This document shows positions 1-64,000 of a stretch of 64,000 nt of DNA, piece by piece (position 1 is the stretch's first letter; each line of letters opens with the position of its first letter). A program made the position numbers and the translations under genes. The stretch is from positions 25,236,001 through 25,300,000 of the forward strand of contig CM075987.1 in NCBI GenBank assembly GCA_038087875.1, in the 5' to 3' direction. The notes under the pieces were generated by a model. The model did no database searches and was not told the origin of the DNA. It saw nothing but the letters and a program-made list of their open reading frames with translations. Source of the stretch: Malacoraja senta (lineage: Eukaryota).

Positions 1-26
1 GGTAATGAATAGAAAGCAAAGAGTCA

Positions 27-584
27 AGGGCCTGTCCCACCAGCATGCGATTGCATGCATCTAGCGTGACCAAACGTGGTGGCTTGAGGCGTACGGCCTC
101 GCGGGGCCGGTCCCACTTCCAACCGCGGAGCCGTCTGGAGTTGTGCGGAGCTGGTCCCGACATCATACTCACCAATCAGCTGGGCAGGAGGCGGGCCGAC
201 TGAATTTGGACGTCGGGCGGTGACGTCATCGCGCAACAGCACGCCGGGCAGTGACGTCATCGCGCAATGCCACGCGCTAGGCGTACGCCATCAAGATGCT
301 GCATACGGCGTCAAGACGCTGCATACGATGTTGAGATGTTGCGTACGCCCGTCGAGGCGCTGCGTACGGCCTCAATGCGGCTGCGGGCCGACAGGCCGTT
401 GTCGCGCGGGATTTTCGGACAGTGCAAGATTTTTGGAGCCCCGCGCGATGTCGGGACCAGCCCCGCACAACTCCATACGCCTCCGGCGATCGAAGTGGGA
501 CCGGCCCCGCGAGGCCGTACGCCTCAAGCGACCACGTTTGTTCGCGCTAGACGCATGCTATCGCATGCTGGTGGGACAGGCCCT
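27..584. mobile_element. PIF/Harbinger-type MITE, family H1 (CpG-rich, ~140-bp imperfect TIRs)
   Basis: Starts AGGGCCTGTCCCAC, ends GTGGGACAGGCCCT; inverted complementarity extends ~140 bp; 3-bp TSD TCA at 24-26 and 585-587. Confidence 0.88.
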
Positions 585-799
585 TCAGAGTCATCTTCAT
601 GTTGGCAAACTTTCACTAGTTGGGTACCTCAAGATCAGTGCTGGGCCTCTGCCGTTCACAAACTATAGTGGTAACTAAGATGGAGAGAATGAACATATTG
701 TGTCAAAGTGTGGTGATGAAACAAAGCTACACTTGTCACGATACCAACTGTTTGCAAGGAGTTACAATTCCGTTGTGTGAGAGCACTTGAAATTAGCCA

Positions 800-1130
800 G
801 AGGTGTATAACGCAAGGAGATCCAAGGTTAGCTATTTTATTTGTAAAGCCAGAAAGGAGAGTCTTTATTACCTGAATGTTGTGAGACAATTGCATGTTGG
901 TGTTCAGATCCATTCATGTGCAAGAAAGAAGCATGCAGATGCAACCAGTAGTACAAACGTCAAATGTGGTGTTGACGTATATTACAGGGTCGGGAACACA
1001 AGAATAGAGATGTCTTGCAACAATCCAGGTGACACAATACTTGGAGCACAACTTTGGAACTCCCTGTTGAAGGAAAGAAGTACTTGCCTCAGAGATTGTT
1101 CAGCAGATGCTTACCCAATTGAGGGTCTTG
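800..1130 (+). mobile_element. Highly degenerate CR1-type LINE RT fragment
   Basis: Residual similarity to the CR1 RT region preceding PHLEYC (YN..K....F.....YYLN..RL); heavily mutated. Confidence 0.4.
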
Positions 1131-1164
1131 GATATTGGCTGTCTTTTTTGAGGCATTTATGCTT

Positions 1165-1770
1165 GCATACAAAAGCAGGGATGTAACGCTGAGGCTCTAT
1201 AAGGTCAGGCCGCATTTGGAATATTGTGAGCAATTTTGGGCACCGTATCTGAGGAAGGATGTGTTGGCTCTGGAGAGGGTCCAGAGGAGGTTTACGAGAA
1301 TGATCCCAGGAATGAGTGGGTTAGCATATGAAGCGCGTTTTATCGGCACTGCGTCTCTACTCGCTGGAGTTTAGAAGGATGAGGGGGAACCTCATTGAAA
1401 CTTACAGAATAGTGAAAGGCTGGGATAGAGTGGATGTGGAGAGGATGTTTCCACTAGTGGGGGAGTCCAGGACTAGAGGTGATAGCCTCAAAATTAAAGG
1501 GCATTCTTTTAGGAAGGAGATGAGGAGAAATTTCTTTGGACAGAGGGTGGTGAATCTGCGGAATTCTTTGCCACAGAAGGCTGTGGAGGCCAAGTTAGTG
1601 GATATTTTCAAGGCAGAGATAGATAGAATTAGGATTAGTACGGGTGTCAGAGGTTATGGGGAGAAGGCAGGAGAATGGGTTTAGGAGGGACAGATACATC
1701 AGCCATGATTGAATGGTGGGGTAGACTTGATGGTCCGAATGGCCTAATTCTGCTCCTTTGACCTTATGAA
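1165..1770 (+). mobile_element. CR1/HER1 LINE 3' fragment
   Basis: Translates RPHLEYCEQFWAPYLRKD..LERVQRRFTRMIPG and [31 protein letters not shown]; frameshifted; typical 3' UTR. Confidence 0.92.
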
Positions 1771-2104
1771 CATCTTTGATGGTGTGGAGGTCGGAGCCTT
1801 CAATGGACTGGGCAATAACCACCACCTGTCATCCCCTCTGTCCATTTGTTACTGTAAGAACACAAGAAATAGATGCAGTAGTGGACCACATAGCTCTGAA
1901 GACTGCCCAACCATTGAATTAAATCTTGGTTAATAGAACTTTGGCCTCAGCTCAGTTTTGCTATCCAATCTGTGCATCCTTTTAACATTGCGTTATTCGT
2001 TTTCTTTTTCTCGACCCCCTGGATTTAATGAATGCACGGTGATTTTTGGCAGACCCTGTTTGGTATAAAATGCCAATGAGATTTGCGATCTTAGCTGGAG
2101 ATTT

Positions 2105-2460
2105 AGTCATAGAGTCATACAGCATGGAAACAGGCCCTGCGGCCTAACTTGCCCACATGGACCAACGTGTCCCAGCTACGTTAGTCCCACCTGCCTGCTT
2201 TTGCCCCCATATCCCTCTAAATCTACTCTGTACATGTACCTGTCTATAGGTTGCAATAGTACTGCCTCAACTACTTCCACCGGAAGTTTGTTCCATACAC
2301 CCACCACCCTTTGTATAAAAAAAAAAGTTACCCCTTCGGTTCCCATTAAATCTTTCCCCCCCCTCACCTTAAACCTCTGACCTCTGGTTCTCAATTCCCC
2401 TACACTGGGCGATTCTATGATTTTGCACACCTCTATAAGATTACCCCTCATCCTCCTGCG
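2105..2460 (-). mobile_element. CR1/HER1 LINE 3' fragment (second subfamily, TCTATGAC tail)
   Basis: MRGNLIEV..RTRG..RVVGVWNKLP motif; tail resembles HE1 SINE tail. Confidence 0.85.
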
Positions 2461-2589
2461 CTTAAGTTCTTTGATTGGACTTCAGCCAACAGTTAAATCT
2501 TCATGGATAAGTGCAGCAAACTTTCTGTCCTCACTTTTAGTGCAGGTTATAATAAACTAGTTGGTCCATCAAACTAACTTACTGATTGA

Positions 2590-2830
2590 AATCTGTATCT
2601 GTATCTTGACGTACAATCACCATCACTGGTTGTCGCGTACGTTAGGAGGGTCATGTGTAAAGTCGCAATTCAATATTAAAGTGGGCCTTAGAAGCCAGCG
2701 TCTCAATGTCGATTGTTTGCAGCTTGGTCTTGTAGGTCTTGACGTTGGATGCAGTGCGAATGTAACGGTGGCGATGATTCCATTGGCGAATTGTCTTTGG
2801 GTACCGTGAATACCTATAGCAGTCTTTATA
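2590..2830 (-). mobile_element. L2/CR1-superclade LINE 3' fragment
   Basis: Minus strand encodes YPKTIRQWN....IRTASNVKTYKTKL (cf. FFPRTIREWNSLP...FK..L RT C-terminus), followed by an (AGATAC)n tail. Confidence 0.6.
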
Positions 2831-3007
2831 TGCTTGGATGATGTTGTATTAGAAAGCAGAAAACACTACAAATAATTAGCAGGTTAGTTGGCATCTGTGG
2901 AGAGATGATCAGATTTGATGAAAGGCCCAGTGCCATTTCTTCTCTCCAGAGATGCTGCCTGTCCCGCTGAGTTACTCCAGCTTTTTGTGCCTCTCCAGTG
3001 ACATTAA

Positions 3008-3601
3008 AGGCTCTGTCTTACCTGTTTGCGGTCATCGGCGGTGAAGCGCGGCGTCGCCGGTAGCGAGGACCGCGCGGCAACGGCGAGAGCGGCGAGCCTA
3101 TCCACCGGAGCGCCGCACGGATGCGGCGCGGGGGCCGAGTTAATTCAAACACGGCGGGTCCCACGTGCTTGCGGTAAGTTAAAAAAAGGGCGGGCCGACT
3201 GCGATGACGTCGGCCCGCCGCACGTGACTCACCAGCGGCGGCCATCCTGATCGCGGAGGCTGTAGCGGTGGCTGTGCCTGCGGCCGTGCAGCACACGTGC
3301 CTCACTGGCGGAGGCACGTGCATCACTGGCGGAGGCTGTGGCAGTGGAGGTTTGACGCACGGCGCTTGAGCCACACTGGCGGCGGCCCGTGCGGGCGGCC
3401 GTGCCGCACTTGTGCATCACTGGTGGAAGTTGTGCGGTGAGTATATAGTTTTCGACATTGTCGATTTTATTTTAGCACCGTGCGGTGTTGGGAACACCGC
3501 CGCACGGCCCGGGAATTGTACGTTCTCACGAGTGCGCGGTCTATGGCGGCAGATTCTTACCGTTTCGCCGCCAATGACCGCAGACTCGTGAGATAGGCCT
3601 T
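3008..3601. mobile_element. PIF/Harbinger-type MITE, family H2 (GC-rich), copy 1
   Basis: Imperfect TIRs AGGCTCTGTCTTAC...GTGAGATAGGCCTT; TSD TAA (3005-3007, 3602-3604); near-identical inverted copy at 56699-57302. Confidence 0.85.
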
Positions 3602-3951
3602 TAACTTTGTTTCTCTCTCCATAGGTGCTTCCCGCCTTGCCGAGTGTATTTAACATTCTCGCCTTTTATCTCGGGTTCCCAACATCTGCAGCTGCGTTTT
3701 GCTTCATTTATAAACTGGACATTTATATTGCACCCTTTTCCTTGTCTTCATTCTGGGAAGATAATCAAATTTCTTCTACTGATAGCGTATGATTCCACTC
3801 CATCATTTGTACATTTTGTGGTTTAAACTAAGGATAAGATTGAATGCGATGCTTCACTGGCTCCATAACAGACAAGAGCTCTTGTGGAAGATAGGAATAC
3901 TAACAGCAGAATCAAAATAGTGAGAGTGGTGGACTCAGCCTGGTCCATCAC

Positions 3952-4310
3952 TTGGGTTGCCAACTTTCTCACTCCCAAATAAGGGAGAAAAGGTCAAAAT
4001 AAGGGACAAATTCCCGACGGCAATTCGTTGACCGACTCAGCCGAGGCTTGGTGAATAATGAGTTGGCCCAGGTGCTGGACCGCACACAAAGCTCAGCCGG
4101 CGGGCCAGCTGAGGTGTTTTGGCCCGCGCAACATCGCGCGCAAAGTCCGGCACCCCGTCCAACTCATGAACCGATGATCGGCCATGAGAAGGAGGGGTGG
4201 TGGTGGTGTCGGCGGCAAGCGAAGGGGCGAAGGTTGGACAGCTGGCCGGGCTGCCGACCGACGGGGCCACGGGCGAGGTGCTGCTGCTGCTGCTGCACTC
4301 CATGAGCAGA
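3952..4310 (+). mobile_element. Probable truncated hAT-like non-autonomous element
   Basis: Begins TTGGGTTGCCAAC with repeated AAATAAGGGA subterminal motif, GC-rich body; no second TIR found. Confidence 0.4.
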
Positions 4311-4676
4311 AGGGAAATCAACATAAAAGATTACCGAACACTCTTCTTAGGAAGAAGAGATTTCCTGGTTATTCCCGGGTTTTTTTTGACAAAGGAAGAC
4401 ACCAAGTGCTGGAGTAACTCAGCGGGGCTAAGGCAGCATCCTTGGGGGAGTGACATTTTGGGCCAGGACCCTTCTTCAGTCTGACCTGTGCTTACTAACC
4501 AGTACTCATGGAGTCATACAGTGCGGAAATAGGCCCACCTTTCCCACACCGACTAACATCGGACCCGAAACGTCACCCATTCCTTCTCTCCAGAGATGCT
4601 GCCTGTCCCGCTGAGTTACTCCAGCATTTTGTGTCTATCTTCGGTTTAAACCTGCACCTGCAGTTCCTTCCTACAC

Positions 4677-4953
4677 AGCGGTAGAGTTGCTGCCTTGCAG
4701 TGCCAGAGACCCGGGTTCAATCCTGACTACGGGTGCTGTCTGTACGGATTTTGTATGTTCTCCCTGTGACCGTGTGGGTTTTCTCCGGGTGCTCTGGTTT
4801 CCTCCCACTCCAAAGACGTAGAAGTTTGTAGGCTAATTGGCTTGGTAAAATTCCCCCCCCCGTGTGTAGAAGAGTACTAGTGTACGGGGATCCCTGGTCG
4901 GCACAGACTTGGTAGGCCGAAGGGCCTGTTTCCGCACTGTATCTGCAAACTAA
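4677..4953 (+). mobile_element. HE1 (V-SINE) tRNA-derived SINE
   Basis: tRNA-like head CAGCGGTAGAG...GGTTCAATCC, V-domain, HER1-like tail GGCCGAAGGGCCTGTTTCC. Confidence 0.85.
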
Positions 4954-5159
4954 ACATGTCCCACCAACACTAGACCCACCTGCCTGTGTTTGCCCCATAT
5001 CCCGCTAACTCTATCCTACCAATGCACCTGTCTAAATCGTTGCGATAGTCCCTGCCTCAACTACCAACTCCGGCAGCTCGTTCCATGCACCCACCACCCT
5101 TTGTGTAAAAGTCAGTATTGGTGAATAGGCACAGAAATGATCATGGGTAAAGTGAAAGA

Positions 5160-5320
5160 TTTTACAGCACCATTTGCATTCCTTTCAGGACATGCAAACG
5201 TTCTTTGCAGCTAATCATGTCCCTTTGAACTGCAGTCATCGCAACAGTTTAGGAAACAAGCCTGTCAATTCATATTAAAAGGCTCCTGCAATCAACAAGA
5301 TATCATGATCAAAAATCATT
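5160..5320 (-). mobile_element. Old Deu-SINE/L2-tail SINE 3' part
   Basis: Degenerate resemblance to the reverse complement of SacSINE1/AmnSINE1-type 3' region (recalled consensus). Confidence 0.4.
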
Positions 5321-5816
5321 GAGTTATTGTCATGTTGATTCCATCCGAGTTCCTCCCATGTGTCAAGAACATTGGCCATTGTACATCAAAGCTATTGTTT
5401 GAGCGATGGGTATTATTGGGGAGCGGGGGTGGGGGAGTTGATGGGACAGTGGGGAGCGGGTTCATAAGGTCTAGGAGCAGAATTCGGCCATTTGACCCAT
5501 CAAGTCTACTCCGCCATTCAATCATGTCTGATCTATCTCTCCCTCTCAACCCCATTCTCCTGCCTTCTCCCCATAACCCCTGACACCCATACTAATCAAG
5601 AATCTGTCAATCTCTACCCTAAGAATATCCATTGACTTGGCATCCACCGCCTTCTGCGGCAATGAATTCCACCCTCTGACTAAAGAAATTCCTCCTCATC
5701 TCCTTTATGTCCTTGATGGGACTGTGGGTGTGAAGGCAGTTGATGGGACTGAGGGAAGAATACATTGGGAAGCGTGTAAATGGGTTCATGGTGATCAACA
5801 CAGACCCACTGAGGCC

Positions 5817-6102
5817 AGTTTCGTTTAGAGATACAGCGCGGAAACAGGCCCTTCGGCCCACGATGTCCGTGCCGACCAGCGATCCCTGCATCCCTAACGC
5901 TATCCAACAAACACCAGGAACAATTTACATTTATACCGAGCCAATTAACCTGCTAACCAGCACGTCTTTGGAGTGTAGGAGGAAACCGAAGAAAACCCAC
6001 ACAGGTCACGGGGAGAACGTACAAACTCCGTACAGACAGCTCCCGTAGTCGGGATCGAACTGGGTCTCTGGCGCTGTAAGGCAGCAACTCTACCGCTGCA
6101 CC
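5817..6102 (-). mobile_element. HE1 SINE
   Basis: Full-length reverse-complement match to other HE1 copies in window. Confidence 0.85.
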
Positions 6103-6224
6103 AATGGGCAGTTTCTACTTTTGGGACTTGTTAATGTTTAAACCTGCTTTTGGAAGTCTGAGCTTTAAGAATGTATGGAGGCCACCTATTTCGGATGTTG
6201 CATTCGCGGAATAAAACTTCTGGC

Positions 6225-6600
6225 TCATTGAAACATACAGAATAGTGAAAGGCTTGGATAGAGTGGATGTGGGGAGGAGCGGGAGAGTATAAAACTAGAG
6301 GTCATTGCCTCAGAATTAAAGGACGTTCTTTTTGGAAGGAGATGAGGAGAAATCTCTTTGGTCAGGTGGTGAATCTGTGGAATTCATTGCCACAGAAGGC
6401 TGTAGAGGCCATGTCAATGGATATTTTCAAGGCAGAGGTAGATAGATTCTTGATTAGTACAGGTGTCTGAGGTTATGGGGAGAAGGCAGGAGAATGGGGT
6501 TAGGAGGGAGAGATAGATCAGCCATGAATGAATGGCCGACTAGACTTGCTGGGTCGAATATCCTAATTCTACTCCTATTCCTTATGACCTTATGACCTTT
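6225..6600 (+). mobile_element. CR1/HER1 LINE 3' fragment
   Basis: KTRGH.LRIKGRSF.KEMRRN..VVNLWNSLPQKAVEA; (CTTATGAC)n tail. Confidence 0.88.
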
Positions 6601-7805
6601 ATTGTGGCCCTGAAACCTTATAAACTGTCACCTTGCAATAATCCTTGACATAGGCGAGCCTCAAATAGAAGTCAGACAGGGGTAGACGCTTACCTCAGGC
6701 AAAGTTTGTGGAGAAAGACGGAGGAAGTGACTTGGAATGGAATTCATTTGAACAATTCAAGGTTATAGCTATTGAAGAAATATCCCCAATTAAAACTGAA
6801 ACTATTACACCTAATGGCATTGACGAAACCATATCACAATATCATAAAATGTTCCTAGTAACAAGAACGCTAATATAAATGCCACCATCAATGAATAGTG
6901 ATTTATTTAATGTGTGCAAAGTTCAAACTGCTAAATCCAGTATTTTGCCCTGTGAATTCATGATGCTCTCTATTTTATGAGTACCCATTGGGGAATTTGA
7001 TAACCATTTTGGACAAAAAAAAAGTAGTTTAATTTTGAGATACAGCGTGGAAACAGGCCATTCGGCCCATCAAGTCCTCGCCGACCAGCGATCACCCAGT
7101 AAACTAACCCTATCCGACACTAGGGGCAATTTGCAATTTTTACAAAAGTAATTTAACCAACAAACCTGCACGTCTTTGGAGAGTGGGAGGAAAGCGGAGA
7201 AAACCCACGCAGGTCACTGGGAGATCGTACAAACTCCGTACAGACAGCACCCGTAGTCGGGATCGAACCCGGGTCTCTGGCGCTGTAAGACAGCCACTCT
7301 GTAGGTGCAGGTTTAAACCGAAGATAGACACAAAATGCTGGAGTAACTCAGCGGGACACGCAGCATCCCTGGAGAGAAGGAATGGGTGCCGTTTCGGGTC
7401 GAGACCCTTCTTCAGACTCTATCCTTGTGCTGCCCAAGAATATATTGTGCAGAGTACATCGTGCCACAATATTAAGAGCTATTTTTTTCTCAAAAGTAGC
7501 TTGAAAGTTAAAAAGGTCAAACGTGGTTCTGTTAAGGGTGTGAGTATTCGTGGTCTGACAGTGTGTTGGAACAGCTGCAGTTGACTTGGATGTGGGGCAG
7601 AGTGAGCCAGAGGATTCGGATACTAGTTTGCTGCCAATTACTGGCATCGGTGTCGGCATTGGTGCCAACATGACAGAACCCCCGAGGAGAGACAGCACTG
7701 ATACTGAATGTAAGATGAGGTTGATTTATCATGGCAGGCAGCGGATTGAATCATGTCCAGTTTCAGATAACTACGTCCTCCATCATCACTTCACGCGGCA
7801 TAACA

Positions 7806-8474
7806 CTTAGTTTAGTTTAGAGATCCAGAGTGGAAACTGGCCCTTCTGCCCACCGAGTCCGCACCGACCAGCGATCCCCGCACACTACCACTATCCTACA
7901 CACACTTCTTCTTCTGTCGTATGTCTTTTAGACCTGCAGCTCCGTTGAGGCGAGCCAGGCCAACGTGTCATCGTCCAGGTCAATCAGACCTTGTTCACCA
8001 TTTGGTGGCCGGTGTTTGGGGCAACTGGTGACTATGTCTGTGTTGGGTCCCCACACTCGCAGGAGGCACTCGCTGTACACGAGGCCCCACCTCTTCATCG
8101 CTACTCCATAACGTCCGATGCCTGTCCTCAAGCGGTTGAGGGTTGTCCACTGCTTTCGGGGCAGGTCCTGGCCTGGGACGTCCATGAGGTCATCGATGTA
8201 ATGGTGTAGCCTAGATGGTTCCGCTGACTTCCACTGGTCTCTCCATCTTGTCTTGACACACACGAGGGACAATTTACACATACACCAAGCCAATTAACCT
8301 ACAATAGTGCACGTCTTCGGAGTGTGGGAGGAAATTGAAGATCTCAGAGAGAAACCCACACAGGTCACGGGGAGAACGTAGAAACTCCGTACAGTCAGCA
8401 CCCGTAATGGGGATCGGACCCGGGTCTCCGGCGCTGTAAGGCAGCAACTCTGCCGCTGCGCCACCGTGCCGCCC
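7806..8474 (-). mobile_element. HE1 SINE interrupted by an RTE-X fragment
   Basis: SINE 3' half 7806-7905 and 5' half 8256-8474; ACACACAC duplicated around the insert. Confidence 0.85.
7906..8255 (-). mobile_element. RTE-X-like LINE 3' fragment with (GAA)n tail
   Basis: Encodes W..QW..A..........PGQDLPRKQWTTLNRLRTGIGRY...MKRWG and zinc-knuckle remnant IVTSCP; ends CATACGACAGAAGAAGAAG; TSD ACACACAC 7898-7905/8256-8263. Confidence 0.8.
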
Positions 8475-8580
8475 TTAATTGTGAAAGTCGCCCTTAATGA
8501 GCAAGGACTGCACTTGACCCTCCCTTGAATGAATGGATGTGTTGAATGGGTACCACATGAAGAGGTCTGGCAATAGACTT

Positions 8581-8724
8581 CTTCTTCTTCTTCTTCTTCT
8601 TCTTGCGTATGGCGTGCACAGCCTAAAGTTGTAGGACAACTTGTTCTATTTGATCTTATTTGATTGTGCACGCCAGGTTGATTGCATTCGTCGAAACAGG
8701 GTGAAGGTTGCAATCTTCCACCCC
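8581..8724 (-). mobile_element. Short non-autonomous retroelement family A (HDV-ribozyme head, hairpin body, (GAA)n tail), copy 1
   Basis: 11-bp TSD GCAATAGACTT (8570-8580, 8725-8735); homologous copies at 32738 and 48034; no tRNA A/B boxes. Confidence 0.88.
8680..8724 (-). ncRNA. HDV-like ribozyme remnant (internal ~9-nt deletion)
   Basis: GGGGTGG-AA-GATTGCA-ACC-TTCAC[del]CCT-GT-TTCGA-CGAA-TGCAATC; P2 perfect; G1 abuts the TSD. Confidence 0.65.
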
Positions 8725-9449
8725 GCAATAGACTTGCCTTTAGTTGTTTGTGAGAGCATATTTTAATGCAGGAGAGAAAAAAAAATGTTTTTGTCTTTCC
8801 TTTGTAAAAATAATCTGGCAAATTTGCAGCAGCGATGACTGTAGTTCCCAGATGATCCCGCCATTCCCAAATGCCAGCACTCAGCATGGATATGCAATGT
8901 TTATCCAATTAATGTTGCTTCCTAGCAACTAGTCATGTGTCCTTGTACTGAAACATCTTGCTGAATTACTCCTTAGATATTGTCTCAAACAGGATGATAA
9001 CTTATTGCTATAAATAAAGTAGTGGTATTAAGATCTGCATGGGCAGCCGTTTATCTAAAATGTTTTATTTATTCCTGCAGTGTTTCAAGCGATACAAATT
9101 ACAAATCACTGGACAGAAATTAAAACTGTTCCAACCCATATTTCAGTTTTGAAGGAAAACTTTGAAAATTTCAACATAATATTTCAGACAAATTTCAAAG
9201 ACATGCCGTCTTTTCTAAGAGAAGTTCACAAGTTCAGAAGCGGTTGGAGCAGAATGAGGCCATTCGGCCCATCAAGTCTACTCCGCCATTCAATCATGGC
9301 TGATCTATCTCTCCCGCCTAACCACATTCTCCTGCCTTCTCTCCATAACCCCTGACACCCGTACTAATCAAGAATCTACCCATCTCTGCCTTAAAGGTAT
9401 CCATCGACTTGGCCTCCACAGCCTTCTGTGGCAATGAATTCCACAGATT

Positions 9450-9950
9450 CATAGAAACATAGAAACATAGAAAATAGGCGTAGGAGTAGACCATTCGGCC
9501 CCTTCGAGCCAGCACCGCCATTCAATATGATCATGGTTTTTGCACATATCCCTTGATTCCATCAGCCCTAAGAGCTTTATCTAACTCTCTCTTGAAAACA
9601 TCCAGTGAGTTGGCCTCCCCTATGGCAGAGAATTCCACAGATTCACAACTCTCTGGGTGAAAATGGCCTCCCCCTTATTCTTAAACTGTGACCCCTGGTT
9701 CTGGACTCCCCTAACATCGGGACCATTTTTTCCTGCATCTAGCCTGTCCATTCCCTTAATAATTTTATATGTTTCTATAAGATCCCCTCTCATCCTCCTA
9801 AATTCCAGTGAATATAAGCCCAGTCGATCCATTCTTTCATCATATGTCAGTCCCGCCATCCCAGGAATTAACCCGGTGAACCTACGCTGCACTCTTTCAA
9901 TAGCAAGAACGTCCTTCCACAAATTAGGAGACCAAAATTGCACACAATAC
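9450..9950 (-). mobile_element. CR1/HER1 LINE 3' fragment ((TTTCTATG)n tail)
   Basis: [46 protein letters not shown]. Confidence 0.9.
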
Positions 9951-11127
9951 CTTCACCACCATCTGAAACTGTTTTTGTGTTTTATTTAGCAAGAGCAGAT
10001 CCTCGATCTGCAACTTGATTTGCAATGCCAGCTCTGACAAGACAGGCTAGACTTCAAACGCCTGGGGGATTTTGACCTGAGCTCACCTCAAAGAAATACT
10101 TTGACAACCACACTGCAGGCTGAACCATCTGTCCAAAAGTTTGAACGTTTGTGAACATGCCTGACAGAAAAACAATTTGAAAATTATCAAATGTTCATTT
10201 AAAAAAAATTCAAGGCACTTCAGCTGCTCAAAGACATTCAGGGGGAATTAAAGACGCAAAGCAAAGAAAGACACAAAATGCTGGAGTAACTCAGTGGGCC
10301 AGACAGCATCTCTGGAGAGAAGGAATGGATGACGTTTCGGGTCGAGTCCCTTCTTCAGACCGGGAGATATAGACGGTGATATAGAGAGAAATAGAACAAA
10401 TGAATGAAAGATATGCAAAAAAGTAACGATGATAAAGGAAACACGCAATGGTTAGTTGTGGGCCCGGCGGCGATAGTGGAGAGGTCGTTGCGGCGGTCGA
10501 AGTTGGCGCCGGCTGACGGACGAGGACGGACCACGTGGAAGTGAGGACGTCGCTGCCGTGGGAAGGAACAAAGGAGGACCCATCGTGGGGGGACCGTCGT
10601 GAGGGAGGGGGCGGGGGAACAAAGGGGGAACAAGCGCGGGGGGGTGGGGTATTTTGTAACTTTCTAAACGCCCTTTATGGGTGACTATATGCATACCTTG
10701 GGTATACAAGCAAAGAATTTCACTGTGACTTCATTACAATTGTGTACTCAATTCAATTTTCCGGAGATGCTGCCTGACACGCTGAGTTGCCCCAGCATTT
10801 TGAGTCTATCGTAAATGTATTTCTTCTCACTTCGGGAAATCTTGTACTTCCTGTGAATGACTATGTGACCTAACACTTGCACAAACCTGGGATAGCCCGT
10901 TTTCTGGTGCGTAATGGCAGCGTTAGGTAATTAATGTCCTGGTGATTCCTGTTGCTGCTATATCCTCATGCTGCATCTAATAGACGAATCACGCCCATGC
11001 AGGCAATATATTACAATCCACAACCCCAGTGGATTAATTTTCTTGAGGTAAAGACTTAGATATGAATCCAGTGTGGGAGGTCCAAGTCAAACAGCGCCAA
11101 ATTGCAGAAATAGATATTTAATAAGTC

Positions 11128-11781
11128 TGTGTAGGAAGGAACTGCAGATGCTGGCTTACACCGAAGATAGACACAAAATTTTGGAGTAACTCAGCAGGAC
11201 AGGCAGCATCTCTGGAGAGAAGGAATGGGTGATGTTTCGGGTCGAGACCCTTCTTCAGACTGAGAGTCAGGGGAGAGGTAGACTGAGAGATATGGAACGG
11301 TAATGTGTGAAAACGAGAGATCAAAGGAGGAGGAAGATCATGGAAAATGTAGGTCATTGTTAGCTCGGGGAAGTTGACAACGAGGCTTATAAATATAATA
11401 TTTAATCAGGAGGACAGCCAAAATCAGAGGTAACTCTGCGGGACAGGCAGCATCTCTGGATAGGAGGAATGGGTGACATTTCGGGTCGAGACCCTTCTTC
11501 AGACTGATGTCGGGGGGGGGGGGGGGGGGAAGGGAGAAACATAGATAAGGACGTGTGAGGTGTGAAAGCAGGACAAAGGGAATGGAGATCAAGGAAGCTG
11601 TAGAATAGATCATTGTTAGCGGGGAGAAGGTAACAATAAAGCAAACAGAGAAAATATGGTCGGAGACAGTCAGACTGGTCGGAGAACTGGGAAGGGGGAG
11701 GGATGGAGAGAGAGGGAAAGCAAGGGCTACTTGAAGTTAGAGAAATCAATATTCATACCACTGGGGTGTAAACTGCCCAAG
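11128..11781 (-). mobile_element. Penelope-like element 3' fragment with tandem pseudo-LTRs
   Basis: Minus strand encodes LGSLHPSGMNIDFSNFK* (GIY-YIG C-terminus as at 38396-38980), followed by two pLTR copies each with CTGAAGA..GAAA motif. Confidence 0.85.
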
Positions 11782-12165
11782 TGTCCGTGAATGGTGGAAA
11801 TTGCATATTATGTATCTGTACACCATGGATGGTTCGATTGTAATCATGTATTGTCTTTCCACTGACAGATTAGCACTCAACCAAAACTTTTCACTGTACC
11901 TAGGTACACGTGCCAATAAACCAAACTAAACTAAATATGAAGTAGAAACAAACTGCTAACTCTAAGTACTCAGTTGATCTATAAGCCTGTGTGGAAAACC
12001 CATGTTAACATTGTAGACCGCTGACCTTGAAAGTTCATCCATTTCAAACAAACTATCTTTCTCTTCCCCAATATTCACTCCTTGTTTGCCACCTGGCTAT
12101 AATAGAAATAATGTACCGAGGTATGTTCGTGCGCAAGCCCATAACTCTCTGAACGTGACACATGT

Positions 12166-12476
12166 GCGGCACGGTGACACAGCGGTAGAGTTGCTGCCTT
12201 ACTGCGCTTGCAGTGGCGGAGAACCGGGTTCGATCCCAACTACAGAGTTTGCACGTTCTCCCCTTGACCTGCGTGGGTTTTCTCCAAGATCTTCGTTTTC
12301 CTCCCACACTCCAAAGACGTACAGGATTGTAGGTTAATTGGCTTGGTATACTTGGTATAAGTGTAAATTGTCCCTGGTGTGTGTAGGGTAGGTTTAATGT
12401 GCGGGGGTCGCTGGTCGGCGTGGACTCGGTGGGCCGAAGGGCCTATTATCGCGCTGTATCTGTAAACTAAACTGAA
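12166..12476 (+). mobile_element. HE1 SINE
   Basis: tRNA head, V-domain, tail ...GTATCTGTAAACTAAAC. Confidence 0.85.
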
Positions 12477-13431
12477 CACAAGCGTCTTTCACACAAAGGT
12501 TGGTGGGTGTATGGAACGAGCTGCCAGAGGAGGTACAGTAGATGAGACTGGGACTATCGCAATGTTTAAGAAACATCTGGACAAGTACATGGCTAGGACA
12601 GGTTTAGAGGGATATGGACCAAAGGCAGGCAGGTTGGACGAGTGTAGATGGGGCATTTTGGCCGGTGTGGGCAAGTTGTACTGAAGGGCCTGTTTCCACA
12701 CTGTATCACTCTATGACCCTAAGTAGATGGAGTGGCAAAGAAAGAATTCTTGTGTGCGGAACTGTGCGCTGTGCTTGAAGTGTTGTGTACAGCTTTTGCC
12801 GTTTTGTGGAATTGTGGACTGGAGTCCATCATGAGTCCAAAGCATTTATTTCCATTTGCTTGTAGACCCAGTAATGGTGTGGCATTGAGCAAATAACATG
12901 GACCCTATGTCGAAACAAGGAACTGCAGATGCTGGTTTATGTCAAAGATAGCCACAAAGTGCTGGAGTAACTTAGCAGGTCAGGCAGCATCCCTGGAGAA
13001 AGAGGAGAAAGAGGATAGGTGACGTTTCGCGTTGGGACCCTTCTTCAGACTGAAAGTAGAGGGGAGAGGAGGGAGTCTGAAGAAGGGTCCCAACCCAAAA
13101 CGTCACCCGCACTTTTTCTCCAGAGATGCTGCCTGACCCACTGAGTTCCTCCAGCATGTTGTGTCTAACATGGACACTGCTTTGTGTACATTCTTGGTAT
13201 GCTTTGTTCACTGCACAGAATGAAACAGGAAAAATGCATTTGTTGAAAAAGCAATGAATCCTTTCATTGTGGTAGGCATGCACTCCAGACCATTGGGTGT
13301 ATAAAGAAATAATAGCAACACAACCAGAGGCCATTCGGGCCAACATGCCCATGCAAGCAGTTCCTCCTCTTTTGCAATCAACAGCAGTGATTGCATTTCA
13401 AGCAAAAAGTTGATTGAAATGTATGAAGGGA

Positions 13432-13741
13432 GTTTCGGTTTTAGAGATACAGCGCGGAAACGCCCTTCGGCCCACTGAGTCCACTCCGACCAGCGATCCC
13501 CGCACATTAGCATTATCCTACACACACACTAGGGGCAATTTTACATTTTATACCAAGCCAATTAACCTACAAACTTGTACGTCTTTGGAGTGCGGGAGGA
13601 AACCGAAGATCTCGTAGAAAACCCACGCAAGTCACGGGGAGAAGGTACAAACTCCGTACAGACAGCACCCGTAGTCAGGATCAAACCCGGGTCTCTGGTG
13701 CTGTAAGGCAGTAACTCTACCGTTGCACAACCGTGCCGCCC
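13432..13741 (-). mobile_element. HE1 SINE
   Basis: Full-length reverse-complement match. Confidence 0.88.
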
Positions 13742-13771
13742 AGTTATCAAAGGCATGATAAAATAATAGTA

Positions 13772-13958
13772 TGTTTAAAAAGGAACTGCAGATGCTGGAA
13801 AATCGAAGGTAGACAAAAATGCTGGAGAAACTCAGCGGGTGAGGCAGCATCTATGGAGCGAAGGAAATAGGCAACGTTTCGGGCCGAAACGTCGCCTATT
13901 TCCTTCGCTCCATAGATGCTGCCTCACCCGCTGAGTTTCTCCAGCATTTTTGTCTACC
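13772..13958. mobile_element. Fold-back (palindromic) Penelope pLTR mini-insertion
   Basis: ~75-bp near-perfect inverted arms 13808-13958 centred on GTTTCGGGCCGAAAC; 14-bp TSD ATAAAATAATAGTA (13758-13771, 13959-13972). Confidence 0.88.
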
Positions 13959-14424
13959 ATAAAATAATAGTAGTTTTCTTTTTAATTGTCTTCTTAAGCC
14001 TTCGACATCCTAGGCTGCATTAAAAACTATATTTTGTGTCTTTTGTGAGCTTTGACCTCGAGCATCCATTGTTCCATCCAAAAGGGAGATGATAGTATAA
14101 AAATTCTTAGCTGGCGATAATGGGTCAAGGCTAGAACTGTCTTCCATAAAGCAAAGTCTATACAGATTAAAGATTTACTGTCCCCATCAACAGAATGTGT
14201 GCACAAATATAGTTAATATAGAAGAAGATAATTGCCCAGACATGTAAATTGGCTTGTGTTGACTCACAGGCAATTTGTTTCTATCACAAGAACAATGAAG
14301 ATAGATTGCAACATAGACTGGGAAATACCACAGACACAATCATTTTAAGCCGATTCCCATTGGTGTCAATTAGGAAGTTCTTTCACACTCTAATTGGGAG
14401 ATGTATGTTTCTATAAGAGAGTTA

Positions 14425-14904
14425 AGGGGCCTGTCCCACTTGCATGCATTTGGGGCGACCAAACGGAAGCGGAGTTCACGAGAAGTTTGCGCTAAGTACG
14501 CGCTAAATTCGCGCGTGACGTCATTTGCGACATGCTGACCAATCAGCTGGGCAGGAGGCGGACCGACTGAATTTGGGCGTCGCACGGCGTCGGGCGGTGA
14601 TGTCATCACGCAACGCCACGCCGGGCAGTGACATCATCACGCAACGCCACGCGCTAGGCGTACGCCGTCAAGACGCTGCGTACGACCGCAATGCGCCTGC
14701 GTCCCGACAGGCCGTTGGCGCGCGAAGATTTCGGACACTGTCAGTTGTTTGGAGCCTGCGCGATGTCCGGGAACAGCCCCGCACAACTCTGCGCTTCTAA
14801 GTGGGACCGGCCCCCGCGCGGCCATACGGTGCCCCGTACGCCTCAAGGCGACCACATTTGGTCGCGCCAAACGCATGCAGTCGCATGCAAGTGGGACAGG
14901 CCCT
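14425..14904. mobile_element. PIF/Harbinger-type MITE, H1-related
   Basis: GGGGCCTGTCCCAC ... GTGGGACAGGCCCT; flanks TTAA / TTA; internal homology to 27-584. Confidence 0.85.
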
Positions 14905-14922
14905 TTAGATAGAGCTCTAGGG

Positions 14923-15158
14923 CAAGGGTTCCCAACCTGGGGTACATTTATCCCCAGTGGGGAAATTCCGCCTACCCAGGGGGTAAATATGTTGATTCTG
15001 GATTTGTACATGTTTTTTCTCATCGACTGTGACTGTGTTTGGTTCTGGTATACTGGTATCTGTTCATCATTAGTTGTTCATAAATGAGTGAAATAACATT
15101 GTTATGTGCTATTAAAGTTGCCAGGGGTAAACGGGACGAAAAGGGTTGGGAACCCCTG
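14923..15158. mobile_element. hAT (Charlie-like) MITE
   Basis: TIRs CAAGGGTTCCCAACC / GGTTGGGAACCCCTG; left flank CTCTAGGG fits NTCTAGAN-like target; right TSD missing. Confidence 0.75.
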
Positions 15159-15426
15159 TCCCACTGTACAAAGTAATTCAAGAGTTCTCCCGAGTTTCCC
15201 CTGATTCGAACTCGGAGAATTACGGTAATAGCCACTCGTAGGTACTCGGGGCTCTCATGGAGATCTTCACGAGCTTACCGCATTTCCCGAGTACCTGCCG
15301 TTAGCGTTACGAGCCGCTGAGAGACGTCCCGAGCTCCTACGTACATTCTACGTACTTACCACGAGTTTGATTTTTTTTTAAACTCGTGAGAGCTCTTGAA
15401 TTACCTCGTACAGTGGGACAGCCCCT
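15156..15426. mobile_element. PIF/Harbinger-type MITE, family H3 (left tip lost)
   Basis: CTGTCCCACTGTACAAAGTAATTCAAGAG ... CTCTTGAATTACCTCGTACAGTGGGACAGCCCCT + TAA. Confidence 0.8.
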
Positions 15427-16919
15427 TAACTCCAGCTTTTTGAGTCAACATTTTGGGTCAGATCCCTTCATCTGGACTGCACTAACTACTGTACATGATT
15501 AATCGCTCCCATTTTCATCTGAGACTTATTGGAAACTACTCTAATTTCCTGTTAAAATGTTATAGTGTTCTCAGGCATTATATGACGAGGGCTTTAAAAG
15601 CTGGTGGGAGCCCTCAATGCAATGTCTGGTGATTTAAATTATATTATTTATTCACTAAGAGGTTATCACGTAGTCAGTCTGCTCATTTAGTAAATTAACT
15701 TCATAATTTGAAAAGGTACCTTTGAACATCCTGAGGTAATCTTAACATTTTGGACTTCCAGAAAGAATTAAGATAACATTTACTTTGATGCGGTTTTGAA
15801 AGCAGCAGTTCATCAAAGAATGTATAGATGTGGGTGGGAGAGAGAGACTAGGTAGTCATTTTAATTGAAATTCACTCATATGTCCCTTTAAGGATTTGAA
15901 GTTATGAAGTTATTAAGATATATAATGGAGGCATGTGATACATTTTTGATGAGCTGCTCCACACAAAAGGATTGTGATATTTCCATAATTAATATTTAAT
16001 GTTCTTTACAATGTGAACAGAAGCACGGTTAAGGTTCGGACTGTGGGAATGCTTATTTTTTTTAATCAAAGAGAAGAAAGCGTTCTTATCCCTGCAGTAA
16101 TTTTTGTGCCTCATTGTACAATTGTCAAACATTGTCTTGGAAAGAAATTCAGTTGAGCTCTGAACAATCTTTGAACAAGCTGCTAGTGTGAAGAGTGAGG
16201 TTTAAGTGGGTGTGGGTAAAATTCAGCTGTGACATTTGCCCATGTCAATCGCCAAGGAAGGAAGAGTCTGTTGCTGGAAAGTTGCATGATGTTGGGGGGG
16301 AACAAACATTGACCCTAACGGTTTCTTGCTAATTACTCACAAAGAAAGACCATGCATGTGTATAAAAGCATGCTGCAGTCCCTGTAAAAAAACTGCAGAT
16401 GCTGGAAATCTAAAATAAACCACAAGAAATGCTGAAAATTCTCTGCTGATCAGGCCACATCTGTGGGAAGAGAAGCAGGGTTAATGTTTCAGGTTGAAAG
16501 CCCTTTGACAAAATGATATTAAGTGCTGGAGTAACTCAGCAGTTCAGACAGCATTTCTGGAGGACATGGATAGGTGATGTTTCATGTTGGAACCCTTCTT
16601 CAGACTGATTGTAGGGGAGGGGTGGGGGGGGGAGGAAGAAAACTGGAGGAGAGGAGAGGCAGCACAAAGCACGGCAGGTAATATGTTTAAGAAGGAACTG
16701 CAGATGCTGGAAAATCGAAGTTAGACAAAAATGCTGGAGAAACTCAGCGGGTGAGGCAGCATCTATGGAGCGAAGGAAATAGGCAAAGTTTCGTGTCCCT
16801 TCTAATATGTTTCTTTTCAGGTCGAAACCCTTCTAATTTGTGTAGTTTAGTTTAGAGATGCAGCACGGATACAGGCCCTTCGGCCCACCGCCTTCCTGGT
16901 GGTTGCATCCACCCGGATG

Positions 16920-17400
16920 ACATGGCCTGTCCATGGAAGCAGTGATCATAAAGGCCCAGCTTCAATGGACAGGCCATGGGATCCGGGTGGATGCCTCGTC
17001 AACTCCTGTAGGGAGGTTCTGTCACAGGGTCAAAGGAACTTGGGGAAACGGTTCAAAGACTGCGTCAAGGACCACCTCCAGCACGCAGGCCAAACCCCAA
17101 AAGAACTGGAAACCCGTGGCAGTGACAAGACTGGCTGGCGATTAGACAACCACTAGGAAGGCGATCAGCAGTTTCGTGGACAATCGCAGAAGCCGACTGG
17201 TTTGTGCCGGAGACAGGAGGAAGGCTGCAGCCCTAAATGCCTCCCCCTACAGCGGCCTCCATGTGCCTCCTACTGCTCCCGTGCGTGTGTGGCTCGCGCA
17301 TCAGACCCGTGAGCCACGCACGACCCCATGAGACGCAAGACCGCACAACCATGCGATCGTCATCTTTTGTCTACCACGTGCCACCACCACAGCACGCCAA
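16920..17400 (+). mobile_element. RTE LINE 3' fragment (degenerate)
   Basis: SMEAVIIKAQLQWTGH, KRFKDCVKDHL...E..G.DK.GWR and CVCGSRI...SH.R.H motifs typical of the RTE ORF C-terminus. Confidence 0.75.
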
Positions 17401-19995
17401 CACCTCGCCCACAGACGACAATCGACCCTTTTCTTGATCATCGTGACTTGATCATCGCATATCTATAATTCATTTGTGTTTGAAAGAACTGCAGATGCTG
17501 GTTTAAATCGAAGATAGACACAGAATACTGGAGTAACTCAGCGGGACAGGCAGCAGCTCTGGAGAGATCTCTCAAGTATTACTCCAGCTATCTTTAACGT
17601 GTCTATCTTTAACTCATTTGTTCTATATCTCTCCACATCACCGTCTATATCTCTCGTTCCCTTTCCCCTGACTCTCCGTCTGAAGAAGGGTGTCGACACG
17701 AAAGGTCACCTATTCCTTTCTTCCAGAGATGCTGCCTGTCCCGCTGAGTTACCACAGCTTTTTGTGTCTATCTTCGGTTTAAACCAGCGCCTGTAGTTCC
17801 TTCCCACACAACTTGAAACATGAACTCACTTTCCCACTCTACAGAGACTGAGTGACCTGCATTTTCCATCTAATCGACTTACTGCATTCTTTGCCATTAT
17901 TGTTTGGTCTGTCACTGGATTTTAATTGGTCATTATATAGTTTTATTCCGGCTCGCTATGAAGATGTGTTCATTTGCACAGGAAGATTTCATGTGCAGCC
18001 AGTTTCTTTGCAGCTTCACCACTTATAGATTTATTTTCAAATCATTTCACAGTGGGTGGTGGGCATATGTAACGAGCTGCCAGAGAAGGTAGTTGAGGCA
18101 GGTACCATAACAACATTTAAAAGACATTTGGACAAATACATGGATCGCAAAGGTTAGAAGGATGTGGGCCAAATGCAGGCAGGCGGGACGAGTGTAAATG
18201 GGGCATGTTAGTCGACATGGGCAAGTTGGGCCGAAGGGCCTGTTTCCACGCTGCGTGATCAGAGTCAAAGAATCATAGAGTGATACAACGTGGAAACAGG
18301 CCCTTCGGCCCAACTTGCCCACACCGGCCAACATGTCCCATCTACACCAGTCCCACCTACCTGCGTTTTGCCCACATCCCTGTCCTTTCCATGTACCTGT
18401 CTAAATGCTTTCTAAACTTTGCGATACGTACATGCCACAACTACCTCCTCTGGCTGCTCGTTCCATACACCCACCACCCTTTGCGAGAAAAAGTCACCCC
18501 TTCAGATTCCTATTAAATCTTTTCTTCTTCACCATAAACCTATGTCCTCTGGTTCCCTGATTCCCCTGCTCTGGGCAAGGGACTCGATCTATTCCTCTCA
18601 TGATTATATGCACTTCTATAGGATCACCCCCTCATCCTCCTGCACTCCCAGTAGAATCCCAGCCTGCTCAACCTCTCCCCATACCCCAGGCCCTCTAGTC
18701 CTGGCAATATCCTCGTACATCTCTGGCAGAGAGATTCTATGATTATTTCCATCCAATATTGATAAACCTGAAAAGAGGTTGGGTTGCTAGGGAATCGTAG
18801 TATCTTTTGAACTGCTACAGTTGAGAGGAGTTATGTGTTGCTCAAAAGCCAAAACATTCCCAAAGCAGAATGGGATTGGATTCTGGAAGGACTGAGCTCA
18901 TAAGGTCATAAGTGATAGGAGCAGAATTAGGCCATTCAGCCCATCAAGTCTACTCCGCCATTCAATCATGGCTGATCTATCTCTCCTTCCTAACCCTATT
19001 CTCCTGCCTTCCCGGAACCCCTGACACCCGTACTAATCATGAATCTATCTATCTCTGCCTCAAAAATATCCATTGACTTGGCCTCGACAGGTTTCTGTGG
19101 CAATGAATTCCACCTTCTAACTAAAGAAATTCCTTCTCATCTCCTTCCTAAAGGAACGTCCTTTACTTCTGAGTCGATGACCCCTGGTACTAGACTCTCT
19201 CACTAGTGGAAACATCCTCTCCATATCCACTCTATCCGAGCTGTGTGCATGAGTGGGTTCGATGAATGTTTGCTATCCCCTGAAGACTCAGACCCAGCAA
19301 GGTATGAAATAAATCTAACATTGCGTTTGTGTATTGTGGACGGCTCTCCGCTATCTGAGCCCCACAGCTCTCAACCGCATCATTATGCACCGTTCTGCTT
19401 CATCCAGCCTGCTCCCACTGGGCTCAATCAGACGTGTTCCTGTCTCTCCTCTCGAGTGTTGTCCCAGTCACCGCTCACTTTACGCACCTGATGTGGAGGG
19501 GATGAAAGAAGAAAAGAGAAGCAGTAGGATCAAGAACCATCTAAAGAGGAGAAAAGCCTCAGCAGATTGATTATCGGACCAGTTTTATTGTGACCAAACT
19601 CGCTGGATGTTTGCCCCAGGCCTTGTTATGTTCACCAATCGGGCCCATCAAGTCTACTCCGCCATTCAATCACGGCTGATCTATCTCTCCCTCCTAACCC
19701 CATTCTCCTGCCTTCTCCCCAAAGCCCCTGACACCCGTACTAATTAAGAATCTGTCAATCTCTGATTTAAAAATATCCACTGACTTGGCCTCTACAGCCT
19801 TCTTGTGGCAAAGAATTCCTCAGATTCACAACCCTCTGACTAAAGAAATTCCTCCTCATCTCCTACCTAAAGGAACGTCCTTTAATTCTGAGGCTTTGAC
19901 CTCTAGTTCTAGACTCCCCCGCTAGTGGAAACATCCTCTCCACATCCACTCTATCCAGGCTTTTCACTCTTCAGCCAGTTTCAATGAGGTCCCCA

Positions 19996-20195
19996 NNNNN
20001 NNNNNNNNNNNNNNNNNNNNNNNNNNNNNNNNNNNNNNNNNNNNNNNNNNNNNNNNNNNNNNNNNNNNNNNNNNNNNNNNNNNNNNNNNNNNNNNNNNNN
20101 NNNNNNNNNNNNNNNNNNNNNNNNNNNNNNNNNNNNNNNNNNNNNNNNNNNNNNNNNNNNNNNNNNNNNNNNNNNNNNNNNNNNNNNNNNNNNNN
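19996..20195. other. Assembly gap (200 N)
   Basis: Run of N, between CR1 fragments. Confidence 0.99.
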
Positions 20196-22635
20196 CACCA
20201 ACCAACATGCACCCAGCTACAACTCGTCCCACCTGCCGCGTTTGGTCCATATCCCTCCACACCTCTCCTTCCTGGCTCCAGGAATGGGAATAAACTAGTC
20301 CCCTTCCAACCCAGGTCATCGCTCCCTAATGACCTTCAATTATCTACCCATTCTATTGCAGTCCAAGGACAGCCAGTAAAAAGACAAGTTTAATGTGCTG
20401 AAACATTCCCGTCGTTAATCCTGTGTCGGAGGAGCTGCAGATGCTGATTTACACCTGAGATAGACACAAAACACTGGAGTATCTCAGCGGGACAGGCAGC
20501 GTCTCTGGAGAGAAGGAAAGGGTGACGTTTTGGGTCGAGGCCCTTCTCATGACTGGAGAAGGGTCTCGACCCGAAACGTCACCCATTCCTTCTCTCCAGA
20601 GACGCTGCCTGTCCTGCTGAATTACTCCAGCATTTTGTATCTGTCCCTCTGTGATCCTGTTAGTTCATCATTTGAGCTCTTCCCCCCCCCACCCCCCCAG
20701 CATACCTCATCCAGTGTTTTAGACTAGAGATACAGCGCCGGAACAGGCCCTTCGGCCCACTGAGTCCGTGCCATGCAGCGATCACCACGTACAATAACAC
20801 TATCCTATCCCCATCCCCTGCTGTCTTCTCGAAATGTTGCCATTTATGTTTGACACTACCACGGATGCTGCCTGACCCGTTGAGTACTTCCAGGATTTTT
20901 CTGCTTTTTATTTCAGATTTTCAACATCTGCCGTACTATATTTTGCGCCTCCAGTGTGTAGATGTCAGATTTGAAGACGTGGGCAAATTAACCGACTATC
21001 GTGTCTGTCGTGACAACATGCATTTAAGAGCTGCCTTAATGTACAAAAACATCATATCAACTTAAAGCACAGTGGAATTGTAGGCCTCAATCAAAAAACA
21101 TTTCATTGAACAGAAGCTGGCATTTACTAATTAACATTTAATTGAATGAAATACAAAAAGTATAAGAATGATCATTTTAAAGCATACTACTGATCTTTTC
21201 AATTGTTGCATTATCACTCCTTGAAAAGCAAACATTCAAATAAGCCATTGGGTAACTTATAAGGCTCATGTTAAATTGCTATTTAATTTATTGAGACTGA
21301 CTGATTGAAAGTGAACCATGGCTGAGAGAAAGCTGGATTGCTTCAAAGAAAACAGTTAAAGTGGAGCTTGTTCATCTGGCAGGTTTTTGGTCGTCTATTC
21401 CCAAGAGACGCCAAAAAATTGCAAAGACATGCTGAAAATAAACATTAGGTCAAAATCTGTAATGCAAAGGCGCAGAGAGAAGAGCGACTGCCTCAATGCC
21501 AGAGACCTGGGCTCAATCCTCAGATTAAAATGACACGGCGGCGTAGCGGTAGAGTTGCTGCCTGACAGCGCCAGAGATCCGGATCCGATCCTGACTAGGG
21601 GTGCTGTGTGTACAGAGTTTGTACCTTCACCACGTGGGTTTTCTCCGGGTGCTCCGGTTTCCTCCCACACTCCAAGGTTGAAGCTCAATCTGCTTCGGGA
21701 AGAATTGGAAATTGTCCATCGTGTGCGTAGGATAGCGCCAGTGTATGGGACGGTCGCTGGTCGGCATGGGCTCGTGGGCCTGTTTCCATGCTGTCTGTCC
21801 ATCTCTAAAGTCTAAAGACTCCAAGATATGCATAGAAACATAGATAATAGGTGCAGGAGTAGGCCATTCGGCCCCTCGAGCCAGCATCGCCATTCAATAT
21901 GATCATGGCTGGTCATCCAAAATCAGTACCCCAGTTCCTGCCTTCTCCCCCATATCCCTTGATTCTGTTAGCCCCAACAGCTAAATCTAACTCACTCTTG
22001 AATTTATCAGAAATGCTGAAAATAAATATCCGGACAAAGTCTGTGAATTGAAAGGGCGCTGCGTGGCAAGGCTAGTAGACCCACTGGGTCACGATGCCAG
22101 AGACCTGGGTTCAGTCCTGGCATCAAGTGCCACTTTTGCCGAGTTCACACATTCTCCGTGACTGCCCAGTTTTTCTCAGGATGCTCCATATTCCACCTAA
22201 AGATGTGCTGATTGTTGCGTTAATCGGCCACTGCAAAGTGCCTCCAGTTTGTCGGTGAGCGGTCGAAAAACTGGGGTGAATAGATGAGAGTGCGAGAGAA
22301 TCCAATAGATGGGTTAATGTGAGATTAGTGTAAATGGGCTGTTGGTGTTCAGCAGGGGCTCAGGTGGGCCGAGAGGCCACACTCTATGACGACAACAAGC
22401 CCGCGTTGCAGTTGCACGTCCTTGTAACCCATCCACCACCCAGAAAAATGAACCTGTCATGTTTGCAACAGCCGTTGGAAGTATACAAAGACACAGCCTT
22501 GTCCCAGGATTCGAGTTCAGTTCAGAGATACAGCGCGGAAACAGGCCCGTCAGCCAACCAAGTCCGTGCTGACCAGTGTTCCCTGTACACACTGTCCTAC
22601 ACACACAAGGGACAAGGGGCCAGCAAACAATACAA

Positions 22636-22946
22636 TTAGTTTAGTTTAGATTAGTTTAGTTTAGAGATACAGCGTGGAAACAGGCCATTTGGCACCAACC
22701 AGCGATCCCCGCACACCAACGCTAACCGATACACACACACTAGCGGCAATTTACACTCACACCAAGCCAATTAACCTACAAACCTGCACACCTTTGGAGT
22801 GAGGAGGAAACCGGAGCACCCAGAGAAAACCCACACAGGTCACGGGGAGAACGTACAAACTCCGTACAGACAAGCGCCTGTAGTCAGGATCAAACCCGGG
22901 TCTCTGGCGCTGTAAGGCATCGACTCTACCGCTGCGCCACCGCGCC
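22636..22946 (-). mobile_element. HE1 SINE
   Basis: Reverse-complement match with (TTTAG)n tail. Confidence 0.85.
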
Positions 22947-23076
22947 TTGGTACGCGCAAACAGACACCAAAGAGGCTTCACGAGAGTGCAGTTGTCAAAC
23001 ACTTCAGCAATGCACAAGACTTAACATAACTTATTTTCAACACTGATCTTTGCTCTTTGTGTTACTGTCATTCCTG

Positions 23077-23397
23077 CAAAGGTTGCCATCTCTCCTTGAA
23101 GCCAACTTTTATGTTCTTAAAAATAGATCTGTGCACGGAAAAGATTTATTGGATAAAGGACTTCATGGACCGTCAAGATGACCAATATACTTTTTAATTG
23201 GCAGAGCAAGAATATGAGCAGTGTCAATGAACGAATCAGTCCATAAATTAATTAATATAGAGGCAGAACTGTTGGCGTTGGGAAATTTGTGATAAAACCA
23301 TAACAGATTCAACCAGAGGTGACATCCCTGTTGAAGGAACTCCAAGGACAATTATCCACATTTTTCGTCTACTTTATAGGAGAGATGGCAACCTTTG
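23077..23397. repeat. Perfect 20-bp inverted repeat pair (putative old hAT-like MITE)
   Basis: CAAAGGTTGCCATCTCTCCT (23077-23096) / AGGAGAGATGGCAACCTTTG (23378-23397); no TSD visible. Confidence 0.6.
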
Positions 23398-25769
23398 AAG
23401 CTCTGCCTGTTAGTCTTTGACATTTCCACCTTGTCTGTATGGAGTTTGTACTGTGCTCCGGGATCTCTAGTTTCCTCCCACATTCCAAAGACGTACAGGT
23501 TTGTACGTTAATTGGCTTGGTATGAATGTAAATTGTCCCTAGTGTGTGCGAAATTGACCATAGCCAGGGTGTAGGATGGTGTTAATGTGCGGGGATCGCT
23601 GGTCGGCATGGACTTAGTGGGCCGAAGGGCCTGTTTCCGCGCCGTATCTCTGAACTAAGCTTATTTTTGCTAAATAACAGAGAATGGGTTATGTAATTAC
23701 AGGCCAGTTAGTTTAACTTCAGTACTGGAATGCATTCTAAGGAGAAGTAATATCTGTCTGATATTAGATCAGCATGTTTTATTTCCCATCTCTGAATGGA
23801 GGACATGTCCATCCTGACCAGCTAGTTTGTCCCCCAAGTTAACATATTGCAGCAAGCAAGCTCTTTTGCCTGGGTTCTACTATCAATATCCTAGAAACAT
23901 AGAAAACAGGTGCAGGAGTAGGCCATTCGGTCCTTCGAGCCAGCACCGCCATTCAATATGACCATGGCTGATCATCCTAAATCAGTGCCCCGTTCCTGTT
24001 TCTCCCCATATACCTTGATTCCGTTAGGCCCAAGAGCTAAATCCAACTCTCCCTTGAAAACGTTTTTTTCAACTACTGAACAAAATCGCCTCACTGGTGA
24101 CAAATTGACCAACAGGATGAAGGGCAGCTGGGCGAGTGGTCAAGCAGGCGTTTCATGGCCGAGCTCTGCGCTTTGGTCCGCTGGGTTTGGCTGGCGAATG
24201 AAAGGACAGCAGAGGAACAGGGAGGCTGACCCAACATCCTGTCAGTCCAGAGCGGACACACAGCACATTCACCTGCAGCCTCCAAGACTGAAGTGGGTGA
24301 GGAGATGTCAGCAGTTGGATGAGGTCCCTGAACCACAGCTGACCCCCAGTACAAAAGGAGGATAAGAGGAGACAATTGAAGTGCATAAAATATTGAGCAT
24401 TTTTCTCGGCGGAATGGTCCGATACCAAGAGGCACAATCAAGGTATTGATTTAAACAGGAGAAGTGGAACATTGTTTTTAGCCAGTCTTTGGTCGGGTCC
24501 ACAGTTGTCTATTTGAAAGGACGGTAAAGTCAGAACCATTCATCACATGGTTTGTAGGTTAATTGGCTTCGGTAAAAAATTGTAAATTGTGTCCTGTGTG
24601 TTAGATAGTGTTAGATTCACCTCCAGATTCAGGGACAGCTTCTTCTCAGCTGTTATCAGGCAACTGAATCATCCTACCACATCCAGAGAGCAGTGCTGAA
24701 CTACTGTCTACCTCTTTGGTGACCCTCGGACTATCCTTGGCTGGCTTTGCCTTGCACTAAACGTTATTGCCTTATGTATCTGTACACTGTAAATGGCTCA
24801 ATTGTAATCATGTAATGTCTTTCTGCTGACTGGATAGCACACAACAAAAGCTTTTCACTGTAACTTAGTACACGTGATAATAACCCAAAATAAACTAGTG
24901 TACAGGGTGTCCACTGGTCGACACGGACTCAGTAGGCCGAAGGGCCAGTTTCTGCGCTGTATTGCAAAAGACATCCAAAGAGTACGTGGATGTACAGTCA
25001 AGGATATGTGCGGGAGTCAGGAGTTATGGGGAGAAGGCAGGAGAATGGGGTGTGGAGAGGTAGATCAGCCAGGATTGAATGGCGGAGTAGAATTCATGGG
25101 CCGAATGGCCTAATTCTGCCTCCCATCACTTATGAAGGATCCTGACTGCAAGACTGTGGACTTGATGCTGGATTGAGAGACTAAATTGGTCAGTCCTTTT
25201 CACCTCAGACAATGTGAGACAAAAGTCAGCCATATTTTTTTTGCAAAGTTAGAAAGTTTATTCCAGTTTCAGCACAGCAACTTAAATACAGCTTCAAGCA
25301 ACAGAAAGGCCCCCTTTTCTGATGGACATCCATCCCCACATCACAAGATTTCTGCGGTTCAGCATTAATGAAGCAATCTTATCAGGAAACCCACTAAATG
25401 GAAATTTGAAAGCAGCTTAGACAGCTGTATTCTGGTGCTGTGCGGTAGATCTCTCAGATGCCGGTTCCCTACTGAAGGAACAATTTATCAAACTCATTTG
25501 AAATTTAACCTTCAGAGATTATGTCAAGCTTTTTTTACCCCCCCCAACTTCTGTGATTAAAAACTATTCTGAAGTATACCGTCACGAAGCAAAGATCACA
25601 CAGACCTCTGTCTGCATTTGGCCTGAAATTAGTCATTGAAGATGCAAAGAAAATATCGAAAGCATCTTTGTTTTTGCGCTGTTTATGCTAAATCCTCTGG
25701 ACATAATTCAGGGATAGATGCTCCTTTCTACTGTCGCCATGGAGACGTGGGCAGAAGTTTTAACAACTT

Positions 25770-26105
25770 CTGGATAGAGTGGATGTGGGAGAGGATGTTT
25801 CCACTAGTGGGAGTGTCTAGGACCAAGAATTAAAGGACGTTCCTTCAGGAAGGAGATGAGGAGGAATTCCTTTAGTGAGAGGGTGGTGAATCTGTGGAAT
25901 TCTTTGCCACAGAAGGCTGTGGAGGCCAAGTTAGTGGATATATTTAAGGCGGAGATAGATACATTCTCGATTAATATGGATGTCAGGGGTCATGGGGAGA
26001 AGGCAGGAGAATGGGGTTAGGAGGGAGAGATAGATCCGCCATGATTGAATGGCAGAGTAGACTTGATGGGCTGAATGACAAAATTCTGCTCCTAACATTT
26101 ATGAA
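25770..26105 (+). mobile_element. CR1/HER1 LINE 3' fragment
   Basis: GGATAGAGTGGATGTG...CCACAGAAGGCTGTGGAGGCC...3' UTR as in other copies. Confidence 0.85.
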
Positions 26106-26346
26106 CTAACTTAGAAGCAGTCGATGATCCTTTGAAAGAGCTATTTTGAGCTGTTGTTCTTGCTGCCGATTACATTTTCTGCCGTACAATCTGAGAGGGA
26201 GATGGTTAGAAGATCAAGCACCAAGCTGGCAGCTGTTGTGTCAAGACATCATTGCACATTCAAGTTCTGTTCTGGAGCCCCCTTTGGGACGTCGCTGCAT
26301 TCTGTGTTTATGAACTTTTCAGTCTCTATTTATGATTTTATTATTG

Positions 26347-26640
26347 ATTAGTTTGGAGATACGTTGCAGGAACAGGCCCTTCGGCCCACCGAGTCCGTGC
26401 TGACCAATGGTCCCCGTACAAGAGCATTATCCTACACACTACGGACGTTTTACAGTTTTTACCGAAGCCAATTAACCTACAAACCTGTATGTCTTTGGAG
26501 TGTGAGTAGAAACCGGAGCTCCTGGAGAAAACCCACGCGGTCACAGGGAGAGCATACAAACTCCGCACAGACAGCACCCCTAATTCGGATTGAACCAAGG
26601 TCTCTGGCGCTGTAAGGCAGCAACTCTACCGCTGTGCCAC
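26347..26640 (-). mobile_element. HE1 SINE
   Basis: Reverse-complement match. Confidence 0.85.
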
Positions 26641-27538
26641 TCTTATGATATAGATTGTCAGGCTTTCCTCATGGATGTGCTTTGCCTGACAATACACTTC
26701 AATCTGTGCCGGATGAGATCTGCAGATAGCAAAGTGATCATGGTAGAATTCTTGAAGGTAGACAATAAAGGCATATCTATCTATCTATCTAAATGCTGGA
26801 GAAACTCAGCGGGTGAGGCAGCATCTATGGAGCATAGGAATAGGTGACGTTTCGGGTCGAGACCCTTCTTCAGACTTCTCGACCCGAAACGTCACCTATT
26901 TCCTCCGCTCCATAGATGCTGCCTCACCCGCTGAGTTTCTCCAGCATTTTTGTCCACCTTCGATTATTCCACCATCTGCAGTTCTTTCTTAAACATGGTA
27001 GAATTCTTAGTTTAATTAATTGCCACGTGTGCCCAGGTGCAGTGAAATGCTTTTTGTTGCGCGCTAACCAGTCAGTGGAAAGACTATATCTAATTACAAT
27101 CGAGCTGTCCACAGTGTACATGTACATTATAAAGGGAATAATGTTTAGTGCAAATGCAAACTGGAGAAACTCCCATGGTGATCAGAGGAATACCTTACAG
27201 AGCGAACTGGAGGTCAAGATCAAATGCAGATGGGGGTAGAAATGCTACGATGCATTAGATGTGCTGTAGGAAGTATTATATCGGGATGTATCTCAGCTTG
27301 GTTCGGGAACAGCTCCATCCAAGACCACAAGAAATTGCAGAGAATCGTGGACGCTGCCCAGACCATCACGCAAATCAACTGCCATTGACACCTCTCGCTG
27401 CCTCAGCAAGGCCAGCAGCATAATCAAGGACAAGTTGCACCCTGGCCACCCCCTCTTACCCCTCGGGCAAAGGGTATAGATGTGTGAAAACGCACACCTC
27501 CAGATTCAGGGGAAGTTTCTTTCCAGCTGTTATCGGGC

Positions 27539-27589
27539 AGGGTCAAAGAAAGAGCATTCACGTCGCGGCCCTGTCTCCACCAATCTTTC
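27539..27589 (+). ncRNA. Minimal HDV/CPEB3-like ribozyme
   Basis: P1 AGGGTC/GGCCCT, P2 GAAAGA/TCTTTC, P3 GCA/CGC (one mismatch), L3 TTCACGT, J1/4 GT, 5-nt P4 loop, J4/2 CCAA. Confidence 0.7.
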
Positions 27590-27711
27590 CACCACCACGC
27601 ACAGGAACCACAAGAAGGGACAAGACAAGCAACATTGTACGCAGATGCCGAGAAGTGTGTTCAGCTCTGGCTGAACAACTTCTAATCTTGTGTGTGGTCT
27701 CGATAAGAAGA
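27539..27711 (+). mobile_element. Short non-autonomous retroelement family B (HDV-ribozyme head, hairpins, (GAA)n tail)
   Basis: TSD AGCTGTTATC (27525-27534, 27712-27721); interrupts a Rex-like repeat; ends GATAAGAAGA. Confidence 0.8.
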
Positions 27712-27842
27712 AGCTGTTATCAGCCAACTGAATCACCCTACCAAAAACCAGAGAGCAGTCCTGAACTATTATCTATGTCATTGGTGACCCTTGGACTACC
27801 TTTGACCAGACTTTGTGGGTTTACCTTGCACTAAACATTCTT

Positions 27843-28028
27843 TGTTCAAGAAGGAACTGCAGACGCTGGAGAATCGAAGGTAGACAAAATTGCTGGAGAC
27901 ACTCAGCTGGTGCGGCAGCATCTATGGAGCGAAGGAAATAGGCAACGTCTCGGGCCGAAACGTTGCCTATTTCCTTCGCTCCATAGACGCCGCCGCACCC
28001 GCTGAGTTTCTCCAGCAATTTTGTCTAC
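27843..28028. mobile_element. Fold-back Penelope pLTR mini-insertion
   Basis: Inverted arms GTAGACAAAATTGCTGGAG...CTCCAGCAATTTTGTCTAC centred on GTCTCGGGCCGAAAC. Confidence 0.82.
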
Positions 28029-28891
28029 ACAGAGTAAACAAGATGGGCCGAATGGCCTGATTCTACTCCTATCTCTTCTGGTCCTATGATTCCTTCTCGC
28101 CAGTAATGCTGCGTTTCCCACTGGGTAGTCAGGATCGAACCCAGGTCTCTGGCGCTGTGAGGCAGCAACTCTACCGCTGCGCCACCCTGCCCCCCACCCC
28201 CCCCATAATGGAATGGAACGAGCAGATGCAATGGGATTGAGAACAATCTCCAAATACAATGACAGAGTCTTGAATTTAGTGCGATCTTGAAAATAAGCGA
28301 ATATTTATTTCAGTGCGAAACTACACAGATAAAGGCTTGCCAGAAACAAGATATACTTTCATAAATATTTCGCATGATTAATCAATGCCTGCCAGGTAAA
28401 TAACACCAGACGATAAAAGCATTCAATTTTATTTTAATGAACAGGCTTTCAAAATGATGCATAATTTTCCGAGGGATTGACAGTATACCACAACAAAACC
28501 TCCTAATATTCCCACCCACTGCTACCTTGCTGGGATCAGACACTAAATACCAGCCTGCCTACTTCACCTTGAAGCAATCTCAACAAATATACGGTGAACA
28601 CAATCTAATTTACAGCCACATTTTCTGCTAATGTTGCCATTTTTCTAGCCGTTTTCTTGATTTCGCGGAGATTTATGCTTTCAATGAATATTTCACTCTC
28701 CAGGCTTCACACACACACACACACAAAATCGCATCGGATTTAATTCCCTGATCTCATTCACTTTTGCATCCCTTCTGCACTGATACCCAATTTCAAAATA
28801 AGTAGATGTGACAGAACAAATGCATAGCACAGGCGACCATTGTCCCAACCTATAGGCAGAAGCAGAATTGCCAGGTTTCCTCATAAGTCCA

Positions 28892-29450
28892 GAGACCACA
28901 CCTGGAGTATTGTGTGCAGTTTTGGTCCCCTAATTTGAGGAAGGACATTCTTGCTATTGAGGGAGTGCAGCGTAGGTTTACAAGGTTAATTCCCGGATGG
29001 CGGGACTGTCCTATGCTGAGAGAATGAAGCAGCTGGGCTTGTACACTCTGGAATTTAGAAGGATGAGAGGGTATCTCATTGAAACATATAAGATTGTTAA
29101 GGGCTTGGACACGCTAGAGGCAGGAAACATGTTCCCGATGTTGGGGGGGATCCAGAACCAGGGGCCACAGTTTAAGAATAAAGAGTAAGCCATTTAGAAC
29201 GGAGACAAGGAAACACTTTTTCTCACAGAGAGTTGTGAGTCTGTGGAATTCTCTGCCTCAGAGGGCGGTGGAGGCAGGTTCTCTGGATACTTTCAAGAGA
29301 GAGCTAGATAGGGCTCTTAAAAATAGCGGAGTCAGGGGATATGGGGAGAAGGCAGGAACGGGGTACTGATTGGGGATGATCAGCCATGATCACATTGAAT
29401 GGCGGTGCTGGCTAGAAGGGCCGAATGGCCTACTCCTGCACCTATTGTCA
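28892..29450 (+). mobile_element. CR1/HER1 LINE 3' fragment
   Basis: [18 protein letters not shown]..; LGLYTLEFRRMRG.LIETYK; CTATTGT tail. Confidence 0.92.
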
Positions 29451-30001
29451 ATGTACCTGTGTATCGCAGCACCTTGACACAAACCTTGCTGGCTATTTAA
29501 ACAAGAACCTGTGCCACTCCAGTGGTTAAAGTTGGGTTATGCCAAGGTCACAACACACAATACATAAATGTTAATAGATACAAAATGCTGGAGTAACTCA
29601 GCGGGACAGGCAACATCTCTGGAGAGAAGGAATGGGTGACGTTTCGGGTCGAGACCCTTCTTCAGACTGTCACCCATTCATTCTCTCCAGCGATGCTGCC
29701 TGTCCCGCTGAGTTACTCCGGCATTTTGTGTCTGTCTTCGGTGTAAACCAGCATCTGCAGTTCCTTCCCACACATTGTTAATACCTATAAATTTTAACTC
29801 CAAAGACAATTCTGTATACTAACCCAAGGGAAACTACAAAAAAATGGGAAATGATATGATTCTGTTAATATTTTTGCACAGAAACCATAACAGCTGAAGC
29901 AAAACAATGATGTCCAGGAATGCAGATTCTAAATTTAGAAATTTATGAAATCCCCAGACTAGCTTGAGTTGCAAATGGATCAAACATTTTCACTGGTTTA
30001 C

Positions 30002-30293
30002 CTTAGAGATACAGCGCGGAAACAGGCCCTTCGGCCCACCGAGTCCGCGCCGCCCAGCGATCCCCGCACACCAACAACTATCCTACACACACTAGGGACA
30101 ATTTACAATTTTACCGAAGCCAATTAACATACAAACCTGTACGTCTTTGGAGTGCGGGAGGAAACCGGAGATCCCGGTGAAAACCCACACAGGTCACGAG
30201 GAGAACGTGCGAACTCCTTGCAGACTGCACCCCGTTATCAGGATCAAACCCGGGTCTCTGGCGCTGTAAGGCGACAACTCTACCGCTGCGCCC
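30002..30293 (-). mobile_element. HE1 SINE
   Basis: Reverse-complement match. Confidence 0.85.
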
Positions 30294-30404
30294 CCTAATC
30301 ACCAACATTTTTAGTACTTCACCCCACTAATCATAGTACTTCACACAGGTTTTAGCTCATCTACAACTCACATGCAGAGAATTGTCTTTTACGATGCAAA
30401 AGAC

Positions 30405-30728
30405 TTTTATTTATCCCAGGAGGGAAATTGATCTGTCAACAGTAATAAAAACACAAATTACATGAAACATGAAATTAAAGTGACAAGTGGAAAGGATTGG
30501 GGGATGTGCAAAGATTGGGGAGGGGGGAGTCAGTCTCAGTCTACCCCACGACAGAAGGGGGAGGAGTTGTACAGTTTGATAGCCGCAGGGAAAAGGGGAT
30601 CTCCTGTGGCGTTCTGTGCTGCATCTTGGTGGAACCAGTCTGTTGCTGAAGGTGCTCCTCAGGTTGACCAGTGTGTCACGGAGGGGGTGAGCTGTATTTT
30701 TTAAGAGTTTCTGCAGTTTGAGGAGCAT
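30405..30728 (-). mobile_element. Rex1/Babar-like LINE 3' fragment
   Basis: HPL.......STFSNRL..PRC.TER.RRS..P motif and GGGATAAATAAAAGT-type 3' end. Confidence 0.7.
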
Positions 30729-31106
30729 CTTGAAACATACAAGATTATAAAGGGTTTGGACACGCTAGAGGCAGGAAACCTGTTCCCGATGTTGGGGGAG
30801 TCCAGAACCCGGGGCCACAGTTTAAGAATAAGGAGCAAGGCATTTAGAACGGAGATGAGGAAACACTTTTTCACACAGTGAGTTGTGAGTCTGTGGAATT
30901 CTCTGCCTCAGAGGGCGGTGGAGGCAGGTTCTCTGGATACTTTCAAGAGAGAGCTAGATAGGGCTCTTAAAGATAGCAGAGTCAGGGGATATGGGGAGAA
31001 GGCAGGAATGGGGTACTGATTGAGGATGATCAGCCATGATCACATTGAATGGCGGTGCTGGCTCGAAGGGCCGAATGGCCTACTCCTGCACCTATTGTCT
31101 ATTGTC
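30728..31106 (+). mobile_element. CR1/HER1 LINE 3' fragment
   Basis: Near-identical to 29080-29450. Confidence 0.9.
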
Positions 31107-31396
31107 TTCCCCTCCACAGCCCATCTTCCCAGGATGGAGCCAGCCTTCCTGATATGTTTGTTAATCCTAATCCTTTTTCACAGGATTATACATTCCTAGT
31201 CTTTGGATGTTGTCAATCGTTGCTGCTCACTGTAAGATGTTTAAAGAATGGCTGCAAGTGACAGGACGAGTCAGACTGGTTGGTGGATGATTTATGGTCA
31301 ATGACTGAACATTCATGAGCCTTTAATTTAAGCCATTGACCTGACTTTATAACGCCACACATTTAACCAGACTGTCACACAAACCAACCTCCCTCC

Positions 31397-32067
31397 CTTT
31401 AAATACCTGGGAGTCCACATCTCAGAGGATCTGACATGGACATCACACGCTGCCGCACTGGTGAGTAAGGCAAGGCAGTGCCTTTACCACCTCAGGCAAT
31501 TGAGGAAATTCAGAGTGTCGCTGAGGATCCTCCAGTGCTTCTGCTCAGCGGCTGTGGAAAGCATCTTGTCCGCCAACATCACAATCTGGTTTGGGAACTG
31601 CTCTGCCCTGGACAAGAAGGCTCTGCAGAGAGTAGTGCGTTCGGCCGAACGCACTATGGGAACTGCACTCGCCCCCCAGCAGGAACTATACACCAGGAGG
31701 TGCAGATCCAGAGCCAGCAACATTATGGGGGACCCCTACCACCCCAGCAACGGACTGTTCCAGCTGCTACGGTCAGGCAAACGCCTCCGCTGTCACGCTG
31801 TGAAAACAGAGAGGATGAGAAGGAGTTTCTTCCCAGTGGCCATTCGGACTGTAAACCCCTATCTCACCAGGGACTAACTTACTGTACCAATTTACTGCTG
31901 TGTGGTGTCTTTCTAAAATTGATGTTTTTTCTTTTTTTCCCCACAAATATGTAATTACTGATCCTGTTCCATTCTGTTTTGTAGTTTTTTGCACAATCCA
32001 CAGGCATTGCCACTTTTCATTTCACTGCACATCTCGTATGCGTATGTGACGAATAAACTTGACTTGT
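31397..32067 (+). mobile_element. Rex1/Babar LINE 3' fragment (RT thumb to C-terminus)
   Basis: FKYLGVHISEDLTW..H....SKARQ.LY.LR.LRKF...VESIL...IT.WFGN...KKALQRVV..AE..; RRSFFP.AIR; AATAAAC(TTGAC)n tail. Confidence 0.9.
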
Positions 32068-32737
32068 CGACTCCATTTACACCTGACGCTGCCTCGGCAA
32101 GGCCAGCAGCATAATCAAGGACCAGTCGCACCCCTGGCCACTCCCTCTTCTCCCCTCTCCCATCGGGCAAAAGGTACAGAAGTGTGAAAACGCACAGCTC
32201 CAGATTCAGGGACAGTTTCTTCCCAGCTGTTATCAGGCAACTGAACCATCCTACCAACAACCGGAGAGCAGTCCTGAACTTCTATCTACCTCATTGGAGA
32301 CCCTCGGACTATCTTTGAATGAACTTTACTGACTGAACCTTGCACGAAACGTGATTCCCTTTATCGTAAATCTGTCCCAAATGCAGGTAAGTATTGACAG
32401 CAAAAGGAAGAGAGAAACTGGATTCAAAGGCAAGGATGTGGTTATTTTTTTTTTAGATGAGTTTAGTTTATTGTCACATGTACCGAGGTACAATGAAAAG
32501 CTTTTGTTGTGTCTTAACTAACCAGTCTGCGGAAAGACAATATGTGATTTCAATCGAGCCATCCACAGTGTACAGATACACGATACAGGGAATAACGTGA
32601 ATAATGTTTAGTGCAAGATAAAGTCCAGTAGAGTCAGATCAAAGATAGTCTGAAGGTCTCCAATGAGGTAGATAGTAGATCAGGCCTGCTATGTATTGTT
32701 GGTAGGATGGTTCAGTTGCCTGATAACAGCTGGGAAA

Positions 32738-32863
32738 GGGGGTCGGAGATTGCAACCTTCACCTGTTTCGACTAATGCAATCAACCCGACGTGCACAAAC
32801 AAGATCAAATACAACAAGTTGACCTACAACTTTAGTCTGTGCATGCCAGACGCAAGAAGAAGA
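32738..32863 (+). mobile_element. Short retroelement family A, copy 2
   Basis: TSD AGCTGGGAAA (32728-32737, 32864-32873); GGGGGTC-GGA-GATTGCA-ACC-TTCAC[del]CT-GT-TTCGA-CTAA-TGCAATC head; (GAA)n tail. Confidence 0.85.
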
Positions 32864-34520
32864 AGCTGGGAAACATAGTCCCTGTGCCACCCTGGAAGTT
32901 CCCGCTTCCAATATGTTGTAAAATTCAATTATTTCTGGTAGCATCAACCACGTGCCAGCAAACATCAGAGGTGGTCGATCTATTTTATTTTCCTCCACAT
33001 TTTCTCCCCAATGCCTTGGTTTCAATCGAAATCGCCAACCTAGTAAAAGAGCAATCAACTCCCATTGAGAGTGTTGGAACTAGATAGCACACAAGTCATT
33101 CTACTGAAAGTGCATTATTGCCCAAGCTTGCCATTCCTTAAGCCGCGGTAAACTCAATGGTGTGAAATTTGAGTAAAAGATTATAGTAAAGATTAAGGAT
33201 TTTTTTCTTCATGTCGGGCCAAGTATTTGTCATACATGGTGGAGTGAACCTTTTGTTTATCTGTTACTGTTTTAAAGTTGGTTGCAAGGACACATGCAAC
33301 TACCGCCCCTTTCCCTCAGTTGCCCTGTAGCCCTCTCCCCTCCCTTCTCACGTTACATTATTGCTCATTTTTCCGTGCCCATTTCAAAATTCAGGTAAGC
33401 AAGCAATCTCTTTCATTTCCCTTGTTACAGTGGTTGATGCTACCAGTGAGAATTTGAATGTTACCACATGCTGGAAGCAGGAACTTCCAAGGCAGCTCCA
33501 GGCAGGTTGCGTGGGATAGTGCTGGAGTACAGGTGTGGAATCTGTGGGCCGAAGGGCCTGTTTCCTCGTTGTATCTCTAAACTAAACCCGGACAATTTTG
33601 CAAGTTGGAACTGGCACCACCCAACAATATATTTAAATAAAAACAGAGGCCAACGTGTTATTTAACCAGGCCCCTTCACTCAAACCTAGTCAAATAGCTC
33701 TGCAAAGATGCAATGATACTGCTGTGAATCAGGGCAGATGATGACTGCAGTCTTGCAACAGTCAGTAAACCCAACCCCGACAGTCTTCCCAATCACTCGT
33801 TTGTATGTAGGAGTTAGTCTGATGAAGGGGCTCGACCCCAAACGTCACCCATTCCTTCTCTCCAGAGATGCTGCCTGCCCCGCTGAGTTACTCCAGCCGT
33901 GGGTTTAAACATAAGTTTGGTGTTCGTAACCTGTGAACAGGGGAGTAACTAGCATGGAACTCAGTCAAAGGATGGCTGTTTTACAGGCTACCAAACGCGG
34001 GAATTTGGAGCGTGGGAGAATTTTTAAGGATCTTAAAGTTTAACCTGGTTCTAAAATTGAGGGTATTAGTTAGGACTAACCTAGATTTTTTTTTTCTGGA
34101 ATGCCAGAATTCAAGGGGAGACCCAATAGAAGTATGCAAAATTATAGGAACATAGATAGGTTCTGACTGTATGTCCTTTTCCCCCCCCAGGAAATGTCAA
34201 AGACTAGAGGGCACAGCTTTGAAGGGGAGAGGGGCCAAGTTTAAAAGTGATGTGCAGGGCAAGATTTTTACCATAAGTGAAAATAGATACAATTGTGAGA
34301 CCTCGGTGAAATAAATCAAAGTCTATTAGAAATCAGGGAGGAGATTGCAGAGGCTTTGATTTTTAATCCACCCTTGCTAGGGGGGTTGATGCCAAGATTG
34401 GAGGACCACTTGTGTTGTTATGGAGGAAACAATACAACAGTAATTTCAGGCCTGTTAGTTTAATTTCTTTTCAGGGCATGTTAAATAAGGAGAATACATT
34501 CTATCGAGCAATGTTAACTA

Positions 34521-34833
34521 TTAGTTTAGTTTAGAGATACAGCGCGTAAACAGGCCCTTCGGCCCAGAGAGTCCGCGCCGACCAGCGATCCCCGCACACT
34601 AACACCATCCTACACACACGCGAGGGATAATTGTTACATTTATACCAAGCCAATTAACCTACAAACCTGTACGTCTTTGGAGTATGCGAGGAAACCGAAT
34701 ATCCGCTAAAAAACCCACGCAGGCCACAGGGAGAACGTGCAAACTCCGTACAGACAGCACCGGTAGTCAGGAACGAACCCGGGTCTCTGGCGCTGTAAGG
34801 TGGCAACTCTACCACTGCGCCACCGTGCCGCCC
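34521..34833 (-). mobile_element. HE1 SINE
   Basis: Full-length reverse-complement match. Confidence 0.88.
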
Positions 34834-35373
34834 AAACACTTAAGTTTAGCCCAATCTCTACACTGAACTAAATTAGTTGGAAAGGCACACATTAATCAGG
34901 GACAGTGGGCAAGGATGCAAGGGAAAATTGTGCCAGAGTAACTCGATTAAAATGTTTCAAGAGATAACAAGGAGGTCAAGGATATTTGATAAATCCAATG
35001 CAATTGATGTTTTCTACATGAATGTTCACAAGCTCGTGACAAGATTTCATATGGCAGGCTGGCAAAAATATATCCCTTACAAGTGGTTCAAAAATAAAAA
35101 TCACAGGCATAAATTTCAAAGGGACACAAAGAAGGATTGGACAGATGAAGAAAATATTTTCTTGACCCACTGTACTAGAAAGAGCAGTGGAGGCAGACAC
35201 CTCGATCACATCTAACTGTGGACTGCACGTGCAGAGGTGTGACCTGCAGGGCAGTGGATTTAAGGCGAGATGAGATCAGATCGCTCATTCTGGAAGAAAA
35301 TCCCAAAGCCTTGATCTGTGTCCATAACATATAACAATAGCAATGCGCTTCAGACAATTGATGTCTTGTAGCC

Positions 35374-35475
35374 GAAGATAAGACACACAATGCTGGAGTG
35401 ACTCAGTGGGTCAGGCAGCATCTCTGGAGATAGGGAATAGGTGACTTTTCGGGACGAGACTCTTCTTCAGACTCA
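35374..35475 (-). mobile_element. Penelope pLTR mini-insertion
   Basis: 14-bp TSD GATGTCTTGTAGCC (35360-35373, 35476-35489). Confidence 0.8.
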
Positions 35476-35700
35476 GATGTCTTGTAGCCCTTGGGTATCA
35501 ACAATTACTACTTCCTCTGGCCTTCATTTCAAAAAAGCCCCCAAATAAACCAATTACCAGAAAGCCATTCTCTCATTCATTCATTCAATGAATCATTAAC
35601 AAAAGGCCAGAACTTCTTGACCATCCCATATTTTTTTTGTTTGAGAGATTGGAGAATAGTTCTTCAAATAAATGTACTCCTAGCACGGTTTAGTGGGAAG

Positions 35701-36032
35701 TTTAGTTTAGTTTAGTTTAGTTTAGAGATACAGCGCGGAAACAGGCCCTTCGGCCCGCCGGGTCTGCGCCGACCAGCGATCCCCGCACTTTAACACCGTC
35801 CCACACCCACTGGGGACAATTTTTTACATTTACCAAGCCAATTAACCTACAAACCTGTACGTCTTTAGAGTGTGGGAGGAAACCTAAGATGTCGGAGAAA
35901 ACCCACGCAGGTCACGCGGAGAACGTACAAACTCCGCACAGACAGCACCCGTAGTCGGGATCGAACCCGGGTCTCCGGCGCTGCATTCGCTGTAAGGCAG
36001 AAACTCTACCGCTGGCGCCACCGTGACCGCCC
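35701..36032 (-). mobile_element. HE1 SINE
   Basis: Full-length reverse-complement match, (TTTAG)n tail. Confidence 0.88.
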
Positions 36033-36155
36033 AAACGTTAGACCCAGCAACAAAGAAGGGATGGCGACATATTTCCAGATCAGGAGGGAGTGCAATCTGG
36101 ATGACGAATTGCACAATGCTGGAGTGGGTCCAGGCAGCATCTCTGGACAACATGG

Positions 36156-36732
36156 ATAAGGTCATGAGATCATAAGTGATAGGAGTAGAATTAGGCCATT
36201 CGGCCCGACAACTCTACTCCAACATTCAATCATGGCTGATTTATCTCTCCCTCTGAACCCCATCCTCCTGCCTTCTCCCCATAACCCCTGACACCCGCAC
36301 TAATCAAGAATCTATCTATTTCTGCCGTAAAAATATCCACTGACGGCCTCCACGGCCTTCTGTGGCATTGAATTCCACAGATTCACCACCCTCTGACTAA
36401 AGAAATGTCTCCTCATCTCCTTCCTAAAAGAACGTCCTCTAATTCTGAGGGTAAGACCTCTAGTTCTAGACTCTCCCACTAGTGGAAACATCCGCTCCAC
36501 ATCCACTCTATCCAAGCCTTTCACTATTCTCTATGTTTCAATGAGGTCCCCCCTCATTGTTCTGAACTCCAGCGAGTACAGGCCCAGTGCCGACAAACAC
36601 TCATCATAGGTTAACCCACTCATTCCTGGGATCATTCTTGTAAACCTCCTCTGGACCCTCTCCAGAGCCGGCACATCCTTCCTCAGATATGGTGCCCAAA
36701 ATTGCTCACAAAATTCCAAATGTGGCCTTGCC
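36156..36732 (-). mobile_element. CR1/HER1 LINE 3' fragment
   Basis: RPHLEFCEQFWAPYLRKD..ERVQRRFTRMIPGM; KGLDRVDVERMFPLVGESRTRG. Confidence 0.92.
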
Positions 36733-37802
36733 ATCCTCCAGAGAAGGATCTCGACCCAAAACATCGCCCAACCTATTTTTTTTTCCCTGCACACAAATTG
36801 CAAGGGAACTGGTGCAAATGTGGCCATTCCGGAGCATTCAAAGCACTTCATGACGGCTAACATTAGAGTCATCAAGACAGGTGATTCTACCTCTCCTGGG
36901 CACTGGAAGGATGGAGAGTCCATGGACCAGATTGGGACAGTAGTCTGTTGAAGTATGAGGACGAGATGTCAGCGAAGATCGCGGCCAATTGATTAACAAA
37001 TTCAGAATCGGTCTATGGACATTATCCATGGGCAGCACAGCGGTAGAGTCGCACCCTTACAGCGCCAGAGACCCGGGATCCATCCTGACCACGGGTGCTG
37101 TCTGCACGGAGTTTGCACCTTCTCCCTGCGACTGCGTGGGCTTTCTCCGGGAGCTCCGGTTTCCTCCCACTCTCCTTAGTCGTACATGTTTGTTGGTTAA
37201 TTGGCTTGGGTAAAATAGCAAATTGTCCCTAGTGTGTGGGTTGGCGCTAGTGTACGGGTAATCGCTGGTTCTTGGTTCTTGGTTTCTTGGTCCTCCAAAA
37301 TATTCCAAATGGTCGGCACGGACTCGGTGGGCCGAAGGGCCTGTTTCCGTATTGCATCTCTAAAGTCCAAAAGTCAGACCGGCTGCTTTGAGAGTTTAAT
37401 CCAATGAAAGCAGATTTAACTTCTTCTGATGTGGGAAGCACATTGGAAGAAATGTTATTTGCCTACTCAAAATAGGTATAATATGCATTGAGCTCATTCG
37501 GTAGTGTTGCTGCCAAAAAACGTTCCCGAATTCAGCTTATAGCCCATGATAGTTTGTAGGCCCTGCCACAGTTGCCTGGTTGATTGAATTGATTGGATTG
37601 AGCCTCCAGCTTGTTATGGATTTCTCTCTTGGCATCACTTGATAACCTCGCTGAGATCATTCTTGGCCCTCATGCACAGTAGAGAAACATTGATCTTGAA
37701 AGCCTTGGATCTGCTCTTTGGCAGGGAGTCCATCTCCCTGTTCGGCCCGAGGGTTGGGTTAGGATAGGCTCCAATTGGTGGAACACAGTCAACAGTACCG
37801 AA

Positions 37803-38093
37803 GACGGCACGGTGGCGCAGCGGTAGAGTTGCTGCCTTGCAGCGCCAGAGACTCGGGTTCAATCCTGACCACGGGTGCTGTCTGTGCGGAGTTTGTACGT
37901 TCTACCCGTGACCGCGTGGGTTTTCTCCGGGTGCTCCGGTTTCCTCCCACGCTCCAAAGACGTGCAGGTTTTGTAAGTTAATTGACTTTGCCCCTAGTGT
38001 GTAGGATAGTATTAGTGTACGGGGTGATCGCTGGTCGGCACGGACTTTGGTGGGCCAAATGGCCTGTTTCCCCGCTGTATCTGTAAAGTCTAA
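37803..38093 (+). mobile_element. HE1 SINE
   Basis: GGCACGGTGGCGCAGCGGTAGAG A-box, GGTTCAATCC B-box, V-domain, tail. Confidence 0.9.
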
Positions 38094-38417
38094 TTTTCCT
38101 TTTGCATTATCGTTCCCAAGCGAGAAAAAGGAGGCTGATATCCCGAAAATGCAGCGGATATCCTGGATTCAGTTTACATTAATGAAAAAATAATTTAAAC
38201 ATCTGGAACTTTGGCACCATCCCACTGCAGACTGCCATAGTGCAGCTAAAGAGAAGCAAGTTCCACAGAAGAGAAATTTGTGAAGAAAATGTTCAAATTT
38301 TCAAACACAGGCAAATTTGATGATTTTCGATGCGATTGACTCGCAGTTAAGGGCAGGGGATTGATGCCAGGGACGGCAAACACTGTGGCAGAAATGTGTT
38401 CAGAAACCAACGCACCC

Positions 38418-39190
38418 ACCTCCGTCAGTTTCGCCACCTCCAACGTGACCCCACCACTCGCCACATCTTCCCATCTCCCCCCATGTCTGCCTTCCGCAAA
38501 GACCGCTCCCTCCGCAACTCCCTTGTCAATTCTTCTATTCCCTCCCATACCACCCCCTCCCCTGGTACTTTCCCTTGCAACCGCAAGAGATGCAACACTT
38601 GTCCCTTCACCTCCCCCCTCCACTCCATTCAAGGACCCAAGCAGTCGTTCCAGGTGCGACAGAGGTTCACCTGCATCTCCTCCAACCTCATCTATTGCAT
38701 CCACTGCTCTAGATGCCAGCTGATCTACATCGGTGAGACCAAGCGGAGGCTTGGCGATCGTTTCGCCGAACACCTCCGGTCGGTCCGCAATAACCAACCT
38801 GAACTCCCGGTGGCTCAGCACTTCAACTCCCCCTCCCATTCCGTATCTGACCTCTCTATCCTGGGTCTCCTCCATGGCCACAGCGAGCAACACCGTAAAT
38901 TGGAGGAAATGCACCTCATATTCCGCTTGGGCAGTCTACATCCTGGGGGCTTGAACATTGAATTCTCCCAATTCTGCTAGCCCTTGCTGTCCCCTCCCCT
39001 TCATCAGCCATCTGGTTGTCTCCTCCCCTCCCCCAGCCCTCGGGCTCCTCCTCCGCCTTTTTCCTTTTTTCCTTTCTTCTCCCCACCCCCTATCAGTCTG
39101 AAGAAGGGTTTCAGCCCGAAACGTTACCTATTTCCTTCGCTGCATAGATGCTGCTGGACCCGCTGAGTTTCTCCAGCATTTTTGTGCACC
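38418..39190 (+). mobile_element. Penelope-like element (Neptune-type) 5'-truncated copy: Cys-rich linker + GIY-YIG endonuclease + pLTR
   Basis: Open frame ...C.RKRC.TC...FTC.SSNLIYCI.C..C.L.YIGET.R.L..RF.EH...VA.HF...LE...I..LGSL.P.GLN*; pLTR with CTGAAGA (39098-39104)...GAAACGTT follows. Confidence 0.93.
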
Positions 39191-39207
39191 CAAATGATTG
39201 CTGATTC

Positions 39208-39507
39208 TAGTTTAGTTTAGAGATACAGCGCGGAAACAGGCCCTTCAGCCCACCCAGCGATCCCCGCACACTAACACTATCCTACACACACTCGGGACAA
39301 TTTACAATTTTAACATTTTGCCAAGCCAATCAGCTTACAAAGCTGTACGTCTTTGGAGTGTGGGAGGAAACCAGAGCACACAGAGAAAACTCACAGAGGT
39401 CAGGGGGAGAACGCACAAACTCCGTACAGACAGAACCCATAGTCAGGATCGAACCCGGGTCTCTGGCGCTGTCAGGCAGCAACTCTACCGCTGCGCCACC
39501 CCGCCGC
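39208..39507 (-). mobile_element. HE1 SINE
   Basis: Reverse-complement match. Confidence 0.85.
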
Positions 39508-39844
39508 TCCATGTACAGATGTTGGTGGATTAACACAGATGTCACACGGTGTCACATGACCTCTAATGCAATAAACTAACTAGCAAGTCCAGTTAGATGT
39601 TTACCATCTGCAAGAGAAAATTACAGTCCCTAACTTCTGCACAGTGTATACTTCTGTACACAAAATTACAGTGTAATTACAAGAGAAACGTACTTGAAAA
39701 CACACGTCAGTAGTGAATGGCATCATCTTTGCACCAGGCCTTAAGTCATCTTCACCTCTAACATACTACACAATCAGGTTTGTGTCCAAGATTAACCAGG
39801 AGTATAACAAATACACGCATCTAACAAACCCTCTCCATTCTAGA

Positions 39845-40765
39845 AGAATAGAATCAAATGCCTTTTATTGTCATTCAAACAGACAAGGTTTGAACGAAAT
39901 TGCATTTTCTACAGTCTTAACATTACAAAAAAAAAAACAAGACACACACTTAACACAATTCACACAAACATCCATCACAGTGAATCTCCAACACCTCCTC
40001 ACTGTGATGGAAGGCAAAAGTCTTATCTCTTCCCTTTGTTCTTCACCCGCGGTCCAGCAGTCCAACTGCAGCGCCGAGGCGAACTGGGGCTCCCGATGTT
40101 AAAGCCCCCGGCGGGCAATGGTAAGTCCCGTGGCCGTTTAAGCCACGCCGGGCGATGTTAGGCCCCGGCTCCATGTCCTTTAAACCCCGCGATTCCAGCG
40201 GGAGAAGTTGCCGTTGCGGGAGCTCCGAAAAGTGGTCTCCCACCAGGGACCTGCGAGCTCCCGATGTTACTGTCCACCGAGCCTGCGGCCGGAGCCTCCG
40301 AAGCTGGGTCGCAGCCGAGCGCCACCACAGCCCTTCCCGCTCCGAAGTCGGCCAGCTCCGCGATGTCAGGTCCGCAGGCTCCGCGACTGGAACCCCTCAG
40401 GTTGGTTCCGGTTGGAGGCCGCCGCCGGCTCCACGATGTTAGGCCCAACGACACCGGAGACCCGACAGGGAAAAAGTCGGGTCCCGGTACAGGGAAGAGA
40501 CTGAGGTACAGTCTGAGGAAGGGTTTCGGCCCGAAACGTTGCCTATTTCCTTCGCTCCATAGATGCTGCTGCACCCGCTGAGTTTCTCCAGCATTTTTGT
40601 GTAACAGGGAAGAGACTAACGGTTTCCCCCACCCCCCACATATACACAGCTAAAGAAAAATAATATAAACTAGACTCAAGACATACATGAACAAGACAGA
40701 AATTAAAAAAATTAAAAAAGACAGACAGACTGTAGTCCAGCCGCTGCCGATAGGCGCCTCCACAC
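39845..40765 (-). mobile_element. GC-rich non-autonomous non-LTR element (Rex/L2-like 3' end), interrupted by a pLTR
   Basis: Minus-strand end TGACAATAAAAGG..(ATTCT)n, CpG-rich body 40040-40500; pLTR insert 40503-40603 with 14-bp TSD ACAGGGAAGAGACT. Confidence 0.55.
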
Positions 40766-41881
40766 CACAACACTACACGAATGTAATCTTGCAGTTTCTG
40801 TCAGATTCAACTGAACTCTGAAGACATTCACAGTTTCAGTTTGGCTTACTGTCACGTGTACTGAGGTACAGCGATGTTTAGTGCAAGGGAAAGACAGTAA
40901 AGTCTGATCAAAGGTGGTCCGAGGATCACCAATGAGGTAGATAGTAGTTCAGGACTGCACTCTAGTTGGTGATAGGATGGTTCAGTTGCCTGATAACAGC
41001 TGGCAAGAAACTCTCCCTGAATCTGGAGGTGAGCGTTTTCACACCTTTACATAGAAACATAGAAAATAGGTGCAGGAGTAGGCCATTCGGCCCTTCGAGC
41101 CTGCACCGCCATTCGATATGATCATGGCTGATCATCCAACTCAGTATCCTGTACCTGCCTTCTCTCCATACCCCCTGATCCCTTTAGCCACAAGGGCCAC
41201 ATCTAACTCCCTCTTAAATATAGCCAATGAACTGGCCTCAACTACCCTCTGTGGCAGAGAGTTCCACAGATTCACCACTACCTTTTACCTGATGGGAGAG
41301 GGGAGATATTAAATAGATATTATTTATTTCATCTGTGTGAATGAAAGAGATATGCAAGAAGGGAAGTAACAATTGTGGAACTGTAGAAGAGTGTGGAAAC
41401 AAAGAACTGCAGATGCTGGTTTATTCCAAAGGTAGACACAAGGTGCTGGAGTAACTCAGCGGGTCAGGCAGCATCTCTGGAGAAAAAAGGATCGGTGACG
41501 TTTCGGACCGGGACCCATCCCATTTATTAATTTTTGTTTTAGTTCAGCTTAGTTTCGTTCATCACGTGTACCAGGGTACAGTGAAAAGCTTATGTGGCGT
41601 GCTAACCTCAGTTTCAGTTTCGTTTATTGTCATGTGTACCGAGGTATTTAGCTCCTTGGCACTGCGGTGCCAATATCAGGCTTTCAAATGTACCACTGTT
41701 AACCCCAGGTAATGGCCGACTTGCCAAGATTTCATGCGCACCTCACCACAAACAGAAAGCGATTAGCATCAACATCCCCAAGAACAGGGCAGATGAAGAA
41801 ATAATTTGGTGCAGTCGTCAAACCACTATTTTTAACTGTGACACTTTTTTAATTGTCGCACAGCTACCAACTCAGAAATCA

Positions 41882-42207
41882 GGGCGGCACAGTGGTGCAG
41901 CGGTAGAGTTGCTGCCTTACAGCGCTTGCAGCGCTGGAGACCCCGGTTCGATCCCGACTACGGGCGCTTGTCTGTACGGAGGGTGTACGTTCTCCACGTG
42001 ACCTGCGTGTTTTTTCTCCGAGATCTTCCGTTTCCTCCCACACTCCAAAGACGTACAGGTTTGCAGGTTAATTGGCTTGGTGTAAATGTAAATTGTCCCT
42101 AGTGTGTGTAGGATAGTTTTAAATGTGCGGGGATCGCTGGTCGGCACGTACCCGGTGGGCCAAATGGCCTGTTTCTGCGCTGTATCTCTAAAACTAAAAA
42201 AAACTAA
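41882..42207 (+). mobile_element. HE1 SINE
   Basis: Full-length head, V-domain, tail. Confidence 0.9.
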
Positions 42208-44444
42208 TAGTTGAAAATAATGGCATAAACTGGTAGAACCTGCACAAGAGCTGGATGGGGCTCTTAAAGATAGCGGAGTCAGGGGATATGGGGAGAAGGT
42301 AGGAACAGGGTACTGATTGGGGATGATCAGCCATGATCACATTGAATGGCTGAATGGCCTACTCATGCACCTATTGTGTATTGTCTATTATCTATTGTCT
42401 AAGATAGGCATTAAGCACTCCATAAAACTTAGTTTCATGACTGCAACCCCGATACATTTGTTCCATTTAAGAATTAATTTCAAAAAAGGTGCAAAAAAAG
42501 TTTGTAAAGTTTTTAAATCCCACTGTAATCTGGCCCATGAGCCTGAAGACTGCAACGACCAGGTTCAGGAACAGCTACTTCCCCACAGCCATCAGGCTAT
42601 TAAACCTGGCTCGGATATAACACTGAACTTTACTAGCCAATACTGTTATTTGCACTTTATCAGTATATTGACCATTGTGTATATATTTATAGAATGCCTT
42701 GTAGTAAATGCCTACTATGTTCTGTTGTGCTCAAGCAAAGCAAGAATTTCATTGTCCTACCAGGGACACATGACAATAAACTCACTTGACTTGACTTGAC
42801 TATTTTAGTTTTGTTCAACTAAGATTGGAACTACCTCCAGGTTCAGGAGAAGGTTTCTTCCCAGCTGTTATCAATCAACTGAATGGTCCTCATCAGCTAG
42901 AGTGTGGTTCTGACCTATCATCTACCTCATTAGAAACCTTTGAACTATCTTTCATTGGACTTTATTGAACTTCAATGTTATACCTTTCACAGAGTGCTGT
43001 CCCCTTTATCTGTGATTGTAATAGAAACTGAGAAAATAGGTGTAGGAGTAGGCCATTCGGCCCTTCAAGCCAGCACCGCCATTCAATATGATCTTGGCTC
43101 ATCATCCAAAATCAGTACCTCGTGTCTCGTGTCTTTGCTATTTATTTCATTCCGCTTACATGTTTCTACACTTTGTTAAACTTTGTAAGGTGTCCTTCAG
43201 ACTTTTGAAAGGCGCCCATAAATAAAATGTATTATTATTATTATTATTACCCCGTTCCTGCTTCTTCCCCATCTATTTTGATTCCGTTAGCCCTAAGAGC
43301 TAAATCTAGCTCTCTCTTGAAATCATATGTAGTCTTTTCTTTGACTAGAGAGCATGCAAAAAAATGTTTTTCACTGTACCTCGGTACATGTGTAAACAAA
43401 GACTAAATGAAACCTCCTTTGTACCGTCTCCTAACCTGCCACATCTTTCCTGTAATGGGGTGACCAGAACAGGCCACATTTCACTCAATGAGGCCTAACC
43501 AAAGTCCTACAGAGCTGCATCATGGCTTTAGTTCAGAGATACAGCGTGGAAACAGGCCCCCGCCAAGTCCACATCGACCACCGATCACTCATACATCAGC
43601 TCTATTTTACACACCAGGAACAATTTACAGAAGCCAATTTACTTACTGTACAAATTTGCTGTTGTGTTGTGTCCCTTTTAAAATTGCTGTTTTTATCTAA
43701 AAAAATAGGTAATTACTGATTCTGTTCTTTTCTGTTTTTGTAGGGGGGTTTTTGCACAATCCGCAATCATTGCCACTTTTCATTTCACTGTACATATCGT
43801 ATGCGTATGTGACAAATAAACTTGACTTGACCTACAAACCTGCACGTCTTTGGAGTGTGGGAGGAAACCGGATCACCCGGAGAAAACCTTGGCTAAACTA
43901 AACTACAAAACTATCAAATCTTACTGTCATCTGGCCCATGACATATATGCCACCATTTTCTGTGCTACACCACCCTAATACAGGCAATCTATTTCTCAGA
44001 TCATCCTCATTATTTAATTCCACGTTCAAACAACCATCTAATATTCTTAAAACAAATTACAGATTTCATTCCAACAGAATTCCAATTATCGCCATGTGAT
44101 TTTTTTCTAAATTTTCCTTTAATCATTTTTGTCCTTGCCTCTGCTTTGCAAATGATCACAAGGTGGAAGCAATGATAAGTTGTATTATGACCTTCACAAG
44201 GCTGTCACTATGCACATTTCCCAGCTCAACGCCAAACAAATAATCCAGTCGACAAAAGAACCATGGGCAAGCTCTCCTGTCAAAGTTTTCATGTGATAGG
44301 AGTAGAATTAGGCCATTCGGCCCATCAAGTCTACTCCGCCATCCAATCAGCGCTCATCTATCTCTCCGTCCTAACCCCATTCTCCTGCCTTCTCCCCATA
44401 ACATCTGACACCCGCAACAATCAAAAATCTACATACTTTTCATG

Positions 44445-44667
44445 TGCATAACTTTTACATATCTTTCATTCATTTGTTCTACATCTCTCTACATCATCGT
44501 CTAGATCTCTCATTTCCCTTTCCCGCGACTATCAGTCTGAAGAAGGGTCTCGACCCGAAACGTCACCCATTCCTTCTCTCCAGAGATGATGCCTGTCCCG
44601 CTGAGTTACTCCAGCATTTTGTGTCTATCTTCGGTTTAAACCAGCTTTTGCAGTTCCTTCCTACACT
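44445..44667 (+). mobile_element. Penelope pLTR with minimal hammerhead motif
   Basis: CTGAAGA (44537-44543) A GGGTC-TC-GACCC GAAACGTC (44557-44564). Confidence 0.8.
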
Positions 44668-46299
44668 CTTATTTTTGGCTACGGGTTACAGTTGAGTTTG
44701 GATTTTGTTGCCCTGACACCCGTACTAATCAAGAATCTGTCAAACCCTGCCTTAACAATACCGATTGACTTGGCCTCCACAGCCTTCTGTGGCAATGAAT
44801 TCCACAGATTCACCACCCTCTGACTAAAGAAATTTCTCCTCATCTCCTTTCTAAAAGAACGTCCTTTAATTCTGAGGCTATGACCTCCAGTCCTAGACTC
44901 TCCCACTAGTGGAAACATCCTCTCCACATCCACTCTATCCAGGCCTTTCACTATTATGTAAGTTTCAATGAAGTCCATCCCCCCTCATTCTTCTAAATTC
45001 CATCCTTCCTCAGATATTGCTCACAATATTCAGATGACATTTTCAGTCCAAGACTCTTCTTCAGACTGAATATAGTGGGCAGAAAACTGCAAAAGAGGTG
45101 GGGCAGGGACTAAGCCCAGCAAGTGATAGCTGGATACACGCAAGCGGGTATAATTGGTCGAGTATCTGAAAAAGACTGGAGGTGGAAAGGAGACAAAATG
45201 ATGGTCAAAGCAGGTAAAGGATGAGTGAATTGTAGAACAGGCAGGAGTATTATGGATGGAACAAGACAGGGGAGGGGGGGGGGGTAGGGGGGGTGGGGAA
45301 TGGGGAGGATATTTCATCATCTTATCTTGGAAGACCCTGCAGTTTTTGCAGTTCTTTTCACAATAGCCTCTTTTGGAATAAGATAATAATAAGATAAGAA
45401 ACAATGGTGGCGCAGCGGTAGGGTTACTGCTTTACAACACCAGAGACCCGGGTTCAATCCTGACTGCGGGTGCTGTCTGTACGGAGTTTCTACATTCACC
45501 CCGTGACCTGCGTGGGTTTTCTCCGAGATCTTCGGTCCCCTCCAACATTCCAAAGACATATGGGTTTGTAGGCTGATTGGCTCGGTATAAATGTATAAAT
45601 GTAAAATAGTTCCTAGTGTGTGTCGGGTAGTGTTAATGTGCGGGGATCGCTGGTCGGCGTGGATTCGGTGGGCTAAATAAACTAAACTAAATACAATATA
45701 CAATACAATACAATATGGCTATATTCGTCACATTGCACATAAAGTGCAAGTGAAATGAATTTGCCAGCAGCGGTACAATGAGAAAGAACACACAAAAACA
45801 CACAATAAAATGTAACACAAACATCCACCACAGCATTCATCACTGTGGTGGAAGGCACAACATTTGGCCAGTCCTCCTCCATTTCTAAACAGGCTTATCT
45901 AGTTTTGAATAAGGCAAACCTTCGGGGGCAAGATTACCACTGGATATTTCATTTGTGGAATATTTGATGCTATTCCTATGTATCAGAAATGGATAAGGGG
46001 GGGGGGGAAAGTAATTCTCTGGTACTGAACTACACTTCCTCAGTGTTGAAACAACATTTTGACTCGTGATGGAATTAATCTTATATTCACTGTAGTTGGT
46101 GCCTATAGAAATATTCCAGAGTTTAATATGACAAAACTGATTCATAATCGATCCCCTTGTTACCTTTCCATAAATTGATCCAATAAATATTTGATGCCAT
46201 GTTTTCATGATGAGTATTGAACATTAGGTTAATAATGTAAAAATAATTTGAATAACTGCGTCTGAAAATGGTGCAGGATCAAGACTGTAAACAAGAGGT

Positions 46300-46410
46300 A
46301 GACACACAATGCTGAGTAACTCAGCGGGACAGGCAGCATCTCTGGAGAGAATGAATGGGTGACGTTTCGGGTCGAGACCCATCTTCAGACTGATCAAAGA
46401 TTCAGACTGA
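46300..46410 (-). mobile_element. Penelope pLTR mini-insertion
   Basis: 14-bp TSD TGTAAACAAGAGGT (46286-46299, 46411-46424). Confidence 0.8.
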
Positions 46411-48033
46411 TGTAAACAAGAGGTCTCCGTCTTTAGGGTGGTCCAGTGGTGCAGTGGTAGAGCTGCCGCCTTACAGCGCCAGGGACTCGGGTTCCATCCT
46501 ATCTGTGGGTGCTGTCTGTACAGAGTTTGTACGTTCTCCCCGTGGCCTGTGTGGGTTTTCTCCGGGTGCTCCGGGTTCCTGTCTCGCTCCAAAGACGTGC
46601 GGGTTTATCGTTTAATTGGCTTCAGTAAAATTGGAAATTGTGTGTGGGATAGTGTTAGTGTGCGGGGATTGCTGGTCAGCGTGGGTCTATAAAATCCCCT
46701 CTCAATTCCAGTGAATACAAACCCATTCTTTCACCATGTGTCTGTCCCGCCATCCCGGGAGTTAACCTGGTGAACCTACGCTGTACTCCCTCATCGGGAA
46801 CATGTTTCCTGGCGAGTCCAATCCCTTATTAATCTTATATGTTTCAATAAGATTCCCTCTCATCTGTCTCAATTCCAGAGTATACAAGCCCAGCCGCTCC
46901 ATTCTATCAACATATGACAGTCCCGCCATCCCGGGAATTAACCTGGTGAACCTACGCTGTACTCCCTCAATAGCAAGAATGTCATTCCTCATATTAGGAG
47001 ACCAAAACTGCACACAATATTCCAGGTACTCCAGACTCGCTGGGCCAAAGGGTCTGTTTCCATGCTGTATCTCTAAACTAAACTAATCTTCTGAGAAGGT
47101 TGGAGATCCTGGAGAGCAGAACCTGATTGATAGAGGCAGACCTGGTTCATTCAATTGTTTTTCCAACTGATTTTATTCAAGCCAACCTTTGCTCAGATTG
47201 TCTCATATCCATTTCAGAACCATAACTGCGCGGACCTTTTGTAATTTAGAGCAATTGTACATGTTTAAATTGAATGTATCAAACAAATTGATAACATTTA
47301 ATCAGAATGACTCAGTTGGCAGAGCGCTAGCCTCGGTTAGATTGTAAAACTGACGCTATCCTCGCAGAATCTGAAATAGCCTTCTGAGCATCATGCAATA
47401 GATGATGTGAATTGACAAAGGACCTGAAGGTATACGAAACATGCATATGTATTCTACCAGCAATGTATCAGTTCGCATTCCCTCTACTGTACTTTACAAT
47501 GTATGTTCCCTTCAATCAAATGCAGGGGGAAATAAATAACCTTTACACATGTAGGAATGGGAAATACAGAAAGGAGGCAAATGTCTGATTGCAGACATAA
47601 AATGCTGGAGTATCTCAGGGGGACAGGCGGCATCTCTGGAGAGAAGGAATGGGTAACGTTTCGAGCCGAGACCCATCTGACCCGAAGACCCAAACAAGGG
47701 TCTCGACCCGAAACGTCACCCATTCCTTCTGTCCAGAGGTGCTGCCTGTCCCGCTGAGTTACTCCAGCTTTTTGTGTCTATCTTCAGTTTGGACCAGCAT
47801 CTGCAGTTCCTTCCTACACAAATGACTGATTGAGGTGAGTGCACTTTTAAACGTTGATTCAGTGAATCAATTCACCTCCTGTTTCAATGACGAGCAAGAA
47901 CTGTGTCCAACTCGATGCAAAGTCCTTTTGCAACAGAGCAATCTAGGTGTGGGAGCAGGGGGTAGAAAACAGAATGTGTAGGAAGGAACTGCAGATGCTG
48001 GTTTACACCGAAGATAGACACAAAATACTGGAG

Positions 48034-48168
48034 CCTTCTTCTTGCGTATGGCGTGCACAGCATAAAGTTGCAGGACAACTTGTTCTATTTGATCTTATTT
48101 GATTGTGCACGCCAGGTTGATTGCATTCGTCGACCACGTGAAGGTTGCAATCTCCCACCCTGGATGTA
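48034..48168 (-). mobile_element. Short retroelement family A, copy 3 (nested in a Penelope pLTR)
   Basis: TSD AAAATACTGGAG (48022-48033, 48169-48180); head AGGGTGG-GA-GATTGCA-ACC-TTCACGT-GGT-C[del]GA-CGAA-TGCAATC. Confidence 0.85.
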
Positions 48169-48669
48169 AAAATACTGGAGTAAGTCAGCGGGACAGGCAG
48201 CATCTCTGGAGAAAAAGAGTGGGTGACGTTATGGTCTCGACCTGAAGCGTCACATATTCCTACTCTCCAGAGATGCTGCCTGTCCCACTGAGTTACTCCA
48301 GCGTTTTGTGTCCAACTTCTGTAGAAAGCGGAGGCCTGTCATGAGAGGCAGCCTGCTCGAGATTTATCATCGCTCATTCCGTGTCTTTGGAGGAATTGGT
48401 TCTCAATCTGTTTACCATAATCAATTGAATTTGTGTTTTGCGCCCTGTTTGAAAGATTATGTATTTGCCAAATGAGTTTTTCATTCTTACGACCGCCAAT
48501 TTTTTTTTTCAAAATCGGATTACGTTTCAAGCACTGTGGAGTAACATGCTTTATCCTTTCAACTAAAACCACCAATTATATGATCAACAAACAAAGCATT
48601 TTCGAAGAGCGCAAGAGACCGCACAAATGCCTGCTCTGAAGGCGATTTGTTTTTCTTCACTTTCAACTA

Positions 48670-48955
48670 TGAGTCACAGGGCTGTGGTTTCGAATGCCTT
48701 ACCCCAGAGACAGGGGGATGCAATCTGACAGCCTCCTGCAGCACGCCAGACACAAGTGCTGTATTGAGAGGAATGCTGTCTTTTTCAGAGGCTATGTTAA
48801 AACAGCACCAACTCGGTCCCACAACGAGCTGTGAAAGGTCCCCTGACAATATTCAGGCAGGCTCTCAGCAAACAATGAAGCATTTAAAAAAAAAACGTCC
48901 CAAGGTATTATCACTCAAGATGTGTGGCTCTGGGAGATGTTGCCGCAAATGACCA
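48670..48955 (+). mobile_element. Old Deu-domain SINE
   Basis: AGTGCTGTATTGAGAGGAATGCTGTCTTTTTCAGAGGCTATGTTAAA resembles the Deu-domain core (recalled consensus). Confidence 0.4.
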
Positions 48956-49057
48956 CCAGCTTGATCATAGAGAACAAGATTCAAGATTCAAGAGAGTTTA
49001 TTGTCATGTGTCCCAGACAGGACAATGAAATTCTTGCTTTGCTTCAGCTCAACAGAA

Positions 49058-49693
49058 TATAGAAACATAGAAAATAGGTGCAGGAGTAGGCCATTCGGCC
49101 CTTCGAGCCTGCACCGCCATTCAATATCATCATGGCTGATCATCCAACTCAGTATCCTGTACCTGCCTTCTCTCCATACCCCCTGATCCCTTTAGCAACA
49201 AGGGCCACATCTAACTCCCTCTTAAATATAGCCAATGAACTGGCCTCAACTGCCTTCTGTGGCAGAGAATTCCAGAGATTCACCACTCTCTGTGTGAAAA
49301 ATGTTTTTCTCATCTCGGTCTAAAAGATTTCCCCTTTATCCTTAAACTGTGACCCCTTGTCCTGGACTTCCCCAACATCGGGAACAATCTTCCTGCATCT
49401 AGCCTGTCCAACCCCTTAAGAATCTTGTAAGTTTCTATAAGATCCCCCCCTCAATCTTCTAAATTCCAGCGAGTACAAGCCGAGTCTATCCAGTCTTTCT
49501 TCATATGAAAGTCCTGACATCCCAGGAATCAGTCTGGTGAACCTTCTCTGTACTCCCTCTATGGCAAGAATGTCTTTCCTCAGATTTGGAGACCAAAACT
49601 GTACGCAATACTCCAGGTGTGGTCTCACCAAGACCCTGTACAACTGCAGTAGAACCTCCCTGCTCCTATACTCAAATCCTTTTGCTATGAATG
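49058..49693 (-). mobile_element. CR1/HER1 LINE 3' fragment
   Basis: [42 protein letters not shown]. Confidence 0.93.
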
Positions 49694-49904
49694 CTAAAGA
49701 AGGCATAAATACAGTGTCCATATACCATTGTATAAATATATACACACATCAATAAATAAAACAGATAAAGTGCAAATAAACAGATAATGGGCTATTAATG
49801 TTCAGAGTTTTGTTTGAGTTGAGTTCAATAGCCTGATGGCTGTGGGGAAGTAGCTGTTTCTGAACCTGGACGTTTTCAACTTTCAGGAGCATCATAAAAG
49901 GTGG

Positions 49905-50465
49905 AAGTGAGACCACACCTGGAGTATTGTGTGCAGTATAGGTCTCCAAATTTGAGGAAGGACATTCGTGCTATTGAAGGAGTGCAGCGTAGGTTCACGA
50001 GGTTAATTCCCGGGATGGCGGGACTGTCATATGTTGATAGAATGGAGCGGCTGGGCTTGTACACTCTGGAGTTTAGAAGGATGAGAGGGAATCTTATTGA
50101 AACATATAAGATTATTAAGGGATGGGACTCGCCAGAGGCAGGAAACATGTTCCCGATGTTGGGGGAGTCCAGAACCAGGGGCCACAGTTTAAGATTTTAG
50201 AACGGAGACGAGGAAAAAAATGTTCACCCAGAGAGTTGTGAGTCTGTGGAATTTTCTGCCTCAGTAGGCAGTGGAGGCCAATTCTCTGGATACTTTCAAG
50301 AGAGAGTTCGATAGAGCTCTTAAAGATAGCAGAGTCAGGGGATATGGGGAGAAGGCAGGAACGGGGTACGGATTGTGGATGATCAGCCATGATCATATTG
50401 AATGGCGATGCTGGCTCGAATGGCCGAATGGTCAACTTCTGCACCTATTGTCCATTGTCTATTGT
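49905..50465 (+). mobile_element. CR1/HER1 LINE 3' fragment
   Basis: [44 protein letters not shown]. Confidence 0.92.
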
Positions 50466-50882
50466 TTATCGTCTAAGACTGGTTCATAAGTGATTGGAAC
50501 AGAATTATGCCATTCAGCCATCAAGTCTACGGGTGTCAGAGGTTACGGGGAGAAGGCTGGAGAATGGGGTTAGGAGGGAGAGATAGATCAGCCATGATTG
50601 AATGGCGGAGTAGACTTGATGGGCCGCATGGCCTAATTCTACTTATATCACATGAATGAATGAATGAATGAATAAGTTTACTGGCCAAGTATTCACATAC
50701 AGGGAATTTGCCTTGGTGCTCCACCCGCAAGTGACAACATGACATACAGTGACAGTTAGAAATGACACATAAAACATTAATCATTAATAATAAAACATTA
50801 TTGATTAAACCTTATGATTATGACATTATGACCTATGTCTACTCCGCCATTCAATCATGGCTGATCTATCTCTCCCTCCTAA

Positions 50883-51131
50883 AGGGCCTGTCCCACGGGC
50901 ATGCGACTCCATGCCGCAAGCGCGACCTAACCGCAAGCGGGGGGCCGCGAGGAGGTCGCGGGGCCGGTCCCACTTCGATCGCCGGAGCCGTATGGAGTCG
51001 TGCGGAGCTGGTCCCGACATCGCGCGGGGCTCCGAAAAACTGACACTGTTCAAAAATTCCGTGCGGCAACGGCCTGCTGCCCCGCAGCCGCATCGAGGCC
51101 GTGCGCGCCGCATCGCCGTGGGACAGGCCCT
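50883..51131. mobile_element. PIF/Harbinger-type MITE, short H1 relative, inserted in a CR1 3' UTR
   Basis: AGGGCCTGTCCCAC...GTGGGACAGGCCCT; host CTCCTAACCCC target; flanks TAA / TTA. Confidence 0.88.
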
Positions 51132-51389
51132 TTACCCCATTCTCCTGCCTTCTCCCCATAATCCCCGACACCTGTACTAATCAAGAATCTATCTACCTCT
51201 GCCTTAAATTATTTCCATTGACTTGGCCGCCACAGCCTTCTGTGGCAGTGAATTCCACAACGGCAATGGTCGAAGAGGAACAAGATTTGGGGAAGGAGCA
51301 GCAGGAGGATTTGAAGGATAATTTGCTGAAGCCACAACTGCCAATGGCAAGATTGGAGAAGCACAGATGTCTCACAGGGCTACGATTGA

Positions 51390-51740
51390 CACAAAGGGCT
51401 GGAGTAACTCAGCGGGTCAAGCAGCATCTCTGGACACATTTTGGGTCGAGACGCTTCTTCAGACTGAGAGTCGGGGGGGAGGGGAAACGGGAGATAAAGC
51501 AGGAGCATAGAACAAGTGAATGAAAGATATGGAAAAATCATCGATGACCAAGGAAAGGAGGAGCCCACAATGGTCCATTGTTGGCTGTGGTGAAGGTGAC
51601 AACGAAAGATAGAAGCAAAGAAACTCAGCAGGACGACAGTGAAACTAGCACGACGACTAGGGTGGGAGAAGGACGGAGAGAGAGGGGATGCAAGGATTAC
51701 TTGAAGGTAGAGAAATCAATAACCATACCACTGGGCTGCA
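51390..51740 (-). mobile_element. Penelope-like 3' fragment
   Basis: GIY-YIG C-terminal remnant (QPSGMVIDFSTFK*) plus pLTR. Confidence 0.75.
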
Positions 51741-52284
51741 GAGCTGGGAGACCTTAGGAACCAGAAAGGGAGAGAGTTGGGGGTAAATCAATTGGCACCT
51801 TCAAAACATAGGATGAGAGTTTTAAAAATAAAGATATTTTCTCATTGCACAGGCAGCAGAGTTAAAACAAGTCAGACGTATGTTTCAAGTCAAGTCCAGA
51901 GGGAGCAAGGGCAGTGATTTTCAGCAGCACGGCGTGAAGGCAGGAATTAGTAAGAGGCAGCCTTGGAAGTGGAGACAAACATGACCCAGAACTCACCCCG
52001 CACTTATATATGACACCAGGTTTGCAATAAGTCTGGTTCAGTTAGAGTTATACAGTCGTAGAGTGTGCAAACAGGCACTTCGGCCCAACTTGCCCACACC
52101 ACCCGACATGTCCCATCTACACTAGACTCACCTGCCTGCACTTCCACACTGGATGCCATTGTCAACCAGGTCAGAGACTGCAAGCAGGTCAACAAAGGCA
52201 AGGAGCTTCCAATTAGCTTTGCGCCACTCTCATGACCATCTCTAACATTGGATACAAGCAGCTCATGAAAGCCCACTTCAACTT

Positions 52285-53085
52285 GCTTAGAGTCATAGAG
52301 TGATACAGTGTGGAAACAGGCTCTTTGGCCCAACTTGCCCACACCGGCCAACATGTCCCGGCTACACTAGCCCCACCTGCCAGCATTTGGTTCATATCCC
52401 TCCAAACCTGTCCTAGCAAATGTACCTGTCTAACTGCTTCTTAACTGTCGGGATAGTCCCTGCCTCAAGGACCTCCCCTGGCAGCTCGTTCCATACACCC
52501 ACCCCCCTTTGTGTGAAAAAGTAACCCCTCATATTCCTATTAAATCTTTTCCCCTTCAACTTAAACCCATGTCCTCTGGTCCTCGATTTGCCTGGTCTGG
52601 GCAAGAGACTGTGCATCCACCCGATCTATTCCTCTCATGATTTTATACACCTCTATAAGATCACCCCTCATTCTCCTGCTCTCCAAGGAATAGAGTCCCA
52701 GCCTGCTCAACCTCTCCCTATAGTTCAGTCCCTCTAGACCTGGCAACATCCTCGTAAATCTTCTGTGTACCCTCTCCAGCTTGACAACATCTTTCCTCTA
52801 ACACCGCGCGCGCCCAGAACTGAACACAATACTCTAAATGTGGTAGACAAAAGTGCTGGAGAAACTCAGCGGGTGCGGCAGCATCTATGGAGCGAAGGGA
52901 ATAGGCAATGTTTCGGCCCGAACGTTGCCTATTTCCTTCGCTCCATAGATGCTGCCGCACCCGCTGAGTTTCTCCAGCACTTTTGTCTACCTTCGATTTT
53001 CCAGCATCTGCAGTTCCTGTTTCAACACTCTAAATGTGGCCTCACCAACGTCTTATTCAACTGCAACATGACCTCCCAACTTCTA
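52285..53085 (-). mobile_element. CR1/HER1 LINE 3' fragment hosting a fold-back pLTR
   Basis: [37 protein letters not shown]; palindromic pLTR insert 52844-53026 with 13-bp TSD ACTCTAAATGTGG. Confidence 0.9.
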
Positions 53086-55051
53086 TGTTTCTTCATACCG
53101 AGGTCACCACCTCACATGCAATTTTGCTATTCTCAGGTTTGGTACATTACCTGAGTAACAGCTGCTGGGGGATTAGAAATTTGTCTCATCGGCTGTGACA
53201 CTTAAGAAAATCCCAGTGTCAAAAAAAGCTGCAATGTAAGTGGAAATTCCAAAACTTTTTACAAGTTGGTATTTTCTCTTATACTTTATCAGAATTGGAC
53301 GCCTCAAAATGCATTGGACACATACGCAATCATACAGTGACGGTAACATTCTGTGACTTCTGGCATGAAAGATCACAAGGTCGTTTGTTTTCAAAGATTA
53401 TATCTGCATGGTTTTAGCACACCGAGTTCACAAATAAATATTCAGATGAAAGTTTCCAGACTGATTCATACTTCATAGGTTCTAGGAGCAGAATTAGGCC
53501 ATTCGGCCCATCAAATCTACTCCGCCATTCAATCATGACTCTCCCTCTCAACCCCATTCTCCTGCCTTCTCCCCATAACCACATACACTCGTACTGATCG
53601 AGAATCTATCCATCTCTGCCTTAAAAATATCCATTGACTTGGCCTCCACAGCCGTCTGTGGCAAAGAATTGCACAGATTCAACACCCTCTGACTAAAGAC
53701 ATTCCTTCTCATCTCCTTTCTAAAGGTACATCCTTTTATTCTGAGGCCGCGTCACCTCTGGCCTCTGATGTTTCAATGCCATCTCTGGACTTTCCCCAAA
53801 CATCTGCCTATCAAACACCCCCCACCATCCCACCTTTCACCTGTATCTACCTATCACTCACTATTCTCTTCCAGCTTTCTATCCCCCCCCCCCATCACAA
53901 TCAGTCTGTAGAAAGGTCCCGACCCGAAATGTCCACAGATGCTGCCTGACCTGCTGAGTTACTCCAGCACTTTGTGCTTTTTTTCCCCCTTCCTCTTTAA
54001 GATGGTTTGTTCCAAATCATGCTTAATAGACAATAGACAATAGGTGCAGGAGTAGGCCATTCGGCCCTTCGAGCCAGCACCGCCATTCAATGTGATCATG
54101 GCTGATCTTCCACAATCAGTACCCCGTTCCTGCCTTCTCCCCTAATGATGTGTATTTTCATGGTACAATGATGCAACTTGCAACTCACTGGAGTTTACAA
54201 GGATGAGGGGTAACCTCATTGAAACTTACTGAATAATGAAAGGCCTGGATAGAGTGGATGTGGAGAGGATGTTTCCACCAGTGGGAGAGTCTAGGACCAG
54301 ACGTCATCGCCTCAGAATTAAAGGACGTTCCTTTAAGAAGGAGATGAGGGTGGTGAATCTGTGGAATTCTTTGCCACAGAAGGCTGTGGAAGCCAAATCA
54401 ATGGATATTTTTAATGCAGAAATAAATAGATTCTTGATTAATATGGATGCCAGGAGTTTTGGGGAGAAGGCAGGAGAATGGGGTTAGGATGGAGAGACAG
54501 ATCAGCTATGATTGATCGAAGGAGTAGACCTGATGGGCCGAATTACTTAATTCTGCTCCTATTACATATGAACTTGTGAAGTTATGAAGTTATGACCCTC
54601 AAGTGTAGTCTTTCCGCTGACTGGCTCGCTCGCAATAAAAAAGCTTTTCACTCTACCTCATATCAAGCGTCAATAATAAACTAAACTAAACATATCTGGA
54701 CTTCCCCTCGCATGTCAGCACAGATTTGTCCGTGCACACGTGTAATGTTCTTACAGGTTGCTTAATCTTAAAACGCGTTGGGACTGGTGGAGCCACTGCC
54801 TCGCGGCTTCAGTGAACCAAGGTTCAATCCTGACCTTGGGTGCTGTCTGCAGAGTTTGCATGTCCTCCCTGTGACTGTGGGCCTCCTCCGGGTGCTCCGG
54901 TTTCCTTTCCCATCCCAAGGGCAGGTTGGCTGGTAGGCCAATTAGCCACAGTAAATGGCCCCCTCATGCATAGGGGAATGGCAGAGAGGTGGAAGATATG
55001 AGGGGTGTGCGGTGTGAATAAAACATGCCATCAATGTAGCGTCAGTGTAGA

Positions 55052-55818
55052 TAGAAACATAGAAAAGAGGTGCAGAAGGAGGCCATTCGGCCCTTCGAAC
55101 CATTCATTGTGATCATGGCTGATCGTCCCAAATCAATAACCCGTGCCTGCCTTCTCCGAATAGACAATAAACAATAGACTATAGTCAATAGGTGCAGGAG
55201 TAGGCCATTCGGCCCTTCGAGCCAGCACCGCCATTCATTGTGATCATGGCTGATCGTCCCAAATCAATAACCCGTGCCTGCCTTCTCCGAATAGACAATA
55301 AACAATAGACTATAGTCAATAGGTGCAGGAGTAGGCCATTCGGCCCTTCGAGCCAGCACCGCCATTCACTGTGATCATGGCTGATCATCCACAATCAGTA
55401 CCCCGTTCCTGCCTTCTCCCCATATCCCCTGACTCCGCTATCTTTAAGAGCTCTATTTAACTCTCTCTTGAAAGTATCCCAAGAATTGGCATCCACTGCC
55501 CTCCGAGGCAGAGAATTCCACAGATTCACAACTCTATGGGTGAAAAGGTTTTTCCTCATCTCCATTCTAAATGGCCTACCCCTAATTCTTAAACTGTGGC
55601 CCCTGGTTCTGGATTCCCCCAACATCGGGAACATGTTTCCTGCCTCTAGCGTGTCCAATCCATAATGTTTCAATAAGATACCCTCTCATCCTTCTAAGTT
55701 CCAGAGTCTACAAGCCCAGCCGCTCCATTCTATCAACATATGACAGTTCCGCCATCCTGGGAATTAACCTTGTGAACCTACCCTGTACTCCCTCAATAGC
55801 AAGAATGTCCTTCCTCAA
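55052..55818 (-). mobile_element. CR1/HER1 LINE 3' fragment with tandemly repeated 3' ends
   Basis: [32 protein letters not shown]; 131-bp tandem duplication 55101-55362. Confidence 0.88.
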
Positions 55819-55824
55819 TAATGA

Positions 55825-56024
55825 NNNNNNNNNNNNNNNNNNNNNNNNNNNNNNNNNNNNNNNNNNNNNNNNNNNNNNNNNNNNNNNNNNNNNNNNNNNN
55901 NNNNNNNNNNNNNNNNNNNNNNNNNNNNNNNNNNNNNNNNNNNNNNNNNNNNNNNNNNNNNNNNNNNNNNNNNNNNNNNNNNNNNNNNNNNNNNNNNNNN
56001 NNNNNNNNNNNNNNNNNNNNNNNN
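55825..56024. other. Assembly gap (200 N)
   Basis: Run of N. Confidence 0.99.
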
Positions 56025-56698
56025 GGAATAGTTGCAAAGTCAGCAGGTGAACTTGGAAAGTTTGTTTGACTCTGGAGGGTAGGATGGGGTGGGGGGTGGG
56101 GGGGGGGGGGGAAACCTCACCGCCAGCAAAGAATCAGGGCCGACTTTAATTGGAATTGGAATAGCGGAACATGTACACAGATCAGATAATGCACACCAAG
56201 CACTCATTCAAGGTCACTAGATGTGGTCTCGATTCCCAGCAATCGATAATGCTGCTCAGCTCATTGCACTTCAGCCTGAATATTTGGGGGAACAGAGCAG
56301 GAAGGAAAACTGCAGATGTTGGTTTAAACCGAAGATAGACCCAAAAAGCTGGGGTAACTCAGCGGGTCAGGCAGCTTCTCTGGAGAGAAGGAATAGGTGG
56401 CATTTCGGGTCGAGACCCTTCTTGAGACTCAACCCGAAACGTCACCGATTCCTTATCTCCAGACATGCTGTCTGACCCGCTGAGTTACTACAGCTTTTTG
56501 TGTCTATCTTTAGCTGGGGGACCTGATGGATTTTCTTTCCAAGGAAGCAGCACGAGAAAAGCAGCATTTATCTGCCCTTTTAAATTTCTTTCAGCGAAAC
56601 ACAAAATGCTGGAAGGACTCAACGGGTCAGGCGGCATCTGTGGAGGGAATGGACAGACGCTGTTTCACTTTGGGACCGTCCTTCAGGCAGGACACTAA

Positions 56699-57302
56699 AA
56701 GGCCTGTCTCACGAGTCTGCGGTCATTGGCGGCGAAACGGGAAGAATCTGCCGCCATAGACCGCGCACTCGTGAGAACGTACAATTCCCGGGCCGTGCGG
56801 CGGTGTTCCCAACACCGCGCGGTGCTAAAATAAAATCGACAATGTCGAAAAACAAATACTCACCGCACAACCTCCACCAGTGATGCACAAGTGCGGCACG
56901 GCCGCTCGCACGGGCCGCCGCCAGTGTGGCTCGAGCGCCGTGCGTCAAACCTCCACTGCCACAGCCTCCGCCAGTGAGGCACGTGCCGCCGCCAGTGAGG
57001 CACGTGTGCTGCACGGCCGCAGGCACAGCCACCGCTACAGCGCCACGATCAGGACAGCCGCCGCCACAGCCGCCGCTGGTGAGTCACGTGCGGCGGGTTG
57101 ACGTCATCGCAGTCGGCCCGCCCTTTTGTTACTTACCGCAAGCACGTGGGACCCGCCGTGTTTGAATTAACTCGGCCCCCGCGCAGCATCCGTGCGGCGC
57201 TCCGGTGGATAGGCTCGACGCTCTCGCCGTTGCCGCGCGGTCCTCGCTACCGGCGACGCCGCGTTTCACCGACGATGACCGCAAACAGGTAAGACAGAGC
57301 CT
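56699..57302. mobile_element. PIF/Harbinger-type MITE family H2, copy 2 (inverted relative to 3008-3601)
   Basis: AAGGCCTGTCTCAC...GTAAGACAGAGCCT; flanks TAA / TTA; reverse complement nearly identical to copy 1. Confidence 0.85.
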
Positions 57303-58557
57303 TTACGGTAATGTTGCTGCCTTTCAGCACCAGAGACCCGGGTTCAATCCCGACTACGGGTGCTGTCTTCACGGTTTGTACGTTCTCCCCGTGACCTGCA
57401 TTTATTTTCTCCGGGATCTCCAGTTTCCTCCCACACTCCAAAGACGTACAGGTTTGTATGTTAATTGGCTTGGTAAAACTGTAAATCGTAAAATTGTAAA
57501 TTTCCCGTGGAGTATCGACATAAGGTCATAAGGTCATAAGTGATAGGAGTAGAATTAGGCCATTTGGCCCAATAAGTCTACTCCGCCATCCACGGTTCTC
57601 TGGATACTTTCAAGAGAGAGCTAGATAGGGCTCTTAAAGATGGCGGAGTCAGGGGATATGGGGAGAAGGCAGGAACGGGGAACTGATTGGGGATAATCAG
57701 CCATGATCACATTGAATGGCGGTGCTGGCTCGAAGGGCCGAATGGCCTACTCCTGCACCTATTGTCTATTGTCTATTATCTAAATCATGGCTGCTCTATC
57801 TTCCCCTCTTAACCCCATTCTGAAGAAGGGTCTCGACACGAAATGTCACCGATTCCTTCTCTCCAGAGGTGCTGCCGGTCCCGCTGAGTTACTGTAGCGT
57901 TTTGTGTCTACCTTCTCTACTCTGGTCATGGTTTGCAGGGTCAAACATGCAGCATTCCTTGCTGATCATTTGAAAGCACTGTGTGACTGGCCAGCTTTAC
58001 CTGCTGACAATTTGAACGGTGCAAGCCTGCTGATAGATCTCATTTTCCATCCACTGCTCTGTGCTGAATGAGCTCATTTAACCGGGACCACTTGTAATGG
58101 TGATGCATTGGTCCAACTTATCTGGATTTATGAAAGGGAATAGAATGCAGCTGTTAACCAGAAAACGCAGCAGGAAGCTGCCTTCAGGGGGGTGACCTGT
58201 ATTGAGGGAGGTCGGAGTTTCAATGCAATCCGCAATGTAAAATCTCCAGTAACATCTTCAGAGGTGTGGCACGGTGGCGCAGCGGTAGAGTTGCTGCCTT
58301 ACAGACCCCGACTACTGGTGCTGTCTGTACGGTGTTTGTATGTGCTCCTGCTGACCTGCATGGGTTTTCTCCGAGATCTTCGCTTTCCTCCCACATTCCA
58401 AAGACGTGCAGGTTTGTAGGTGAATTGGCTTGGTGCAAGTGTACACTGTGGGCGCACCACCTGGCTCAAATATTCCACTGTCTAGACCACTCCGGGAATA
58501 ACACCCAGTTCAGAGTGGAGATGGTGCTTAATTTTGTGATAGGGTGTTTCCATGCAG

Positions 58558-58895
58558 TAAATCTAAATCTGGGTCCAAATCAGGATTTGAATCCGGATCA
58601 GAATCGGGATCTGAATCTGAGTCCAGATCTGAATCCGAATTTGGACCTGGATCGGAATCTGGATCTGGATCGGAATCCAGATCCGAATCTGGATCTGAAT
58701 CCGGATCTGAATCTGGATCAGAAACCGAATCAGAATCTGGATCACAACCTGGATCTGGACCTGAATCTGAATCTGAATCTGGATCTTGATCTGGATGTGG
58801 ATCTAGATCGAAATGTAAATCTGGAACTGAATATAAATCTGAACCAAAATCTGGACCTAAACCAAAATCTTGACCTTAACATAAATCTGAATCCT
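58558..58895. repeat. Degenerate hexamer tandem array (ATCTGR)n
   Basis: ~55 imperfect units ATCTGA/ATCTGG/ATCCGA etc., phase kept throughout. Confidence 0.9.
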
Positions 58896-59380
58896 AGCAC
58901 TCTCCAGTCCAGTCCAGAGTCCGCAGTAGGATTATCTTTGAAGGCTAGATACAAAGTTATTATTCCACTATGTTGGATTTTTCGTGCTGATGACAAGGTT
59001 GGACTTCAGGCAGATGAGTCCGTTTCCCAGGCCTCGCGGATACTCAAACTCCGCAGGGACAGACCCTCGTGCATAACCATGGCACACAGAAGCCTAGTGA
59101 ATCTTTCACCTTACTGAATAACTCCGTAAGCCTCAGTACTTTCACAATCGGAGGATGTGGCAAGAATTTCCACAGCCAGCTCAATGCTTCTGAAGTTTCA
59201 TCTCTGTTGCAATTCAGCCAAAGAAGTTATTCATAGAAATGTCTCTCTGCCGCAAGATATAATGACTAGATACTGCAGTCTGCTTTTAGGAATAATGGTT
59301 GAGGGATGAACGTTGGCCTGGAGCCTAAGATATCTCTGATGCTTTGTTTTGAGTACCATTGAATCATTTTCTACCACCAA

Positions 59381-59452
59381 GAGAGCAGACACAAGACTCC
59401 AGCTCAACCTTTCATCCAAAGGTCAGCATCTCAGACAGAGCAGCACATCCCC
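59381..59452 (-). mobile_element. Deu-domain SINE fragment
   Basis: GAGAGCAGAC..CTCAACCTTTCATCCAAAGGTCAGCATCTCAGACAGAGCAGCAC resembles the reverse complement of the Deu core. Confidence 0.55.
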
Positions 59453-59566
59453 CTGTCAATGGTAATCGAGGCATAAGATATTCATGTTAATTTGTAGCAG
59501 GCAATGTTCACTCATGTTAGCGTGGGGCTATTTCGGGTTGTTGTGTGAAGGGGGCTGGTAAACCAA

Positions 59567-60310
59567 CCTCCCTTCCACTGACTCCATCTACACCTCACGC
59601 TGCCTCGGCAAGGCCAGCAGCATAATCAAGGATGAGTCGCACCCCGGCCACTCCTTCTTCTCCCCTCTCCCATCAGGCAAACGGTACAGAAGTGTGAAAA
59701 CGCACACCTCCAGATTCTGGGACAGTTCTTCCCAGCTGTTATCAGGCAACTGAATCATCCTACCACAACTAGAGAGCAGTCCTAAACTACTATCTACCTG
59801 TAGTTAGGTCTAGACCCTTGGACTATCTTTGATCGGGCTTCATCTTGCACTAAATGTTATTCATGTTATTCCCCTTATCATGCATGTATATATCATGGGT
59901 GGCATGGTGGTGCAGCTGTAGAATTGCTGCCTCACAGGTTCGAACCTGACTACGGGTGCTGCCTGTACGGAGTTTGTACGTTCTCCCCGTGATCTTAGTT
60001 GGTTTTCTCTGGGATCTCCAGTTTCCTCCCATGCTCCAAGGGTTTGTAGGTTAATTGGCTTGGTATAATTGTAAATGATCCCTAGTGCGCAGAATAGTGC
60101 TAGTGTGCGGGGATCGCTGGTCGGCACTGACTCGGTGGGCCGAAGGGCCTGGTTCCGCACTGTATCTCTCAACTAAACTAAACTAAATGCACCTGTACAC
60201 TGTGGATGGCTCAATTGTAATCATGTACCGTCTTTCCGCTGACTGGTTAACACGCAACGAAAGCTTATTTACGCGATCTCGGTACACATGACAATAAACT
60301 AAACTAAAAC
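59567..60310 (+). mobile_element. Rex1/Babar-like 3' fragment with nested HE1 SINE (59897-60187)
   Basis: NLPSTDSIYTSRCLGKASSIIKD.SHPGH..FSPLPSGKRYRS motif; 3' UTR ending GACAATAAACTAAAC. Confidence 0.8.
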
Positions 60311-60875
60311 TTAATTAATAATTTCAATGGAAAGTCATGCATATACCACGTGCATACACACTAATGACGTGTCAATAAGCCTGCTAGTTAAGTGGGCGCC
60401 TTGCATTATATCTGAATTTGTAGATACGGAGAACCACAGGTGGTCAGATAACCAGCGGGGCAAAGCCAATTACGTCTGTAGTGTTTCACAATGATGGGTG
60501 AAATAGCTGAACACTAAGATAGTTTGCAGCTCTATTATAGACAATGCCACCAACTGGCTTCAAGGTGGATCCCACATTTGATTAAATCACCGTCTTACAG
60601 TAGAGTCAGGAAGACTGCAATAATTAATGGTTAGACTTAATGAAGCCTCAATCAGTTTCTATATTTGTGTTAATCCCTCCTCCTTGCAACTTCTGACAAA
60701 ATTCTCGTCGCTGGTGTTCACACAGGTTCAAAGCAAAAATCTTCTGGCACAAAACTTCCTTCCCACCTCGGCAGATGCAACATTAATATCTGCTTTGATC
60801 TCACTCGCTGCTTAGGTGTTGGGAGGTTTGTGCCAGGTTGTGACTCGTTGCATTTTTACGCATTAACCTGATTTT

Positions 60876-61150
60876 TAGACTTGCAGACTTTAGACTGTGG
60901 AGATACAACGTGGAAACAGGCCCTTCGGCCCACCGGGTCCATGCCGACCAGGAATCACCAAGCCAGTTAACCTACAAACATGCACGTCTTTGGAGTGTGG
61001 GAGGAAACCGGAGCACCCGGAGAAAACCAACGCAGGTCACGGGGGGGGGGAACGTAAAACTCCGTACAGACAGCAGCCGTGGTCAGGATCAAACCCAGGT
61101 CTCTTGCATTGTCAGGCAGCAACTCTACCGCTGCGCCACCGTGCTGCCCC
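60876..61150 (-). mobile_element. HE1 SINE
   Basis: Reverse-complement match, (TTTAGAC)n tail. Confidence 0.82.
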
Positions 61151-63395
61151 AGTGATATAAGGCACAGATATTCTCTGGCACAATGCAACTCAAGGCACTT
61201 CTTGAAGCAACGTTATCCGTGACTTAGTTATGGCCACTGATCAAATCTCTACACATTCACAACCCTCTTCCAGAACTAGCAACACAATTTTCCACATGGA
61301 TAGAAGCTCTTGTGTTCATAAGTTCAAAGGTGATAGGAGAAGAATTTAGGGCATTCGGCCCATCAAGTCTCCTCCGCCCCTCAATCATGGCTGATCTATC
61401 TCTCCCTCCTAACCCCATTCTCATGCCTTCTCCCCATAACCCCTGACACCCGTACTAATCAAGAATCTATCTATCTCTGGCTTAAAAATACCCATTGACT
61501 TGGCCTCCACAGCCTTCTGTGGCAATGAATTTCTCCTCATCTCCTTCCTGAAGCAACATCCATTAATTCTGAGGTCCTAGACTCTCCCACTAGTGGAAAC
61601 ATCCTCTCCACATCCACTCTATCCATTGGTATTGGTGAAGCAAAGACAACCAGGAAGCAATGCATGGATAACATCTATGATTGCTGCTATCAATAAGTGA
61701 GTCGAATAAAGTACAGACCTCTGCTGCAAGATTGTGCTTTCACTTAAGCCCGGTCTTACAAAATAATGATAGATTGGATGTGGGGAGGATGTTTCCAATA
61801 GTGGGAGAGTCTGGGACCAGATGGTATAGCCTCAGGACAAAAGGATGTACCTTCAGAATGGAGATGAGGAGGGTGGTTTCTTGAACCAGAGGGTGGTGAA
61901 TCTGTGGAATTCATTGCCACAGATGATGGAGGAGGCTTAGTCATTGGGTATTTTTAAAGCAGAGATTGAAAGGTTCTTGATTAGTAAGGGCATGAAAGGT
62001 TGTGGGGAGAATGGGGTTGAGAAGGGAAATGAGATCAGCCGTGATAGAATGGAGGAGCAGACTCGATGGGCCAAATGGCCTAATTCCACTCCTATTTCTT
62101 CAAGATAAAGTTGAAGGCTTGCAAGTTCATTCCTTCAGGAATATGTCAAGGTTCCCCTTGTTCAAGGTACTGTAGGTTCTTCCACAAGACTTTGGGGTGA
62201 AAGGGTGGATGGCCATTTCTGAAGGATGGCTCTTGGACATGCCTGTTGCCTGTTTCCATATGGCTTTGTCAGTGTAGTGCAAACCTGCCTGAACGCAGCC
62301 CAATGTGAATAACTACCAGGGCATGAGATGGTGGAAGTAAGCTAGGACCTTCTGTGTCTGTTGCTCGTCCACGAGTGATGATAAATACATGCTGTGTGTG
62401 TTTGTGTATCGTTCCCCCATAAATCCGGCAAAATTGACATATTCCTCGCAGGTAATGCAAAATCATCAGAGGAATAGATCGGGCAGATGCACAGAGTCTC
62501 TTGCCCAGAGTATGGGGATCGAGCACTGGAGGACATACAGTAGGTTTAAGCTGAGGGGGGAAAGATTTAATAGAAACATAGAAAATAGGTGCAGGAGGAG
62601 GCCATTCGGCCCTTCGAGCCAGCACCGCCATTCATTGATCGTCCCCTATCAATAACCCGTGCCTGCCTTCTCCCCATACCCCTTGACTCCACTAGCCCCT
62701 AGAGCTCTATCTAACTCTCTCGTAAATCCATCCAGTGACTTGGCCTCCACTGCCCTCTGTGGCAGGGAATTCCATAAATTCACAACTCTCTGGGTGAAAA
62801 CGTTTTTTCTCACCTCAGTCTTAAATGACCTCCCCTTTATTCTAAGACTGTGGCCCCTGGAACCTGAGGGGTAACATTTTCACACACAGGGTGGTGGGAG
62901 TATGGAACAAGGAGGTAGTTGAGGCAGAGACTTTGCCTCAACCACAGGAGGTAGTTGAGGCAGAGACTTTCCCAGCATTTAAGAAACAGTTAGACAGGTG
63001 CATGGATAGAACAGGTTTGGAGGGATATGGACCAAACGCGGACAGGTTGGACGAGTGCAGCTGGGACATGTTGGCCGGTGTGGGCAAGTTGGGCCGAAGG
63101 GCCTGTTTCCACGCTGTATAACTCTATGACTCTAATTCAAGTACTTGTCTAATACTTCTTAAATGTGTGTGAGAATCTCTGCCTCCACAAATGTTCCCCT
63201 CAGGCAGAACATTCCAACTACTAACCCCCCACTGGGTGAAAAAAGATCTTCCTCAGATCACCTCTAAACATTTCATCTTTTGCCACAAACCTTTAACCGG
63301 ACTTTACTGGTTTTACACTAAACTTTATTCCCTTTATCAAGTATCTGCACACTGTGGATGGTTCGATTGTAAGCATGTGCAGTATAGTCTTTTCA

Positions 63396-63581
63396 CTTCT
63401 TCTTCTTTTTGTGTCCAAATGTTGACCTCGCTGTCATCGTCCGTCCTGAAAAGGACACGAGCTTCCGGCGACAATCAGTGGGAGCCATCACTTGTCGCAA
63501 TAGATGATGGTGGTAGCAGAATTAGCTCGGGATACTTCCAGTTTCCAGCCCCGTGACGTGGACGCTTCTGCTATGGGGCCC
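63396..63581 (-). mobile_element. Short non-autonomous retroelement family C (CPEB3-like ribozyme head, hairpins, (GAA)n tail)
   Basis: Interrupts a Rex-type 3' UTR (GTATAGTCTTT...GCACGCAACAAAAAGCTTTTCA); tail AAAAAGAAGAAGAAG; no clear TSD. Confidence 0.75.
63514..63581 (-). ncRNA. HDV/CPEB3-like self-cleaving ribozyme
   Basis: GGGCCCC-A-TAGCAGAA-GCG-TCCACGT-CAC-GGGGCT-GG-AAACTGGAAGTATCCCGAG-CTAA-TTCTGCTA: 8-bp P2 perfect, P1.1 CC/GG, J4/2 CTAA. Confidence 0.8.
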
Positions 63582-64000
63582 GATGGGCACGCAACAAAAA
63601 GCTTTTCATTGCACCTAAAGCATTAAAACTAAAACTAATCTAAACTAGACTAACATACTCCAGCTTTAGATTCTTCTGGTATGGGGAAAAGATTTCAGCT
63701 GCCTACCAGATCTATGCCTCTCATAATTTAGATAGCAGGGAGATAGATGTTGCACTAACAAAAATACAAAGCTGCGATCATTCAAACGTTGTTGAGGTAG
63801 GTTTATGGGGAGCATGCAATATAAGTCTCAAACAAAACATATAAGAGGAATTTAAAAACCCCCCACAGTGAATGGGAAACTGTGAAAGGCCCATTCTTCT
63901 TCTTTTACAGACACGTCGTACGTGCAAGGTTGCTCGTGAAAATCAATGTGATGATCCAGTAATCTCTCATTATAACGGAGCATAGAGGGGGCGAAATGGT

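What the first reader, a model, noticed from the sequence alone, without database searches (positions are those of the whole stretch)
8570..63581. A system of ribozyme-headed, (GAA)n-tailed SINE-like retroelements: three families, five copies in 64 kb
Seen: five short non-coding inserts (8581-8724 -, 27539-27711 +, 32738-32863 +, 48034-48168 -, 63396-63581 -) share one architecture: HDV-like nested double-pseudoknot head (P1, P2, P3, L3 = TYCACGT, J4/2 = CNAA), one or more stem-loops, then a (GAA)n tail; four have 10-12-bp TSDs; none has tRNA/7SL/5S Pol III boxes. In copy 8581 the predicted cleavage-site G1 lies directly against the TSD. Established: HDV-like ribozymes process the 5' ends of R2 and RTE retrotransposon RNAs, and R2-derived short internally deleted elements keep the ribozyme. 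Inference: these are non-autonomous elements that need no promoter of their own, cut themselves out of read-through host transcripts and borrow RTE-X machinery. I do not know of a description in cartilaginous fishes, but could not search.
Basis: partly seen in the sequence, partly recalled or inferred. Interest (0 to 1): 0.88.

Follow-up and report, generated by a model that had tools for sequence, protein, structure and literature searches.

The report
Ribozyme-headed short retroelements with RTE partner
Five short mobile-DNA copies in this window belong to families found in thousands of copies in the genome. They begin exactly at the cut site of a self-cutting RNA fold and are probably copied by a LINE with the same kind of head; the principle is known, but the fold's close likeness to the mammalian CPEB3 ribozyme may show where that ribozyme came from.

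Summary
The five inserts are real and form three families: A (c1, c3, c4), B (c2) and C (c5). All three are multi-copy in the 1.94-Gb genome. The intact family A head core alone has 2,848 exact 30-mer matches.

In genome copies the heads fold as canonical HDV-like ribozymes: P1 with a G1·U pair, P2, P3, a 7-nt L3 and a CNAA J4/2. Across 14 heads, 99.1% of pair cells pair and 13 of 18 pairs carry compensatory changes. Target-site duplications (TSDs) abut G1 in 38 of the 46 independent copies that have a TSD.

Two divergent RTE-type LINE lineages carry the same kind of ribozyme at their exact 5' end. The one whose 3' end I saw ends in (GAA)n.

- None of the five window copies keeps a perfect ribozyme. 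The three A copies have deletions in P3/P1.
- The c5 element starts at 63580, not 63581.
- Catalysis, read-through transcription and the RTE-X subclade are untested.

The principle is already known from RTE, R2 SIDEs and L1Tc/NARTc.

The new point is that the Rfam mammalian CPEB3-ribozyme model matches these heads at up to 64 bits. The similarity extends into P1, P2 and P4, although that ribozyme is reported as absent outside mammals.

The parts
8581..8724 (-). Family A copy c1. Head 8680-8724, with G1 at 8724. Structured body. (AAG)8 tail 8581-8604. The ribozyme is disabled by the 'del1' deletion (TTCAC|CCTG).
8725..8735 (-). 5' copy of the c1 TSD (AAGTCTATTGC), directly against G1. The 3' copy lies at 8570-8580.
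27539..27713 (+). Family B copy c2. Head 27539-27590: A at the G1 position, and P3 has an A·C mismatch. Tail about 27705-27713. TSD AGCTGTTATC at 27525-27534 and 27712-27721. Four extra bases (gggc) at 27535-27538.
32738..32865 (+). Family A copy c3, older (88% to c1). It has a del2-type deletion in the head. TSD AGCTGGGAAA at 32728-32737 and 32864-32873.
48034..48160 (-). Family A copy c4. The head starts at 48160. P3 and L3 are intact, but the P1 3' strand is deleted. TSD CTCCAGTATTTT at 48169-48180 and 48022-48033. Eight extra bases at 48161-48168.
63396..63580 (-). Family C copy c5. Head 63515-63580, with G1 at 63580. It scores 32.1 bits on RF00622 (threshold 35). One P3 mismatch. It lacks about 10 nt near the 3' end that most other copies have. 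Tail 63396-63410. No TSD found.
7905..8250 (-). 5'-truncated 3' end of the RTE-type LINE ('LINE1'). It holds the C-terminal coding part, a stop codon, an extremely short 3' UTR and a (GAA)n tail. Flanked by tgtgtgt.

Best explanation
The five inserts are decayed copies of three families of short, non-coding, non-autonomous non-LTR retroelements.

Each family's RNA begins with a complete HDV-like (CPEB3-type) self-cleaving ribozyme and ends in a short 3' motif plus (GAA)n.

Proposed cycle:
1. A copy is transcribed as part of a longer RNA (inferred).
2. The ribozyme cuts immediately 5' of G1, so the released RNA starts at G1 and keeps the whole ribozyme. This is inferred from the fold and from the 5' ends; it was not assayed.
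3. An RTE-type LINE protein (APE endonuclease plus reverse transcriptase) supplied in trans primes on the (GAA)n end at a nicked target and copies the RNA to its 5' end. This gives 9-13-bp target-site duplications that abut G1. The TSDs and the LINE are shown; the pairing of element and LINE is inferred.

The LINEs of this genome use the same device. Two divergent lineages start exactly with such a ribozyme. In one, the ORF's first ATG lies inside the ribozyme's J4/2-P2 strand.
For: Copy number.
- First-look candidates, all lower bounds: 2019 (C), 739 (A), 664 (B).
- Exact 30-mers: 2,848 for the intact A head core and 2,771 for the A body. Reversed-pattern controls gave 0.

Fold.
- 9 of 11 representative heads parse as P1 (G1·U)-P2-P3-L3(7 nt)-P3'-P1'-J1/4-P4-CNAA-P2'. 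Eight have no mismatch and one has a single mismatch. The two that fail are degenerate copies.
- On an alignment of 14 heads that I chose for intactness, out of about 100 loci held, 99.1% of pair cells are standard pairs. Column shuffles give 70.9% and slid partners give 44.5-50.2%.
- 13 of 18 pairs change on both sides. The covariation score is 0.779 against 0.255.
- The first P1.1 pair also covaries. L3 position 3 with J1/4 position 1 is C/G in five families and U/A in LINE1 (read).

5' ends.
- Of 73 independent sites, 46 have a TSD of >=8 nt. In 38 of those the TSD ends directly at G1. By family: A 13 of 14, B 9 of 15, C 16 of 17.
- In contigs of 4 other runs the family C boundary falls at 63580 in 18, 100, 162 and 163 contigs. 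The neighbouring positions show far fewer: 63579 in 0, 9, 16 and 17; 63581 in 0, 0, 15 and 15.

Partner LINE.
- The window holds a LINE 3' end with a (GAA)n tail, with 1309 genome candidates.
- Another copy has RVT_1 (E 1.1e-26) and Exo_endo_phos_2 (E 4.3e-9).
- Its relatives are about 900-1050-aa proteins with both domains, most on 3.1-3.9-kb contigs.
- 2 of 3 fetched 5' regions begin with a perfect HDV-like fold. The third is 5'-truncated.
- The LINE1 head 31-mer occurs 13 times. Five of these lie 261-272 nt upstream of an endonuclease match on the same strand.
- The ORF is open from an ATG inside the ribozyme.
- A second LINE lineage shares 28% identity over the N-terminus (E 7e-10). It also starts with a ribozyme, 29 nt before its ATG.
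- Family A and LINE1 share the last 19 nt, 17 of 19 identical. None of 200 shuffles scored as high.

Rfam.
- The only ribozyme family hit is CPEB3_ribozyme RF00622.
- Genome-wide, 39 of 59 scored candidates are over threshold. The 14 control genomes gave 0 hits.
Against: - No cleavage assay was possible, and no RNA data were usable. No RNA run is on record and only contigs were available, which cannot show RNA starts.
- None of the five window copies has a perfect ribozyme.
- 20 and 23 genome copies carry the same two head deletions, yet still start at G1 with TSDs. So an intact ribozyme in the copy itself is not needed for that 5' end. This needs the extra assumption that the deletions arise during or after copying.
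- The SINE-like heads are not identical to either LINE head. Families B and C share with LINE1 only the (GAA)n repeat. The link between each family and a particular LINE is therefore weak.
- Family A and LINE1 heads get no Rfam hit at E<=1.
- The 14 heads used for covariation were hand-picked, and the structure was derived from them.
Confidence: 0.8

Rival explanations
1. The head is not (or not only) a ribozyme. It acts as an internal promoter that starts transcription at G1, or as a folded 5' handle bound by the LINE protein. In that case the fixed 5' end reflects a start site, not a cut.
For: - In L1Tc/NARTc the same 77 nt are both an internal promoter and an HDV-like ribozyme (PMC3383444, abstract in the listing).
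- The R2 protein binds a pseudoknot within its ribozyme (PMC6765202, passage).
- Copies with head deletions that should kill catalysis still start at G1.
Against: - The covariation preserves exactly the catalytic architecture: G1·U, CNAA with C, the P1.1 pair and a 7-nt L3. A promoter would not need this.
- No Pol III boxes or tRNA-like parts were found.
- Deleted heads are rare: 43 against 2,848 exact matches.
Confidence: 0.12
2. The short elements are not an independent SINE-like class. They are internally deleted LINE copies (the SIDE type). Each keeps the head and tail of its own parent LINE subfamily.
For: - R2 SIDEs arose this way (PMC6765202, passage).
- Family A keeps the last 19 nt of LINE1.
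- The genome holds further ribozyme-headed lineages. Parents with matching heads may therefore exist.
Against: - Neither LINE head found matches the A, B or C head in P1, P2 or P4.
- The bodies show no similarity to the LINE1 3' region beyond the last 19 nt (A) or an 11-mer (C; 6 of 200 shuffles score as high).
- I compared only the last 346 nt of LINE1. I did not compare any LINE 5' UTR or the LINE2 3' end, so this is open.
Confidence: 0.3
3. The HDV-like fold is a chance reading of GC-rich hairpins in ordinary repeats.
For: Three of the five window copies do not actually contain the full fold.
Against: - Rfam E-values reach 1.1e-15.
- The 14 control genomes gave no hit.
- Covariation far exceeds both shuffled and slid controls.
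- 5' ends sit at G1.
Confidence: 0.01

Closest known systems
HDV-like ribozymes at the 5' ends of non-LTR retrotransposons (RTE, R2, R4/Dong, L1Tc, Baggins). Sources: Ruminski et al. 2011 and Eickbush & Eickbush 2010, as cited in PMC3774820 and PMC6765202 (passages read). Ruminski 2011 itself is not held.
   Same: The ribozyme sits at the exact 5' end of the element, with cleavage at the 5' junction. Promoter-less elements are thought to be released from co-transcripts. The ORF starts at or just after the ribozyme.
   Different: Here the host is a 1.94-Gb eukaryote that is not an insect or a trypanosome. The ribozymes are of the CPEB3 sequence type. The device is also carried by abundant short non-coding families.
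R2 SIDEs (short internally deleted elements; Eickbush & Eickbush 2012, seen only as cited in PMC6765202) and NARTc of Trypanosoma cruzi (PMC3383444, PMC3185411; abstracts in search listings)
   Same: These are non-autonomous and ORF-less. They keep an HDV-like ribozyme head and borrow the LINE's proteins.
   Different: SIDEs sit in rDNA and are plain deletion derivatives. NARTc shares its first 77 nt with L1Tc. Here the elements are dispersed, with TSDs and thousands of copies. There are at least three families, and their heads differ from the LINE heads found by compensatory changes.
Mammalian CPEB3 ribozyme (Rfam RF00622)
   Same: - Same fold.
- The model scores are 61-64 bits on LINE2 heads, 59.7 on L098, 39-51 on the four-copy family, and 37.5 on a family C copy. 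The threshold is 35.
- Long identical stretches to the model consensus: AGAAGCGUUCACGUCGCG, CCCUGUCA, UGCGAAU.
- In the four-copy family the P1 and P4 stems also match.
   Different: These are not in a CPEB3 intron. They are multi-copy and mobile. Family A and LINE1 heads do not reach the model, and family B reaches 28.5 bits. Families A and B have a minimal P4.
Hammerhead SINE-like elements of schistosomes, retrozymes, and twister-variant-headed Perere-3 (RTE) LINEs (PMC6765202, PMC7761336, PMC8501958; passages read)
   Same: A self-cleaving ribozyme is built into a retroelement and processes its RNA.
   Different: The ribozyme class differs. Those SINE-like elements use Pol III and tandem copies or circular RNAs. 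Here the copies are single and dispersed, with a ribozyme only at the 5' end.

Membership tests
HDV-like self-cleaving ribozyme | Nested double pseudoknot with P1, P2 and P3 (P4 variable), supported by covariation | tested here: met
   9 of 11 representative heads parse.: 99.1% of cells paired, and 13 of 18 pairs carry double changes. In the window copies themselves the fold is damaged.
HDV-like self-cleaving ribozyme | G1·U pair at the cleavage site, a cytosine in J4/2, and P1.1 between L3 and J1/4 | tested here: met
   G·U closes P1 in all 9 parsed heads. J4/2 is CGAA, CCAA or CUAA. The first P1.1 pair is C-G in five families and U-A in LINE1. That these are the defining residues rests on my recall of the family.
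HDV-like self-cleaving ribozyme | Self-cleavage 5' of G1 in Mg2+ | not testable with these tools
   Indirect only: element 5' ends and TSDs lie at G1.
CPEB3 ribozyme, Rfam RF00622 | Score at or above the gathering threshold of 35 bits | tested here: inconclusive
   Met by LINE2 heads (64.2, 63.8, 61.3), L098 (59.7), L099-L104 (39.2-51.4) and family C copy L005 (37.5). Not met by c5 (32.1), family B (28.5; c2 25.1 partial), family A or LINE1, which gave no hit.
CPEB3 ribozyme, Rfam RF00622 | Single-copy location in the CPEB3 intron, conserved in mammals | tested here: not met
   The matches are multi-copy heads of retroelements.
Classical SINE | Head derived from a Pol III gene (tRNA, 7SL, 5S) with an internal promoter | tested here: not met
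   ARAGORN finds 0. No A or B box on the element strand. No such Rfam match on the elements at E<=10.
Classical SINE | 3' end shared with a partner LINE | tested here: inconclusive
   Family A shares the last 19 nt with LINE1 (17 of 19 identical). Families B and C share only (GAA)n with it, and share a 25-nt 3' end with each other. The LINE2 3' end was not fetched.
RTE-clade LINE (criteria from the abstract of PMC2887409) | [quoted passage not shown] | tested here: met
   The stop codon is followed by about 23 nt, including (GAA)n.
RTE-clade LINE | Placement in the RTE or RTE-X clade by RT phylogeny | not tested
   No reference set of classified LINE RTs was at hand. The protein atlas gave only 'reverse transcriptase'.
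R2 SIDE | Internal deletion of a known parent LINE, and insertion in 28S rDNA | tested here: not met
   Insertions are dispersed with varied TSDs. The heads differ from both LINE heads found.

The most novel reading that the evidence does not exclude
The mammalian CPEB3 ribozyme is a domesticated 5' head of this lineage of RTE-type retroelements. An ancient insertion in the CPEB3 intron would have left the head behind, while the mobile lineage persists, and has multiplied to thousands of copies, in this non-mammalian genome.

The heads here would then be the outgroups that the field lacks. [quoted passage not shown]

The likeness goes beyond the catalytic core. It includes the P1, P2 and P4 stems in the four old copies L099-L102, and each copy departs from the model consensus at different positions. 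This argues against pure convergence. Convergence of active-site sequences is, however, documented for R2 ribozymes (PMC3774820, passage).

That the genome is not a mammal was not tested with any tool.
Probability: 0.55. Interest if true: 0.85.

Novelty: new member of a known kind. Interest (0 to 1): 0.66.

Why it matters
1. It shows a vertebrate-sized genome in which self-cleaving ribozymes are a mass-produced genomic feature. There are thousands of heads, each a potential RNA cut site wherever it lands in a transcript. That bears on how such genomes tolerate, or use, ribozymes in introns.

2. It gives a natural series of compact HDV-like ribozymes, 52-85 nt, some with a minimal P4. Built-in covariation makes them useful for structure-function work.

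3. It offers a concrete, testable origin for the CPEB3 ribozyme. That is the one conserved HDV-like ribozyme of mammals, and its ancestry has had no outgroup.

Tried and rejected
- Rfam at gathering thresholds on the window gave 0 matches. The hits appear only at the E-value threshold.
- RNA evidence: no RNA holder is listed. The four runs laid are contigs and cannot show RNA starts.
- A sixth candidate head at 28861-28930 (10.8 bits) is another repeat without P2 or P3. Rejected.
- The protein atlas gave no LINE clade.
- Ruminski et al. 2011 (PMC3308841) is not held. What I say of it comes from citing papers.
- The bacterial promoter/terminator scan is irrelevant to a eukaryote and found nothing.
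- The translation of L097 was in a wrong frame on a disrupted copy. It was not used.
- The earlier-findings look-ups returned nothing on this genome or this kind of element.
- SINE body against the LINE1 3' region: no similarity beyond the extreme 3' end.
- The family C body of the window copy does not fold better than shuffles (z -0.28). Families A and B do (z -3.9 and -3.7).
- Literature: no paper linking CPEB3-type ribozymes to RTE elements, fish or SINE-like elements turned up in the searches. The library lacks most subscription journals, and Repbase and Dfam could not be consulted.
Full report
**The observation**

The five inserts are where the finding says. BLAST within the window groups c1, c3 and c4 as one family, here called A: 93.75% (c1 vs c4), 87.9% (c1 vs c3) and 85.0% (c3 vs c4). 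c2 (family B) and c5 (family C) match only themselves.

All five end in (GAA)n. GAAGAAGAAG occurs 9 times in the window against 0.23 expected. Four have TSDs of 10-12 nt; c5 has none that I could find. c4 has 8 and c2 has 4 extra bases between TSD and head.

No tRNA-like part, Pol III box or 7SL/5S match lies on the elements.

**The families in the genome**

The window is G000:C11:25236001-25300000 of a 1.94-Gb assembly. Each family is multi-copy. First-look candidates number 2019 (C), 739 (A) and 664 (B), all lower bounds, with the 40 scored matches per family at 90-100% identity.

Exact-pattern counts are firmer:

| Pattern | Exact matches |
|---|---|
| Intact family A head core (30-mer) | 2,848 |
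| Family A body (30-mer) | 2,771 |
| Reversed-pattern controls | 0 |

**The fold**

Genome copies show what the decayed window copies only hint at. Natural copies read as follows:

| Copy (family) | P1 | J1/2 | P2 | P3 | L3 | P3' | P1' | J1/4 + P4 | J4/2 | P2' |
|---|---|---|---|---|---|---|---|---|---|---|
| L040 (A) | GGGGUGG | AA | GAUUGCA | ACC | UUCACGU | GGU | CCACCCU | GU UUCGA | CGAA | UGCAAUC |
| L065 (B) | GGGGUC | AA | GGAAAGA | GCG | UUCACGU | CGC | GGCCCU | GU UUCCA | CCAA | UCUUUCC |
| L005 (C) | GGCCCC | A | UAGCAGAA | GCG | UCCACGU | CGC | GGGGCU | GG + 19-nt P4 | CUAA | UUCUGCUA |

Of 11 representative heads, 9 parse as a canonical HDV-like fold, 8 of them without any mismatch. 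The two failures are degenerate old copies.

MAFFT aligned 14 heads almost structurally. I chose these for intactness from about 100 loci. On that alignment:
- 99.1% of pair cells are standard pairs, against 70.9% in shuffles (0 of 500 as high) and 44.5-50.2% with slid partners.
- 13 of 18 pairs change on both sides.

The first P1.1 pair covaries as well, C-G versus U-A (read).

A covariance model built from this alignment, run over the window with filters off, recovers the five elements and nothing else credible.

**State of the window copies**

None is intact.
- c1 and c3 carry deletions that remove the end of L3, the P3 3' strand and most of the P1 3' strand.
- c4 lacks the P1 3' strand.
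- c2 has A at the G1 position and an A·C mismatch in P3.
- c5 has a C·A mismatch in P3.

Genome-wide the two A-head deletions are rare: 20 and 23 exact matches against 2,848 intact. Three of three deleted copies in one window is therefore unexpected, and I cannot explain it.

**Origin of the head deletions**

Both deletions lie between short direct repeats (CAC...CAC). Both occur on both variants of head position 8, A or G. One further deletion is present in 2 of 11 copies of a single duplicated locus (L043, L044 against L040-L042 and L049-L053).

So they look recurrent, and at least sometimes arise at the DNA level after insertion. Deleted copies still start at G1 with TSDs. That fits deletions made during or after copying of a correctly cut RNA, but it also leaves room for a 5' end that does not need the copy's own ribozyme.

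**5' ends**

After removing duplicated sites, 73 independent copies remain.

| Family | Independent sites | With TSD >=8 nt | TSD ends directly at G1 | No TSD | Tail not located |
|---|---|---|---|---|---|
| A | 22 | 14 | 13 | 3 | 5 |
| B | 25 | 15 | 9 | 7 | 3 |
| C | 26 | 17 | 16 | 5 | 4 |
| Total | 73 | 46 | 38 | 15 | 12 |

TSDs often begin with purines that could equally belong to the tail. This suggests priming by microhomology with (GAA)n.

As an independent check, contigs of four other public runs (four coded organisms) hold family C. Their similarity to the window breaks at 63580 in 18, 100, 162 and 163 contigs. At 63579 the counts are 0, 9, 16 and 17; at 63581 they are 0, 0, 15 and 15. 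The same data show paralogues of the flanking repeat without c5. That fits c5 being an insertion.

**The autonomous partner**

Next to c1 lies a 5'-truncated LINE 3' end (7905-8250, minus strand). It has a C-terminal ORF, a stop codon, about 23 nt, then (GAA)n. The genome holds 1309 candidates for it.

- A longer copy (L091) carries RVT_1 and an endonuclease domain. Its endonuclease part is inverted.
- Database relatives are about 900-1050-aa proteins with both domains, most on 3.1-3.9-kb contigs.
- This architecture and the simple-repeat 3' UTR match the description of RTE elements in the abstract of PMC2887409. The subclade was not determined.

Of three fetched 5' regions, two begin with a perfect HDV-like fold and one is 5'-truncated. 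The fold reads: GGAGGAG / CUCCUCU, AAAGACA / UGUCUUU, GCC / GGC, L3 UCUACGC, J4/2 CCAA.

The LINE1 head 31-mer occurs 13 times. Five of these lie 261-272 nt upstream of an endonuclease match on the same strand. The ORF is open from an ATG that lies inside J4/2-P2'.

A second, divergent LINE lineage (LINE2: L095-L097) also starts with a ribozyme, 29 nt before its ATG. Its N-terminus is 28% identical to that of LINE1 (E 7e-10).

Family A shares its last 19 nt with LINE1. Families B and C share a 25-nt 3' end with each other, but only (GAA)n with LINE1.

The bodies of A and B fold into a long closing stem (z -3.9 and -3.7).

**Mechanism**

Shown here:
- the fold and its covariation;
- 5' ends at G1;
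- TSDs;
- LINEs with the same kind of head, and for LINE1 the same tail.

Inferred:
- self-cleavage;
- transcription from outside the element;
- mobilisation by these LINEs.

This is the scheme proposed for RTE, R2, R4 and L1Tc (PMC3774820, PMC6765202, passages read). Non-autonomous riders are known: R2 SIDEs and NARTc. A review notes HDV-like ribozymes in some non-autonomous SINEs. I therefore file the system as a new member of a known kind.

**The CPEB3 connection**

The only Rfam ribozyme family that matches is the mammalian CPEB3 ribozyme, RF00622.

| Target | Score (bits; threshold 35) |
|---|---|
| c5 (window) | 32.1 |
| Family C copy L005 | 37.5 |
| LINE2 heads | 61.3-64.2 |
| L098 | 59.7 |
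| L099-L104 | 39.2-51.4 |

- Genome-wide, 39 of 59 scored candidates pass the threshold.
- The same search finds nothing in 14 control genomes.
- The alignments show identical runs through P2, P3, L3 and P3', and through J4/2.
- In a small old family (4 matches, the query included), the P1 and P4 stems also match.
- One P2 pair in that family differs from the model by a compensatory change.

[quoted passage not shown] My searches found no paper that links it to RTE elements or fish.

Convergence of active-site sequence is documented among R2 ribozymes (PMC3774820). I therefore rate common descent at about 0.55, not higher.

The identity of the host organism was not established with tools.

Noticed in passing
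window 8581-8724, 32738-32865, 48034-48160: All three family A copies in the window carry head deletions. Genome-wide the two common deletion forms have 20 and 23 exact matches, against 2,848 for the intact head core. Possible causes are age, a deletion hot-spot between CAC repeats, or selection against active ribozymes in transcribed DNA. None of these was tested.
   Followed up: partly
L091:3599-4385 (-) joined to L091:4375-5901 (+): In this LINE1 copy the endonuclease part is inverted relative to the RT part. This looks like a 5' inversion of the twin-priming kind.
   Followed up: no
window 27881-28027, 13830-13936, 52865-52969, 26800-26939, 47614-47759: Near-perfect palindromic hairpins of about 100-146 nt recur in the window. 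They hit plant microRNA models (MIR8670, MIR1507, MIR2118) on both strands, below threshold. They are most likely a MITE-like repeat family, not microRNA genes.
   Followed up: no
window 63314-63383 and 63586-63621: c5 sits inside another very high-copy repeat. Contigs of other runs join the two flanks with only 22-36 other letters between them, so these are paralogues without the insert.
   Followed up: partly
window 8290-8500 (-): A tRNA-like SINE-type repeat lies between c1 and the LINE 3' fragment. From memory it resembles elasmobranch SINEs. ARAGORN does not call it.
   Followed up: no
window 38351-38980 (+) and 31353-31877 (+): One ORF has a weak GIY-YIG match (E 6.5e-4, below the cut-off), possibly a Penelope-like element. 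Another ORF has an ALKBH8_N match (E 7.6e-9). In L091 the same domain follows RVT_1 in a 349-aa ORF, which points to another LINE type.
   Followed up: no
L040-L044 and L049-L053: Eleven family A loci, all on small unplaced contigs, share the same flanks and TSD. They represent one insertion inside a unit that was later duplicated, or haplotigs. They were counted once.
   Followed up: partly
heads of families B and C, L098, L099 and L100: An ACCAC-rich stretch follows directly after the P2 3' strand in several otherwise different families. Its meaning is unknown.
   Followed up: no

What the first reader, a model, noticed from the sequence alone, without database searches (positions are those of the whole stretch)
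8581..8724. Family A: complete minimal HDV ribozyme reconstructed from complementary deleted copies
Seen: this copy has ...ACCTTCAC|CCTGTTTCGACGAA, the copy at 48119-48161 has ...ACCTTCACGTGGTC|GACGAA. Their union is GGGGTGG-RA-GATTGCA-ACC-TTCACGT-GGT-CCACCCT-GT-TTCGA-CGAA-TGCAATC: 7-bp P1 with the canonical G1.U wobble, 7-bp P2, 3-bp P3, CPEB3-type L3 and J1/4, P4 reduced to 5 nt (~54 nt in all). The body forms an 11-bp stem TGGCGTGCACA/TGTGCACGCCA enclosing AAGTTGT-CCT-ACAACTT. The reconstruction is inference; no intact copy lies in the window.
Basis: partly seen in the sequence, partly recalled or inferred. Interest (0 to 1): 0.75.

Follow-up and report, generated by a model that had tools for sequence, protein, structure and literature searches.

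The report
Self-cleaving ribozyme heads a SINE family

Summary
Window 8581-8724 (minus strand) is one complete insertion of a ~135-nt SINE-like non-LTR retroelement with an (AAG)n tail and an 11-bp target-site duplication. Copies at 48035-48160 (-) and 32738-32865 (+) are further insertions. All three carry different 9-11-nt deletions in the 5' head. The intact 54-nt head has every sequence-readable feature of an HDV-like ribozyme: G1.U wobble, 7-bp P1, 7-bp P2, 3-bp P3, an L3 identical to that of mouse Cpeb3, P1.1, and catalytic C in a CGAA junction. P4 is reduced to 5 nt. Target-site duplications place the element's 5' end at or within 1 nt of G1, the predicted cleavage site. A longer, low-copy relative carries the same head, and several short forms look like independent internal deletions of it. 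Rfam models do not detect the motif, cleavage was not tested, and the reverse-transcriptase partner was not read. This is a new, P4-less, vertebrate-type member of the known class of ribozyme-headed non-LTR elements (R2 SIDEs, L1Tc/NARTc, RTE).

The parts
8581..8724 (-). Copy 1: complete insertion of the SINE-like element (144 nt including tail), subfamily A, with a 9-nt deletion in the ribozyme head
   Evidence: BLAST to intact copy L092 gives 92% identity over 8599-8724.
8680..8724 (-). Ribozyme remnant of copy 1 (45 of 54 nt). G1 is at 8724. P1 5' strand, J1/2, P2, P3 5' strand, J4/2 CGAA and P2 3' strand are kept. G25 to C33 (end of L3, P3 3' strand, first part of P1 3' strand) are lost, with the junction between 8701 and 8700.
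   Evidence: compared with intact copies
8605..8679 (-). Body and 3' domain of copy 1: outer 11-bp stem (plus-strand 8665-8675 with 8610-8620) enclosing the hairpin AAGTTGT-CCT-ACAACTT (8626-8642)
   Evidence: The intact-copy 3' domain folds at -18.1 kcal/mol, z -2.60.
8581..8604 (-). (AAG)8 tail of copy 1
8725..8735 (.). Target-site duplication of copy 1, 5' side (AAGTCTATTGC on the element strand)
8570..8580 (.). Target-site duplication of copy 1, 3' side
48035..48160 (-). Copy 2: insertion with an 11-nt deletion (C31 to C41; junction between 48132 and 48131). It lacks G1, and 8 extra nt (48161-48168) lie between the TSD and the element. The TSD CTCCAGTATTTT is at 48169-48180 and 48022-48033.
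32738..32865 (+). The TSD AGCTGGGAAA is at 32728-32737 and 32864-32873.

Best explanation
The finding is one dead copy of a ~135-nt non-autonomous non-LTR retroelement, SINE-like and more exactly SIDE-like (a short internally deleted element). Its first 54 nt encode a minimal, P4-less HDV-like self-cleaving ribozyme. Its last ~40 nt plus (AAG)n form the 3' module, presumably the part recognised by a LINE reverse transcriptase. Proposed mechanism (inferred): the element has no recognisable promoter and is transcribed as part of host or read-through transcripts. The ribozyme folds co-transcriptionally and cuts immediately 5' of G1, which frees an RNA that starts exactly at the element's first base. 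A LINE-encoded enzyme binds the 3' stem-loop and AAG repeats, nicks a target and reverse-transcribes to the RNA 5' end. That gives full-length copies flanked by 9-16-bp target-site duplications. The three window copies lost 9-11 nt of the catalytic core at short direct repeats (CAC..CAC, TC..TC). This happened either by reverse-transcriptase slippage on the folded RNA or after insertion, and these copies should be unable to self-cleave. Shown: the family, its copy number, its boundaries, the fold-compatible sequence, the deletions and a longer relative with the same head. Inferred: catalysis, co-transcription, the partner enzyme and the origin of the deletions.
For: (1) Retroelement anatomy. 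All 3 window copies have TSDs and an (AAG)n tail. The 3'-tail pattern gives 4,813+4,817 matches in the genome. (2) The 5' end falls at the predicted cleavage site. I took 68 copies chosen only by their 3' tail (70 fetched, minus 2 segmental duplicates). Conservation jumps from about 30% upstream to G1 in 57 of 68. Of the 68 copies, 43 had a P2 anchor and a TSD of at least 9 bp. In 18 of those 43 the element starts exactly at G1. In 19 it starts at +1, and 16 of these have a TSD ending in G, so G1 is equally possible. Three start at +2 or +3, and 3 carry 2-3 extra nt. (3) Fold. RNAfold's minimum-energy structure of an intact natural 54-mer is exactly P1 (1-7/30-36) plus P3 (17-19/27-29), and P2 (10-16/48-54) forms in the full-length fold. 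G1.U36, C22-G37 (P1.1), U20/G25, C44 and A46-A47 are all in place, and C44 is kept in 63 of 68 copies, the 5 exceptions being T. (4) Not chance: descriptor hits are 0 in the window, 0 in 7 Mb of random sequence and 0 outside the family in 727 kb, while 26 of 68 copies pass with perfect pairing. (5) The only Rfam hit in a 101-nt scan is an HDV-type ribozyme model (RF02682). It aligns end to end from G1 to the last P2 base with P4 skipped, but the score is weak (12.4 bits, E 2.4). (6) Module conservation between subfamily majority sequences: the ribozyme differs at 1-2 of 54 columns, the tail at 0-1 of 36 and the middle at 6-24 of 45. (7) A longer relative carries the same head followed by at least 209 nt of other sequence (5 of 20 loci; 26 genomic matches, 7 spanning all 209 nt). 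At least three short forms join that head to the common tail at different points. (8) Contigs from four other public runs, of four coded organisms, cover only the element. They diverge into unrelated flanks at places 118-120 (G1 = 120) and 255-259. (9) Precedent: HDV-like ribozymes process the 5' ends of R2, L1Tc, RTE and Baggins elements and their non-autonomous derivatives (passages read; listings). P4-less HDV-like ribozymes cleave in vitro (passages).
Against: No Rfam HDV-type family reaches its gathering score. There is nothing in the window, nothing at E<=1 in 6 intact 3-kb loci, and 0 of 20 short intact loci at E<=10. The nested-only folding energy of the 54-mer is not better than shuffles (z +0.92), though pseudoknots are not modelled. 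There are no compensatory double changes. Variation among copies is mostly CpG decay (positions 24/25, 31/32, 41/42, 44/45), so covariation neither supports nor tests the helices. My descriptor was written after seeing the sequence and from recalled family features. A uniform 5' end is also what an internal-promoter SINE would show. Only assembled contigs were on offer, so no RNA 5' end could be observed. The partner LINE and its reverse transcriptase were not read. Copies with a deleted core still have TSDs and start at G1, so the deletion must have arisen after cleavage or after insertion; otherwise cleavage is not required.
Confidence: 0.75

Rival explanations
1. The HDV-like head is an inactive relic or a purely structural element, for example a protein-binding or translation-related pseudoknot inherited from the parent element. 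The 5' end would then be set by a transcription start, not by self-cleavage.
For: Uniform 5' ends are also typical of promoter-driven SINEs. Core-deleted copies still start at G1 with TSDs. Rfam models do not recognise the motif. According to review passages, the 5' folds of R2 and L1Tc have also been proposed to act like IRESes.
Against: Every catalytic-core position is kept in all subfamily majority sequences, whereas the adjacent body diverges. I saw no tRNA-, 7SL- or 5S-like head in the sequence, but this was by eye and no promoter scan was run. Core-deleted forms are rare and scattered over different backgrounds rather than forming expanded lineages: 67+5 exact matches against 3,004 exact intact cores.
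Confidence: 0.15
2. The resemblance to an HDV-like ribozyme is a chance arrangement of complementary segments in an ordinary repeat.
For: The nested-only folding z-score is unremarkable, and there are no significant Rfam hits.
Against: There are 0 descriptor hits in 7 Mb of random sequence and 0 outside the family in 727 kb. The motif starts exactly at the TSD-defined first base. L3 is identical at 7 of 7 positions, in the same register, to a proven ribozyme.
Confidence: 0.02
3. The three window copies descend from amplifying master elements that already carried the deletions. In that case the 'complementary deletions' would mark viable subfamilies, not damage.
For: The CAC|(C)CTG forms recur 67 times and the GGTC|GAC form 5 times in the genome.
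Against: The 14 deleted copies inspected, of the 17 loci fetched, lie in mixed backgrounds: J1/2 is AA or GA, J4/2 is CGAA or CTAA, and the body is of A or B type. Each has its own TSD, which fits recurrent events at short direct repeats. They amount to about 2% of the exact intact cores.
Confidence: 0.08

Closest known systems
R2 SIDEs (short internally deleted elements of R2, Drosophila; PMC3414825, abstract seen)
   Same: Non-autonomous derivatives that keep the parent's 5' HDV-like ribozyme and its 3' end. The ribozyme defines the 5' end by cutting a co-transcript.
   Different: R2 and its SIDEs insert site-specifically in 28S rDNA at low copy number. This family is dispersed at varied target sites with 9-16-bp TSDs, has about 10^4 copies, an (AAG)n tail and a P4-less ribozyme.
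L1Tc / NARTc of Trypanosoma cruzi (PMC3185411, PMC4035085; abstracts seen)
   Same: A LINE and its truncated non-autonomous version share a 5' HDV-like ribozyme that releases the element RNA from longer transcripts. They are dispersed and multicopy.
   Different: In L1Tc the same 77 nt also act as an internal promoter (Pr77). No promoter function is known or tested here, and both host and ribozyme sequence are unrelated.
HDV-like ribozymes of RTE and Baggins non-LTR elements (Ruminski et al. 2011; the paper is not held, so known only through review passages)
   Same: Promoter-less elements transcribed within introns or read-through RNA, with a 5' ribozyme and simple-repeat tails in RTE-type elements.
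   Different: Insect elements with their own ORFs. Whether the parent here belongs to RTE or another clade was not determined.
Minimal (P4-less) HDV-like ribozymes, drz-Mtgn and theta ribozymes of gut phages (bioRxiv 10.1101/2023.06.13.544163, passages read)
   Same: A double-pseudoknot core without the P4 domain. Such RNAs cleave in vitro and are inactivated by the C-to-U change at the first J4/2 position.
   Different: Those are phage and metagenome RNAs next to tRNA genes, and that preprint reports finding minimal forms only in phage genomes. Here the minimal form heads an animal retroelement.
Mammalian CPEB3 intronic ribozyme (PMC4836649; PMC10919898)
   Same: Same register from G1 to J1/4. 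L3 UUCACGU at nt 20-26 is identical at 7 of 7 positions. P1.1 has one C-G pair plus U-U. J4/2 is 4 nt and starts CG. The remaining identities (GGGG start, CCCUGU, full CGAA) are recalled, not taken from a call.
   Different: CPEB3 is a single-copy intronic sequence with an 18-nt P4 hairpin and different helix sequences. Rfam's library, which I recall includes a CPEB3 model, gives no hit here. The shared bases are the functionally constrained ones, so convergence is at least as likely as descent.

Membership tests
HDV-like self-cleaving ribozymes | P1 helix starting at the cleavage-site G1, with a G1.U wobble | tested here: met
   GGGGTGG pairs with CCRCCCT over 7 bp (G1.U36; U5.G32 or U5-A32). 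It is the RNAfold minimum-energy helix.
HDV-like self-cleaving ribozymes | P2 helix crossing P1 (outer pseudoknot) | tested here: met
   GATTGCA (10-16) pairs with TGCAATC (48-54) in 7 Watson-Crick pairs. It forms in the full-length fold, and each base is kept in 60-65 of 68 copies.
HDV-like self-cleaving ribozymes | 3-bp P3 closing L3, with the U...G pair and the C that forms P1.1 with J1/4 (inner pseudoknot) | tested here: met
   ACC/GGT closes L3 TTCACGT (U20, C22, G25), and J1/4 is GT (G37 can pair with C22). The same residues are named for CPEB3. Pairing was read from the sequence, not probed.
HDV-like self-cleaving ribozymes | Catalytic cytosine at the first position of J4/2, followed by the two adenosines | tested here: met
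   C44-G/T45-A46-A47. C44 is present in 63 of 68 copies and A46 and A47 in 64 of 68 each.
HDV-like self-cleaving ribozymes | P4 helix | tested here: not met
   Only TTCGA (5 nt) lies between J1/4 and J4/2. P4 is not essential to the family, since P4-less natural forms cleave, so this marks a minimal variant and does not exclude membership.
HDV-like self-cleaving ribozymes | Site-specific self-scission 5' of G1 | not testable with these tools
   The evidence is indirect only: TSD-defined element starts fall at G1 or +1 in 37 of 43 copies. Only contigs were available, so no RNA ends could be seen.
HDV-like self-cleaving ribozymes | Match to curated covariance models (Rfam HDV-type families) | tested here: not met
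   No hit at gathering score. Nothing at E<=1 in 6 loci and 0 of 20 loci at E<=10. The best hit is RF02682 at 12.4 bits against a gathering score of 44.
Non-autonomous non-LTR retroelement (SINE / SIDE) | Target-site duplications of variable sequence flanking a unit with constant ends | tested here: met
   All 3 window copies have them. Of 68 sampled copies, 43 had a TSD of 9 bp or more, 19 had the anchor but no TSD found, and 6 were truncated or rearranged.
Non-autonomous non-LTR retroelement (SINE / SIDE) | Simple-repeat 3' tail and 5'-truncated copies | tested here: met
   (AAG)2-8 tails. Examples of 5'-truncated copies are L017, L037 and L094.
Non-autonomous non-LTR retroelement (SINE / SIDE) | Shares its ends with an autonomous, reverse-transcriptase-encoding parent | tested here: inconclusive
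   A longer relative shares the 5' head and about 45 further nt. Its interior and 3' end could not be fetched, so no ORF was read.
CPEB3 ribozyme family | Single conserved copy in a CPEB3 intron, with a P4 hairpin | tested here: not met
   There are thousands of dispersed copies, and the 18-nt P4 is replaced by 5 nt. Only the single-stranded core matches.

The most novel reading that the evidence does not exclude
This family, or its parent LINE, is a surviving relative of the retroelement lineage from which the mammalian CPEB3 intronic ribozyme was exapted. The identical L3, P1.1, J1/4 and J4/2 in the same register would then reflect descent rather than convergence. On this reading the 54-nt head is also the first natural P4-less HDV-like ribozyme known from a eukaryotic genome.
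Probability: 0.1. Interest if true: 0.8.

Novelty: new member of a known kind. Interest (0 to 1): 0.55.

Why it matters
If cleavage is confirmed, this would be a very compact (54-nt) natural HDV-like ribozyme that defines the 5' ends of about ten thousand retroelement copies in a large animal genome. It would show that P4-less 'minimal' forms, reported so far only from phages and metagenomes, also work in eukaryotic mobile elements. It would also be a clear dispersed, high-copy example of promoter-less, ribozyme-processed retrotransposition, whereas R2 is rDNA-specific. Because its single-stranded core is identical to that of the CPEB3 ribozyme, it gives a concrete sequence family with which to test the retroelement origin of that mammalian ribozyme. 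In practice, genome annotators would otherwise call this an unclassified SINE, and Rfam-based scans miss it.

Tried and rejected
(1) Partner LINE hunt. I used patterns that demand the ribozyme or the tail next to non-SINE sequence. These returned only rearranged SINE copies or another SINE subfamily: 2 hits; 7; 15, of which 12 are subfamily C; 8. L040 and L011 have no LINE-like ORF beside the element. The L011 junction occurs once in the genome, so it is not a LINE 3' end. L086/L120 is a 5'-truncated tail inserted into an unrelated Penelope-like reverse-transcriptase fragment.

(2) One search then revealed a longer relative.

(3) Metagenome scans for the long element's 26-mer and for the 35-nt ribozyme core found 0 stretches.

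(4) RNA evidence. All 24 runs offered were assembled contigs, which cannot show RNA starts. Run X18 is only guessed to be RNA, so I make no claim about expression. Contigs from two runs enter the element from flanks that look orthologous, but with fewer than 31 nt on the element side.

(5) Rfam scans gave nothing at threshold.

(6) The protein atlas, searched with a neighbouring LINE reverse-transcriptase ORF to place the host taxon, was uninformative.

(7) Earlier findings of this scan contain nothing on this genome or this sequence.

(8) Covariation analysis was not pursued. Copies decay neutrally after insertion, and the variable sites are CpG transitions.

(9) Key papers were not held: Webb 2009, Ruminski 2011, Riccitelli 2014 and Jimenez 2015. 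What I say about them comes from other papers' text or from recall. Full-text searches found no report of an HDV-like ribozyme in a cartilaginous-fish or other fish SINE, but that library lacks most subscription journals.

Full report
**Observation**

On the minus strand, window 8581-8724 reads, 5' to 3': GGGGTGGAAGATTGCAACCTTCAC|CCTGTTTCGACGAATGCAATC, then AACC, then TGGCGTGCACA...AAGTTGT-CCT-ACAACTT...TGTGCACGCCA, then TACGC, then (AAG)8. The copy at 48035-48160 reads GGGTGGGAGATTGCAACCTTCACGTGGTC|GACGAATGCAATC and continues with the same body.

It has its own deletion (TTCAC|CTG). BLAST of an intact copy against the window finds these three copies and no others.

The joined core exists. GATTGCAACCTTCACGTGGTCC with up to 2 mismatches gives 4,846+4,860 matches in the 1.94-Gb assembly, and the reversed-pattern control gives 0. 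The eight loci first fetched all carry the full 54-nt head in the predicted order.

**What the unit is**

Each window copy is flanked by a direct repeat of the target:
- Copy 1: 11 bp, at 8570-8580 and 8725-8735.
- Copy 2: 12 bp.
- Copy 3: 10 bp.

Each copy ends in (AAG)n. The 3'-tail pattern occurs 4,813+4,817 times with up to 3 mismatches.

To look at the 5' end without bias, I took 70 copies chosen only by an exact 34-nt 3' tail (30 loci, 40). I dropped two segmental duplicates (L033, L084), which left 68. In their alignment the majority base stands at 18-25 of 68 at positions -5 to -1. At the base just before G1 it is T in 34 of 68. At G1 it is G in 57 of 68, and through the head it is 45-67 of 68.

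The TSD scan sorted the 68 copies as follows:
- 6 lacked the P2 anchor (truncated or rearranged).
- 19 had the anchor but no TSD of 9 bp or more.
- 43 had both the anchor and a TSD.

Among those 43 the element starts as follows:
- Exactly at G1 in 18.
- One base later in 19. In 16 of these the TSD ends in G, so G1 is equally possible.
- At +2 or +3 in 3.
- With 2-3 extra bases in 3.

The unit is therefore a short non-LTR retroelement of about 135 nt plus tail. It is present on the order of 10^4 times, and its RNA template begins at or within 1 nt of G1.

**The head as a ribozyme**

In element numbering the head reads:

| Segment | Positions | Sequence |
|---|---|---|
| P1 5' strand | 1-7 | GGGGTGG |
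| J1/2 | 8-9 | RA |
| P2 5' strand | 10-16 | GATTGCA |
| P3 5' strand | 17-19 | ACC |
| L3 | 20-26 | TTCACGT |
| P3 3' strand | 27-29 | GGT |
| P1 3' strand | 30-36 | CCRCCCT |
| J1/4 | 37-38 | GT |
| P4 remnant | 39-43 | TTCGA |
| J4/2 | 44-47 | CGAA (CTAA in one subfamily) |
| P2 3' strand | 48-54 | TGCAATC |

RNAfold's minimum-energy structure of a natural intact 54-mer is exactly P1 plus P3. In the full-length element P2 forms instead. This is what a nested-only algorithm does with a pseudoknot. For the same reason its z-score of +0.92 carries little information.

The positions needed for catalysis in this family are all present. These are G1.U36, U20 and G25, C22 opposite G37, C44 at the start of J4/2, and A46-A47. 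C44 is kept in 63 of 68 copies, and the five exceptions are T.

The CPEB3 NMR paper names U20.G25, C22 (P1.1), A23, a P1.1 of one G-C plus one U-U pair, a 4-nt J4/2 and the catalytic C following G56. A published mouse Cpeb3 primer that starts 18 nt from the cleavage site reads GTTCACGTCGC. L3 is therefore identical at 7 of 7 positions and in the same register.

A strict descriptor that I wrote from recalled family features, after seeing the sequence, gave these results:
- 0 hits on both strands of the window.
- 0 hits in 7,000,000 random bases with the window's dinucleotide content.
- 0 hits outside this family in 726,864 bases of held sequence, against 39 within the family.
- 26 of the 68 sampled copies pass it with every pair perfect.

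Rfam speaks against an easy classification. No family reaches its gathering score. Six intact 3-kb loci give no HDV-type hit at E<=1, and 0 of 20 short intact loci give one at E<=10. The only trace is RF02682 (an HDV-type ribozyme model) at 12.4 bits, E 2.4, in a 101-nt scan. It does, however, align end to end from G1 to the last P2 base with P4 skipped.

**Subfamilies and a longer relative**

At least three short forms exist:
- Form A, with CGAA and the body ...ATCAAATAAGATCAAATAGAACAAGTTGTCCT.
- Form B, with A32 and the body ...AACARAAGATCAAAYAGAAC.
- Form C, with CTAA and the body ...ATAGATGTAGTGTTTTGGTGTC joined directly to TACAACTTTAGG.

I compared majority sequences built from 32 A, 8 B and 5 C copies, out of 87 copies extracted:

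| Module | Columns | Differences between subfamily pairs |
|---|---|---|
| Ribozyme head | 54 | 1-2 |
| 3' tail | 36 | 0-1 |
| Middle body | 45 | 6-24 |

I fetched 20 of the 127 places that match a form-C body string:
- 5 continue past GGTGTC into at least 209 nt of unrelated sequence, behind the same ribozyme head.
- 2 do so briefly.
- 4 are form C.
- 6 are a fourth short form, joined at GTTTTG|TTAGGCTG.
- 1 is a fifth form, also seen in L026.
- 2 are otherwise rearranged.

That 209-nt stretch has 26 matches in the genome. Seven span all of it, at 90-92% identity to the query, the query itself included.

The picture is a low-copy long element whose 5' head and 3' end are retained in several independent internal-deletion derivatives. 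This is the SIDE pattern described for R2. Whether it encodes a reverse transcriptase, and of which clade, remains open.

**The deleted copies**

Copy 1 lacks G25-C33, copy 3 lacks one base more, and copy 2 lacks C31-C41. Genome-wide, the CAC|CCTG form occurs 32 times exactly and the CAC|CTG form 35 times (67 in all). The GGTC|GAC form occurs 5 times. These counts include the window's copies.

The 14 deleted copies inspected, of the 17 loci fetched, each have their own TSD. They lie in mixed backgrounds: J1/2 is AA or GA, J4/2 is CGAA or CTAA, and the body is of A or B type. This fits recurrent deletion between short direct repeats (CAC at 22-24 and 31-33 in A32 templates; TC at 29-30 and 40-41). 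It does not fit amplifying deleted masters.

Whether the deletions arise by reverse-transcriptase slippage on the folded RNA or after insertion is an inference that I could not test. That all three window copies are deleted, when roughly one copy in ten of the sample has an indel in this region, may be coincidence.

**Other organisms**

All runs on offer were contigs. Runs of five further coded organisms hold a share of the locus's words (0.20-0.29) about equal to the element's share of the stretch. Four runs were laid:

| Run | Coded organism | Contigs laid |
|---|---|---|
| X3 | B | 18,579 |
| X6 | D | 9,288 |
| X9 | E | 17,429 |
| X18 | C | 1,042 |

The contigs cover the element part only. 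They diverge into unrelated sequence at places 118-120 (G1 = 120) and 255-259. The only frequent variants inside the head are at positions 32, 42 and 45. The family, with the same boundaries and core, is therefore shared by several related organisms.

**Mechanism and rivals**

The best-supported reading is a promoter-less element that is co-transcribed with host RNA. The ribozyme frees it at G1, and a LINE enzyme copies it after recognising the conserved 3' stem-loop and AAG repeats. The intact-copy 3' domain folds at -18.1 kcal/mol (z -2.60; 2 of 200 shuffles fold as well).

The main rival is that the head is a relic or a purely structural element and that a transcription start sets the 5' end. 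This rival is not excluded, because uniform 5' ends fit both readings and no RNA ends could be observed. Chance is excluded. Confidence is about 0.9 that this is an HDV-like fold heading a retroelement, and about 0.7 that intact copies actually self-cleave.

**Comparison and novelty**

HDV-like ribozymes at the 5' ends of R2, L1Tc, RTE and Baggins elements, and of non-autonomous derivatives (R2 SIDEs, NARTc), are established (listings; passages). The kind is therefore known. Three things are new here:
- The host: an animal genome whose other repeats I recall as typical of cartilaginous fishes. This was not tested.
- The dispersed copy number of about 10^4.
- The loss of P4, which one preprint reports only from phage genomes.

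The single-stranded core is also identical to that of CPEB3. My full-text searches found no description of such a fish element. Several key subscription papers could not be read, however.

I file this as a new member of a known kind. A low-probability but interesting possibility is that it is related to the source of the mammalian CPEB3 ribozyme.

Noticed in passing
window 8401-8475: Just upstream of copy 1 on the plus strand lies a stretch that looks like the tRNA-related part of a tRNA-derived SINE (…GGATCGGACCCGGGTCTCCGGCGCTGTAAGGCAGCAACTCTGCCGCTGCGCCACCGTGCCGCCC). The same kind of sequence flanks L021.
   Followed up: no
window 47981-48034 and 48161-48300: Copy 2 sits inside another abundant repeat that has a long internal inverted repeat (…CTGGAGTAAGTCAGCGGGACAGGCAGCATCTCTGGAGA… / …TCTCCAGAGATGCTGCCTGTCCCACTGAGTTACTCCAG…). 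The same repeat appears in several fetched loci, for example L017 and L136.
   Followed up: no
68 sampled copies (alignment), position just before G1: The base immediately 5' of G1, which is target DNA and not part of the element, is T in 34 of 68 copies (A 16, G 11, C 7). Many TSDs begin with A, AG or AAG. Both suggest a target-site preference or microhomology with the AAG tail at integration.
   Followed up: partly
L060 (G000:C1294), element loop region: One copy carries an insertion of about 190 bp exactly in the CCT loop of the inner hairpin. The insertion has terminal inverted repeats (TGTAGCGG…CCGCCACA), so it may be a small DNA transposon.
   Followed up: no
L120 5965-7218 (G000:C1): This stretch holds fragments of at least two unrelated reverse-transcriptase elements. 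One is a Penelope-like RT region (…SLYTSIPHKEGL…LNNFSLDSSHFLQI…). A 5'-truncated 34-nt tail of the family is inserted into it.
   Followed up: partly
G000:C2 about 100.43-100.73 Mb; L141 and L142: Five form-C/D copies lie 65-87 kb apart. L141 and L142 have identical TSDs and flanks but opposite orientation, which indicates large recent segmental duplications, some of them inverted. L032/L033 and L083/L084 are further duplicated loci.
   Followed up: no
L006 2559-2644: There is a weak Rfam hit to the mir-551 precursor (30.6 bits against a gathering score of 51; E 0.0022) about 1 kb from a SINE copy. It is probably a chance hairpin in a repeat.
   Followed up: no

What the first reader, a model, noticed from the sequence alone, without database searches (positions are those of the whole stretch)
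63514..63581. Ribozyme head nearly identical to the mammalian CPEB3 ribozyme core inside a mobile element
Seen (minus strand): GGGCCCCATAGCAGAAGCGTCCACGTCACGGGGCTGGAAACTGGAAGTATCCCGAGCTAATTCTGCTA. The human CPEB3 ribozyme, as I recall it, reads GGGGGCCACAGCAGAAGCGTTCACGTCGCAGCCCCTGT...GCGAATTCTGCTG: AGCAGAAGCGTyCACGTCrC and AATTCTGCT are shared, including the P2 stem sequence, which is normally free to vary. The terminal P2 pair (C-G vs T-A), P1 and P1.1 (TTC/GT vs TCC/GG) differ in a pairing-compatible way. Defects: P3 has a G>A change, P1 3' strand is 6 nt, P4 is degraded. Inference: the CPEB3 intronic ribozyme could be a domesticated head of a related RTE-type element that is still mobile in elasmobranchs.
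Basis: partly seen in the sequence, partly recalled or inferred. Interest (0 to 1): 0.82.

Follow-up and report, generated by a model that had tools for sequence, protein, structure and literature searches.

The report
CPEB3-type ribozyme heads skate retrotransposons
The flagged bases are a slightly decayed copy of a self-cutting RNA motif that starts a small jumping element in a skate genome, and its relatives there look so much like the "mammal-only" CPEB3 ribozyme that they may show where that ribozyme came from.

Summary
The quoted sequence is there. Rfam's mammalian CPEB3-ribozyme model (RF00622) is the only family to hit it: 32.1 bits against a cut-off of 35, local E 9.7e-7. It is the 67-nt 5' head (63514-63580, minus strand; 63581 is flank) of a 185-nt SINE-like non-LTR element ending in (GAA)n.

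The window copy is dead-looking, with one CpG-type G>A breaking P3. The family is not: 400 exact core matches, copies about 96% alike, starts at ribozyme G1, target-site duplications, and an intact copy scoring 38.3 bits.

The genome, a skate by RAG1, holds at least six families of such heads, with 1,004 exact copies of the 15-nt core and scores up to 64 bits. One family heads a 3.15-kb RTE-like element (APE+RT ORF) whose last 21 nt equal family C's.

Covariation supports the HDV-type double pseudoknot. One rare, old family ("fam3") matches the mammalian consensus at about 88% of positions, including identical P1 5' strand and P4 stems.

A phage ribozyme with the same P3-L3 core scores only 24.6 bits, so the core alone can converge.

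Self-cleavage and descent of the mammalian ribozyme from such an element remain untested.

The parts
63396..63580 (-). Decayed copy of the 'family C' SINE-like non-LTR element (185 nt): ribozyme head, unrelated body, 3' module and (GAA)n tail. It has a 10-nt deletion near the 3' end and no clean target-site duplication.
   Evidence: Genome matches start at query position 21 = 63580. Alignment of 20 copies and their flanks.
63514..63580 (-). [quoted passage not shown] Predicted cleavage lies between 63581 and 63580.
   Evidence: RF00622 at 32.1 bits. It differs from the family majority only at 63554. The fold is supported by covariation across families.
63575..63580 (-). P1 5' strand GGCCCC. 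G1 (63580) forms a G.U wobble with 63547.
   Evidence: Read. Two pairs are compensated relative to the Rfam model.
63566..63573 (-). P2 5' strand UAGCAGAA. It pairs with 63514-63521 (8 bp) and forms the pseudoknot with P1.
   Evidence: helix 2: 88.4% of cells paired, 5 of 8 pairs with changes on both sides.
63553..63565 (-). P3 (GCG / CAC) enclosing L3 UCCACGU. A at 63554 breaks the middle P3 pair (G in the family).
   Evidence: 'v' marks. In one search, 91 of the 100 listed family sites have G and 9 have A..
63547..63552 (-). P1 3' strand GGGGCU.
63545..63546 (-). GG that can pair with CC of L3 (63560-63561) to form P1.1.
   Evidence: Read. This is inference from the HDV fold. It was not supported by the count, because family C is shifted by one column in that alignment.
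63526..63544 (-). P4 region: short imperfect hairpin (CUGG / CC-AG with one bulged G).
   Evidence: Read. P4 varies wholly between families and is absent in fam5.
63522..63525 (-). J4/2 CUAA. C at 63525 is in the place of the catalytic cytosine.
   Evidence: This C and the two A's are nearly invariant or invariant in the 29-sequence alignment.
63514..63521 (-). P2 3' strand UUCUGCUA.
63396..63416 (-). 3' terminal module and (GAA)n tail. In intact family copies the last 21 nt are identical to the 3' end of the RTE-like element.
   Evidence: L037 176-196 = L051 3215-3235, 100%. Also.
63291..63395 (.). Older host repeat into which the element inserted (downstream side). The upstream side is about 63581-63621.
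   Evidence: L032 and L033 match through query position 310. Contigs of other species join 63377 to 63587 without the insert (table 5).
27540..27711 (+). Second ribozyme-headed SINE-like element in the window (P4-less 'fam5' type; head about 27540-27590), with a (GAA)n-type tail and flanking direct repeat AGCTGTTATC.
   Evidence: sequence. One search gives a partial RF00622 hit, 25.1 bits, at 27539-27572.

Best explanation
The flagged bases are the 5' head of a non-autonomous (SINE-like) non-LTR retroelement. The head is an HDV-type double-pseudoknot self-cleaving ribozyme of the same sequence family as the mammalian CPEB3 ribozyme.

Proposed working:
1. The element has no recognisable promoter and is transcribed as part of longer host or neighbour transcripts.
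2. The first 67 nt fold (P1, P1.1, P2, P3, P4) and the J4/2 cytosine catalyses cleavage just 5' of G1. The element RNA is thereby freed with a defined 5' end.
3. Its 3' end, identical over 21 nt to that of a 3.15-kb RTE-like element, is used in trans by that element's endonuclease/reverse transcriptase for target-primed reverse transcription. This gives copies that start at G1, end in (GAA)n and are flanked by 9-14-bp duplications.

The window copy is an inactive-looking relic, with one CpG-type G>A in P3 and a 3' deletion.

Shown: sequence, copy number, boundaries, duplications, covariation, shared 3' end, covariance-model scores.
Inferred: catalysis, read-through transcription, trans-mobilisation.
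For: Covariance-model hits
- RF00622 is the only Rfam family to hit the window copy and a good copy (61.3 bits, E up to 10 allowed).
- In the genome, 51 of 59 scored candidates match at E<=0.001 and 39 are over the cut-off, best 64.2 bits.
- An intact family C copy scores 38.3 bits.

Copy number
- The core 15-mer has 1,004 exact sites against 0 for the reversed control.
- The first 20 of those sites are all (20 of 20) P4-less heads with unrelated upstream flanks.
- The family C 22-mer has 400 sites against 0 for the control.

Element boundaries and age
- 18 of 20 fetched family C copies start GGCCCC and 2 start one base shorter.
- 11 of 20 have an exact direct repeat of 9-14 nt abutting both ends, and 3 more have 6-7 nt.
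- fam5 copies likewise carry duplications abutting the first G.
- The 17 copies outside the shared host repeat (L034-L050) average 96.1% pairwise identity. Two identical copies have different duplications.

Fold
- On 29 sequences, 81.1% of cells pair against 32-45% when the partners are slid. 18 of 28 pairs change on both sides. 0 of 500 shuffles reach the observed covariation score. This includes the P2 pseudoknot.

Autonomous partner
- One 940-aa ORF with Exo_endo_phos and RVT_1, an SSR tail and a duplication.
- A second copy has a 1014-aa open frame.
- 100% identity of the last 21 nt with family C.

Other species
- The element, ending at 63580 with heterogeneous flanks, is in contigs of three other coded organisms.
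Against: - No cleavage or RNA 5'-end data: no listed run is on record as RNA.
- The window copy itself is under the Rfam cut-off and has a broken P3.
- Family C has a 6-bp P1 (7 bp in the Rfam consensus) and a poor P4, so its rate may be low.
- The nested MFE fold of the window copy is no better than shuffles (z -0.03), as expected for a pseudoknot but not supportive.
- One column pair of P1.1 never pairs in the alignment.
- 6 of 20 family C copies, the window's included, show no exact flanking repeat.
- RTE-clade placement rests on architecture only.
Confidence: 0.85

Rival explanations
1. The likeness to the mammalian CPEB3 ribozyme is convergence. Any efficient HDV-type fold is pushed towards the same P3-L3 core and J4/2, and the skate retroelement ribozymes share no descent with the mammalian one.
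For: A phage-like IMG/VR contig carries an HDV-like fold with the identical 15-nt P3-L3 core and the same P1 as family C. P2 shares a common NRGNAGRA pattern in all skate families, so it is not free. Family C exceeds the phage baseline (24.6 bits) by only 8-14 bits.
Against: fam1, fam2 and fam3 score 39-64 bits, against 24.6 for the phage control. By my hand count from the alignment lines, the column majority of the 5 fam3 copies differs from the Rfam consensus at 8 substitutions plus 1 insertion in 67 positions. Three substitutions and the insertion are in the L4 loop, and two are a compensating P2 pair. The 7-bp P4 stem is identical although P4 differs completely among the other skate families. 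The P1 5' strand is identical in L014, while the P1 3' strand majority has one C>U (position 43, still a G.U pair). No other HDV-like Rfam family hits.
Confidence: 0.2
2. The relationship is real but runs the other way. An old host ribozyme, ancestral to the CPEB3 one, was captured as a 5' module by retroelements in cartilaginous fishes.
For: The head sits on elements with unrelated bodies and even different tails: (GAA)n in family C and fam5, A-rich in the fam3 copy L014. This shows that it moves as a module.
Against: [quoted passage not shown] None of the 5 fam3 copies lies on a contig that holds a CPEB ZZ-domain exon. HDV-like heads are a known, widespread trait of RTE and other non-LTR elements (PMC6765202 and PMC7761336, passages).
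Confidence: 0.1
3. The fold is conserved for another reason (RT binding, translation start, RNA stability) and the uniform 5' ends come from transcription initiation at G1, not from self-cleavage.
For: No cleavage data here. From my recollection of Ruminski et al. 2011, which is not held in the library, such ribozymes also promote translation initiation. PMC7761336 (passage) says the same.
Against: The cytosine in the catalytic place and the flanking A's are kept in all six families. P1 starts at the element's first base in three families with different P1 sequences. No tRNA, 5S or 7SL promoter-type head was found.
Confidence: 0.05
4. The flagged match is a chance resemblance in a repeat.
For: It is under the curated Rfam cut-off.
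Against: E 1.2e-4 in the window. There are hundreds of copies, and intact ones pass the cut-off. All 80 fetched metagenome 15-mer loci and 49 of 50 viral ones lack the fold.
Confidence: 0.01

Closest known systems
Mammalian CPEB3 ribozyme (Rfam RF00622)
   Same: Same fold order. Identical P3-L3-P3, J1/2 A and UGUCA junction, and a CGAA or CUAA J4/2. Skate fam1-fam5 score 37-64 bits on the mammalian model. The fam3 majority is about 88% identical to the consensus, with the same P1 5' strand and P4 stems.
   Different: The skate motifs are multi-copy (hundreds to thousands), lie at the 5' end of retroelements and are not in a CPEB gene. They come from a skate, whereas the CPEB3 ribozyme is described as conserved in mammals and not found in other vertebrates (PMC2950038, passage). 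Family C has a 6-bp P1, a CC/GG P1.1 and an unrelated P4. The window copy is under the cut-off.
HDV-like ribozymes at the 5' ends of non-LTR retrotransposons (R2, RTE, Baggins, L1Tc)
   Same: Position at the element's first base, with the presumed role of freeing the element RNA from an upstream co-transcript. RTE-like partner with a single APE+RT ORF and an SSR tail (PMC6765202 and PMC7761336 passages; PMC2887409 abstract for RTE features).
   Different: In the held library I found no report of such heads sharing primary sequence with the CPEB3 ribozyme. Rfam keeps other retroelement HDV-like ribozymes as separate families, and none of them hits here.
L1Tc / NARTc of Trypanosoma cruzi
   Same: An autonomous LINE and a short non-autonomous partner both begin with an HDV-like ribozyme (PMC3383444, abstract in the search listing).
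   Different: There the shared 77 nt are also an internal promoter. Here family C shares with the LINE only the ribozyme core and the last 21 nt, and no promoter is shown.
Minimal (P4-less) HDV-like and theta ribozymes of phages
   Same: fam5 lacks P4, as minimal HDV-like ribozymes do. A phage-like contig (L249/L264) has the same P3-L3 core.
   Different: The setting is phage, between genes, and the contig scores only 24.6 bits on RF00622. The theta ribozyme paper was seen only as a listing (PMC10879173).

Membership tests
HDV-like self-cleaving ribozymes (fold class) | Nested double pseudoknot in the order P1-P2-P3-P3'-P1'-P4-P4'-P2' | tested here: met
   81.1% of cells paired against 32-45% with slid partners. 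18 of 28 pairs change on both sides. 0 of 500 shuffles reach the observed score.
HDV-like self-cleaving ribozymes (fold class) | Cytosine in J4/2 followed by two A's (catalytic C; role recalled from HDV biochemistry) | tested here: met
   this C is present in at least 90% of the 29 sequences, and of the two A's one is invariant and one is at least 90%. In the window the C is at 63525.
HDV-like self-cleaving ribozymes (fold class) | Cleavage site at the base of P1, first pair G.U | tested here: met
   Element copies start at G1 of P1, and G1 faces U in family C, fam1 and the main fam5 type. The L021-type fam5 subfamily has G-C instead.
HDV-like self-cleaving ribozymes (fold class) | Intact 3-bp P3 | tested here: not met
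   The window copy has C.A in the middle pair. The family state is G: 91 of the 100 listed sites.
HDV-like self-cleaving ribozymes (fold class) | Self-cleavage activity | not testable with these tools
   Needs a transcription and cleavage assay.
Rfam RF00622 CPEB3_ribozyme | Score at or above the gathering cut-off of 35 bits | tested here: not met
   The window copy scores 32.1 bits. Relatives meet the cut-off: L036 at 38.3, and 39 of 51 genome matches, up to 64.2.
Rfam RF00622 CPEB3_ribozyme | Single conserved copy in an intron of the CPEB3 gene of mammals | tested here: not met
   The genome is a skate. The motif is multi-copy. CPEB ZZ-domain exons lie on contigs C15, C17, C2128 and C2259, and none of these holds a fam3 copy.
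RTE-clade non-LTR retrotransposons (the fam1 partner) | One ORF with an AP-endonuclease and a reverse transcriptase, about 3.2 kb, SSR at the 3' end | tested here: met
   940-aa ORF, PF03372/PF14529 and PF00078, element of about 3.15 kb, (GAA)n tail. The features are as listed in the PMC2887409 abstract. The 3' UTR here (about 220 nt) is longer than the 'extremely short' one described there.
RTE-clade non-LTR retrotransposons (the fam1 partner) | RT groups with RTE references in a tree | not tested
   No named RTE reference sequences were at hand. Homologues at 46-63% identity in amphioxus, echinoderms, teleosts, Anolis and insects carry only generic names.
Classical SINEs | Head derived from tRNA, 5S or 7SL with a Pol III promoter | tested here: not met
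   no tRNA, 5S or 7SL family hit over 63300-63800, even at E up to 10. This is why I call the element 'SINE-like'.

The most novel reading that the evidence does not exclude
The mammalian CPEB3 ribozyme is a domesticated 5' head of a non-LTR retroelement of the fam3 type. An element of this ribozyme family inserted into a CPEB3 intron in an early mammal, its body decayed, and only the self-cleaving head was kept. The family is therefore at least as old as jawed vertebrates, or it travelled between lineages with RTE-like elements, and it is still mobile in skates.
Probability: 0.55. Interest if true: 0.85.

Novelty: new member of a known kind. Interest (0 to 1): 0.75.

Why it matters
The CPEB3 ribozyme is one of very few self-cleaving RNAs conserved in mammals. 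It is linked to CPEB3 expression and memory (PMC10274809, passages). It is described as absent from other vertebrates (PMC2950038, passage), and I found nothing on its origin in the held library.

A large, diverse and recently mobile family of the same sequence type on skate retroelements gives a concrete source hypothesis. That hypothesis can be tested by genome searches and by looking for element remnants beside the mammalian ribozyme.

The family also supplies natural variants (7- or 6-bp P1, with or without P4, CGAA, CUAA or CCAA in J4/2) for structure-function work. It adds a vertebrate case of a ribozyme-headed LINE with short ribozyme-headed non-autonomous elements; family C shares the LINE's last 21 nt.

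Tried and rejected
- **Metagenome scan for the 15-nt core.** All 80 fetched loci are bacterial-looking chance matches without P1 or P2, so nothing was learned about other animals. It used the only metagenome scan.
- **Relatives of the RTE-like ORF in viral contigs.** None found.
- **Sequencing runs.** No RNA holder is listed. All runs are contigs, so there is no evidence on expression or RNA 5' ends.
- **MFE folding of the window copy.** z -0.03. This is uninformative for a pseudoknot.
- **Genome DNA searches with fam3 copies.** They were dominated by other repeats. Only 4 ribozyme-part matches came back, including the query itself.
- **L016 36-mer with up to 3 mismatches.** It finds only L016 and L014, so no skate copy equals the mammalian consensus over that stretch.
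- **CPEB ZZ-domain exons.** They lie on other contigs than the fam3 copies. This is weak evidence, because two of those contigs are small scaffolds.
- **Protein atlas.** It gave only 'Chordata/Arthropoda'.
- **Literature.**
  - Webb et al. 2009, Webb and Luptak 2011 and Ruminski et al. 2011 are not held. What I say of them is recalled, and a prior note of CPEB3-like retroelement heads in them cannot be excluded.
  - Searches were badly designed (generic terms swamped the lists) and show nothing.
  - Rfam's full hit list and Dfam/Repbase could not be consulted.
- **Earlier findings of this scan.** Nothing on this genome.

Full report
**Observation.** A gathering-threshold Rfam scan of the window finds nothing. 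A permissive scan of 63300-63800 against all 4227 families gives one ribozyme hit: RF00622, the mammalian CPEB3 ribozyme, over the whole model at 63515-63591(-), with 32.1 bits against a cut-off of 35 and E 9.7e-7. Over the whole window its E is 1.2e-4. The alignment shows a 6-bp P1 with two pairs compensated relative to the model, a C.A mismatch in the middle of P3, an identical L3 apart from one base, and an identical 3' stretch AAUUCUGCU. The nested MFE fold is no better than shuffles, which says little for a pseudoknot.

**What the locus is.** A genome search with 63100-63600(-) returns 41 matches, with 40 of about 5,494 candidates scored. Nearly all begin at query position 21, which is 63580.

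Among the 20 fetched copies:
- 18 start GGCCCC and 2 start one base shorter.
- They are about 189-199 nt long and end in ...GACACGAAAAGAAGAAG.
- 11 of 20 have an exact 9-14-nt direct repeat abutting both ends. Three more have 6-7 nt. Six have none, the window copy among them.
- The 17 copies outside the shared host repeat (L034-L050) are on average 96.1% identical. Two identical copies have different duplications.

The window copy (63580-63396) sits in an older repeat. Contigs of other species join that repeat across the insertion site. The window's ribozyme differs from the family majority at one position, 63554 (A for G, a CpG-type change). The family 22-mer occurs 400 times against 0 for the reversed control. 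Of the 100 sites listed, 91 have G and 9 have A. An intact copy, L036, scores 38.3 bits, over the cut-off. No tRNA, 5S or 7SL head is detectable, so I call the element SINE-like.

**The wider family.** RF00622 run on the window's own 1.94-Gb genome gives 51 matches at E<=0.001 among only 59 scored candidates. Of these, 39 are over the cut-off, and the best is 64.2 bits. By eye the 30 fetched loci fall into five further groups:
- fam1: 44-64 bits.
- fam2: 51-60 bits.
- fam3: 39-51 bits.
- fam4: 38-48 bits.
- fam5: 37-44 bits, lacking P4.

All share GCGUUCACGUCGC, the UGU junction and a C-N-A-A J4/2, and differ in P1, P2 and P4. The 15-mer core has 1,004 exact sites against 0 for the control. 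An unbiased sample of the first 20 sites is 20 of 20 fam5-type heads with unrelated upstream DNA. The window holds such a copy too, at 27540-27711.

On a 29-sequence alignment the double-pseudoknot structure pairs 81.1% of cells, against 32-45% with slid partners. Changes on both sides occur in 18 of 28 pairs, and 0 of 500 shuffles reach the observed covariation score. P2, the pseudoknot helix that Rfam's model does not contain, pairs in 88.4% of cells, with 5 of 8 pairs covarying. One of the two P1.1 column pairs never pairs. Family C is shifted by one column there.

**The autonomous partner.**
- fam1 heads a 3.15-kb element (L051): ribozyme, then one 940-aa ORF with Exo_endo_phos and RVT_1, about 220 nt of 3' UTR, a (GAA)n tail and a 12-bp duplication.
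- A second copy has a 1014-aa open frame.
- Only 10 sites match the fam1 head 42-mer with up to 2 mismatches, as expected if most LINE copies are 5'-truncated.
- The architecture matches what PMC2887409 (abstract) gives for the RTE clade. I did not build a tree.
- Homologues at 46-63% identity occur in amphioxus, echinoderms, teleosts, Anolis and insects.
- Family C shares with this element only the ribozyme core and, at 100%, the last 21 nt. From this I infer trans-mobilisation.

**Host.** The genome encodes a single-exon RAG1 that is 96% identical to a skate's, 84% to other rays and 80-81% to sharks. Words of the element occur in runs of seven other coded organisms. Contigs of three of them were laid and cover 63416-63580, with heterogeneous sequence beyond 63580.

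**Relation to the mammalian ribozyme.** No other Rfam family, including the other HDV-like ones, hits either the window copy or a good copy even at E up to 10.

The closest family is not the flagged one but fam3, with five old, decayed copies (and L016). I counted by hand from the cmscan lines. The column majority of the five copies differs from the consensus (positions 12-78) at positions 20, 26, 34, 43, 58-60 (plus one inserted base) and 73. That is about 88% identity, or 92% outside the L4 loop. The 26/73 change is a compensating P2 pair. The P1 5' strand GGGGGCC (L014) and both strands of the 7-bp P4 stem, CAGAUUC/GAAUCUG, are identical. P4 differs entirely among the other skate families, and L4 is the part that varies among mammals (PMC8233481, passage).

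**A control found in passing cuts the other way.** One of 50 viral-contig sites with the same 15-mer folds as an HDV-like ribozyme, with the same P3-L3 core and the same P1 as family C. It lies between genes of a phage-like contig. It scores only 24.6 bits. So the core can recur without the rest. Family C alone (32-38 bits) is only modest evidence of kinship. The helix-level identity of fam3 is what makes common descent the better reading; I put it near 0.8. Direction and domestication are untested. None of the fam3 copies lies on a contig with a CPEB ZZ-domain exon.

**Literature.** HDV-like ribozymes at the 5' ends of RTE and other non-LTR elements, and on some SINEs, are established (PMC6765202 and PMC7761336, passages; PMC3383444, abstract). 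One review states that the CPEB3 ribozyme is conserved in mammals and not found in other vertebrates (PMC2950038, passage). Searches for 'CPEB3 ribozyme' with 'retrotransposon' (21 papers), 'CPEB3-like' with 'ribozyme' (1 paper), 'HDV-like' with RTE and SINE (4 papers) and 'HDV-like' with 'shark' (2 papers) turned up no report of CPEB3-type heads on retroelements. The three most relevant papers are not held, and Rfam's and Dfam's own hit lists could not be seen, so prior knowledge cannot be excluded.

**Verdict.** The mechanism is a known kind: a ribozyme-terminated non-LTR element with a non-autonomous partner. The sequence-level tie to the CPEB3 ribozyme appears unreported, and it makes that ribozyme's origin testable.

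Noticed in passing
window 27540-27711 (+): A second ribozyme-headed short element, of the P4-less fam5 type, with a (GAA)n-type tail and flanking repeat AGCTGTTATC. Its family holds most of the 1,004 exact core sites in the genome.
   Followed up: partly
L249 / L264 1497-1565 (-), IMG/VR contig of 53.8 kb: A well-formed HDV-like ribozyme with the same P3-L3 core and the same P1 as family C. Its parts are P1 GGCCCC/GGGGCU, a 7-bp P2, a 10-bp P4 and a CUAA J4/2. It lies between genes of a phage-like contig, antisense and just upstream of an XRE-type repressor gene. RF00622 gives 24.6 bits.
   Followed up: partly
all families, directly 3' of P2 (window 63505-63513): A conserved ACCAC(C) motif follows the ribozyme in five of the six families (CCAAAC in fam1). 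In fam3 about 35 nt after P2 are shared before the copies diverge. Its function is unknown.
   Followed up: no
L011 / L052 (G000:C8, 5' end of a fam1 copy): Two extra partial copies of the ribozyme's P2-P3 part stand in tandem upstream of the complete head. This may be template switching at the RNA 5' end.
   Followed up: no
L014 (G000:C3:83740464-83740728): The fam3 copy with a target duplication (ATAGTTGT) ends in an A-rich tail, not (GAA)n. Its 3' half matches dozens of other loci that lack the ribozyme head. So the head seems to be combined with different bodies and tails.
   Followed up: partly
window about 55830-56020: A run of N (an assembly gap) shows as X in all frames.
   Followed up: no
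window 27881-28027, 13830-13936, 52865-52969: Hairpin repeats hit plant miRNA-precursor models on both strands, well under their cut-offs. They are probably palindromic MITE-like repeats, not miRNA genes.
   Followed up: no
window 58530-58880: Long imperfect tandem repeat that reads as D/L/N/P/S-rich frames on both strands.
   Followed up: no
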